This document shows, one piece after another, positions 1-32,000 of a stretch of DNA of 32,000 nt (within the stretch, counting starts at the first letter, position 1; every line of letters starts with the position of its first letter). This DNA is from an uncultured Actinomycetes bacterium. Lineage in GTDB: Bacteria; Actinomycetota; Actinomycetes; S36-B12; CAIYMF01. The position numbers were made by a program, and so were the translations under genes. The notes below the pieces were generated by a model that saw only the letters and a program-made list of their open reading frames with translations, was not told the DNA's origin and made no database searches. Where the stretch lies: positions 2,670,001 through 2,702,000 of the forward strand of contig CAWJMG010000003.1 of assembly GCA_963843975.1 (NCBI GenBank). The letters are read 5' to 3'.

Positions 1-51
1 AGGTCACGGCTCCTGGCGATGATCGAACCGATCCTGCGCGAGCCCTCATGA
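1..51 (+). CDS. 3' end of an upstream CDS (partial; product not determinable from 16 codons)
   Basis: Frame is open from the window edge (..RSRLLAMIEPILREPS*) to TGA 49-51, giving an ATGA overlap with the ccdA start. By operon logic it could be a ResA/TlpA-like partner; that is inference only. Confidence 0.3.
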   Translation, partial: RSRLLAMIEPILREPS

Positions 52-869
52 CCGTGACCGGAACGATCATGGACGGTTCGCTGCTGCTCGCCTTCCCCCT
101 CGCCCTCCTGGCGGGCGCCGTGTCCTTCTTCTCCCCCTGCTGCCTACCGCTGGTCCCCGGCTATCTGTCCTACGTCACCGGTCTGTCCGGCACGGAGCTC
201 GCCGGGCAGTCTCGGCCCATCCCTGCACAGATGCCCGATGGCGGAGGGCGGGCGATCACGGCGCCCGCGCCGGCGCGCACGCCCCAGTTCGTGCGGACGC
301 GGGTACTTGCTGGATCTCTTCTGTTCGTCGCGGGCTTCACCAGTGTCTTCGTCGCCTACGGCGTCCTGTTCGGAACGCTGGGCGAAGTGCTTTTCCGCTA
401 CCAGGGGACGATCACGCGGGCCCTTGGCCTCGTGGTCATCGCCCTGGGACTTTCATTCCTCGGCGTCGTTCCCGGTATGCAGCGCCAGTGGCGTTCCCGC
501 CGGCTGCCGCAGGTCGGGCTCTGGGGGGCGCCGCTGCTCGGAGTGGTGTTCGGCTTGGGTTGGACTCCGTGCATCGGCCCGACCCTGGCCGCGGTCCAGA
601 CACTCGCGTTCACCGAGGCCAGCGCGATGCGAGGAGCATTACTCTCCCTGGCGTATTCGCTCGGTCTCGGTGTGCCGTTCGTCGTGCTCGGCCTGCTGTA
701 CCGGCGGACGCTCGGGACCGTCGGTTGGGTGCGCCGCCACGGCGATGTGGTCATGAGGGTCGGTGGCGTGATGCTCCTCCTTGTCGGTCTGCTCCTGGTG
801 ACCGGTACCTGGGACGCCCTGACGATCGGGCTACGGTCGTGGGTCAGCGGGTTCGGGACTCCCTTGTGA
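48..869 (+). CDS. ccdA: Cytochrome c biogenesis thiol-reductant transporter, CcdA/DsbD family
   Basis: 273-aa polytopic membrane ORF with CcdA Cys motifs FFSPCCLPLVPGY and GWTPCIGPTL. 4-nt overlaps with both neighbours; followed by resB and ccsB. Confidence 0.9.
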   Translation: MTVTGTIMDGSLLLAFPLALLAGAVSFFSPCCLPLVPGYLSYVTGLSGTELAGQSRPIPAQMPDGGGRAITAPAPARTPQFVRTRVLAGSLLFVAGFTSVFVAYGVLFGTLGEVLFRYQGTITRALGLVVIALGLSFLGVVPGMQRQWRSRRLPQVGLWGAPLLGVVFGLGWTPCIGPTLAAVQTLAFTEASAMRGALLSLAYSLGLGVPFVVLGLLYRRTLGTVGWVRRHGDVVMRVGGVMLLLVGLLLVTGTWDALTIGLRSWVSGFGTPL

Positions 870-2518
870 CTGATCCGAGAAGTGGCGCCCAGGAGCTCGC
901 CGCCGCCCACGCGCGCCTCTCGACCGCCCCCGCCGAGCCCACGCCACCGGGCGGCCGCAGCTTCGGGGTCCTCGGGTGGGCGCGGTGGGCGTGGCGCACC
1001 CTCACCAGCATGCGCACCGCGCTGGTGCTCCTGTTCCTGCTAGCGGTCGCCTCCATCCCTGGATCGGTGTTCCCTCAACGAGGGACGAACCCGGGGGCCG
1101 TGCGCCAGTACCTTTCCGACGACCAGGTCAAGGGGCCCATCCTTGACCGGCTGGGCATGTTCGAGGTGTTCGCCTCCCCGTGGTTCGCCGCCATCTACCT
1201 CCTGCTGTTCATCTCGCTGGCCGGCTGCGTGATCCCCCGGGGGGTGCTCCACTGGCGAGCGATGCGTGCTCGCCCACCGGCCGCGCCGCGCCACCTCGAT
1301 CGCTTCCCCGAGCACCGACGGGTCTACTACGAGGAACCTGCCTCCCTAATTGTCGAGGTGTGCGCGGACCACCTGCGCGCATCGCGCTGGCGGGTGGACG
1401 TGACCACTGAGACGGTCGCAGCCGAGAAGGGATACTCGCGCGAGGTGGGGAACCTGGTGTTCCACCTCTCGCTGCTGGTGCTCCTCGCCGGCATGGCAAT
1501 CGGCGCGCTGGGAGGGTTCCGCGGCAACGTCGTCGTGCGCGAAGGTACGTCGTTCGCGGGCAGCACAGCGCAGTTCGATTCCTTTGCCCCCGGTCGGCTG
1601 TTCGGGCCGGAGTCGCTACCGCCGTTCAGCCTCACCCTGGACGCGTTCAGCGCGGACTTCCAACGTGGGGGGCAGCAAGACGGCGCTCCGCGCCTGTTCC
1701 GCGCCGACGTGACGCTGGTTCCGCGCCCGGGCGAGAGCGCGCAGCAGCGGCGCATCGAGGTCAACGAACCGCTCGAGGTCGATGGGGTGAAGATCTTCCT
1801 CGTCGGGCACGGATATGCGCCCACTCTCTCGGTGCGCACCAAGGCTGGGGACGTGGTGTTCCGCGACTCAGTGGTATGTCTGCCGCAGGATGCGGGCTTC
1901 ACCTCCACCTGCGTGGTGAAGGTCCCCGACGTCAGCCCCCAGCTCGGGTTGACCGGCTTCTTCCTGCCGACCGCGGCCCTGGACCAGGTGCGCGGACCTT
2001 ACTCCCGTTTCCCTGCACCTGACGACCCAGCGCTCTTCCTCGCAGCATGGCAGGGCGATCTGGGACTCGACGGAGGCCGGCCGCAGTCGGTGTACAAGTT
2101 GGAGACCGCAGGTCTGCGGCGGGCAGGGGTTGACGCGCTGCGCCCTGGCCAACGCTGGACCCTGCCGGACGGGACGACCATCACCTTCGACGGTTACGTG
2201 CGTTTCGCGGCCTTCGCCGTCGCACGCGACCCAGGGAAGGAGCTCGCTCTCGCTGCCGTGGTCGTGGCCATGGCCGGGTTGAGCCTCTCGCTGCTGGTCC
2301 GACGTCGCCGGATCTGGGTTCGGGCGTCCACCGGCGGGGACAGGGTGACGGTGGTCGACATCGCCGGCATCGCCAGGTCCGAGCATTCCTCGGTCAGCGA
2401 CGAGCTCGACCGCGTGGTCACGGCGCTTGCCTATGCCGGCCTCACCCCGTTGCCAGCGCGGGCAACCGCCGACTCCCGAGACGTGCCCCCCACCTCAGGA
2501 AGGGAACCGACACCATGA
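866..2518 (+). CDS. resB: Cytochrome c biogenesis protein ResB (Ccs1)
   Basis: Track ORF is 488-2518, but its first 126 codons overlap ccdA and are Arg/Pro-rich. Start moved to in-frame GTG 866 (GTGA overlap with the ccdA stop). N-terminal TM LTSMRTALVLLFLLAVASIPGSVFPQRG, a large extracytoplasmic domain and a C-terminal TM are typical of ResB. Confidence 0.88.
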   Translation: MTDPRSGAQELAAAHARLSTAPAEPTPPGGRSFGVLGWARWAWRTLTSMRTALVLLFLLAVASIPGSVFPQRGTNPGAVRQYLSDDQVKGPILDRLGMFEVFASPWFAAIYLLLFISLAGCVIPRGVLHWRAMRARPPAAPRHLDRFPEHRRVYYEEPASLIVEVCADHLRASRWRVDVTTETVAAEKGYSREVGNLVFHLSLLVLLAGMAIGALGGFRGNVVVREGTSFAGSTAQFDSFAPGRLFGPESLPPFSLTLDAFSADFQRGGQQDGAPRLFRADVTLVPRPGESAQQRRIEVNEPLEVDGVKIFLVGHGYAPTLSVRTKAGDVVFRDSVVCLPQDAGFTSTCVVKVPDVSPQLGLTGFFLPTAALDQVRGPYSRFPAPDDPALFLAAWQGDLGLDGGRPQSVYKLETAGLRRAGVDALRPGQRWTLPDGTTITFDGYVRFAAFAVARDPGKELALAAVVVAMAGLSLSLLVRRRRIWVRASTGGDRVTVVDIAGIARSEHSSVSDELDRVVTALAYAGLTPLPARATADSRDVPPTSGREPTP

Positions 2519-3513
2519 CCGAGAGTGCGCTGGCGTCGTTGAGCAACGGCTTCGTCTACGGCGCCATGGTGACGTACGCGGTGTCCATGGTCGTGTTCGC
2601 CGCGTCCCTGGCCTCCACCCGCGGTCGCCCAGCCCCCGACGTCGCAGTCCTCGCAGCGTCGCACCATGCACGTGGACAGGTCGCTATTGCCGAGCGGCCA
2701 CCACGATCCGGCGGCGTGACCGGCCACGACAGTCTTGCCCCCGGGCGTCGCGCCGGCAACGTCGGGATGTCGCTGACCTGGCTGGGCACCCTCTTGCTGG
2801 GCGCAGGAATCGTGTTGCGGGGCCTGTCCGTGGGCCGGGCCCCCTGGGGCAACATGTACGAGTTCTCGCTCGCGTCTGCGTTCGCGGTCTCAGCGGCGTT
2901 CCTGGCCCTGTCGCTGCGGCGCGACCTGCGCTGGCTCGGCCTCTTCCTCGTCATCCCGGTCCTGCTCACATTGGGGTTGGCCGTCACGGTGCTCTACACC
3001 GACGCCGCCCAGCTGGTGCCCGCACTCAAGTCATACTGGCTGGTCATCCATGTGGCGGCCGCGATCATCTGCGCCGGGGCTTTCGGCGTCGGCGCGGCGG
3101 TGAACGGGCTCTTCCTGCTGGCAGACACCGCCGAACGTCGCGCGGCTGGCGGTCGCCGGTACTGGGGGGCAGCGCTCGCGGTGCGGCTGCCGGGCTCCAC
3201 GAACCTCGACGCTATGGCGTATCGCATCCACGCGTTCACGTTCCCCCTCTGGACATTCGCGGTCGTTGCCGGTGCGATCTGGGCCGAGAACGCGTGGGGC
3301 CGCTATTGGGGGTGGGACCCGAAGGAGACGTGGGCGTTCATCACCTGGGTCGGTTACGCCGCCTACCTGCACGCCCGCGCCACCGCAGGATGGAAGGGAC
3401 GCAAGGCTGCAGTCATCGCCCTGGTCGCGTTCGCCGCATTCCTCTTCAACTACTTCGGCGTCAACATCGTGCTCACCGGCCTGCACTCCTACGGGGGCCT
3501 ACCCAACCGCTGA
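2515..3513 (+). CDS. ccsB: c-type cytochrome biogenesis protein CcsB/ResC (CcsA family heme handling)
   Basis: 332-aa polytopic protein with the Trp-rich WWD-type motif WGRYWGWDPKETWAFITW. ATGA overlap with the resB stop. Confidence 0.92.
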   Translation: MTESALASLSNGFVYGAMVTYAVSMVVFAASLASTRGRPAPDVAVLAASHHARGQVAIAERPPRSGGVTGHDSLAPGRRAGNVGMSLTWLGTLLLGAGIVLRGLSVGRAPWGNMYEFSLASAFAVSAAFLALSLRRDLRWLGLFLVIPVLLTLGLAVTVLYTDAAQLVPALKSYWLVIHVAAAIICAGAFGVGAAVNGLFLLADTAERRAAGGRRYWGAALAVRLPGSTNLDAMAYRIHAFTFPLWTFAVVAGAIWAENAWGRYWGWDPKETWAFITWVGYAAYLHARATAGWKGRKAAVIALVAFAAFLFNYFGVNIVLTGLHSYGGLPNR

Positions 3514-3563
3514 GGGCCATCAGCGCCCGACGGTGAGCACGCGGACGTGAGCTCACGGGCTTC

Positions 3564-3605
3564 CACCTTCTTCATTCCTTCATGGGATACCGCCGGCGCC
3601 TTCAT
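3564..3605 (-). promoter_or_regulatory. Candidate response-regulator operator: phased CCTTC boxes (complement of TGAAGG)
   Basis: CCTTCTT at 3566, CCTTCAT at 3577 and CCTTCAT at 3599, in 11/22-bp register, ending 50 bp upstream of the SHOCT gene start at 3655. Same word as seven other intergenic sites. Confidence 0.5.
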
Positions 3606-3654
3606 CCGGTGGCGTCATGCTCGAGACGAGGGGACGAGAAGGAGGTCGAGAACG

Positions 3655-3918
3655 ATGATGGACTGGTGGTACCCGGCATCGTGGAGTTGGAACGGCTGGC
3701 TCCCCATGGCCGCGATGATGATCCTGTTCACTGCAGCGATCGTGCTGATCGTCTGGGCTCTATTGCCCGACCGCGAGCAGCGGGACGCACACCGCAGCCT
3801 CGACACCCCAAGGGCAGTCCTGGACCGTCGCCTCGCCGCGGGCGAGATCGACTACGAGCAGTACGCCGAGGCCCGACGGCTCATCGAGGGCCAGGGCGTG
3901 ACCCCCTTGCCTCGCTGA
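3655..3918 (+). CDS. Small membrane protein with C-terminal SHOCT domain
   Basis: Start set at ATG 3655, preceded by GAAGGAGG (3639-3646). One TM (LPMAAMMILFTAAIVLIVWALL), then the SHOCT-like segment AVLDRRLAAGEIDYEQYAEARRLI. Paralog of 12705-12983 (both begin MMDW). Confidence 0.8.
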   Translation: MMDWWYPASWSWNGWLPMAAMMILFTAAIVLIVWALLPDREQRDAHRSLDTPRAVLDRRLAAGEIDYEQYAEARRLIEGQGVTPLPR

Positions 3919-3931
3919 CCCTTGGGAAGAC

Positions 3932-4540
3932 CTAGGAAGGGGACCCGACCCCGCCGGAGCACTCACCACCGGGTTCGGGCGCAGTACGACTGTTGGCGTA
4001 ACGGGTGAGGAAGTCATCCAGGCGAGGATCGTCCGGTCCGGACAGGGCGACCTGCGCCCCCCAGGCGCTGGCCACCACCGGTGTGGACAGCTCCGGTACG
4101 GCACTGGCCAGCACGTACGCCTTCCCGTCCAGCCTGGACTTCAGGTCCGTCTGCTGCACCAGGCCGAGGCTGGAGCGATAGGCGACCCAAACGGCGCCGT
4201 GCTCCATCGAGTGGACGGCGTTCTCGTTGGCGACCGGGTCGTCGTACCACCCGCAGTTCTGCCACTGCGCAGCGTGGTCGCCGCCCACCGGCGGGGACTG
4301 GGGGTAGGAGACCGGCGTAGGTACGTGCGAACTCGCGAGGCCCGTGAACGTCGACAGCCCTTCGATCGACGCCTGGCTGGACGTCCCCCGGAGCCCGACA
4401 ACGGTCAGGCCGCCGATCACGGCCACTCCCGCGAGCGTCGCCACGGTGAAGATCGTGTTGCGCCGGCGGCGCTCCTTGCGCTGCTGATCGAGGCGCATCC
4501 GGGCGGACTTCTCTCGAGCGCGGTCCTTCGACGTCATCAC
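3932..4540 (-). CDS. DUF3105 domain-containing membrane-anchored protein
   Basis: 202 aa. Basic N-terminus plus one TM (TIFTVATLAGVAVIGGLTVVGL). Conserved DUF3105-like core HVPTPVSY..PPVGGDH....HSMEHGAVWVAY. Last gene of the minus-strand envelope operon. Confidence 0.78.
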   Translation of the reverse strand: MMTSKDRAREKSARMRLDQQRKERRRRNTIFTVATLAGVAVIGGLTVVGLRGTSSQASIEGLSTFTGLASSHVPTPVSYPQSPPVGGDHAAQWQNCGWYDDPVANENAVHSMEHGAVWVAYRSSLGLVQQTDLKSRLDGKAYVLASAVPELSTPVVASAWGAQVALSGPDDPRLDDFLTRYANSRTAPEPGGECSGGVGSPS

Positions 4541-4588
4541 GTACGTCCTCTCGGTCTCGACACCGTTCAGGCGTCCGGGGCATAGCGG

Positions 4589-5179
4589 TCATTCGGCCAG
4601 CAGTCGGTCTAGTCGCTGCTCCAGCGCTGCGGGGGCGACGGCACCGATCATGGCCGTCGCGATCCGCCCTTGACGGTCCAGCACGACTGTGGAGGGGACC
4701 GCCGCTGGTGGGACGACCGGCGCCAGACGCAGCTGCAGCAACTGGTGATCGTCCGGGACAATCGGGTACGGGATGGCGAAGTAGTCGACGAAGGCTTGTG
4801 CGGCGGCCGTGGTGTCGCGCACGTCGACGCCCACGACGTCGACCCCGGCGCTGGCGTACCTCAGGCTGACTGCCCGCAGCGTCGGAGCCTCCGTTTGGCA
4901 AGGCCCGCACCACGAGGCCCACAGATTCACCACGACGACATGTCCGAGGTGCTCCGAGCTGGAAAACGGCGCGCCGCCTAACGTTGTTCCTGCGATGACA
5001 GGCCCGACCGTGCGCTCGTCCGCTGGCAGGACCGCGATTGCGCCCAGGGTGACGGCGTCGGCGCGGGCAGTCGCCGGAGTAAGGCGCTCTCCTGCGCCAG
5101 TCGGCCCGGAGCAGGCCGCCAAGAGGAGCGCCCCCGCGGCTGAGCTGCCAGCGAACCACCGCGCTGCCTGTGGGTTCAC
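4589..5179 (-). CDS. TlpA/ResA-like thiol-disulfide oxidoreductase lipoprotein
   Basis: Only the C-terminal part of track ORF 4589-6223 is protein-like. Start is GTG 5179 (GTGA overlap with the upstream stop). Lipobox LLLAAC; thioredoxin active site WASWCGPC. Confidence 0.88.
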   Translation of the reverse strand: MNPQAARWFAGSSAAGALLLAACSGPTGAGERLTPATARADAVTLGAIAVLPADERTVGPVIAGTTLGGAPFSSSEHLGHVVVVNLWASWCGPCQTEAPTLRAVSLRYASAGVDVVGVDVRDTTAAAQAFVDYFAIPYPIVPDDHQLLQLRLAPVVPPAAVPSTVVLDRQGRIATAMIGAVAPAALEQRLDRLLAE

Positions 5180-6435
5180 GAGGAGGCCAGCACCAGTAGG
5201 GCGCCGAGCAGCGCCACGGCAGTGGTGCCGGCCACGACGGGGCGGCCATAGGACGTGCGTCGCGGGGTGCTGCGGAGCGGGAAGAGCAGCTGCCGCGCGA
5301 GGATGTAGGCAGCCAAGACCACGGTGGCCAGGATCCCCGACGGGTGCGCCTCGCCGACCAGGTTGACCAGCAGCGACACGGCGCCCAGGGTGAGCGACAC
5401 CGTGCCCTCCAGGAGCTGCACCGGCAGCCGCCGAGCCAGAAGGTAGCGGTCCGAGGACACCAGCCCGACACGTCCAGGCGACAGCCGGCCAGCGCAGCAG
5501 CCACCGCGCCAGCATCCGATCCGTCCCAAGGCCATCCCGAACATCAGGCCCGGGACAATGATGTCGGTCAGGGCCCCTAGCGGCAGCCCGACTAGAGAGG
5601 CTCCCACGCCGAACGTGGCCAGGGACGCCAGCACGAAACCTTGGATGCACATCCCGGCGGAGGACAGGAGACCCACCTTGTGGGTGGCCTGGACTAGGTA
5701 GTAGACCTTCGCCCCGACCAGGCCGAGCAGGCAGGACAGCACGGCCAGCCACAGGACGGTGGTCGTCGAGAGGCCGAGGCGCGCTGCCAACCAGACGAGC
5801 ACTCCGACGCCCACCACGGCTCCCAGGGCCACCATGGCCGGCCACGCTCCGAGCACGACGCCGGGGGCGGTCTCGGCCAGGAATCGGCCGAACCCGGTGG
5901 CGCCCGTGACCTGGACGCGGCGCTTGTTCTCGCCGTCCTGGACGGTGGCTTCCCACTCTCCCGGGGCCAGGTCTGTGATGCGGATCGTCGCCGACACAGT
6001 CCCGATCCCCGGCACGACGTTGCGGATGACGTGATCGATCGCGAACTCCGTCGCCCCTGGGGGCTCGACCGCTGAACCGTCGTCGTGTTCGGGCGTTTCC
6101 CGGGCCCGTGTCCGGCGGCCGGTGAGGGTCAGGTCCAGGTCGTACGGCTCGCCGGCCTCGCGGGCCTCGAAGGTGTAAGTGAGGGCCAGCGACTGCGGCG
6201 GCATGTCCCGCACGAGTTCGCACGAGACTGGTACCACGCTCAGCCTGGCCGGATCCGTCTCCGCTGCGAGGCGGGCCGAACTCGCGGGGCGAGTCGGTGC
6301 GGCGACCACAGGAGCCGCCCGAGCCAGGAGCCGCTCCATGCCACCCACGGCAGAACCGGATCCAGCTGGAGGGTGCGGTGTCACGGCCGGGCGGGCTGCG
6401 CGCTGCCGGGGGGCCGACCTGCGCTTCTTCGACAT
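5176..6435 (-). CDS. Lgt (prolipoprotein diacylglyceryl transferase) family protein with ~190-aa N-terminal extension
   Basis: 419 aa. The C-terminal ~230 aa are polytopic with Lgt-like motifs (GAKVYYLV, ALGRIGCWRGGCCAGR, LPVQLLEG). The N-terminal half is a soluble, beta-rich-looking domain not seen in a minimal Lgt. Confidence 0.72.
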   Translation of the reverse strand: MSKKRRSAPRQRAARPAVTPHPPAGSGSAVGGMERLLARAAPVVAAPTRPASSARLAAETDPARLSVVPVSCELVRDMPPQSLALTYTFEAREAGEPYDLDLTLTGRRTRARETPEHDDGSAVEPPGATEFAIDHVIRNVVPGIGTVSATIRITDLAPGEWEATVQDGENKRRVQVTGATGFGRFLAETAPGVVLGAWPAMVALGAVVGVGVLVWLAARLGLSTTTVLWLAVLSCLLGLVGAKVYYLVQATHKVGLLSSAGMCIQGFVLASLATFGVGASLVGLPLGALTDIIVPGLMFGMALGRIGCWRGGCCAGRLSPGRVGLVSSDRYLLARRLPVQLLEGTVSLTLGAVSLLVNLVGEAHPSGILATVVLAAYILARQLLFPLRSTPRRTSYGRPVVAGTTAVALLGALLVLASS

Positions 6436-6477
6436 GGGCTGCCGCCTCTCACACTCTTCATCGTCACCGGGCGCCGC

Positions 6478-7371
6478 TCAGATTGGGAGCAGGTCGAACG
6501 AGCGCCCGCCGTCGGCGGACCGGAAGAGGCCGCCATCGGCCCAGGCCGCGAGCAGGTCACCATCCGCGGCGAGGGCCGACGGCACTGCAGCCAGGGCACC
6601 CCGTTCCTCCCAAGTCATTCCGCCATCCGTTGATGCATGCACCACTCCGTTGGGGGTGAGGCCGTACAACGTCGCTGCGCTCCACGCGAGCAGGGCCAGC
6701 CGCGGAGCGGCTGCGACCCGCTGAAAGGACGCCCCGGCGTCGCGGCTGCGCACCAGACCAGTCGGCGTGGTCGCCACGACCAGGGACGTGTCCGAAGGGC
6801 TCAGCGCCAGGTCGTAGAGCCCTGCAGTGCCCAGGGCGGTCCAGGAGCGACCACCGTCGTCCGAGCGAAGCAGGGACCCGCCGCTGGCGGTGATCCCCAG
6901 CACGGTGCTCCCGGAAGCGGCGAGCCGGTGGAAGTCCGCTTCGCCGCCCAAGGAGACCGGGGTCCAGGTGCGGCCGCCGTCCAGCGACTCCATAAGTCCC
7001 AGATCGCTAGGGCCTGGGGCCTGCGGGCCGGGATGCCCAGACGCGAGCAGACGGTCCCCAGAGCGGGTCAGGGCCATAACGTCGAATGGCGGCTCGCTCA
7101 GCCGAGTCCACGAGCCGCTGCCGGATCGCGACCACAGCCCCTGATGTGTTCCATGCAGGGTGGCATCGCCCAGGACGGCGACGTTGTGCACATGGGAAAG
7201 GATGGGTGCAGGAGCCGCCGAGGTGCTGGTCGCGCCAGCAGATGATCCCCCCGCCGAGCCGAGCGAGTCGACAATGCCAGGGGAGGCTGTGGCGCCGGAG
7301 CAGGCAGTGAGGAGAACACCGACTGCTCCGACACTCACCGCCACACGCAGGCGCGGCTCCTTATGGCTCAT
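6478..7371 (-). CDS. Asp-box (BNR) repeat beta-propeller lipoprotein (Ycf48/sialidase-like fold)
   Basis: Start set at ATG 7371 (MSHKEPRL; ATGA overlap with the DUF305 stop). Lipobox LLTAC. Asp-box repeats SLDGGRTWT, SDDGGRSWT, STDGGMTWE, SADGGRSF. Confidence 0.8.
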   Translation of the reverse strand: MSHKEPRLRVAVSVGAVGVLLTACSGATASPGIVDSLGSAGGSSAGATSTSAAPAPILSHVHNVAVLGDATLHGTHQGLWSRSGSGSWTRLSEPPFDVMALTRSGDRLLASGHPGPQAPGPSDLGLMESLDGGRTWTPVSLGGEADFHRLAASGSTVLGITASGGSLLRSDDGGRSWTALGTAGLYDLALSPSDTSLVVATTPTGLVRSRDAGASFQRVAAAPRLALLAWSAATLYGLTPNGVVHASTDGGMTWEERGALAAVPSALAADGDLLAAWADGGLFRSADGGRSFDLLPI

Positions 7372-8003
7372 CCGGCCAGAAGCCCCTGCATCGTGGCGAT
7401 CTCGGCCGTCTGGCCGGCGACGATGGCCTTGGCCAGCGCAGTCACCTTCGGGTCGGCGGTGGTGGACAGGACCTGGTCGGCCATGGCGATGGCCCCCTGG
7501 TGGTGGGCGATCATCATCTGCAGCCACATCCGGTCGAAGTCCTGGCCGGCGGCGTCCATGAGCTTGGTCATGTCCGCGTCGCTCATCATCCCCGACGAGT
7601 CCATGCCACCCATGTCCATGCCGCCCATGGACCCGTCTGAGGCGCTGGGCATCTGCTCGGGGGCGCCCCAGGCCTGCAGCCAGGACTTCATCTCGGCGAT
7701 CTCGGGATCTTGCGCCGCCTTGATCTGCTCCGCGAGGGTCTTGACCTCCGCGGAGGTCTGCTTCTCGAGGGCGATGTCGGCCATCTGCACAGCCTGTTCG
7801 TGGTGCGGGATCATGAGCTGCGCGAAGGCGATGTCGCCGGCCCGGCTGGCGTCGGCCGAAGCGGCAGGTTCCGTCGAAGTCATGGTCTCCCCCGGCGACA
7901 TGTCCATGCCGGGCATGGAGGACCCAGATGAGCCGCAGGCGGCCAGCAGCAAGGTGAGGATGAGGCCGGTGGCGGCCAGGGCGAGGGGGCGTCGGGCGCT
8001 CAT
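7368..8003 (-). CDS. DUF305 domain-containing lipoprotein (copper-island associated)
   Basis: 211 aa. Lipobox LLLAAC. Duplicated DUF305 helices with HH pairs (QLMIPHHEQAVQMA, QMMIAHHQGAIAMA). Met-rich loop MGGMDMGGMDSSGMM. Confidence 0.88.
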   Translation of the reverse strand: MSARRPLALAATGLILTLLLAACGSSGSSMPGMDMSPGETMTSTEPAASADASRAGDIAFAQLMIPHHEQAVQMADIALEKQTSAEVKTLAEQIKAAQDPEIAEMKSWLQAWGAPEQMPSASDGSMGGMDMGGMDSSGMMSDADMTKLMDAAGQDFDRMWLQMMIAHHQGAIAMADQVLSTTADPKVTALAKAIVAGQTAEIATMQGLLAG

Positions 8004-8073
8004 AGCGGTCGGTGTCTCCTAGCGTGGTCGCCGAAGCCTGGTGCCTCGGCGGCGGATGTGTTGGGGCGGAGGT

Positions 8074-9568
8074 TCAGGTGGTGTAGTCGAGGCGGGTCAT
8101 CATTCCCGCCTCGGCGTGGTAGGCGTTATGGCAGTGCAGCATCCACAGACCCGGGTTATCCGCGACGAGGTCAACGCTCACGGCGCCCATGGCAGGTACC
8201 AGAACGGTGTCCTTGCGCGGACCCGTTCCCCCAGCTTCGCCGAGCTGGAAGGTGTGCCCGTGCAGGTGGATCGGGTGGGGCATCATCGTCTGGTTCCTGA
8301 TCCGCAGCCGGCCCGTCTGCCCGGCAGCGATGGTCAACGGCAGCACATCGTCGTAGGTGCGCCCGTTGACGGTCCACACGTACGGCGCCATGGACCCGCC
8401 AAGGACAACGTCCTGAACGGAGTCAGGCGTCAGCTTGGCCAGGGCGCTACCGGGCGCCGCGGTCACAGCGTCCACTGTCAACGGGTAGCCGTCGAGCTGC
8501 ACGAGGGCGGTACGTCACCGCGGGGACGGCGCCGGTCGCCGTGCGCACCAGCGCCCGCGCCAGCCCGGCCTTACCCAGTGGCTGCGCCACGAACGGGAAG
8601 ACGCCGTCCTTGAGGGTGACTGTCACGTCGTACCGCTCGCCCATCCCGAGACGCAGCAGCGAAGCAGGCACCTCGTTGACGCGATAGCCGTCGGAGTGGG
8701 TGACGCGCAGATCATGGCCGTCGAGGGCGACGTCGAAGATGGTGTCGGCAGACGCGTTGATGACACGCAGCCGCACTTTCTGTCCGGGTTTGCCTGCCAG
8801 GACCTCGGGGTCCGCGGGCGCACGACCGTTGACGAGGTAGAGCGGGTACTGGACGTCTCCCCCATCCATGCCGCTCATTCCCGAGCCCGCGTCCATGCCC
8901 CCCATGTCCATTCCACCCATGCCGCCGCCGGACTTTCCCGCAGCGAGCAATCCGTCGTAGATCTCCTGCGGTGACTGGCCGACGCCATCGGTCCAGTCGT
9001 CAAGAACGACGACCCACTCGAGGTCGTAGTCGCCCGATTCAGCGGGATCGTCCACGATGAACGGCGCGTACAGGCCGCGGTCGAGCTGCATGCCGTGGTG
9101 AGGGTGGAACCAGTGTGTGCCGGCGTCGGGCACGATGAAGTCGTAGCCAAAGGACGCCCCCGCACCGATCTCCGGCGTGGTAACGCCTGGAACACCGTCC
9201 ATGTCGTTTCTGATGGCCAGGCCGTGCCAATGGACGCTGGTGGCCTCGGGAAGCCCGTTCTGGAACTCGACCTGGACCCGATCGCCAGCCGTCGCGCGTA
9301 GCGGCGGTCCAGGGACACTGCCGTTGTAGGCCCATGTCGTGACCACGGTGCCAGCCAGGTCGACCTGAGTAGGCGCGGCGGTGAGAGTGAGCTTACGGAC
9401 CTGGCCTGTGGTGGGCCGCGCCGACTCGAACTTGTCGACAAGCGGTGCCAGCTGCGAGGCGTCGGCCGCCGCTGGAGAAGCCGAACGGGAGCAAGCGGCC
9501 AGGGTCGTGGCAGCGCCCGCGCCGACAAGGCCGATCAGGACCTTGCGCCTGCTCAAACACTCACTCAC
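8074..9568 (-). pseudogene. Multicopper oxidase lipoprotein, reading frame interrupted (frameshift near 8503-8530)
   Basis: Two ORFs in different frames (8447-9568 and 8074-8502) together encode one three-domain MCO. Features: Tat-like SRRKVLIG plus lipobox TLAAC; Cu ligand motifs HWHG, WFHPHH, HPIHLHGH, HCHNAYHAEAGMM; Met-rich insert GGMGGMDMGGMDAGSGMSGMDGG. The N-frame tail after ..TGAVPAVTY is Arg/Pro junk. The C-frame has a stop at 8515-8517, just upstream of RTALVQLDGYPLT. Confidence 0.85.
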
Positions 9569-9656
9569 GCGCTCGTCCTCTCCACCGCACGACTGAGCGG
9601 CCCAGATGACCGCCTTACCAGGATGGATGCCGAGTGTGGTCGTTCCCGCCAGGAAG

Positions 9657-9678
9657 GATGAAGGTTCGATGAAGGTGT
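9657..9678 (+). promoter_or_regulatory. Candidate response-regulator operator: tandem GATGAAGGTTC GATGAAGGTGT
   Basis: Two 11-bp units in exact register, 89 bp upstream of the MCO start (9568), in the divergent intergenic region. Confidence 0.55.
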
Positions 9679-9712
9679 CGGCTGTTGCGCCCGCCTCGGC
9701 CTGACCGGCCGC

Positions 9713-9734
9713 GGACCTTCATTGGACCTTCATC
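9713..9734 (-). promoter_or_regulatory. Candidate response-regulator operator: tandem GGACCTTCATT GGACCTTCATC (inverted copy of the 9657-9678 pair)
   Basis: Near-perfect 11-bp tandem, 44 bp upstream of GTG 9778, separated from the first pair by a 34-bp GC-rich spacer. Confidence 0.55.
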
Positions 9735-9777
9735 GTTGCGACGGAAGATCGCCACCCATCAGGTCGACAGTGAACCC

Positions 9778-10095
9778 GTGAACAACGCAACGACGACCTT
9801 CGACCCTGGCGCCCCCGGCGTCAGTGCCGCGGCACGCATAACCGTCATCACGGCACCTGGCTGCCACTACTGCCGCGACGCACTCGACGCGCTCGCCGAG
9901 ATCGGCGCAACGATTCCCCTCGAGGTGACCGAGGTAGATGTGCGCACCCCCGTGGGAATGTCGCTCATGCAGCAGCACGGGGCGGCGATGAGCCCTCTGG
10001 TCCTGCTTGACGGCAGTTTCGTCAGCGCAGGGCGGCTCCCGCGGGGCAAGCTCCGTTCGCTGCTGATCCAGCGAGTGGGACGGGTGACATCGTGA
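9778..10095 (+). CDS. Glutaredoxin/NrdH-like small thiol-disulfide protein
   Basis: Glutaredoxin-like core RITVITAPGCHYCRDALDALAEIG with CxxC. The stop overlaps the next gene start (GTGA). Start is uncertain: GTG 9778 was chosen because the track TTG 9685 extension covers the operator boxes; TTG 9736 is also possible. Confidence 0.72.
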   Translation: MNNATTTFDPGAPGVSAAARITVITAPGCHYCRDALDALAEIGATIPLEVTEVDVRTPVGMSLMQQHGAAMSPLVLLDGSFVSAGRLPRGKLRSLLIQRVGRVTS

Positions 10096-11072
10096 CGGAT
10101 CTGCTGACGACCGGGTCGATCCTCGCAGCCTTCCTCGCCGGCGGCGTGGCGCTGTTCGCTCCCTGCTGCATCGTGTTCCTGGCTCCCAGCTACCTCGCGG
10201 TCGCGGTCAAGAACCGACGCTGGCGCCTGCTGCCGCTCACGTTCGTGTTCGCCGCGGGGCTCGCGGCCGTGCTCGTTCCGATCACCCTCGGCATGAGCCT
10301 GCTCTCGGCTGCGATCGCCAACTACCACCGCATCCTCTACACCGGCGGGGCTTTGCTCATGTTCGCCCTCGCCGCATGGTCGCTGTCGGGCCGGATGTGG
10401 ACGATGCCAACCTTCCTGCGCTCCCCAGACACCCGCGGTGGCGACACGGCCAGCTTCTTCGCCCTCGGGGTGTTCTCCGGCATCGCCTCGTCGTGCTGCG
10501 CTCCGGTCCTGGTCGGTGTCATGACCCTTTCTGCGCTCTCAGGAAGCGCGGTCGGTGGGCTGGCCCTCGGCCTGGCCTTCGTGTTCGGCATGGTGTTTCC
10601 CCTGTTCGTGATGGCACTGCTGTGGGACCGCTTCGACCTGGGAAACCGCACGTTCCTCCAGGCAAAGCCCGTCACCCTGCGCCTGCCGCGCGGAACGACC
10701 GTGCACACCAACACCATCAACGTCGCAGTCGCGATCGCCTTCGCCGTGATGGGAAGCTTCATCCTGTATCTCGCGGAGACCGGAACCATGACGACCGGCA
10801 CGGGCTTCCAGGTCGCGTTCGGCGAGCGCCTCAGCGCCGTCTTCGCGCAGATCCAGATCTGGACTTCCGGTGTCCCGGAGCCCATCCTCGGGCTCGGCAT
10901 CCTGGCGCTGGTCTCGGTCTTCATCATCGCCACGCTCCACCACAAGGACCGGCCGGCGCCGACTCTCACCCCCTCATCGGCGCCGGCTGACAACCACAGC
11001 ACCCAGCCGCACTGCCACGGCGCTGACAGCGTCGGCCAGCCCAGCGACGCCAAGGAGAGGACCACCCCGTGA
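10092..11072 (+). CDS. CcdA-like / DsbD_2 family transmembrane thiol-reductant transporter (second paralog in window)
   Basis: 326-aa polytopic protein. Vicinal Cys pairs sit in two TM segments (LFAPCCIVFLAPSYL at nt 10164-10169; IASSCCAPVLVG at nt 10494-10499). His/Ser-rich C-terminal tail. GTGA overlaps on both sides. Confidence 0.85.
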   Translation: MTDLLTTGSILAAFLAGGVALFAPCCIVFLAPSYLAVAVKNRRWRLLPLTFVFAAGLAAVLVPITLGMSLLSAAIANYHRILYTGGALLMFALAAWSLSGRMWTMPTFLRSPDTRGGDTASFFALGVFSGIASSCCAPVLVGVMTLSALSGSAVGGLALGLAFVFGMVFPLFVMALLWDRFDLGNRTFLQAKPVTLRLPRGTTVHTNTINVAVAIAFAVMGSFILYLAETGTMTTGTGFQVAFGERLSAVFAQIQIWTSGVPEPILGLGILALVSVFIIATLHHKDRPAPTLTPSSAPADNHSTQPHCHGADSVGQPSDAKERTTP

Positions 11073-11707
11073 CTAGCCACGCCACCGCCAGGCACAACTC
11101 TCAGGAACGGCGCGAAGCCGAACGGGCCGCCCGGCTCGACCACGACCGAATCGCAGCAACCCGTAAGCGTCGCCGCACGGGTCTCAAGATCGCCGCCGGG
11201 CTGGCCGTCGTCGGACTCGTCACCGCCGGCTTGCTCAGCAGCCGTCCCCAGGACACCAGCGCCATTCGTCCGGCCCCGGGCTTCACCTTGACCGATACCA
11301 GCGGCGCTACGGTGAGCCTGGGCGACTACCTCGGAAAGAACGTCATCCTGTACTTCTCCGAGGGCGCCGGGTGCCAGTCCTGCCTGGTTCAGATGGCCCA
11401 GATCGAGAAGGCCAGGTCGAAGTTCGACGCCGCCAACCTCACCGTTCTTCCCATCGTCATGAACACCAAGGAGCAGATCACCGCTGATATGTCGGCGTAC
11501 GGCGTCAGGACTCCGTTCCTTCTCGACGACGGCTCGGTGTCCACTGCATACGGCACGATCGGCAAGGGGATGCACGGCGGTCTGCCCGGGCACTCCTTCG
11601 TCGTCATCGACGACCAGGGGCAGCAGCGCTGGTACGGCGAGTACCCCTCCATGTGGCTCGCACCCGAGGAACTGCTCACTCAGGCTACGGCAGCGCTGAC
11701 GCGCTGA
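11069..11707 (+). CDS. Membrane-anchored redoxin (AhpC/TSA-thioredoxin-like) with CxxC
   Basis: 212 aa. Basic N-terminus, one TM (LKIAAGLAVVGLVTAGLL), then a thioredoxin-fold domain with YFSEGAGCQSCLVQMAQIE. Confidence 0.85.
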   Translation: MTSHATARHNSQERREAERAARLDHDRIAATRKRRRTGLKIAAGLAVVGLVTAGLLSSRPQDTSAIRPAPGFTLTDTSGATVSLGDYLGKNVILYFSEGAGCQSCLVQMAQIEKARSKFDAANLTVLPIVMNTKEQITADMSAYGVRTPFLLDDGSVSTAYGTIGKGMHGGLPGHSFVVIDDQGQQRWYGEYPSMWLAPEELLTQATAALTR

Positions 11708-11735
11708 TGTCCGGCTGATCAAGGGAGCCATCGGC

Positions 11736-12026
11736 ATGCAATGGATCTCGGGCCTCTGGGCGGCGGGCAGCGGCTGGGCCCCCGCGCTCGTGGCCGGCGT
11801 ATGGCTGTGCCTCGTCATCACCGCCGTCGCCGCCGCACGGTCCCTCTACGGCGGCAGTTCCGACCGGGCCGACCACTCCCTGGGGCGACAGACCCACGGC
11901 GACCTGAACCGGCTCCTCGCCTCCGGGCTCATGTCCCCCCACGAGTACGAGCAGGCTCTCGACGCACTGTCACGTTCACGACGCCCGACCGTAGATGGCC
12001 ACCAACCCTGGGAAGGCAAACCATGA
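11736..12026 (+). CDS. Small membrane protein with weak SHOCT-like C-terminus
   Basis: 96 aa. AAGGGAG 9 nt upstream of ATG 11736. TM APALVAGVWLCLVITAVAAA, then DLNRLLASGLMSPHEYEQALDAL. ATGA overlap with the csoR-like gene. Confidence 0.6.
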   Translation: MQWISGLWAAGSGWAPALVAGVWLCLVITAVAAARSLYGGSSDRADHSLGRQTHGDLNRLLASGLMSPHEYEQALDALSRSRRPTVDGHQPWEGKP

Positions 12027-12325
12027 CTGCTACGAGGACGACCAACGCCGCCGGCGCCCACGCGCTCAGCGACGCAGCGGCTCGCCACGCCCTCATCGGC
12101 CGCCTGCACCGTGCCGAGGGCCAGCTCCACGGGGTTGCCGCGATGGTCGAGCAGGGCCGACCCTGCAACGAGGTAGTGGTCCAGCTGATGGCTGTGAGCA
12201 AGGCCGTGGAGCGGGCAGCCCTTCAGGTTGTAACTGAGAACCTTCGAGAGTGCGTGGCGTCCGGCGACCTGGACCTGTCGACCCTTGCTGACGACTTGGC
12301 CGGACTGCTACGCCCGATGGCATGA
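12023..12325 (+). CDS. CsoR/RcnR (DUF156) family metal- or thiol-sensing transcriptional repressor, atypical ligand set
   Basis: 100 aa from ATG 12023 inside track ORF 11741-12325. Family core RLHRAEGQLHGVAAMVEQGRPCNEVVVQLMAVSKAVERAALQVV. Cys48 and Cys77 have the canonical 29-residue spacing, but position 73 is Asn, not His. Confidence 0.85.
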   Translation: MTATRTTNAAGAHALSDAAARHALIGRLHRAEGQLHGVAAMVEQGRPCNEVVVQLMAVSKAVERAALQVVTENLRECVASGDLDLSTLADDLAGLLRPMA

Positions 12326-12591
12326 CCGGAGCAACCCGGTTCGAGCTTCGCCCGCTCAACTGTTCTGGCCCTTCAGGTGGCACCAGCGCCAGCCGACGGC
12401 CCACGTCCTGACTTCATCACCATCGATAACGGCGTCCGGGATCACCTCCTGCAGCGCCAACGGCCCCCCGCAACGCGTCCTGCACCAGACCACCATGACC
12501 TGCCGCGCCGCACTTCTCCGCTGGGCCGAGCCTCCGCGGGATTCAGCCAGACTGGGCTATGCCAACCGACTACATGGAGTTCCAACCCCGC

Positions 12592-12645
12592 GGTGAAGAA
12601 CCACTAGGAACCTTCACACTTCGCCACACAGTTTCGTGAAGTTCG
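12592..12645. promoter_or_regulatory. Candidate operator cluster: GGTGAAGAACC (12592), GGAACCTTCAC (12607, opposite strand), CGTGAAGTTCG (12635)
   Basis: Three TGAAG-type boxes 60-110 bp upstream of the SHOCT-PepSY-RR-HK operon start (12705). This placement would allow autoregulation. Confidence 0.4.
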
Positions 12646-12704
12646 CCGGGCATCGTGGTTCGTGAGTCGGGACAGCGGGTCCCGCGAAGGTGAGGAGTAC
12701 GGCG

Positions 12705-12983
12705 ATGATGGACTGGTACGGAAACGGAATGGGCGGCGGGGGCTCGCTGACCTGGATGTTCATGGTGCTGTTCTGGATCGCGCTGATTGCGCTGGTCGTC
12801 TTCCTAGTGGTCAAGCTGCTACCCGGGTCGTCCCGGCAGGATGAGGTGCCCAAGTCACCGAACTCGACCGCGGTGGAGACTCCGGAGCAGGTTCTAGACC
12901 GAATGTTCGCCATGGGCGAGATCGATGAGCAGACCTACCGGGCCCGGCGCGCGGCCCTCACTGAGATGCGGAAGCCATCATGA
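12705..12983 (+). CDS. Small membrane protein with C-terminal SHOCT domain
   Basis: Start at ATG 12705, preceded by GGTGAGGAG. Gly/Met-rich N-terminus MMDWYGNGMGGGGS, one TM, then SHOCT segment QVLDRMFAMGEIDEQTYRARRAAL. ATGA overlap with the next gene. Confidence 0.8.
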   Translation: MMDWYGNGMGGGGSLTWMFMVLFWIALIALVVFLVVKLLPGSSRQDEVPKSPNSTAVETPEQVLDRMFAMGEIDEQTYRARRAALTEMRKPS

Positions 12984-13423
12984 GTGCGCATCGTCGTGGC
13001 TATCTCGCTGCACTCGTCATCGCGGTCGTGACCCTGATCGGGACGGTCGGTGCCGCAGCCGTCTACGCCACGTCTCACGGTTCCCGATGGGCTGCGGCCT
13101 CCCCTGCTGACAACGGCGACACGGGATGGGGCGAGATGATGGGCGGCTCGGGACGGGGCGGCGGCACGATGGGTGGCTCCGACTCGGGCACCGCTACCGT
13201 GAGCCTGCGGCAAGCGCAGACGATCGCTCATGACTGGGTATCCAAGAACGCCGCCGGCGCGACCCTCGACTCCGGAGTGACCATGCCGATGGGCTACGTG
13301 TTCACCGTAAGCCAGGTCAATCAGATGGTGGCTCGCATCATGGTGAACGACGACACAGGCGAGGTCATTGTCCGCAGCGTGACCTACTCGAGGCCCACCG
13401 CGACAGCCAGATCGGTTAACTGA
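12980..13423 (+). CDS. Membrane-anchored protein with PepSY-like C-terminal domain
   Basis: 147 aa. N-terminal TM (YLAALVIAVVTLIGTVGAAAV), a Gly/Met-rich linker (GWGEMMGGSGRGGGTMGGS), then a PepSY-like segment SLRQAQTIAHDWV...VFTV...VNDDTGEVI. Confidence 0.6.
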   Translation: MSAHRRGYLAALVIAVVTLIGTVGAAAVYATSHGSRWAAASPADNGDTGWGEMMGGSGRGGGTMGGSDSGTATVSLRQAQTIAHDWVSKNAAGATLDSGVTMPMGYVFTVSQVNQMVARIMVNDDTGEVIVRSVTYSRPTATARSVN

Positions 13424-13425
13424 CC

Positions 13426-14142
13426 ATGCCGGACGCGGCAACGCCCCCCGGGAAGGGGGCGAGGGTGAGGGCACTCGTCATCGAAGACGAAGCCCCCATC
13501 CGTCGTGTCATCGCCGCGTACCTCACCCAGGAAGGGTTCGACGTCAGTGAGATCGACAATGGGCTGACCGCGCTCGAGGTTATCGAACGGGAGCTGCCCG
13601 ATGTCATCGTCCTGGACCTGATGCTGCCCGGCCTCGACGGCGTCGAAGTCTGCCGGCGGTTGCGCACGTTCAGCGATGCCTATGTCGTGATGCTCACCGC
13701 TCGAGCAGAGGAGGTCGACACTCTCATCGGCCTTTCTGTGGGGGCGGACGACTACATGACGAAACCATTTAGCAACCGCGAGCTCGTCGCCCGGATCCAC
13801 GCCATGATGCGGCGCCCGCGAGCCAGTCTCCCAGCCGACGGAGTGCGCGCGTTCGGGAGCCTGAAGATCGACCCGGAAAGTCGGGAAGTCATCCTTGACG
13901 GAGCCTCCGTGGAATTCACCCGCACCGAGTTCGATATTCTCGATGTCCTGTCCGCTCAACCGCGGCGCGTCTACTCCCGGGAACGACTCATCGACGCGGT
14001 GTGGGGAGCCGGCTGGATCGCTGACGCCCGCATCGTCGACGTCCACGTCTCCCACATCCGCGCGAAGCTCGGCGACTCTACGACAGACCCGAAGTACATC
14101 CTGACCGTCCGTGGCGTCGGGTTCCGGATGGGCACCGGATGA
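13426..14142 (+). CDS. OmpR/PhoB-family response regulator (CopR-like by context)
   Basis: 238 aa. Receiver domain (ALVIEDE.., DVIVLDLMLPGLDG, KPF) plus a winged-helix domain (LTVRGVGFRMG). ATGA overlap with the kinase gene. Confidence 0.93.
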   Translation: MPDAATPPGKGARVRALVIEDEAPIRRVIAAYLTQEGFDVSEIDNGLTALEVIERELPDVIVLDLMLPGLDGVEVCRRLRTFSDAYVVMLTARAEEVDTLIGLSVGADDYMTKPFSNRELVARIHAMMRRPRASLPADGVRAFGSLKIDPESREVILDGASVEFTRTEFDILDVLSAQPRRVYSRERLIDAVWGAGWIADARIVDVHVSHIRAKLGDSTTDPKYILTVRGVGFRMGTG

Positions 14143-15302
14143 CCCGGCAACGGGTCGTGGCCTCGCACGGGCAGGGGCCAACCCTGCGCATCCGCATATT
14201 CGGGGTCATGGGCCTGGTCGTGTTGGCCGGAGCCGGTACACTCCTGCTCGTTGCCCTGCTCGCGGCGCCGGCAGTGTTCTACCGATCTCTTATCAGTGCT
14301 GGGGTCGACCCAAACACCGAGCTTGCCGCCCGCGTCCACCAGGGGTTCGCCTCCGCAACACTGGTGTCGATCGCGGCCGGCGTCGCCGCTGCGATCCTGG
14401 TGGCGGCGATGATGTCCATCCTGGTCACAAGACGCATCACCCAGCCGATCACCGAGGCTGCCGCCGCAGCCGAGCGGCTCGCTGCTGGCGACTACAGCGC
14501 GCGAGCCGCCGCTTCGCGCATGGGTCCCGAGCTCGCCAGCCTGACGTCCTCGGTGAACACCCTCGCCCAGCGCCTCGAGGCGAGCGAGCAAGCCCGCCAA
14601 CGCCTCATGTCCGACCTCGCGCACGAGCTCCGCACCCCCCTGACGTCGATCGACGCCACCGTCGAAGCGATCGCCGACGGAGTCCTCCCGGCGGATCGGA
14701 GTACCCTCCGAACACTCACGGACCAAGCCCGGCGCCTCGACCGTCTCATCGACGATCTCAACGCCGCCTCCCGGGCAGACGAACACGCGTTTCGGGTGAA
14801 CACTCAAGTGACCGAAATTTCCGACGTCGTTCGTTCAACCGTCTCACAAGCCCACGCTCGATACACCAGCTTCGGCGTCGCACTTGAGACCGTGAACGTT
14901 GCGAAAGCCACGGCGTTTGCTGACCCAGACCGACTCGCGGAGGTTCTCGGCCAGCTCCTCGACAACTCCCTGGCCCAGTGCGTGGACGGAGACATCGTCC
15001 GCGTTTCGTGGATCACGCACTCCGACGACGTTCAAATCACGGTCTCCGACACAGGGCGTGGTTTCGATCCGCAGGACGCCGAACGGTTGTTCCAACGCTT
15101 CTACCGCCGACAACCCGACCCAGCTGGGCGGGCGGCCGGGGGGCACGGCGTCGGCCTCACCATCGCGAGAGCGCTGATCGAAGCGCAGAACGGAACGCTC
15201 ACCGCGACAAGCACTGGGCTGGGATGCGGCGCCTCATTCACCATCACAGTCCCACGCCGCCAGGACCTGAGAGCCACTCACGCGGCCTCCACCCGGAGCT
15301 GA
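14139..15302 (+). CDS. HAMP-domain sensor histidine kinase with very short extracytoplasmic loop (CopS-like by context)
   Basis: 387 aa. Two TMs flank a ~25-30-aa loop. HAMP domain, H-box SDLAHELRTPLTSI, N/G boxes (LLDNSL.., DTGRGF, GHGVGLTIARALIEAQNG). Confidence 0.92.
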   Translation: MTRQRVVASHGQGPTLRIRIFGVMGLVVLAGAGTLLLVALLAAPAVFYRSLISAGVDPNTELAARVHQGFASATLVSIAAGVAAAILVAAMMSILVTRRITQPITEAAAAAERLAAGDYSARAAASRMGPELASLTSSVNTLAQRLEASEQARQRLMSDLAHELRTPLTSIDATVEAIADGVLPADRSTLRTLTDQARRLDRLIDDLNAASRADEHAFRVNTQVTEISDVVRSTVSQAHARYTSFGVALETVNVAKATAFADPDRLAEVLGQLLDNSLAQCVDGDIVRVSWITHSDDVQITVSDTGRGFDPQDAERLFQRFYRRQPDPAGRAAGGHGVGLTIARALIEAQNGTLTATSTGLGCGASFTITVPRRQDLRATHAASTRS

Positions 15303-15344
15303 TCTCCACAACGTCCCCACGTTCGCCGCAGCGTGCCGAGCTTC

Positions 15345-15374
15345 GGTCGCCTCCCCCGAGCCGGGAGGGCGACC
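15345..15374. terminator. GC-rich stem-loop between convergent genes
   Basis: GGTCGCCTCCC-N7-GGGAGGGCGACC (11-bp stem with one bulge), 43 nt after the kinase stop. No U-tract, which is common for actinobacterial terminators. Confidence 0.35.
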
Positions 15375-15586
15375 GACCGGGCCTCCCGCGATGCGAACTG
15401 CGTCACTCCAACTTCGTCGCCCACCTGCCGCGACAGCCGGCTCGAGTCGCCGCCAGCAACACGTTCCTCGCGACCCGCGGCTGGCGCAGCGGCGGTAGCT
15501 GCGGCTGACAGTGCCGAGAAGGACGGGTCCGGTCCCTTGCGCGCAGCCCGCGGGGGTTCGTTCAGGAAGGGCCTGCAGAGTGGTGC

Positions 15587-16942
15587 TCAATCGCTGTGCC
15601 GGATCCGCTGCTGGCGCGTCGCCGGCAGGCCACTGGCGCCGTGCCCGCCTTGGCGCACGGCCAGGACCTGATGGACGGTGATGTTGCCGTGCTCGAAAGC
15701 CAGCGCGCACGCCGCCAGGTAGAGCAGCCACGTTCGCGCCCGCGGTTGGCCGACCAGCTCCACCGCCGTGTCCCAATGCTCACGTAGGTTGTTCACCCAG
15801 CACCGCAGCGTGCGACCGTAGTGTTCGCGGAGCGCCTCGACATCACGGACCTCCAGGCCAGCCTGCTCGAAGGCGTCGACGGTCACCGAGAGAGGCAGAA
15901 TATCTCCATCGGGGAAGATGTACCTGTCGATGAACCCGGGACCGGACTTAGACGAGGGCGGCAGCGACCGGACCGAGGCGATCGCGTGGTTGAGCAGCCT
16001 GCCCCCTGGCCGCAGTTGAGCCATGAGCGTCTGCGAGTAGCTGGTGAGGTGCGCGCGGCCGACGTGCTCGGACATGCCGATGCTCGAGATCGCGTCGTAC
16101 GGCCCGTCCGTGACGTCACGGTAGTCCTGCAACCTGATCACGACGCGGTCGTCGAGCCCTGCGTCGTGCACGCGATGCCGGGCCAGGTCCGCCTGCTCCT
16201 GGCTGAGCGTGACACCCACCACGCTCACCCCGCACTCCGTCGCGGCATGAATTGCGAGCGCTCCCCAGCCACAGCCGACGTCGAGCAGGCGCATGCCCGG
16301 GCGGAGCCCGAGCTTGGAGCAGACCAGGTCGAGCTTGTCTCGTTGGGCGTCGTCAAGGGTGTAGTCCCCTCCCTGGGCGTGGGTCCAGTACGCGCAGGAG
16401 TAGACCATGTCCGGGCCGAGGACCAGACGGTAGAAGTCGTTTCCGACGTCGTAGTGATGCGACACGGACGCGGAGTCTCGGGTCCTGCTGTGCAGGGGGC
16501 CACGGCGTCGGCGCAGCTCTTCCGGCGGCGGGGGCAGGGGCAGGCCGATCGCGCCAAGCCTCATGGCCGCGCGACCGGCCGAGAGCCGCTGGCGGGTGCT
16601 CAACCCGATGCCGTCGTGGTGCGCGACCCTGTCGATGACCTCGGGCAGGTCCAACACGGCGAAGATGTCACCGTCGAAGTCGAGTTCCCCCGACACGTAG
16701 GCACGTACGAGCCCGAGCTCGCTCGGTGCCCACACCAGCCGTCGCAATGCCCGTGGGTCGGCGATCACGACCGTCGCCGCGGCGTCGGGGTCCCCGGCCA
16801 CCGATCCGTCCCAGGCGCGGATCCGCAGTGGCACGGGCCCGCCGACGGCCGCCGCCAAAACCCGAGCAGTCTCCTCCGCGGCCGAGCGCACGGCTTGTGG
16901 GCCGAGCGCTGGGGGCTTGGCGGGGGTGCGTGATTGCCCCAT
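15587..16942 (-). CDS. Cyclopropane-fatty-acyl-phospholipid synthase (CMAS) family SAM-dependent methyltransferase
   Basis: Start moved to ATG 16942 (MGQSRTPAKP), preceded by GGAGGA. SAM motif LLDVGCGWGALAIHAA and CMAS-like flanks (YDVGNDFYRLVLGPDMVYSCAYW, DAISSIGMSEHVG). Confidence 0.87.
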   Translation of the reverse strand: MGQSRTPAKPPALGPQAVRSAAEETARVLAAAVGGPVPLRIRAWDGSVAGDPDAAATVVIADPRALRRLVWAPSELGLVRAYVSGELDFDGDIFAVLDLPEVIDRVAHHDGIGLSTRQRLSAGRAAMRLGAIGLPLPPPPEELRRRRGPLHSRTRDSASVSHHYDVGNDFYRLVLGPDMVYSCAYWTHAQGGDYTLDDAQRDKLDLVCSKLGLRPGMRLLDVGCGWGALAIHAATECGVSVVGVTLSQEQADLARHRVHDAGLDDRVVIRLQDYRDVTDGPYDAISSIGMSEHVGRAHLTSYSQTLMAQLRPGGRLLNHAIASVRSLPPSSKSGPGFIDRYIFPDGDILPLSVTVDAFEQAGLEVRDVEALREHYGRTLRCWVNNLREHWDTAVELVGQPRARTWLLYLAACALAFEHGNITVHQVLAVRQGGHGASGLPATRQQRIRHSD

Positions 16943-17184
16943 CGTGCGTCCTCCACTGTGAGGTAGTCGGTTCGACGGGGCAGCAAACTCCGCCGACGCC
17001 ATCTTCGTCGCCCCGGTGGAGGGCCAGCCGCCCACCGGTCGCGGACCGCGCCCTCCACCGCCCGCTTCCACAGCCTGAAGCTCGCTCGGGGCCGCTCGGG
17101 TCCCCGTCGTGCTCACTCGTGGTCGGGATTCGATCGTCGTCGCTGGCGCGACGCCGAGCACCTCCGCTCAGCGCCAGCCCCTGC

Positions 17185-17799
17185 TCAACCGCCAGCAGCG
17201 GCTGAGGTGCGCGCAGTCCCGCGCGGGAGGTGGTTGCGATGACCTACCTCGGCCACCCAGTGCCACCACGAGATCCGCTGCTCGAGCCAGTAGTCGACAC
17301 TGAACCGGGAGGGTCCCTGGTAGTACGCCAGGCAGAGAAGGAGAGCGAACACCAGCGCGTAGATGATGGCGGTACCGATGTCCTCGGCTCCCGAGGTGTA
17401 GGGGCCGCCGAAGCCCTCCGCTGTGCCCCAGATCAACAGGCTGAGGACGATGGCCCCGACATACGTGAGCTTCCGCGCGAAGCCGAGGATGACGGCCACT
17501 GCGATGCCCGTCTCGAGCACGGCTACGAGGTAGGCGAACAGCGCCGGGTACGGGTGCTGCAGGTTGATCCAGAAGGTGAACCAGGGCTCGAGCCAGACCG
17601 GCTGGTCCTGCGCCTGACCCATGATGGTGTCCATGTAGCCGTCGCGGAATCCCGGCAACCATTTCAGGACCGCGTCCACCAGCCAGATCAGACCAAAGGC
17701 GATACGGAAGACGGTCTTGGGCCACTGTCCATCGATCCTCGGTGCCGCAAGCGCGGGAGCGGATACCTTCGATTCTGCGTTCGCTCGCTGGTCGTGCAT
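17185..17799 (-). CDS. Integral membrane protein, DoxX-like (function uncertain)
   Basis: 204 aa with about four TMs. GGGAGGG upstream of ATG 17799. RIAFGLIWLVDAVLKWLPGF and later helices resemble DoxX-type proteins. The family call is tentative. Confidence 0.68.
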   Translation of the reverse strand: MHDQRANAESKVSAPALAAPRIDGQWPKTVFRIAFGLIWLVDAVLKWLPGFRDGYMDTIMGQAQDQPVWLEPWFTFWINLQHPYPALFAYLVAVLETGIAVAVILGFARKLTYVGAIVLSLLIWGTAEGFGGPYTSGAEDIGTAIIYALVFALLLCLAYYQGPSRFSVDYWLEQRISWWHWVAEVGHRNHLPRGTARTSAAAGG

Positions 17800-18000
17800 G
17801 GTGCCCTCCCTGACGCGGCACCAGCCTGGGATGCCGATGACGCCATGGTTTCAGCACGACCCGGTTCAATCGGTGTTCGACCGGTCAAGTTCCCATGTAG
17901 GTCAACGACTTGTCCGTGAATCGGGTTGCACCTCAGAGTTCTGCACTTCGTCGGTGGTCGACGACACGAGCGGGTGCCCATCGTGTGGCAACGCTGTGAC

Positions 18001-20091
18001 TCACTGCGACGCCGACGACGCGAGCCCGCACGCGCACGCCAGTCTCAGGGCCGTCTCCTTCGCCCGTTCCAGCTGCTCCGCAAGCGCGCGTCGCTGCGCC
18101 CAGGCGAGTTCGCGGCGACGCAGCGCCGGCTCGATCCGCCTCAGTTCCTCGTCGCTGACCGGAAGCGAGAAGGCGATCGAGACCATCTGGGCCAGATCCG
18201 CTCGGTAGTCGTGGCCGCGCGCCACGAAGGTTCCCGGTACGACATTCAGGGCATTGAGCATGTCGATGCCCGTCATCAGGAACGTCGTCAGGGGCCGCCA
18301 TCGCGTCGTCCTCGGTATCCCCGGTGGCCGGTGGGACTCCGGTCCCAGCCATGTCGGCTCCTGAACGAGGAGAGCGGCCTCGAAGCGAGTGACCGGGTCC
18401 TCGTGATGGGAGAGCAGGAAGAAGCGGTGACGATCACGGTCCTTCCCGTGTGCGGTCATCCACTCGGCGTGGGAAGCGACCTCAACGATCTCTCCAGCCG
18501 GGTCCTCCCGAGCCGGGGAAGCCCTCCACTGGCGTGCCCACTTGCTGGTTGCCGGCGTCCCGAGGAACAAGGCCCGGTCGATGCCGGCTCGGTGCAGGCC
18601 GCCCGTTCCCTCGCCGAGGAACGCGTCCTGGAGCGTATGTGCGCCGAGTGACTCTCCGAAGCCGACGAGGCGGGGACGCAAGCCGTCGGGTATTGCGGCT
18701 AGACGCCACCTCAATGCGTGCAGGAGTGCCCGGTTCTGCTCTCGCCCGATTGAGACTCGGTCGATCGACAGGAAGGACGGGCGTAGCGAGTACTGCAAGG
18801 CCACCGTGGCGCAGTCACCTCTCGTGAGGTGCTCAAGGGTCTCGACTGCGACGTAGTTGACGTAGCCGCTGCCCGTGGGCGATGCGAGGCAGATCACGGA
18901 GCGCTGGAAGGCTCCGAGCTTCTCGAGGTCCGCCATCACAAGGTCCACGCGGGCATCGACCGTGGCTGCCGAGGCCACCCCCGCGTAGGCACGCACGGGC
19001 ACGGTGACCTGGTCGAGCGGCGATCCCGTGGTCGCCGCGATCTCTTGCCTTGACAGGGCCATGTTGACGAATCGGACCCCCTCACGCGACAGCGTCCGCC
19101 AGCCGATCGACGAGGACGGCCCACCGCTGACCGATTCGCTCTCGGGGCAGGTCGCATAGGCTGCCTCAACGCCCGCGCCGAAGAACTCTGCCCTGCGGGT
19201 GGCAACCCTGAGTCCGGTCAGCAGCATGGCGCCAACTGCGGCCAACGAGACGGCTCGGCCCACCAGCCCCGCGACCGCCCCGTCGTCGCCCACGACGGGC
19301 CGCACCCATAGGGCCACCCGGCGCGCGAGGAGCGCGTCCGCGGCCGCGACGCCTTCCAGGCACAGCGCGACGGCCGTACCGAGAGCGACAGATCTGGCTA
19401 TCGGCGGCAAGGGGTCCAGCCTTGGCCCCTCCGTGGCGCGAGCAGGGTCAGGGCGACTGGCCACAGGGTCGGTCGGCGGCGGCAGAGCCCCCGGGTCCTG
19501 GACTCGATGGGCCATCGCGATCGACCGGCTCGCTAACGCGACGCCGAGGAGTCGGGCGCTGCTTGCCGCAACGGCGCGCAACGTGGGGCCGGCATGAACG
19601 CGGCGTGTCGCGCACCGGGCGGCGCTGTCTGCAGCTTCGACCACGAGTCTGGCGACGCCCACCTGCACGACCCGGTGACCAACCGTGCGGGCGACGGCCC
19701 GACGCAAGGACTCACCCGGCCGGTCGGCCGCCAGCAGGTGCAGAGTGACACCAGAACCCATGAGGGCCGCCGTCGCGATGGCTCGCGTTCCGGGCCCTGT
19801 GGACGAGGCGTCACGTGTCCTGGTCACAGCGCGGACGACCGCGGTCGCCGCATACTGCGACGCCAGGACCAGTCCGTACTCGGTAGCCCCGACGACGCCG
19901 ATCAGCAGCGCCTGATCCTTCATGCGGCGAGGCATCAGACCGAGGGAGAAACTCGAGCCTACCGCCGCGGTGGCCACCAGCACCGCCGTGCGTCCAGCCG
20001 TGTCTCCCCCGGTCAGGTGGCGCACAGCGACCTGGCGCAGCTTGCGCCGATCTACCATGGGGACCACCGTGCGCTCGAACGAGGCTGCCAC
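18001..20091 (-). CDS. Membrane-anchored alpha/beta-hydrolase family protein (N-terminal multi-TM domain plus C-terminal hydrolase domain)
   Basis: 696 aa. The N-terminal ~300 aa has several TMs (SFSLGLMPRRMKDQALLIGVVG...). The C-terminal domain has VICLASPTGSGYVNYVAVETLEH and a nucleophile-elbow-like GFGESLGAH. Start could instead be M12 (20058). Confidence 0.72.
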   Translation of the reverse strand: MAASFERTVVPMVDRRKLRQVAVRHLTGGDTAGRTAVLVATAAVGSSFSLGLMPRRMKDQALLIGVVGATEYGLVLASQYAATAVVRAVTRTRDASSTGPGTRAIATAALMGSGVTLHLLAADRPGESLRRAVARTVGHRVVQVGVARLVVEAADSAARCATRRVHAGPTLRAVAASSARLLGVALASRSIAMAHRVQDPGALPPPTDPVASRPDPARATEGPRLDPLPPIARSVALGTAVALCLEGVAAADALLARRVALWVRPVVGDDGAVAGLVGRAVSLAAVGAMLLTGLRVATRRAEFFGAGVEAAYATCPESESVSGGPSSSIGWRTLSREGVRFVNMALSRQEIAATTGSPLDQVTVPVRAYAGVASAATVDARVDLVMADLEKLGAFQRSVICLASPTGSGYVNYVAVETLEHLTRGDCATVALQYSLRPSFLSIDRVSIGREQNRALLHALRWRLAAIPDGLRPRLVGFGESLGAHTLQDAFLGEGTGGLHRAGIDRALFLGTPATSKWARQWRASPAREDPAGEIVEVASHAEWMTAHGKDRDRHRFFLLSHHEDPVTRFEAALLVQEPTWLGPESHRPPGIPRTTRWRPLTTFLMTGIDMLNALNVVPGTFVARGHDYRADLAQMVSIAFSLPVSDEELRRIEPALRRRELAWAQRRALAEQLERAKETALRLACACGLASSASQ

Positions 20092-20248
20092 CCAACTGAA
20101 CGGCGATCCATGGTCCGGCTGTGGCCGCTACCCTGCCGTGCCGGCCCGGGGCACGACGCACGACTGCCAGGCTCCGAGACGACCGTGACCGGGGAGGCTG
20201 TCATGCTCCCAATGTTGAGCGTGGAGGCCTCAGGTCTGCCGGAGATCC

Positions 20249-20270
20249 GGTGAAGGTCCCGTGAAGCCCC
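20249..20270 (+). promoter_or_regulatory. Candidate response-regulator operator: tandem GGTGAAGGTCC CGTGAAGCCCC
   Basis: 11-bp register, 158 bp upstream of the hydrolase start (20091), inside the 525-bp gap downstream of the ATPase. Confidence 0.4.
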
Positions 20271-20572
20271 GGCGAGCCTTCTCCACGCCGGCCCCAAGAT
20301 CGTGGACGCACGCGTGCATGGAGCCACCGTTCCTCCGATCGCGCGGATCGGCGTCGACAGCGGGAATGGTGCCTACCCCTCGGAGACCGGACAGGTGGCT
20401 GACCGGGATGACGCGACCGGGTTCTCCTGTGCGGTCTCGGCGCTGCGGAAGTGAGGGGGAGCCTGGCCTCGGACCGGGGAACATGCGCGCGGCGGCGCAT
20501 GCGGACTGTTGCCGACGACGAACGTGAGCTGCGGGTTCCACTGGCGAGTGGTCGCTCTGTGATTCCCGGGGC

Positions 20573-20591
20573 GGACGGCTCAGCACCGTCC
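20573..20591 (-). terminator. Possible stem-loop downstream of the ATPase gene
   Basis: GGACGG-N7-CCGTCC, 26-44 nt after the ATPase stop (20617-20619). Short stem, no U-tract. A second palindrome, CATGCGC-N6-GCGCATG, lies at 20482-20501. Confidence 0.25.
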
Positions 20592-20616
20592 GGACGGCAA
20601 CGCTCCCCAGCGTCGG

Positions 20617-23604
20617 CTACACCTCGGCGCTCACCCGGTCGAGATACGTGTCGCGGCATGAAGTGGAGCAGAAGTAGTTGGTCGCGCCGTCCGCGTCGGC
20701 GGCGGACACGGCGCTACTCCGGGCCACGACCATGCCGCAGACGGGGTCCACGGCCTCGAGGGGGACAAGTCCTTCGCGTTGCGTGGTTTCGGCGGCGCGG
20801 CCACCGACCTCGACGAGTGGCTCGACGTCTCCGCGCGGGAGCAGCTCACCAAAGGCGGCTGGCTTGAACCTGCGCAGCCGGTTCGCGTTGGCGACCACGG
20901 ACAGCGAGGAGAGTGCCATCGCTGCGGCCGCGATGACGGGGCTGAGTCTCAGCCCGAATGCGGGGTAGAGCACGCCTGCAGCGATGGGAATGCCGAGGCC
21001 GTTGTAGATGAATGCGAACACCAGGTTTTGGCGAATGTTGCGCATCGTCGCCCGGGACAGGTCGATAGCTGTGACAAGCCCCGACAGCGCACCGGAGATG
21101 AGCGTGATGTCCGAGGACTCGATGGCTACGTCCGTCCCGGTCCCAATGGCTGATCCCACGTCGGCCTGGGCCAGGGCTGGGGCGTCGTTGATACCGTCGC
21201 CGACCATCCCCACGACGCGGCCCTCGCCTTGCAACCGCAGCACCTCGGCGGCCTTGTGCTCGGGGAGCACCTCGGCCACGACACGTGTGATGCCGACCTG
21301 CCGAGCGATGGCTGCCGCGGTGATCCTGTTGTCCCCGGTCATCATGACCACGTCGATGCCGCGGGAGGCCAAGGCAGCTACGGCGGCCGCAGACCCCTCC
21401 TTAATGGTGTCCGCCACAGCAATGACACCAGCGGCATGGCCGTCGACGGCTACCAGCATGGGGGTCTTACCATCGCCAGCGAGCTGCTCGGCGACGGCGA
21501 ACAGCCCGTCCGCATCAACACCCAGGCTGCTCAGCAGCCGCTCGTTCCCGACCGCCACCGATCGGCCACGAACGGTCGCTGTGATGCCTTGCCCTGTGAT
21601 CGACTCGAAGTCCACGGGCTCGGCGAGCTTGGCCCCCGTCTCCCGTGCCCCGTCCACGATCGCGGCAGCCAGCGGGTGCTCGGACAGCGTCTCGGCGCTG
21701 GCGACAAGGGCGAGGAGGTCGTCCTCGCCCACAGAGGACGTCGCAACAACGTCAGTGAGGGCTGGCTTGCCCTTGGTGATGGTGCCCGTCTTGTCCAGGA
21801 CCACCGTGTCCAGCTTGTGTGCTGTCTCGAGCGCCTCAGCGGAGCGGATCAGGATCCCCGACGTCGCGCCCTTGCCGGTGCCGACGGTGATCGAAAGCGG
21901 CGTTGCGAGGCCAAGCGCGCAGGGGCAGGCGATGATCAGCACGGACACGGCCGCGACCAGCGCGAAGATGAATGCGGGCGGTGGGCCGAACAGCGCCCAG
22001 GCAACGAAGGTCCAGATCGCGATCCCCATCACTGCAGGGACGAAGTAGCCGGAAACGGTGTCGACGAGCCGCTGGATCGGGGCCTTGGAGCCCTGCGCCT
22101 CACGCACGAGCTTGATGATCTGGGCCAGCATCGTCTCAGCGCCGACCTTGGTCGCCTCGTAGCGGAAGGATCCGGTCTGGTTGATCGTTGCCCCGATGAC
22201 CTGATCACCGATCGCCTTCGTGACCGGGATTGGTTCTCCGGTCACCATGGATTCGTCGACGGACGAGGTGCCGACGACGACGAGACCGTCGACGGGCAGC
22301 TTCTCTCCGGGCCGCACCACCACCACGTCGCCTAGGGCGACGTCCTCGATCGGGATCTCGACCTCGCCGCCCGCTCTGAGCACGCGTGCGGTCTTGGCCT
22401 GCAGCCCGATCAGCGCCCGAATTGCCTCGCCGGTGCCGGCCTTGGCCTTGGTCTCCAGCAGGCGCCCCAGCAGGATGAGGGTGATGATCACACCGACGGC
22501 CTCGAAATAGACCTGCTGGACGTCCAGCGGCAGCAAGGATGGCGCCACGGTGACGACGACGCTATACCCGAAGGCTGCAATCGTCCCGAGGGTAATGAGA
22601 CTGTTCATCTCCGCCGTTCGGTGCGACAGCGCTAGCCAGCCGGTCCGGTGGATCGGCCACCCCGTGTAGAACATGACCGGCGCGATGAGGGCGAACTGCA
22701 CCCAACGGTTCATCAGCAGGTCGGGCATCCAGTCGACGCCGAAGAACTCGGTGAACATGACCGCGAAAAGCACGGGGGCAGTCAAGATCGCACCCCAGGT
22801 GACCCGCTTGCGCAGGTCGGAGATCTCAGCCCGTCGCTCGGCCGCTTCCGCGTCGCTGCTGTCGTGGGCGCCTAGGTCTGCAAGGGGACCATCGTTCAGG
22901 TGAGCACCCGAGTCACTCGTCGGCGCGACGCTCACGACCAGGGTTCCGTGCAGCATCCCCATGCCGCAGCTCATCCGGTAGCTACCCTCGGCCAGTTCCG
23001 GCAGCTCGAGCCGTGTGGTCGCGAACGGCTCCAGCACGACGTCGATACCGAGGTCGGGGATAACGAGACGCTCGGAGCACGGCGAGTCCTCCTGCCGGTC
23101 CACCACCAACGTGGTGGAACGCCCCGCTTCGATCGTCACCGCGGCCGGGTGGTACCCGGATCGGACGACCAGCGTCCCTGAAGCGGGGGTGTCCCGCGGC
23201 ATGGACACGGCCGTGGGCAGCGCGTCGTCTGGCTCGACGACCACGAGGCGCCCGTGCAGCATGTTCATGCCGCACGCGAACCCGAACTCGCCCTCTGCCT
23301 CCGGCGTGAACTCCACAACGGTCACCGCTCCCGCCGGCAAGCCCTGGTTGATCTTGAAGTCAGGAAAGACCACGCGGGACGAGCAGTCACCCGACTCCTG
23401 CCGGTCGAACGCGATCCGTACCGGGACACCGCGAACTACCTGCACGACATCAGGGCTATATCCGCCCTTGACGGTGACCGTGACGTTCTGGACACCGTCC
23501 TCGACCACGGCTGCTCGCCGCTTCTTCGGACCGAAGAAGTAGAAGCCCAGCAGTGCGGTCAGGACCGCCGCTACGAGCACGACGAGGATGTCGGTGCTGT
23601 TCAT
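20617..23604 (-). CDS. Copper-translocating P1B-type ATPase with N-terminal TM plus two cupredoxin-like domains and a C-terminal YHS/TRASH domain
   Basis: 995 aa from ATG 23604 (ATGA overlap with the copZ-like stop). Core motifs: CPC ([13 protein letters not shown]), [15 protein letters not shown] (FIYNGLG), MALSS. N-terminus: TM, KKRR, then two repeats ending [14 protein letters not shown] and [15 protein letters not shown]-terminus: DPVCGMVV...[13 protein letters not shown]. No MxCxxC HMA domain. Confidence 0.93.
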
Positions 23605-23864
23605 CGTTCGCTCCGATCTGCCGGGTTCGCGCTCGAGGACTCTTCCTCGGGACACACGTCGAACCCGGCTCCGTGCAGGGCTTCGGATACGAGCTCGGGC
23701 GCGACTGTTGCCGAGGACGTCACCGCGACCAACGAGTGCCCCGCGTGCATCGCCCCGACGGTCACGCGAGTGACACCTGGGACTTCGATGAGCGCGTCGA
23801 GGACGAACCCGATGCAGATGGGACAGTGCAGCCCGGAGACGTCCAGGTTCGCGGTCCTCACCAT
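23601..23864 (-). CDS. Heavy-metal-associated (HMA) domain copper chaperone, CopZ-like
   Basis: 87 aa from ATG 23864 inside track ORF 23601-24236. Ferredoxin-like HMA pattern with the variant site [15 protein letters not shown]. Acidic C-terminal tail. Confidence 0.85.
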
Positions 23865-23896
23865 CGGTCTGCCCTTCCCTGTGGACCTGATCGGCC

Positions 23897-23920
23897 CTGC
23901 ACGTTGTTCAACATGTGCAG
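23897..23920. promoter_or_regulatory. Imperfect palindrome upstream of the copZ-ATPase operon
   Basis: CTGCACGTTG-TT-CAACATGTGCAG, with outer 6-bp arms CTGCAC/GTGCAG perfect. It lies 33-56 bp upstream of the copZ-like start, between that start and the TGAAG boxes. Confidence 0.25.
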
Positions 23921-23944
23921 CCTGTCGCGTGCTTCCGTCAAGTG

Positions 23945-23966
23945 GCTGAAGGTTCGATGAAGAGTC
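23945..23966 (+). promoter_or_regulatory. Candidate response-regulator operator: tandem GCTGAAGGTTC GATGAAGAGTC
   Basis: 11-bp register, 81 bp upstream of the copZ-like start (23864) and 49 bp upstream of candidate small ORF GTG 24015. It shares the 14-mer TGAAGGTTCGATGA with the 9657-9678 site. Confidence 0.5.
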
Positions 23967-24014
23967 GGCGCGCGGGCGGTATCCAAGGTCGGCCCGGGTG
24001 CCTACTCTGGTCTC

Positions 24015-24179
24015 GTGGAATTCGTGCTTGGTGGCCTTGTCCTCGCCTTTCTGGTGTTCGTCATCGTCGGTGGACTCACGGGCCGGGTGAAGACTCAGTC
24101 GTGCTGCTCCACGTCGGCCGCCGACCCACGTCGGGATCTCCGGATGGCCGCCGCCTTCGAGGACGAGCCGGCGCCCTAA
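24015..24179 (+). CDS. Candidate unannotated small membrane protein (54 aa, one TM plus vicinal Cys pair)
   Basis: GTG 24015 to TAA 24177-24179: VEFVLGGLVLAFLVFVIVGGLTGRVKTQSCCSTSAADPRRDLRMAAAFEDEPAP. A 20-residue hydrophobic helix is unusual for a chance ORF in GC-rich DNA. GC3 is about 80% by hand count. No clear SD sequence, and it is below the track length cutoff. Confidence 0.3.
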   Translation: MEFVLGGLVLAFLVFVIVGGLTGRVKTQSCCSTSAADPRRDLRMAAAFEDEPAP

Positions 24180-24439
24180 GGATTCTGTGCCTGACGCAGG
24201 CACGCCCTCGCGGTGCCAAGGCCCTGGGTCACGCAACGGGCTGCTCTTTGCCCGTTGCGCTCACCTCTGGCGACGGCCTCTGGGCGTGCTCGGACCTCAG
24301 CCTCAACGTGCCGCGAAGAGTCTCATCGATTTCAGCTGGGCTGTTTCTCAGGCGCGGCCATCCCCGTCAGAGTGCCCCGGCCGACGTGGAGCAGACGGCT
24401 GTTGCCGGCCCTGGGCTGGACGCGACCACACCCCGCTTC

Positions 24440-24457
24440 CCTTGACCGAACCTTCAT
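24440..24457 (-). promoter_or_regulatory. Candidate response-regulator operator: CCTTGAC-N4-CCTTCAT
   Basis: Two boxes in 11-bp register, ending 80 bp upstream of the DUF2933 gene start (24537). Confidence 0.4.
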
Positions 24458-24536
24458 CGCCCAAACGCCTGAACAACATCGGCGCGGAGCATCGTGTGAG
24501 ACGTCAGCAAGCAGTCCTAGCATCGAGGAGCGCGCC

Positions 24537-24848
24537 ATGACGCACAGCAGCCACATCAAGTACATGATCATCGCTGGGGCCGTCGCGCTCGCCGGTTTGT
24601 GGGCCTTCGGCGTACCGCTAGGCCGCGCGCTCCCATACGCGATCCTGCTGGCCTGCCCGCTGATGATGGTGTTCATGATGCGTGGCATGGACCACGGCGG
24701 GCACGGCGGAGCCAGCCATGCACCCTCCGAGACGGACACCGCCGGACACCAGCATCACGACCGATCGACCACCAACCCCGTCGACGCCCCAACGCCGACC
24801 TTGGCGGGCGACCAGATCACCGGCATCGACAAGGAATACCGACGCTGA
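24537..24848 (+). CDS. DUF2933 domain-containing small membrane protein, His-rich tail
   Basis: 103 aa from ATG 24537 (GAGGAG 7 nt upstream) inside track ORF 24213-24848. Two TMs with LLACPLMMVFMMRGMDHGGHGG, typical of DUF2933. Tail contains HQHHD. Confidence 0.75.
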   Translation: MTHSSHIKYMIIAGAVALAGLWAFGVPLGRALPYAILLACPLMMVFMMRGMDHGGHGGASHAPSETDTAGHQHHDRSTTNPVDAPTPTLAGDQITGIDKEYRR

Positions 24849-24932
24849 GCCACGGGAACACCGGCGCAAGTCGCTGCAAAGTCGGTCGGCCTGCGAGGCT
24901 GGGTCCGCGATGATGCTGTTCCGCTTGCCATA

Positions 24933-26243
24933 ATGGGAGTCGTGAAGGCTGCCACAGGTTCTCGCCCGCTCGACCACGAGTCGCTCCAGCCGCTCATCGA
25001 GCGGTGGCGCGCGGACCCAGGCGGCACCTACAGGACCTGGTTCCTGTGGGACGAGCGGCTCAAGAATTTTCGCACGCTCCGCCGTGGCATCGAAAGGGTC
25101 TCCCTCGACATCGAGGAAGGCAGTTTCGGCACCTCCTACCGAGGATCCTCACTCGAGACCGTGGTGCACGGGATCGCCGAACAACGGCAGGTCTTCAAGG
25201 GTGCCGACCATGCCTTCCTGTGGAAGCCGAAGCTACGAATCCCAGACATCTACGAAAACCGCGACAACCAACTCGCATTCGGACGAGCCCTGGAGACGTG
25301 CAGGTGCTGCACCTCGGAAACGCAAGTTCTCGCAGCCGTGCGATCGCTTGACGCTCAACGGATTAAGGGGCTTGGACCGGCCGTCGCCAACCTTCTGTAC
25401 TTCCTTCACCCGACGATCATGCCGCCCTTCAACACCGCCATCGTTGCGGGCTACAACACCTTGACTGGCGCACGAACCAAACTCGGCAGCTGGGAACAGT
25501 ACCTGGCCATGCGCGAGGGAATCCTCCGCCTCAACGACACTCACCGATCCCTGCTGTCCAACGACCTCGGCGCAATTGCTGGGCTGCTGTTCGATGTCGG
25601 GAAGGGACGCTACCCAGCGCCCCCACAGTCGACAGAGCGCGATTCCGCTGAACACCTTGCGTGGTTGAACGACTTGGACCGGGCACGTGAGGATGCGCGC
25701 TCCGCCGCGTCCGCAAGCGCGATGCTCGCTCTCGATGTCACGCACACAACGATGCAAGGCTGGTTGCGCGACCTTGGCATGGCCCTCGGCTACGACGTGT
25801 GGATCGCCTCCAACGACAAGAATCGCCCCTACGCCGGAGGCCGGCTCGCTGACGGCTGCCGTACCTCATTGCCGCCCGTGATCGCCGCGTCACCAGCAGC
25901 AGAGGCCATCGGCCTGATCGACGTTCTGTGGATCGCCTCGGACGACAGCGTCGCAGCCGCCTTCGAGGTCGAACACAGCACCTCGATCTACTCCGGCGTC
26001 GTGCGCATGCTGGACCTCGCTCTCAGCGACGGAGGAACCCAGCTGCGGGGAATGTTCCTCGTGGCACCGGACGCTCGCGAGGACGAGGTGCGGGCGCAAC
26101 TCAGGCGTCCCGCGTTCAGCCGTGTGTCTGACCTCAGCGTTCGCTACCTCCGCTACGGCGAACTCGAGCGCCACCGCGAAGCCATCGCCCGCTTTGGACA
26201 GGGACTCCACCCGATTGAGCAGTTGTCACACGCGCTCAACTGA
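24933..26243 (+). CDS. Hypothetical protein with restriction-endonuclease-like C-terminal domain (orphan, no methyltransferase nearby)
   Basis: 436-aa ORF. The C-terminal pattern GYDVWIASNDKN...LIDVLWIASDDSVAAAFEVEHSTSIYSGVVRMLDL...FLVAPD matches a family I recognise as commonly annotated type II restriction endonuclease. HhH-like IKGLGPAVANLLYF lies mid-protein. G+C is visibly lower than the flanks. Confidence 0.6.
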   Translation: MGVVKAATGSRPLDHESLQPLIERWRADPGGTYRTWFLWDERLKNFRTLRRGIERVSLDIEEGSFGTSYRGSSLETVVHGIAEQRQVFKGADHAFLWKPKLRIPDIYENRDNQLAFGRALETCRCCTSETQVLAAVRSLDAQRIKGLGPAVANLLYFLHPTIMPPFNTAIVAGYNTLTGARTKLGSWEQYLAMREGILRLNDTHRSLLSNDLGAIAGLLFDVGKGRYPAPPQSTERDSAEHLAWLNDLDRAREDARSAASASAMLALDVTHTTMQGWLRDLGMALGYDVWIASNDKNRPYAGGRLADGCRTSLPPVIAASPAAEAIGLIDVLWIASDDSVAAAFEVEHSTSIYSGVVRMLDLALSDGGTQLRGMFLVAPDAREDEVRAQLRRPAFSRVSDLSVRYLRYGELERHREAIARFGQGLHPIEQLSHALN

Positions 26244-26274
26244 CGCGCGGTTGCATCCGCAGCATCTGCCATTG

Positions 26275-26296
26275 GATGAAGGTCTGATGAAGTCTG
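26275..26296 (+). promoter_or_regulatory. Candidate response-regulator operator: tandem GATGAAGGTCT GATGAAGTCTG
   Basis: 11-bp register, 32 bp after the endonuclease-like stop and 192 bp upstream of the ATP-grasp start. It is the only site with no minus-strand gene to its left. Confidence 0.4.
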
Positions 26297-26487
26297 CGAT
26301 CACCCCGCGAGACTCCTAGGCCCCTCCCTTAGCGTGCTTCTGTGACCGAACTCTGCGGAAGATGCACCCGACGTCGCGTGGAACCTGAAGCGATACCCAG
26401 CCGATCGGCGCCACGACAATCGAACGCTCGCGCCACCTCCGGGCAGGCCGGTACCACGAACCGCAAGCACGAACTGGGCAAATCCAC

Positions 26488-27639
26488 GTGACGACGCCGT
26501 CGAACCCCGTCGCGCGTCGACCTCGTGTCGTGATAGTGGACGTCCATGCCTCGGACTCGTTCCGCGAATTCGCCGCAGCGCTGCGGCGCCACGGCGTCGA
26601 CGTCCTGCACCTGCGACCCGCCTACACCGGGCGCGGACGCAGACTCAAGCGTGCCATCGACGAACTAGCAGGACCCATCACTCCCCTCTACAGCCCGATC
26701 TCCAGTGCCGACCTGCGCACGGTTGCGTTGCGGCGGGAGATACTCGCGCCCCCGACCGTTGACGTTCACGCCATCGAACCCGTGATGGCCCAGCTGTCCC
26801 AGACGCCGGAGTGGCAGGCAAATCCCGACCTGAACAAGCTCGCCCACGGCATCGGCCTCGCGAGCGTGCTGGACAAGTGGGAAGTCGCGCAGCTCGCCAA
26901 GTCCTTCGGGGTCGCCGTGCCTGACTCATGGCCGGAGTTCCCGAGGGAGACGTTTCCAGTAGTCGTGAAGGGGCGGTTGGGTGCCGGCGGGGTTTGGGTT
27001 CGCGTGGCCCATGACGAGGAGGCGCTTCGCACGGCGGTAGCCGAACTGAGCGTAGACGGCGCCAGACTGTACTTCGAGCGGTACCACCACAGCGCAACTG
27101 GGCTCGGCACGGCAGGGGTCTCGCGCCACGGCGAGGTGCTGGTGTGCGGTGCCTTCGAACGGCAGCCGAGCCCCGACGAACCTCTCGCCCCGGCAGTCGC
27201 CATCCGCGCCTACCACCATGAGGCGGCGATCGAAGCCTCAGAGAAGCTCATCGGCGCCCTGGGGTACACCGGCATCTTCTGTTTGAACTTCGTCCCCGAC
27301 AGCGACGGCAGCCCGCTGCTGATCGACGTCAACCTCCGCACTTTCGGCGCGTGGGTGACCCTGGACGAGTTGGGCGTGCCCATCCTCGACACCTATCTTC
27401 AACTCATCGGCACCAAGGTTAGAGCAGCCCCGTTGCGCATCGACGAAGGCCGCTGGCTCGGCGTCGCCCGTATCGGGGCTGGAACCAGCGGCGGCCCAAC
27501 CCAGGTGTGGTCAGCAAGCCGGCGCACGGGCAGCCTGGTCTGGCGTCGGCGGTCCACACTGGGTTGGGGTTGGATGATCGCCGCCGAGGTACGCGTTGTG
27601 CAGTCAGCCGTCGGCGGACTGATCGCCAGACGCCGGTAG
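26488..27639 (+). CDS. ATP-grasp domain-containing protein (substrate unknown)
   Basis: 383 aa. Pre-ATP-grasp N-terminus (RVVIVDVHASD..), central KWEVAQLAKSFGVAVP...FPVVVKGRLGAGGVWVRVAHDEEAL, and C-terminal GIFCLNFVPDSDGSPLLIDVNLR, which is typical of the ATP-grasp fold. Confidence 0.8.
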   Translation: MTTPSNPVARRPRVVIVDVHASDSFREFAAALRRHGVDVLHLRPAYTGRGRRLKRAIDELAGPITPLYSPISSADLRTVALRREILAPPTVDVHAIEPVMAQLSQTPEWQANPDLNKLAHGIGLASVLDKWEVAQLAKSFGVAVPDSWPEFPRETFPVVVKGRLGAGGVWVRVAHDEEALRTAVAELSVDGARLYFERYHHSATGLGTAGVSRHGEVLVCGAFERQPSPDEPLAPAVAIRAYHHEAAIEASEKLIGALGYTGIFCLNFVPDSDGSPLLIDVNLRTFGAWVTLDELGVPILDTYLQLIGTKVRAAPLRIDEGRWLGVARIGAGTSGGPTQVWSASRRTGSLVWRRRSTLGWGWMIAAEVRVVQSAVGGLIARRR

Positions 27640-27720
27640 GTGCCAGCGGCACATCCCGGGATCGATCAGCCGAGCCGTGAGAACCTCAATCTCGTCAAAG
27701 TGAAAGACTCGCAGAATTCA

Positions 27721-28760
27721 TCAGGTCGAGCCGCGGCCCGGTGTCGTGATTCTGGGTATCCGCGCTGGGTGCTGGTACGGCAGGGCCACCTGCCAGCGCG
27801 CACACGGTCCCTGCACGACGGGCTGAGCTCCGCGGCCGCGCACCGTAGACGACGGGTTGGGGACGGTTCGGGGGCCAGTCAACGGCTCTACCGGGGCTCC
27901 CGATCCGGAGCAGACACGCGAGTCAGCGCCGGACGCCGTGGGTGGCGTATGCGTGAACGCGGAACCGAGACCAGGAACCGCGGTAGAGGCGGCGAGGCGG
28001 CCCCCGTGGTCGACTGCGTTGCCGCGGGCGATCGTGCGGCCCAGACCGCTTCCGGCCCCGTAGCTGTTGGAGCGGGACGGGCCGACGAGGTGGAACCGTT
28101 CGAACGCCAGAGGTTGCTGGTCGACCGGTGGCGCCTCACCGATATGGGCGACGTGCGCAGCCGACGCCGTATCGGCGACTGCGCCCTCGCCGTCGGCGGA
28201 CGCTTTGACGCGCTCGCCAGCGGGGGCAGCACCTTGTCGAGGGGACTTGTGAACACCTGCGCGATGAGCCCGTGGGCGGCATGGCCGTCGGCCCCGGTGT
28301 CGGGGCCGGGGCCGGCATCGTGAGGGTCACGCCCTTGTTCGGGTGCCAGGGCGCTGTGCCGCGGCGACCGCCGCTTAAGCGACTTCGGCGAGGTCGCCGA
28401 CAGCGGCACGAACTGCAGTGCGTGGTCGACGGCGGCTGCGACTTCGCGCAGGTCGATGGACGCGCGGCGCAGGCGTGACACCTGGTTGCGCATGGTGGCG
28501 CACGCGTCCGGGCGGTGGTGGCAACGGGGCCCGCTAGACCGTCATTTGCAGCATCGAGGGTCGCCCGCAGGGTGCGGAGCTCGTGCCCGAGATCCGCGGG
28601 CAGGCGGCTGCATCTGCGGATGATCTACATGTCGTAAGCGTGCGCCCTTGGTCGAACGTGGTGTAGCGGGCGTCCAACTCGGTCGCGAACGATCCCGCCG
28701 CGAACTGGGACGAGGGTCGCCAGGGTGATGGAGACGGCGGCCGCGGACGCGAACGCCTGG
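27721..28760 (-). pseudogene. Decayed sensor histidine kinase (multiple frameshifts, N-terminal truncation)
   Basis: Kinase motifs are spread over three minus-strand frames. TM2/HAMP start AAVSITLATLVPVRGGIVRDRVGRPL (~28740-28660). H-box ADLGHELRT (28571-28594). MRNQVSRLRR..IDLREVAAAV and GLIAQVFTSPLDKVL (N-box-like) in ORF 27888-28493. In a third frame, FERFH (28090-28104) and GSGLGRTIARGNAVDHGG (28000-28053), ending at TGA 27721-27723. Confidence 0.5.
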
Positions 28761-28903
28761 CCTGCTTACTCGATGACGGCCCGGGAGTCCTCCGCATGGC
28801 CGTTTCGCCACTCCGGCAGGCTGTTCAGTCGCAACTGCCTGACGGTGACTTCGCGTGGCGTCATGTAATCGTCATACAGCGCAGCGGGTCGTCCACCCTG
28901 CCG

Positions 28904-28926
28904 AAGTGACCATGTGTAAGTGACCA
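28904..28926 (+). repeat. Perfect 9-bp direct repeat AAGTGACCA x2 (14-bp period) upstream of the GNAT gene
   Basis: AAGTGACCA at 28904-28912 and 28918-28926, ending 23 bp before GTG 28949. Possible promoter or operator element. Confidence 0.3.
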
Positions 28927-28948
28927 GTTCAGCAGCACGGATCGACCT

Positions 28949-29653
28949 GTGACCGCCCTCGAGCAACGGCCGATTCCCACCACGCTGGGGGTCGCCCCTG
29001 CGGTCGGCTATCGCATCCGACCGATGACGGTGTACGACGTCACGGCCGTGGTCGGTTGGCATCTGCAGGCGTTCCCAGCAGGCTTCTACGCGCGCCTGGG
29101 TGAGGGGTTCATGCGTCGCTGGATGCGTGCGCACATCCTGCGCCCGGCGTCGGTCTCGCTGGTAGCGCATGACGCTGACGACCGCCTCGTCGGGTATCTG
29201 CTCGGAACGACGGACGACGCCGTGTACAGCACGGGGCCGCTCGGGCTGTCCGTCGACCTGGCCGGTCGCGGAGCGGTCGCTCTCCTGGCGAGGCCTCGAC
29301 TGTGGGCCGACTTCGTCCGCGTCCGGGCACGCAGTTACGCGGGTCGGGCGGTTCGTTCGCTGAAGGCTCGGCGCGCGGCCGCCAGCGAGTCGGGTGAGGG
29401 CGAGCTGATCTACATCTGTGTGGAGCGCCGGTACCGCCAGCGCGGTGGTGGTGCTGCGCTGCTGGATGCCTTCGTAGGCGAGGCTCGTCGGAGCGGCACT
29501 CAGCGTCTGCACCTGGTCACTGAGGAGGACAACGGCACCGCGCGCCGCTTCTACGACAGGCGTGGCTGGCGCACCACCGACGGTTGCCGCACGGCCTTGG
29601 ACGGGCGGCCCCTGGTGCGGATGGAGCGCGACCTCAGCGGAAGTCCGAGGTGA
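28949..29653 (+). CDS. GNAT family N-acetyltransferase
   Basis: 234 aa. Acetyl-CoA binding core ICVERRYRQRGGGAALLDAFVGEARRSGTQRLHLVTEEDNGTARRFYDRRGW. The stop overlaps the next gene (GTGA). Confidence 0.85.
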   Translation: MTALEQRPIPTTLGVAPAVGYRIRPMTVYDVTAVVGWHLQAFPAGFYARLGEGFMRRWMRAHILRPASVSLVAHDADDRLVGYLLGTTDDAVYSTGPLGLSVDLAGRGAVALLARPRLWADFVRVRARSYAGRAVRSLKARRAAASESGEGELIYICVERRYRQRGGGAALLDAFVGEARRSGTQRLHLVTEEDNGTARRFYDRRGWRTTDGCRTALDGRPLVRMERDLSGSPR

Positions 29654-30504
29654 GTCGCTCGCGGGGCAGGACCACGCTCATCGTGCTGGCGCTGATCGTG
29701 GCTGCGGTGGGCGGCGTGCTGGCTGGAATGCTGTGGTACCAGCCGGCTTCTGGGCAGCCGACCCAGCCGCTGCCCGGCGCCTCGGCGCCGGTCAACTCGT
29801 CCACCCCGACTGCCGGGGTCCCTGCCCCCAGCCTTCCTCCGACTCCGACTCCGACTCTGAGCCCGACCCCAAGCCAGCCGGCGGCACCGGACGCTCGCCC
29901 GGTGATCAGTCCTATCTCGGACGAGCAGTGGCGTCGGATGGTCGCGACGGGGACGTGGCGCCCGGGCTGCCCGGTGGGTCGGGCTGACCTGCGGCGACTG
30001 CAGGTCGGGTATGTGGACTTCGACGGCGAACTGGTTCGCGGCTCGCTCGTCGCTCACCGGGATAGCGTCGTGGACCTCGCGGGGATCTTCACCGCGTTGT
30101 TCGACGCCCGTTTCCCGATCGAGCGGATGGAGCCGGTCGAGCGGTACGGCGGCGACGTCGTGCGCAGCCTGCGGGCGAACAACACGTCGGCGTACAACTG
30201 CCGCGAGCCTGGCCAGATCAACGCTCCGGTCACCGATTCTCCTCACGCCAGCGGTCGTGCCATCGACATCAACCCCGTGCAGAACCCGTGGAAGGACCCG
30301 CGCTGCAACTGCTGGATGCCTCGCGCCACGTATGCGGAGGCGACGTCCGGGCCGGGGATCATCCGCAAGGGGAGCCCGCCGGTCCAGCTGTTCGAGGACC
30401 TGGGCTGGGTGTGGCAGAACATCAAGGTGGCCGACTACATGCATTTCGACACGGGCTACCCGTCCCGGCCGCGCCCGTCGGCGTCCCCGACCGCCACCGG
30501 CTGA
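29650..30504 (+). CDS. M15-family zinc D,D-peptidase (VanY/M15_4-like), membrane-anchored
   Basis: Start at GTG 29650 in track ORF 29584-30504. N-terminal TM (TTLIVLALIVAAVGGVLAGML), a Pro/Thr-rich linker, and metal ligand motifs SPHASGRAIDIN and ADYMHFD. Confidence 0.8.
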   Translation: MSRSRGRTTLIVLALIVAAVGGVLAGMLWYQPASGQPTQPLPGASAPVNSSTPTAGVPAPSLPPTPTPTLSPTPSQPAAPDARPVISPISDEQWRRMVATGTWRPGCPVGRADLRRLQVGYVDFDGELVRGSLVAHRDSVVDLAGIFTALFDARFPIERMEPVERYGGDVVRSLRANNTSAYNCREPGQINAPVTDSPHASGRAIDINPVQNPWKDPRCNCWMPRATYAEATSGPGIIRKGSPPVQLFEDLGWVWQNIKVADYMHFDTGYPSRPRPSASPTATG

Positions 30505-30561
30505 CCTGCGATGCCGCGGACGGCGGCCTGCGGGATGCTGTGACGGACCGAAGGAGGCCGC

Positions 30562-31260
30562 GTGGGTCTGGGCCGAGTGCTCGTGGTGGACGACGAACGT
30601 CCGCTGGCGCGCATCGTGGGCAGCTACCTGGAGCGTGAGGGCTTCGACGTGTCGGTGGCCCACGACGGGCCTTCGGCTCTCGCCGCGGCGCGCCAGGACA
30701 TGCCGATCCTCATCGTGCTCGATGTCATGCTCCCCGGCGCGGACGGGATCACCGTCTGCCAGCAGCTGCGCACGTTCACCGACGCCTACATCCTGATGCT
30801 CACTGCGAGGGACGGCGAGAAGGACAAGGTCGCCGCGCTCTCGGCCGGAGCGGACGACTACCTCGTGAAGCCGTTCTCCTCCACTGAGCTGGTCGCCCGC
30901 TGCCACGCCATGCTGCGTCGGCCCCGAATCCACATCCCCGCCTCCGCCGTCCAGCGGGAGGATCTCACCCTCGGCGACCTGGTGATGAGTACCCACTCCC
31001 GCAGCGTCAGCCTCGGCGGCGAGGCCGTCGACCTCACGCGCACCGAGTACGGCATCCTCGAGCTGCTGCTGCGCGCTGACGGGGGTGTCGTGACCCGCGA
31101 GGAGATCATCGAGGCCGTCCGCGGCGGCGAGTGGTTCGGGGACGCGCAGGTCGTCGACGCCCACGTCGCCCGGCTGCGCGCCAAGCTGGGTGACACCCCC
31201 GAGCAGCGTCGCTTCATCCTCACCGTCCGGGGAGTCGGCTATCGACGGGGCACGGGATGA
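30562..31260 (+). CDS. OmpR/PhoB-family response regulator (paralog of 13426-14142)
   Basis: 232 aa. GAAGGAGG 6 nt upstream of GTG 30562. Receiver plus winged-helix domains (LTVRGVGYRRG). ATGA overlap with the kinase gene. Confidence 0.93.
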   Translation: MGLGRVLVVDDERPLARIVGSYLEREGFDVSVAHDGPSALAAARQDMPILIVLDVMLPGADGITVCQQLRTFTDAYILMLTARDGEKDKVAALSAGADDYLVKPFSSTELVARCHAMLRRPRIHIPASAVQREDLTLGDLVMSTHSRSVSLGGEAVDLTRTEYGILELLLRADGGVVTREEIIEAVRGGEWFGDAQVVDAHVARLRAKLGDTPEQRRFILTVRGVGYRRGTG

Positions 31261-32000
31261 CCGGCCGTCGACGGCTGCCCGGGCTCGGCCGCCGGGTCCT
31301 GGCCGCCCAGATGCAGGTCGCCCTCGTGAGCGCCGTCACCCTGGTGCTGGCCGTCGCGCTCGTCGCACCCCGCTTGTTCGCAGACCATCTGGCCGCAACC
31401 GGCGAGACCGACCCCGTCGTGCAAGGCCACGCGGAAGAGGCCTTCCGCAACGCGGGGGCGCTCGCGCTCGTAGCAGCTCTCGCGGTCGCCGTGCTGGCGG
31501 CCGCAGTCCTGTCCCGCCCACTCGGGCGACGCCTCGCCAGACCCATTGAGGAGCTGGCCGCTGAGGCCGACACGATCACCGCCGGCAGGTACTCCGTCGG
31601 ACTCCGCACCGACCCGTTCAGCGACGAGGTCGCGCGCCTGGGGACCAGCCTCCAGCGGATGGGCGACCGGCTCGCTGACACCGAACGCGCACGCAGCCAA
31701 CTGCTGTCCGACCTCGCCCACGAGATGCGCACCCCGTTGGCCACCCTGGAGCTCTACACCGAGGCCCTCGCCGACGACGTGGTCCCCCGGCAGGAGAGCG
31801 TGGCGACGATCCAGGCCCAGATCGGGCGGCTGCAGCGGCTCGCGGAGGACCTCCGGGATCTGACCCTCGTCCAGGAGCACGCGCTCACCCTGCACCGTAC
31901 GCCCGTCGATGTCGCCGATGTGGTCGCAGCGTCCTGCCTCGCCTTCGCCCCCGCCTACGCCGCAGCCGGCGTAACGCTCCGCGCGCGCACCGACACGGGG
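31257..32000 (+). CDS. HAMP sensor histidine kinase, 5' partial (runs off window end)
   Basis: Frame is open from ATG 31257 to the window end, so it is absent from the ORF track. Two TMs with a short loop, HAMP domain, H-box SDLAHEMRTPLATL. Paralog of 14139-15302. Confidence 0.88.
   Translation, partial: MTGRRRLPGLGRRVLAAQMQVALVSAVTLVLAVALVAPRLFADHLAATGETDPVVQGHAEEAFRNAGALALVAALAVAVLAAAVLSRPLGRRLARPIEELAAEADTITAGRYSVGLRTDPFSDEVARLGTSLQRMGDRLADTERARSQLLSDLAHEMRTPLATLELYTEALADDVVPRQESVATIQAQIGRLQRLAEDLRDLTLVQEHALTLHRTPVDVADVVAASCLAFAPAYAAAGVTLRARTDTG

Follow-up and report, generated by a model that had tools for sequence, protein, structure and literature searches.

Tandem CCTTCAT repeats as candidate operators of a CopR-type regulator in an uncultured actinobacterium

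PhoB of E. coli binds the pho box, two 11-bp direct-repeat units occupied by a head-to-tail winged-helix dimer that acts as an activator; the box replaces the −35 element in promoters without a good −35. In the proteobacterial CusRS/CopRS systems, the cop box is an inverted-repeat-like sequence, unlike the direct repeats described below, and CsoR, a cytoplasmic repressor released by Cu(I), binds GC-rich inverted repeats. To our knowledge, only one actinobacterial CopR has been characterised, and its one site provides little information on motif or promoter architecture. This CopR, from C. glutamicum, is an activator whose box was published as TGAAGATTTnnTGAAGATTT, a direct repeat with a TGAAG core and an 11-bp period, and whose regulon comprises the multicopper oxidase CopO, TlpA, the Cu ATPase CopB, and copRS (PMC3140484, Schelder et al. 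2011). Its identity to CusR and CinR is merely 33–34% (PMC3140484). The box and a regulon with a multicopper oxidase (MCO), a TlpA-like protein, and a Cu ATPase had been named in the original prediction for the present locus, in agreement with the published account (PMC3140484).

We analysed a stretch of 32,000 nucleotides (the window) from an uncultured Actinomycetes bacterium. The exact heptamer ATGAAGG/CCTTCAT occurs nine times in this 32-kb window against an expectation of 1.75, a count that none of 100 shuffles attains, and the recurrence of the word is therefore confirmed. It had also been thought to occur solely in non-coding gaps; however, the copy at 19917–19923 is located inside a gene, the Abhydrolase_9 ORF, and therefore the word is not confined in this way. 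Every position previously listed was verified, but the variants do not all carry a single mismatch, since GTGAAGC (20261), CCTTGAC (24440), and CCTTCTT (3566) each carry two. The sequence TGAAG-N6-TGAAG is present in five exact copies, all of them intergenic. When up to one mismatch is allowed, eight matches are found versus 0.68 expected (0 of 100 shuffles), and seven of these are in non-coding DNA (binomial P = 1.9e-6), which accounts for 3,679 bases (11.5%) of the window. The 11-bp period is specific because TGAAG pairs at any other spacing yield merely 0–3 matches each. On one strand, the dimer-sized site of two 11-bp units has the consensus cgATGAAGGTTCGATGAAGG. This site precedes six promoters, and CCTTCAT reads towards the gene every time. 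Tandem half-sites of 11 bp, uniform orientation, and a set position relative to the promoter correspond to the operator format of OmpR/PhoB winged-helix regulators. The sites were also considered as CsoR operators, and this assignment was rejected because they are direct repeats and a pattern search of the window found no TACCC-N7-GGGTA-type palindrome.

Table 1. Candidate operators and regulator genes in the window, with predicted −10 elements.
Feature	Position	Strand	Associated gene or role	Predicted −10
CopR-type box CCTTCTT-N4-CCTTCAT	3566..3583	+	Promoter of small SHOCT-like membrane protein gene (3655–3918)	CATGCT 3616–3621
CopR-type box, two exact heptamers	9658..9675	−	MCO promoter	CATCCT 9620–9625
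CopR-type box, two exact heptamers	9716..9733	+	Thiol-redox operon promoter	GACAGT 9766–9771
Single conserved half-site CCTTCAC	12611..12617	+	RR1 operon promoter, 33 nt upstream of −10	CATCGT 12651–12656
RR1, OmpR/PhoB-family response regulator, CopR clade	13426..14142	+	Proposed binder of CCTTCAT boxes	
HK1, cognate histidine kinase, HAMP-HisKA-HATPase, short extracytoplasmic loop	14139..15302	+		
CopR-type box, CCTTCAC proximal, GCTTCAC distal	20250..20267	−	Upstream of Abhydrolase_9 gene (20091→18001)	CAACAT 20212–20217
CopR-type box	23946..23963	−	Operon of CopZ-like chaperone and cupredoxin-fused Cu P-type ATPase (23864→20617)	CATGTT 23910–23915 (−10-like)
CopR-type box CCTTGAC-N4-CCTTCAT	24440..24457	+	His/Met-rich DUF2933 protein gene (24537–24848)	CATCGT 24490–24495
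Orphan CopR-type box, high score (31.8 bits)	26276..26293	−	Directed into 3′ end of unrelated 436-aa gene	
Distinct paralogue box CGTCATG-N4-CGTCAT	28859..28875	+	32 nt upstream of −10	GACCAT 28908–28913
RR2, paralogous response regulator, changed recognition helix VDAHVARLR	30562..31260	+	Proposed binder of CGTCAT box	

Pfam assignments place genes for an MCO, a TlpA-like thioredoxin, and a Cu P-type ATPase 3′ of the boxes. The box at 9658 probably drives a minus-strand cluster (9568→3932) that encodes the MCO and DUF305, BNR, Lgt-like, and DUF3105 proteins. The thiol-redox operon (9778–12325) encodes Trx-like, DsbD-like, and TlpA/redoxin proteins, a small ORF, and CsoR (12023–12325); its predicted −10 element lies immediately before the GTG at 9778, and the transcript is therefore possibly leaderless. 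The RR1 operon (12705–15302) consists of four genes, encoding a small membrane protein, a 147-aa protein, RR1, and HK1. The PepSY label given earlier to 12980–13423 was not borne out, as Pfam and NCBIfam scans (E <= 0.01) returned no PepSY match. Upstream of this operon, three single copies are present at 12592–12645 as described, but they do not form an 11-bp pair, and just the one at 12611 is correctly placed and also kept in the closest relative, a locus whose regulator is 82% identical to RR1 (L085). The RR1 promoter consequently has only one good half-site, at the correct distance to the −10 element, which is a putative, weak autoregulatory site. Degenerate repeats in the equivalent place of orthologous RR1-type operon promoters speak for RR1 as the binder. 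Elsewhere, the pairs do lie upstream of adjacent genes as predicted, except at 26276/26287, where there is no downstream gene in common orientation, no −10 element at the canonical spacing, and no target gene.

With each box read as CCTTCAT in the direction of its gene, a hexamer resembling a −10 element (NANNNT) follows the proximal repeat at a distance of exactly 32 nt at five of seven window sites. At the copZ promoter, the spacing of the −10-like element is 30, not 32, and a palindrome (23898–23919) overlaps it. Similarly, of 20 independent sites of other genomes, 15 have NANNNT at 32–33 nt (P about 4e-14), and the same site sets give no peak in the opposite direction. If the −10 element occupies −12 to −7, we infer that the 22-bp site would span about −67 to −44. 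Judged from these positions, the constant distance is the presumptive mark of activator-dependent promoters. The opposite sign of control, in which the same regulator binds but represses, or the boxes have mixed roles, appears very unlikely. The SHOCT-like gene promoter does have a third in-phase copy (3599–3605) between box and −10, compatible with repression, and a similar element occupies this interval in a few other sites (3/27). However, the distance of the boxes is constant and places them upstream of the −35 position, a −35 consensus is not present at the box-bearing promoters, and C. glutamicum CopR activates (PMC3140484).

At a threshold of 15 bits, a search matrix trained on the window's sites returned 34 matches across about 270 kb from 15 loci that contain RR1 relatives, as opposed to 2 across the 654 kb of 38 high-GC control loci. 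Nearly all matches in the relatives are intergenic, and the genes that follow them encode Trx/DsbD, DUF305, HMA-ATPase, cupredoxin, and DUF326 proteins. Moreover, CCTTCAT-type boxes co-occur with CopR-clade regulators across Actinobacteria, and a C. glutamicum-type CopR was found adjoining its exact box in metagenome loci. These comparative data contradict the notion that the repeats bind no protein and are chance AT-rich intergenic words or remnants of repeated or mobile elements, which we consider hardly credible. Although the AT content of intergenic DNA somewhat exceeds that of coding sequence and one box, at 26276, is without a target, the near-emptiness of the control loci, the specific 11-bp period, a −10 spacing fixed in one direction only, and the retention of boxes in distant actinobacterial genomes where the flanking sequence is unrelated all argue against it. 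Collectively, the shared TGAAG core and period, like targets, CopR-clade co-occurrence, and fixed −10 distance support the CopR-type reading of the original prediction, as far as sequence comparison can indicate.

RR1 is 50% identical to C. glutamicum CopR (231 bits); among solved structures, the best matches, MtrA and RegX3, reach 188 bits. In a neighbour-joining tree, it clusters with C. glutamicum CopR and all motif-linked regulators. Its recognition helix, VDVHVSHIR, matches those of regulators linked to CTTCA boxes (VDVH[VI][GSA][HN]), and that of C. glutamicum CopR is VDVHIGNLR. Additionally, membership of RR1 in NCBIfam TIGR01387 (cztR_silR_copR) was considered; the scores of 162.8 bits for RR1 and 177 bits for RR2 are both below the cut-off of 279.2, and RR1 is therefore not a member of that family. 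None of the curated NCBIfam models covers RR1 or RR2.

The second regulator in the window, RR2, is overall as similar to C. glutamicum-type CopR as RR1 (50–51% identity, 214 bits). Its kinase HK2 is 39–40% identical to CopS, slightly nearer to it than HK1. Kinases of this clade have two conserved His residues in their sensor loop, and HK2 retains both, whereas HK1 is without one. These similarities would favour RR2/HK2 as the system that binds the CCTTCAT boxes; nevertheless, such an assignment is extremely unlikely. Orthologues of RR2 (70–81% identity) are encoded in a retained GNAT-(M15 peptidase)-RR-HK module that contains no copper genes, and in 4/4 cases they are accompanied by CGTCAT-N5-CGTCAT, which among 214 loci is found beyond the window only at three RR2-orthologue loci. 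In the window, the promoter with this box serves the GNAT, M15 peptidase, RR2, and HK2 genes (28949→32000). The two boxes (CCGTCAT/CCTTCAT) differ in one base and have equal spacing (32 nt to the −10), and the distinguishing base is invariant in 22–23 of 23 CCTTCAT-type sites. Furthermore, the RR2-type helix, VDAH[VI]ARLR, differs from the CCTTCAT-linked VDVH.[GSA][HN] at two positions (Val to Ala, His/Asn to Arg), which we take to be DNA-contacting in PhoB. The RR2 box, CCGTCATGnAAnCGTCAT, presumably resembles the pho box core TGTCA. The CGTCAT box is placed outside the CCTTCAT regulon and serves as a specificity control. Since this box appears to be RR2's own, it is RR1 that likely binds the CCTTCAT boxes; of the two regulators originally put forward, the comparative evidence thus favours the one at 13426–14142.

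A further candidate is a same-clade regulator encoded outside the 32-kb window, which would be the main binder of these CopR-type operators, with RR1 acting on its own operon only or sharing sites. One other locus (L090) contains two CTTCA-type systems side by side, and its strong boxes accompany the system of RR-HK-ATPase type rather than that of four-gene-module type; therefore, an outside paralogue could be the main binder. Orthologous RR1-type operon promoters have weak boxes or degenerate repeats at the equivalent position, and in two loci with close RR1 relatives (L087 and L089), the flanking 10 kb in each direction contain no match that reaches 15 bits. Against this, RR1 is central in the box-bearing island and has a CopR-type recognition helix, the L085 locus, with the same operon, has strong boxes nearby, and the window shows no further candidate for the regulator. 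We regard an outside main binder as rather unlikely.

The CCTTCAT pairs are probably operators of a CopR-type regulator of the OmpR/PhoB family, most likely RR1 phosphorylated by HK1. We infer copper dependence and binding of the boxes from sequence. In the proposed mechanism, HK1 would sense envelope copper stress and then phosphorylate RR1, and phospho-RR1 on the box would recruit or stabilise RNA polymerase and thereby activate transcription. The proposed targets are the SHOCT-like protein, the MCO cluster, the Trx/DsbD/TlpA/CsoR operon, the alpha/beta hydrolase, the CopZ and Cu-ATPase operon, and the DUF2933 protein. A weaker proposed target is the four-gene operon of the regulator itself. 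The one-base difference in the RR2/HK2 box, at equal spacing, would separate the two circuits.

The known concept of how such systems operate is unchanged by this work. The island and its relatives provide about 30 sites, from which a family consensus, strict orientation, and a 32-nt spacing rule emerge. The predicted copper regulon contains oxidase, thiol-redox, and chaperone/ATPase functions, plus DUF305, DUF3105, DUF2933, DUF326, and SHOCT-like proteins with no assigned role, and copper-induced genes of this kind would become annotatable across Actinobacteria. The two small Met/Gly-rich membrane proteins, always co-transcribed with the CopR-type kinase, may be the real copper sensors. In addition, the 32-nt-type geometry predicts an unrecognised CopR-dependent promoter beside the C. 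glutamicum box (CACCCT at +34), which would account for the distance of about 270 bp between the site and the published cg3286 transcription start. That all three hold jointly, namely separation of two paralogous circuits by one operator base, small membrane proteins as copper sensors, and a CopR promoter beside the C. glutamicum box, is a tentative proposal that we consider possible rather than probable. If true, the locus would represent a natural, family-wide case of duplicated OmpR-type regulators held apart. The paralogue with its one-base-different box offers a clean specificity test, and the results allow the design of direct binding and helix-swap experiments.

Compared with the pho box, the window box ends 32 nt before the −10 element, upstream of the −35 position, and its half-site CTTCA and the signal differ. 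The proteobacterial CusRS/CopRS systems are similar in their two-component format, their response to copper, and their control of a multicopper oxidase and efflux genes. Like the CsoR/RicR regulons of Actinobacteria, the window system involves copper chaperone and ATPase operons, and a CsoR gene is located in its island. Several features distinguish it from C. glutamicum CopRS. There, a single site serves two divergent operons, whereas the window has seven full boxes and one half-site for about seven promoters; TGAAG is followed by ATTTnn, in contrast to G/A-T-T/C-C-G in the window consensus; a box is present at the regulator promoter, where RR1 has a half-site only; the loop of CopS has a His/Met cluster that is missing from HK1; and the island is without the two small Met/Gly-rich membrane proteins that precede RR1 in the four-gene operon. 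Nevertheless, both have OmpR-family regulators of one clade, 11-bp direct-repeat boxes with a TGAAG core, and MCO, TlpA-like thioredoxin, and Cu P-type ATPase targets, which in the window are proposed ones. In C. glutamicum the regulator genes are targets as well. Many relatives' sites read GATGAAGATTCGATGAAG, nearly the C. glutamicum sequence. The window system is very probably a larger relative of the C. glutamicum CopR system.

According to Pfam scans, the window carries a copper-resistance island, set in the high-GC genome of an actinobacterium; its genes are listed in the table together with the sites and comparison loci (L-numbers; loci from other genomes or metagenomes). The ATGAAGG/CCTTCAT heptamer occurs nine times in the 32-kb window, compared with 1.75 copies expected from dinucleotide-preserving shuffles of the window (n = 100), none of which reached nine. 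The TGAAG-N6-TGAAG dimer has five exact matches, and eight when at most one mismatch is allowed (0.68 expected). Because the other periods of 8-15 bp give only zero to three dimer matches each, the 11-bp register is specific. Moreover, all but one of the eight dimers fall within the 3,679 non-coding bases (11.5% of the window by our own gene model; P = 1.9e-6). Reading the sequence confirmed every pair position listed in the original prediction, and its description of the half-sites as one-mismatch variants holds in general, apart from three half-sites with two mismatches; its confinement of the heptamer to non-coding gaps does not hold, as one exact copy lies inside the hydrolase gene. The copies at 12592-12645 include no phased pair. 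Collectively, the repeat motif is real.

Genes and sites of the copper-resistance island and of the comparison loci (window coordinates unless a locus is named)
Feature	Position	Strand	Content	Basis
Minus-strand cluster		-	multicopper oxidase (split, two frames), DUF305, BNR-repeat protein, Lgt-like protein, DUF3105	Pfam
Multicopper oxidase gene	8074-9568	-	two overlapping frames: N-part 8447-9568, C-part 8074-8502	
Plus-strand operon		+	Trx-like protein, DsbD-like protein, TlpA/redoxin, CsoR	Pfam
High-GC3 ORF	11736-12026	+		
CsoR gene	12023-12325	+	100 aa	gene calls on identical metagenome contigs
Four-gene operon			small SHOCT-like membrane protein, 147-aa protein, RR1, HK1	Pfam
First two genes of this operon	12705-13423	+		
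Hydrolase			alpha/beta hydrolase (Abhydrolase_9)	Pfam
copZ/ATPase			CopZ-like chaperone, cupredoxin-fused P-type ATPase	
DUF2933 gene			His/Met-rich DUF2933 protein	
436-aa ORF	24933-26243	+		
Right end of window			GNAT, M15 peptidase, RR2, HK2	
Third in-phase CCTTCA-like copy	3599-3605			
Half-site of RR1 operon	12611-12617			
Weak box-like sequence	17883-17906			
Heptamer in hydrolase gene	19917-19923			
Palindrome TGCAC-N12-GTGCA	23898-23919			
Box after 436-aa ORF	26276-26293			
CGTCAT-N5-CGTCAT, window	28859-28875			
CGTCAT-N5-CGTCAT, L212	8362-8378			
CGTCAT-N5-CGTCAT, L213	1825-1841			
CGTCAT-N5-CGTCAT, L214	8977-8993			
Published CopR box, L119	3307-3326			

A 24-bp matrix trained on seven window sites gave, at a threshold of at least 15 bits, 34 matches in 15 loci encoding relatives of RR1, the CopR-clade response regulator of the island (54-82% identity; approximately 270 kb from Cellulomonas, Mycolicibacterium, Dermatophilaceae, Nanopelagicales and metagenomes), versus two matches in 654 kb of control sequence (38 high-GC loci with more distant regulators). 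Nearly all matches in the RR1-relative loci are intergenic and lie 36-130 bp before a gene, with CCTTCAT reading towards it. The genes that follow are copper-related (Trx/DsbD/TlpA, DUF305, DUF3105, an HMA chaperone plus ATPase, a cupredoxin, DUF326 and an HMA/DsbD_2/cupredoxin protein). The consensus of 23 independent sites is (c/g)ATGAAG(G/A)TTCGATGAAG(G/A), in which the TGAAG bases are close to invariant, and many of the relatives' sites read GATGAAGATTCGATGAAG, which is nearly the Corynebacterium glutamicum box. Taken together, the CopR-type interpretation of the CCTTCAT boxes is supported at the level of sequence comparison.

The strong sites were oriented as CCTTCAT, and the downstream sequence was scanned for hexamers with A at position 2 and T at position 6. 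At five of the seven window sites, a -10-like hexamer (CATCCT, CAACAT, CATCGT, GACAGT or CATGCT) lies exactly 32 nt past the proximal repeat; at the copZ promoter the hexamer is CATGTT and the distance 30 nt, and no such hexamer follows the box after the 436-aa ORF. In other genomes, 15 of 20 sites have the hexamer at either 32 or 33 nt (P about 4e-14), against a background of 3-4% per offset, and no offset peak appears in the opposite direction from the boxes. A consensus sigma-70 promoter scan of 3400-27000 found none, which fits activator-dependent promoters and is uninformative alone. The box-hexamer geometry is thus a predicted signature of activator-dependent promoters and, being fixed, allows us to regard the orientation and function of the boxes as settled at sequence level. 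If the hexamer is the -10 element, the 22-bp site would extend from about -67 to about -44, on the upstream side of the -35 position. Activation would proceed by polymerase recruitment through a phosphorylated dimer, as we infer by analogy with C. glutamicum CopR and with OmpR/PhoB-family regulators. Additionally, RR1's own operon has one good half-site 33 nt before CATCGT, and the promoters of orthologous four-gene operons have degenerate repeats in the equivalent position, which suggests weak autoregulation.

Several individual sites and genes show further features. The box after the 436-aa ORF has no obvious target and points into the 3' end of this ORF, which lies between the DUF2933 gene and the box and has neither a family match nor a copper link; an insertion may have split the box from its former target. 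The weak box-like sequence scores 13.3 bits and precedes the DoxX/cyclopropane-synthase genes by 83 bp; it was rejected as a counted site for want of a -10 at canonical spacing and is probably non-functional. The third in-phase CCTTCA-like copy sits 22 bp beyond the proximal repeat, in the stretch that separates the box from the -10, and sites in L005, L073 and L001 have such a copy too; as a general feature this half-site was rejected, being present at just three of 27 sites. The perfect palindrome is unique. It shares bases with the predicted -10 at the copZ/ATPase promoter and may be the binding site of a second regulator that acts as a repressor; it is unlike the canonical CsoR box, and a pattern search of the window found no CsoR-type operator. 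The high-GC3 ORF, in another frame than CsoR, represents a small gene of its own with no family match. Both multicopper oxidase parts share one frame in the related locus L002, and the split in the window is a frameshift, i.e., a pseudogene or an assembly indel.

Which regulator binds the boxes was addressed by comparing RR1 with its paralogue RR2. Metagenome contigs scanned for the exact published 20-mer yielded approximately 20 Corynebacterium-type cop islands, and thus the CopR sequence; in these islands the box lies 59-78 bp upstream of copR, in agreement with the published position. RR1 and RR2 are 50% (231 bits) and 50-51% (214 bits) identical to C. glutamicum-type CopR, respectively. 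The best solved-structure relatives of RR1 are MtrA and RegX3 (188 bits), and both regulators fall below every curated NCBIfam cut-off, including that of the proteobacterial heavy-metal family TIGR01387. A neighbour-joining tree places RR1, RR2, C. glutamicum CopR and all motif-adjacent regulators in one clade, apart from Streptomyces-type and MtrA-like regulators. Since overall similarity fails to separate RR1 from RR2, RR2 orthologues (70-81% identity) were examined. These share a GNAT-(M15 peptidase)-RR-HK module that lacks copper genes, and in four of four cases, including the window, a CGTCAT-N5-CGTCAT direct repeat precedes the GNAT gene, 32 nt upstream of a -10-like GAC(G/C)AT. This repeat occurs once in the window and in three of 214 loci, exactly those of the RR2 orthologues, and the distinguishing base (CTTCA versus CGTCA) is invariant in 22-23 of the 23 CopR-type sites. 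The recognition helix reads VDVH[VI][GSA][HN]xR in CTTCA-linked regulators, including RR1 and C. glutamicum CopR, and VDAH[VI]ARLR in RR2-type regulators. As a lead, we take the differing positions to be DNA-contacting in the PhoB-DNA structure, where Arg presumably reads guanine. RR2, having its own conserved CGTCAT box, was rejected as the CCTTCAT-box binder. We conclude from these comparisons that RR2 would run a circuit separate from that of RR1. The CGTCAT box is predicted to mark a distinct, pho-box-like regulon under a CopR paralogue, with a possible link to the cell wall.

The four-gene operon is conserved among RR1-type systems and is present in the window and in L085, L087, L089, L090, L001, L005 and L007. 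The products of its first two genes are small membrane proteins that contain the Met/Gly-rich segments MMDWYGNGMGGGGS... and ...GWGEMMGGSGRGGGTMGG...; these two proteins may act as accessory copper sensors. Alternatively to RR1, the boxes may be bound by a further CopR paralogue encoded outside the window. This paralogue stays a candidate because L090 has two CTTCA-type systems, with the strong boxes beside the one not of the four-gene-module type, because L087 and L089 (regulators 69-71% identical to RR1) have no strong match within 10 kb, and because HK1, the kinase of RR1, lacks one of the two histidines that the whole kinase clade conserves in its short sensor loop. From the comparison with RR2, the CCTTCAT boxes are likely to be bound by RR1.

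As reported, the C. glutamicum CopR box, defined by EMSA and mutagenesis, is TGAAGATTTgaTGAAGATTT; CopR activates cg3286, copO (multicopper oxidase), cg3288 and tlpA on one side of it and copR, copS, cg3283, cg3282 and copB (ATPase) on the other (PMC3140484). The box and regulon content named in the original prediction match this published box and gene list (PMC3140484). The 9-kDa hypothetical ORF beside the C. glutamicum box was rejected as a homologue of the SHOCT-like proteins in the window, as its translated frames show no resemblance. In L119, a Corynebacterium-type cop island, the CTTCA direction of the published box points towards cg3286 and is followed by CACCCT at +34, which fits the box-to-hexamer geometry of the window sites. 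This hints at a CopR-dependent promoter beside the C. glutamicum box that has gone unrecognised, a point that the 2011 paper could not explain. A full-text literature search for the motif string and related actinobacterial systems returned just the C. glutamicum work and its review. Beyond this prior knowledge, the family consensus, the fixed spacing and orientation rule, and the paralogue box differing by one base are offered as predictions. Collectively, the island is not a new kind of system but a new, larger representative of the CopR-type regulon that was originally described in C. glutamicum.

Follow-up and report, generated by a model that had tools for sequence, protein, structure and literature searches.

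A predicted Cu(I)-exporting P1B-1 ATPase from an actinobacterium with a fused, membrane-anchored CupA-type cupredoxin module in place of its HMA domain

We analysed a 32,000-nucleotide stretch of actinobacterial DNA (the window) and found that it encodes a pump with non-canonical terminal domains (Table 1), which by its motifs and family model is a P1B-1 Cu(I) ATPase with predicted Cu(I)/Ag(I) transport. In our assessment, the protein is probably a Cu(I)(/Ag(I))-exporting ATPase in which a membrane-anchored module of the CupA type, fused in cis, replaces the cytoplasmic HMA domain and works by the mechanism proposed below. The pump is an uncharacterised variant of the known CupA/CopA system, of a design that is common in Actinobacteria. 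No cupredoxin-type system other than the CupA/CopA pair of Streptococcus pneumoniae has been characterised, and in reviews this pair figures as a narrow exception (PMC7558416, PMC11970713), with CupA confined to a few streptococci (PMC7558416). Both the route by which Cu(I) travels from the cytoplasm to the transmembrane entry site of P1B ATPases and the role of their terminal metal-binding domains are still debated, and a covalently tethered chaperone-pump is an attractive structural target for Cu hand-off.

The transport core carries the Cu(I) signature that had been noticed on first reading of the DNA (CPC, YN and MxxSS). The transmembrane metal site is complete (CPC560-562; N860-x6-YN-x4-P, with Y867, N868 and P873; M896 ALSS...N906), the catalytic motifs TGE455, DKTGT604 and GDGINDAP802 are present, and the pump passed the TIGR01511 model (ATPase-IB1_Cu) with 603.7 bits against a cut-off of 397. 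Profile searches for the proposed domain types found both E1-E2_ATPase (E 2e-56, alongside Hydrolase, E 2e-34) and two stretches of Cupredoxin_1 (PF13473, E 3e-33) over their cut-offs, with YHS falling below its own. The best PDB match was CopA of Legionella pneumophila (3rfu, E 5e-199), and the pump shares with this protein and with CopA of Archaeoglobus fulgidus the helices MA, MB and M1-M6 as well as the CPC, YN, MxxSS, DKTGT and TGE motifs. Unlike these canonical pumps, it has no HMA domain or CxxC at either terminus, but cupredoxin and YHS modules and an extra transmembrane helix. The original prediction had described the usual N-terminal HMA domain as missing, and indeed Pfam returned no HMA match in the pump and a motif scan found no C-x-x-C in the whole 995 residues, MxCxxC being typical of the CopA family though not defining for it. 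The protein contains exactly nine cysteines, 9/9 of which lie within predicted metal sites: 74/111 in repeat 1, 176/213 in repeat 2, 560/562 in the CPC motif and 956/979/983 in the tail.

We take the ATG at 23604 to be the true start because a GGAG site lies 6 nt upstream of it, homologues begin at the same place and the cysteine of the CxMxM motif is residue 111 in nearly all 120 homologues; the repeats are thus part of the ATPase, and the start does not lie downstream of them. A GTG start at 23655 was rejected, since the ATGA coupling to the upstream gene, the GGAG site and the homologue N-termini favour ATG 23604. Genes of this kind are currently annotated only as 'heavy metal translocating P-type ATPase'.

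Table 1 Features of the pump gene and its surroundings, in window coordinates.
Feature	Position	Strand	Evidence
P1B-1 Cu(I)-exporting ATPase (predicted transport), 995 aa, non-canonical terminal domains	20617..23604	(-)	Pfam, PDB match, TIGR01511
YHS/TRASH-like module, aa 950-994: D953-P-V-C956-x22-C979-x3-C983	20623..20757	(-)	Pfam, column comparison, AF2, tail profile
Transport core, aa 249-912: MA, MB, M1-M6, A/P/N domains	20869..22860	(-)	Pfam, 3rfu, motifs, AF2
Repeat 2, aa 141-225, diverged CupA-type cupredoxin; predicted ligands C176, C213, M215, M217	22930..23184	(-)	
Repeat 1, aa 29-123, CupA-type cupredoxin Cu(I) domain; predicted ligands C74, C111, M113, M115	23236..23520	(-)	
TM0, extra N-terminal TM helix, aa 3-24, followed by KKRR	23533..23598	(-)	Hydropathy, AF2, conservation
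HMA (CopZ-like) gene, 87 aa, site LHCPIC	23601..23864	(-)	Pfam HMA, direct reading
CopR-type direct repeat TGAAGGTTCGATGAAG (TGAAG-N6-TGAAG), located in the divergent intergenic region, 83-98 bp 5' of the ATG of the HMA gene	23947..23962	(+)	
DUF2933 small membrane protein, His/Met-rich tail, divergently transcribed	24537..24848	(+)	Pfam PF11666, E 1.8e-11

The two N-terminal repeats lie where they had originally been placed, at aa 38-123 (nt 23236-23493) and aa 143-225 (nt 22930-23178), and both end in CGM(N/G)MLHG. The D-x-C-S motif ascribed to them proved to be a real shared motif with a different form, DRQE-x3-CS, which reads GDCSS in repeat 1 and SPCSE in repeat 2. Each repeat matched PF13473 separately (64.3 bits for repeat 1 and 59.2 bits for repeat 2, against a cut-off of 27), and the two are 40% identical to each other. 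The suggestion that they belong to a type encoded as stand-alone proteins beside metal ATPases was borne out, the type being CupA: repeat 1 matched CupA (2mry/4f2e) with E 3e-27 and the metal-binding domain of S. pneumoniae CopA (CopA-MBD, 4f2f) with E 4.5e-13. According to the AF2 model of the N-terminal region (pLDDT 83.8, with repeat 2 at 75-93), these domains have a cupredoxin beta-sandwich fold, and the top Foldseek matches of this model were again 4f2e (TMt 0.92) and 4f2f (TMt 0.93, rmsd 1.5 A). Profile and fold searches therefore agreed on a cupredoxin with a Cys/Met ligand set, and not on an unrelated fold. The ligands are spaced C-x36-C in both repeats, at positions that align with those of CupA; C74, C111, M113 and M115 were invariant among 60 homologues, as were C176, C213, M215 and M217 among 33 two-repeat homologues.

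Ahead of repeat 1, the N-terminal transmembrane helix followed by KKRR that had been read from the sequence was recovered at aa 3-24, with a hydropathy peak of 2.72 and an AF2 helix of pLDDT 84-96, and residues F23, F24, G25, P26 and K27 were invariant or nearly so in 60 homologues. A single N-terminal TM anchor in front of a cupredoxin domain is a feature of CupA; in contrast, the crystallised chain of CopA-MBD aligns with the pump from about its residue 8, leaving no room for a preceding TM helix. Hydropathy and AF2 gave TM0 plus eight core helices for the whole pump, with disordered linkers at aa 129-139 and aa 228-248. By the positive-inside rule, we infer that the N-terminus is outside and that the domains following TM0 are cytoplasmic; moreover, the core needs cytoplasmic entry into MA, and the repeats must therefore be cytoplasmic. 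Many Cupredoxin_1 proteins, for example M. xanthus MXAN_3421, are secreted or periplasmic, which would fit TM0 being an N-in signal anchor with extracytoplasmic repeats that take up exported copper. This arrangement is hardly conceivable, however, as it would turn all eight core helices the other way round and expose the A, P and N domains on the outer side of the membrane, an impossible topology for a P-type ATPase; in addition, KKRR follows TM0 with no basic n-region before it, and CupA itself faces the cytoplasm.

The homologues form a natural deletion series, in which evolution has kept the ligands of repeat 1 and repeatedly lost or degraded repeat 2 and the YHS tail. Every one of the 120 homologues had one or more complete ligand sets, and 63 of them lacked a complete second set. 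Repeat 2 survives as a vestige (GGMGML) in P0060/61; in P0009 it is degenerate, and in P0058 it is ligand-dead. In a tree of repeat 1, one- and two-repeat proteins were intermixed, and the well-supported branches force at least six changes. Taken together, the constant retention of the repeat 1 ligands and the repeated loss of the other modules predict, from sequence, that repeat 1 is essential and repeat 2 dispensable. This would parallel S. pneumoniae: in the 2013 work of Fu and colleagues, CupA was reportedly indispensable, whereas CopA-MBD did not have to bind Cu, findings that PMC7558416 summarises in part.

Across the family, the identity of repeat 2 to repeat 1 grades continuously from 33 to 71%. 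Quick and careful maximum-likelihood trees of 109 domains over 91 columns split the second repeats into a diverged clade (24/30, including that of this pump) and an R1-like clade lying within repeat 1 (6/30). We do not put forward two independent origins of repeat 2, which could have arisen once or twice: over these 91 columns, a single clade was not rejected by the AU test (p 0.88, 0.72), and the tree constrained to it even reached the higher likelihood. Orthology of repeat 2 with S. pneumoniae CopA-MBD was likewise set aside for want of tree support, the MBD being a long branch of 1.9 substitutions that groups loosely with stand-alone CupAs.

At its other end, the pump carries a YHS/TRASH-like tail, whose Cys motif had been recognised in the original prediction. 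That reading stood as regards the ligands: the proposed YHS metal ligands, a conserved Asp and three Cys (PMC4626032), are retained with a Cys triad of the form C-x19-22-C-x3-C. AF2 confidently predicts four short strands and a helix for aa 950-994 (pLDDT about 86). The reading held less well as regards the family match, since Pfam YHS (PF04945) scored 16.6 bits, or 21.9 in a genome scan, below its cut-off of 30.3. A profile made of the pump tail and 19 homologue tails matched the YHS region of phenol hydroxylase (E 2.7e-7) and the L24e TRASH domain (E 1.6e-5). We then compared the tail with those of 106 homologues at the DP after CGMxV, the EH before G, YYF, the H in CSxHC and FxxxPxxY, and found that eight residues at six highly conserved sites (82-99% conserved there) have been lost, with the replacements DP->AR, EH->DA, Y->N, H->S, P->V and Y->E. 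PF04945 is present in 115/119 other members of the best 120 homologues, and the three closest relatives of the pump have lost the tail entirely. The tail thus looks eroded relative to the family consensus and, given its sub-threshold score and the conserved residues it has lost, may be non-functional here.

Among known YHS/TRASH systems, the Rhizobiales group VII and Myxococcus CopA proteins with PF04945 and the YHS domain of Mycobacterium phlei adenylyl cyclase share with the tail the D-P-x-C-G-M ... F-C-S-x2-C module and its proposed Asp and three Cys ligands. In the Rhizobiales Cu ATPases, the YHS copies sit at the N-terminus together with a CxxC domain (PMC5552934), whereas the pump has a single C-terminal copy, eroded below the Pfam threshold, alongside cupredoxin domains.

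In a survey of the architecture, the design was common to all of the best 120 homologue clusters, and the fused form occurred in about 24/400 sampled actinobacterial species (about 6%). Within the genus, its distribution is patchy (2/24 other species). The same ligand chemistry was found in Actinomycetota including Nocardioides, Georgenia, Kocuria, Cellulomonas, Rhodococcus and Bifidobacterium. The survey qualifies the view that the fusion is unusual: it is so next to a textbook HMA pump, but sequence databases show the fused architecture to be standard in a large clade of Actinobacteria. In Actinomycetota, then, the anchored chaperone is often fused in cis to its pump.

Stand-alone relatives of the module point to how this fusion came about. 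In 5/5 actinobacterial genomes examined, a stand-alone, TM-anchored cupA-like gene of ~127 aa adjoins a CPC/DKTGT ATPase, in one of the five lying 3 nt upstream of it. At two cupA-like loci that we compared (L020, L021), the ATPases are 55-60% identical to the pump core; the HMA-type CopAs of the source genome itself are 43-46% identical to it. A scan of the source genome found no stand-alone PF13473 gene over the cut-off. The adjacency of cupA-like genes to related pumps suggests a chaperone-pump gene fusion, and the most likely origin would be a cupA gene directly upstream of its partner copA that became fused to the pump.

We propose the following mechanism on the strength of what was observed here: the identity of the domains, the conservation of their ligands, the logic of the topology, the distribution and the gene neighbourhoods of relatives. 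TM0, with its N-terminus outside, would hold repeat 1 against the cytoplasmic side of the membrane, and repeat 1, which has the binuclear Cu(I) ligand set of CupA (two Cys plus C-x-M-x-M), would serve as a built-in CupA that takes up Cu(I) at the surface of the membrane for transfer to repeat 2 and/or the transmembrane entry site. The chain would run from repeat 1 through the first disordered linker to repeat 2, and through the second to MA of a standard 8-TM CopA core. Repeat 2 would be the functional counterpart of the dispensable, regulatory metal-binding domain of S. pneumoniae CopA, an equation argued from position and dispensability because the tree cannot place repeat 2 with the MBD. 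The YHS/TRASH-like module (Asp and three Cys) may be an accessory site for Cu sensing or regulation that this lineage is in the course of losing, and the HMA protein (CPIC), translated together with the pump, may be a soluble CopZ-like chaperone that supplies it. Induction of the operon probably runs via a CopRS-type two-component system acting at the TGAAG-N6-TGAAG box. Metal binding, stoichiometry and Cu transfer in the fused family would be expected by analogy with the S. pneumoniae proteins, which are 31-55% identical; the direction of transfer, the division of labour between the repeats and the regulation are likewise our inferences.

The likeness to S. pneumoniae CupA/CopA comprises the cupredoxin fold (TM 0.92/0.93) with clear sequence homology (E 3e-27, 4.5e-13), the single N-terminal TM anchor before a CupA-like domain and a CPC-type P1B-1 partner pump that lacks an HMA domain. 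The differences are that CupA is a separate protein in S. pneumoniae, whereas in this pump the anchored CupA-like domain is joined in cis to the transport core, making a 9-TM ATPase with a predicted extracellular N-terminus; that the pump also carries another repeat and, at its C-terminus, a YHS tail, and is accompanied by a soluble HMA chaperone; and that the host is an actinobacterium and not a streptococcus. In its boldest form, which we put forward tentatively as a possibility, the proposal is a single-chain chaperone relay: an anchored CupA (repeat 1) is permanently tethered to its client, Cu(I) moves from a low-affinity Met-rich site to repeat 2 and/or the entry site, and the YHS tail acts as a third checkpoint. 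If this were true, the pump would be a P-type ATPase of nine TM helices whose N-terminus is extracellular; the CupA system, so far regarded as peculiar to streptococci, would become a major and evolutionarily plastic solution to copper trafficking across Actinomycetota; and the natural fusion would allow the docking geometry of chaperone and pump to be captured by cryo-EM.

The gene directly upstream of the pump bears on how Cu(I) is delivered. As originally predicted, it encodes a separate, translationally coupled HMA chaperone with an HCPIC site: Pfam HMA (PF00403) was passed with 26.4 bits against 24.8, and the TGA of the gene overlaps the ATG of the pump as ATGA. Its L-H-C-P-I-C site keeps the CxxC but not the usual M/T flanks, and it scored below the cut-offs of all NCBIfam CopZ models. 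It is homologous (E 8.5e-5) to the overlapping upstream gene of the Georgenia pump, whose site reads GPVCGVC. Because a separate HMA chaperone is present, Cu delivery may not depend on the cupredoxin domains of the pump itself. We therefore weighed a purely regulatory role, in which the cupredoxin domains and the YHS tail are autoinhibitory Cu sensors that release the A, N and P domains once metallated, as proposed for HMA domains, and the co-encoded chaperone makes the delivery with no hand-over from these modules to the transport site. Such a role would suit the conservation of the coupled arrangement in Georgenia, the long disordered linkers, which would let the domains reach the cytoplasmic headpiece, and a review arguing that terminal P1B metal-binding domains are sensors for autoinhibitory tails (PMC11970713). 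We nevertheless regard it as possible but rather unlikely: repeat 1, TM anchor included, is far closer to CupA than to CopA-MBD (by the E-values given above), at the Kocuria and Rhodococcus loci the place that the HMA gene holds here, immediately 5' of the pump, has no called gene, and in S. pneumoniae the membrane-tethered CupA is required for resistance (PMC7558416).

The conserved cysteines also admit a redox role, in which the tethered cupredoxin domains would mainly trap Cu(II) at the inner membrane face and act as a cupric reductase, converting Cu(II) to Cu(I) before export. S. pneumoniae CupA binds and reduces Cu(II) in vitro through its S1 cysteines, according to the review summary of Neubert et al. 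2017 (in PMC7558416), and the same Cys pair is conserved in the pump family. Against this, the review names chaperoning as the main function of CupA (PMC7558416), the cytoplasm is reducing and no redox partner is encoded nearby, so that we consider a reductase improbable and favour the proposed capture and hand-over of Cu(I) by repeat 1.

The source genome encodes two other, canonical HMA-type CPC ATPases, and the pump could therefore be specialised, for example as a low-rate CopA2/CcoI-like exporter that supplies extracytoplasmic cuproenzymes instead of serving detoxification. We give this little credence. The setting is a resistance island, with CopR-type boxes, a DUF2933 gene and a two-component system nearby; a CsoR-family repressor gene lies directly downstream of the pump in Kocuria and Georgenia; scanning neighbouring ORFs to a distance of about 8 kb turned up no cbb3 oxidase or multicopper oxidase gene; and the patchy occurrence in the genus is typical of accessory resistance genes. 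A decayed csoR in the 525-bp gap 3' of the pump was considered and rejected, as tblastn gave no match there, the only CsoR-family match being at 12023-12325.

A promoter and terminator scan of 20000-24600 yielded nothing above shuffled expectation. CopR-type boxes, in contrast to an expected 0.06, occurred five times in the window. The window also encodes an OmpR-type regulator, at 13420-14142. The CopR box of C. glutamicum is TGAAGATTTnnTGAAGATTT (PMC3140484), and the window box matches it in half-site and 11-bp register, suggesting that the box at 23947-23962 would be functional here.

Translation of the minus-strand frame gave a 995-residue protein, here called the pump, with a genuine P1B-1 ATPase core. 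Pfam matches to E1-E2_ATPase (E 2e-56) and Hydrolase (E 2e-34) were obtained, the copper-translocating P1B-1 model TIGR01511 scored 603.7 bits, above its curated cut-off of 397, and a PDB sequence search returned Legionella CopA (3RFU, E 5e-199) as the closest solved relative. All signatures of the Cu(I) transport core that had been proposed were found. Hydropathy and AlphaFold2 (AF2) concordantly placed eight core helices and an additional N-terminal helix (TM0, aa 3–24), in line with the predicted helix followed by KKRR. Consistent with the claimed absence of MxCxxC, a search for C-x-x-C over the whole protein found none; the pump contains exactly nine cysteines, all in predicted metal sites. 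The proposed separate, translationally coupled HMA chaperone with an HCPIC site was also recovered: the upstream gene passes the Pfam HMA cut-off, its TGA overlaps the pump ATG as ATGA, and GGAG lies 6 nt upstream.

Features of the pump and its surroundings (window nucleotides unless stated otherwise)
Feature	Position	Strand	Detail
Pump gene	20617-23604	minus	translation, 995 aa
Upstream HMA gene	23601-23864	minus	87 aa; Pfam HMA 26.4 bits, cut-off 24.8; site LHCPIC
P1B-1 metal-site signatures	pump protein		CPC560; N860-x6-Y867N868-x4-P; M896ALSS-x5-N (motif scan)
P-type catalytic motifs	pump protein		DKTGT604; TGE455; GDGINDAP802 (motif scan)
TGAAG-N6-TGAAG box	9659-9674	plus	pattern scan
TGAAG-N6-TGAAG box	9717-9732	minus	pattern scan
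TGAAG-N6-TGAAG box	20251-20266	plus	pattern scan
TGAAG-N6-TGAAG box	23947-23962	plus	pattern scan
TGAAG-N6-TGAAG box	26277-26292	plus	pattern scan
OmpR-type regulator and kinase	13420-15302		two-component system
CsoR/RicR-family regulator-like gene	12023-12325	plus	43.9 bits, RicR-model cut-off 175
Gap downstream of pump	20092-20616		525 bp
Small ORF	24015-24179	plus	54 aa
P1B ATPase L008	G000:C3:2651736-2655278 (source genome)		'CPD' in M4
P1B ATPase L009	G000:C3:2032731-2036237 (source genome)		PCP motif

The two N-terminal repeats, predicted to be cupredoxin-like, are bona fide CupA-type cupredoxin domains. [quoted passage not shown] The CupA copper ligands, one Cys plus C-x-M-x-M, align with C74 and C111-G-M113-N-M115 of repeat 1, and repeat 2 carries the identical set (C176 and C213-G-M215-G-M217). 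The shared motif at the first Cys is DRQE-x3-CS rather than the D-x-C-S originally described; the rest of that description was accurate. An AF2 model of aa 1–240 (pLDDT 83.8) had CopA-MBD (TM 0.93, rmsd 1.5 Å) and CupA (TM 0.92) as its best two PDB folds, and the full-length model (pLDDT 74) folded TM0, repeat 1 (aa 29–123) and repeat 2 (aa 141–225), joined by linkers (aa 129–139 and 228–248) with pLDDT below 50. Since entry into the core is from the cytoplasm, and KKRR follows TM0 with no basic residue before it, the N-terminus would lie outside and both repeats in the cytoplasm, in agreement with membrane-anchored CupA. The sole CupA feature that these domains lack is existence as a separate protein.

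At the C-terminus, the predicted YHS/TRASH-type motif was borne out by cysteine spacing, ligands and profile matches, although the Pfam YHS score (16.6 bits) falls below the cut-off of 30.3. The tail reads D953-P-V-C956-G-M...Y-F-C979-S-T-S-C983, a C-x22-C-x3-C pattern with TRASH spacing, and retains Asp and all three Cys proposed as Cu ligands of YHS domains (PMC4626032). A profile of this tail and 19 homologue tails matched phenol hydroxylase in its YHS region (E 2.7e-7) and L24e, a TRASH protein (E 1.6e-5). Among the 119 other best-120 homologues, 115 carry C-x21/22-C-x3-C (116/120 counting the pump) and 115 a precomputed Pfam YHS domain. AF2 folds the pump tail at pLDDT ~86. Six positions or pairs that are 82–99% conserved in 106 homologues are replaced here (DP to AR, EH to DA, Y to N, H to S, P to V and Y to E), and the module is wholly lost in the three nearest relatives (81–83% identical). 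In our reading, constraint on this YHS/TRASH module has relaxed in the present lineage; the ligands are intact and the function is uncertain.

The proposed survey of this architecture across genomes showed that it is widespread. With the full protein as query, PF13473, E1-E2 and Hydrolase occurred together in 120/120 of the best 90%-identity clusters, the great majority with YHS as well; the named sources are Nocardioides, Georgenia, Kocuria rosea, Cellulomonas, Rhodococcus antarcticus, Knoellia and other Actinomycetota; fused forms are present also in Bifidobacterium species. Two complete ligand sets are found in 57–58 of these 120 (about 1010–1060 aa), and repeat 1 alone with TM0 in ~60 (about 905–960 aa). 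Searching 1.8 billion cluster representatives gave 1,090 clusters at E up to 1e-10. A repeat 1 homologue was detected in 54 of 400 sampled actinobacterial species, ~24 in open reading frames of 860 aa or longer, taken as fused, and five as stand-alone genes of ~127 aa with a TM anchor. The gene is patchy and accessory, since only 2 of 24 other species of the source genus have a fused pump, single-repeat and only 47% identical; the source genome also encodes two ordinary HMA-type CPC pumps.

In a 60-sequence alignment, the four repeat 1 ligands are invariant, as is F23-F24-G-P-K at the end of TM0. Repeat 2, missing from half of the pump family, appears expendable from the sequences. Among database cluster representatives, P0009 has a degenerate repeat 2 (CGTGM), P0058 one that has lost its ligands (C to A, M to T; CGTGT), and P0060/P0061 retain just a GGMGML(R/H)A vestige in the linker (aa ~150–165); these are natural stages of its decay. 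One- and two-repeat proteins interleave in the repeat 1 tree, well-supported branches forcing at least six changes. On one versus two origins of repeat 2 the evidence is divided: bootstrap values split the repeat, but a single clade is preferred or at least permitted by the AU test. In S. pneumoniae, Fu et al. (2013) reportedly found that copper resistance requires anchored CupA but not Cu binding by CopA-MBD, a division mirrored by the kept repeat 1 and the expendable repeat 2. This requirement is partly summarised in a review (PMC7558416).

A stand-alone, TM-anchored cupA-like gene of ~127 aa adjoins a CPC/DKTGT ATPase in all five other actinobacterial genomes examined (loci L020–L024), 3–4 nt downstream of it in four and 3 nt upstream of an HMA-bearing ATPase in one, plausibly a pre-fusion state. 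The ATPases of the two loci compared, L020 and L021, are 55–60% identical to the pump core, and the source genome's own HMA-type pumps 43–46%. Given this adjacency and closer relationship, the fused form could arise simply by stop-codon loss in a cupA-copA arrangement. One representative, P0125, combines two cupredoxins, HMA and ATPase. Separately, CupA-like domains lie C-terminally on DsbD_2 (PF13386) membrane proteins (P0197, P0199, P0242, P0165), some of them bearing HMA at the N-terminus as well; here the module takes part in a further membrane-protein fusion that is likewise uncharacterised.

Taken together, the Pfam, TIGR01511, motif, topology and HMA-gene results show that the original prediction described the protein accurately, and profile, fold, motif and homologue evidence establishes the architecture as real. 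Reviews restrict CupA to a few streptococci and treat the cupredoxin metal-binding domain as an oddity of one pump (PMC7558416; PMC11970713); a Rhizobiales survey reported only CupA look-alikes, all ligand-less (PMC5552934). Our literature search found no description of an actinobacterial TM0-CupA-(CupA)-CopA-YHS fusion. With its bona fide core and CupA-type domains and its wide distribution, the fused pump represents an abundant, as yet uncharacterised variant of a known system, not categorically new, and is mechanistically suggestive and experimentally tractable.

The pump operon is likely copper-induced through a CopRS-like system, as suggested by CopR-type boxes together with the OmpR-type regulator and kinase. 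The window contains five TGAAG-N6-TGAAG direct repeats where chance would give 0.06, and they share the half-site and 11-bp register of the experimentally defined C. glutamicum CopR box (PMC3140484); the boxes probably mark out a CopRS-type regulon dispersed across the island. One box (23947-23962) sits between the HMA-pump operon and a divergently transcribed DUF2933 gene. Within this 670-bp intergenic region, downstream of the box and in its orientation, lies the small ORF, whose product has a single clean TM helix and two adjacent cysteines (CC). The gene immediately downstream of the pump in Kocuria and Georgenia encodes a CsoR-family repressor; tblastn with these CsoR proteins found no match in the corresponding gap here, which is apparently empty. 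The CsoR/RicR-like gene elsewhere in the window scores far below the RicR cut-off, and the His of its C-x25-H-x3-C pattern appears to be Asn (..RPC..ENLREC..); its product may not be a Cu(I) sensor and could be CstR-like or of another subtype.

Two further P1B ATPases were noted in the source genome. L008, ~17 kb before the window and adjoining a canonical HMA-CPC pump (L007), has an unusual CPD in place of CPC or CPH, a cysteine-free HMA-like domain at its N-terminus and a long stretch that is His/Glu-Asn-rich. L009, with a long C-terminal His/Glu-containing helical extension, looks like a P1B-5 type with a hemerythrin-like domain.
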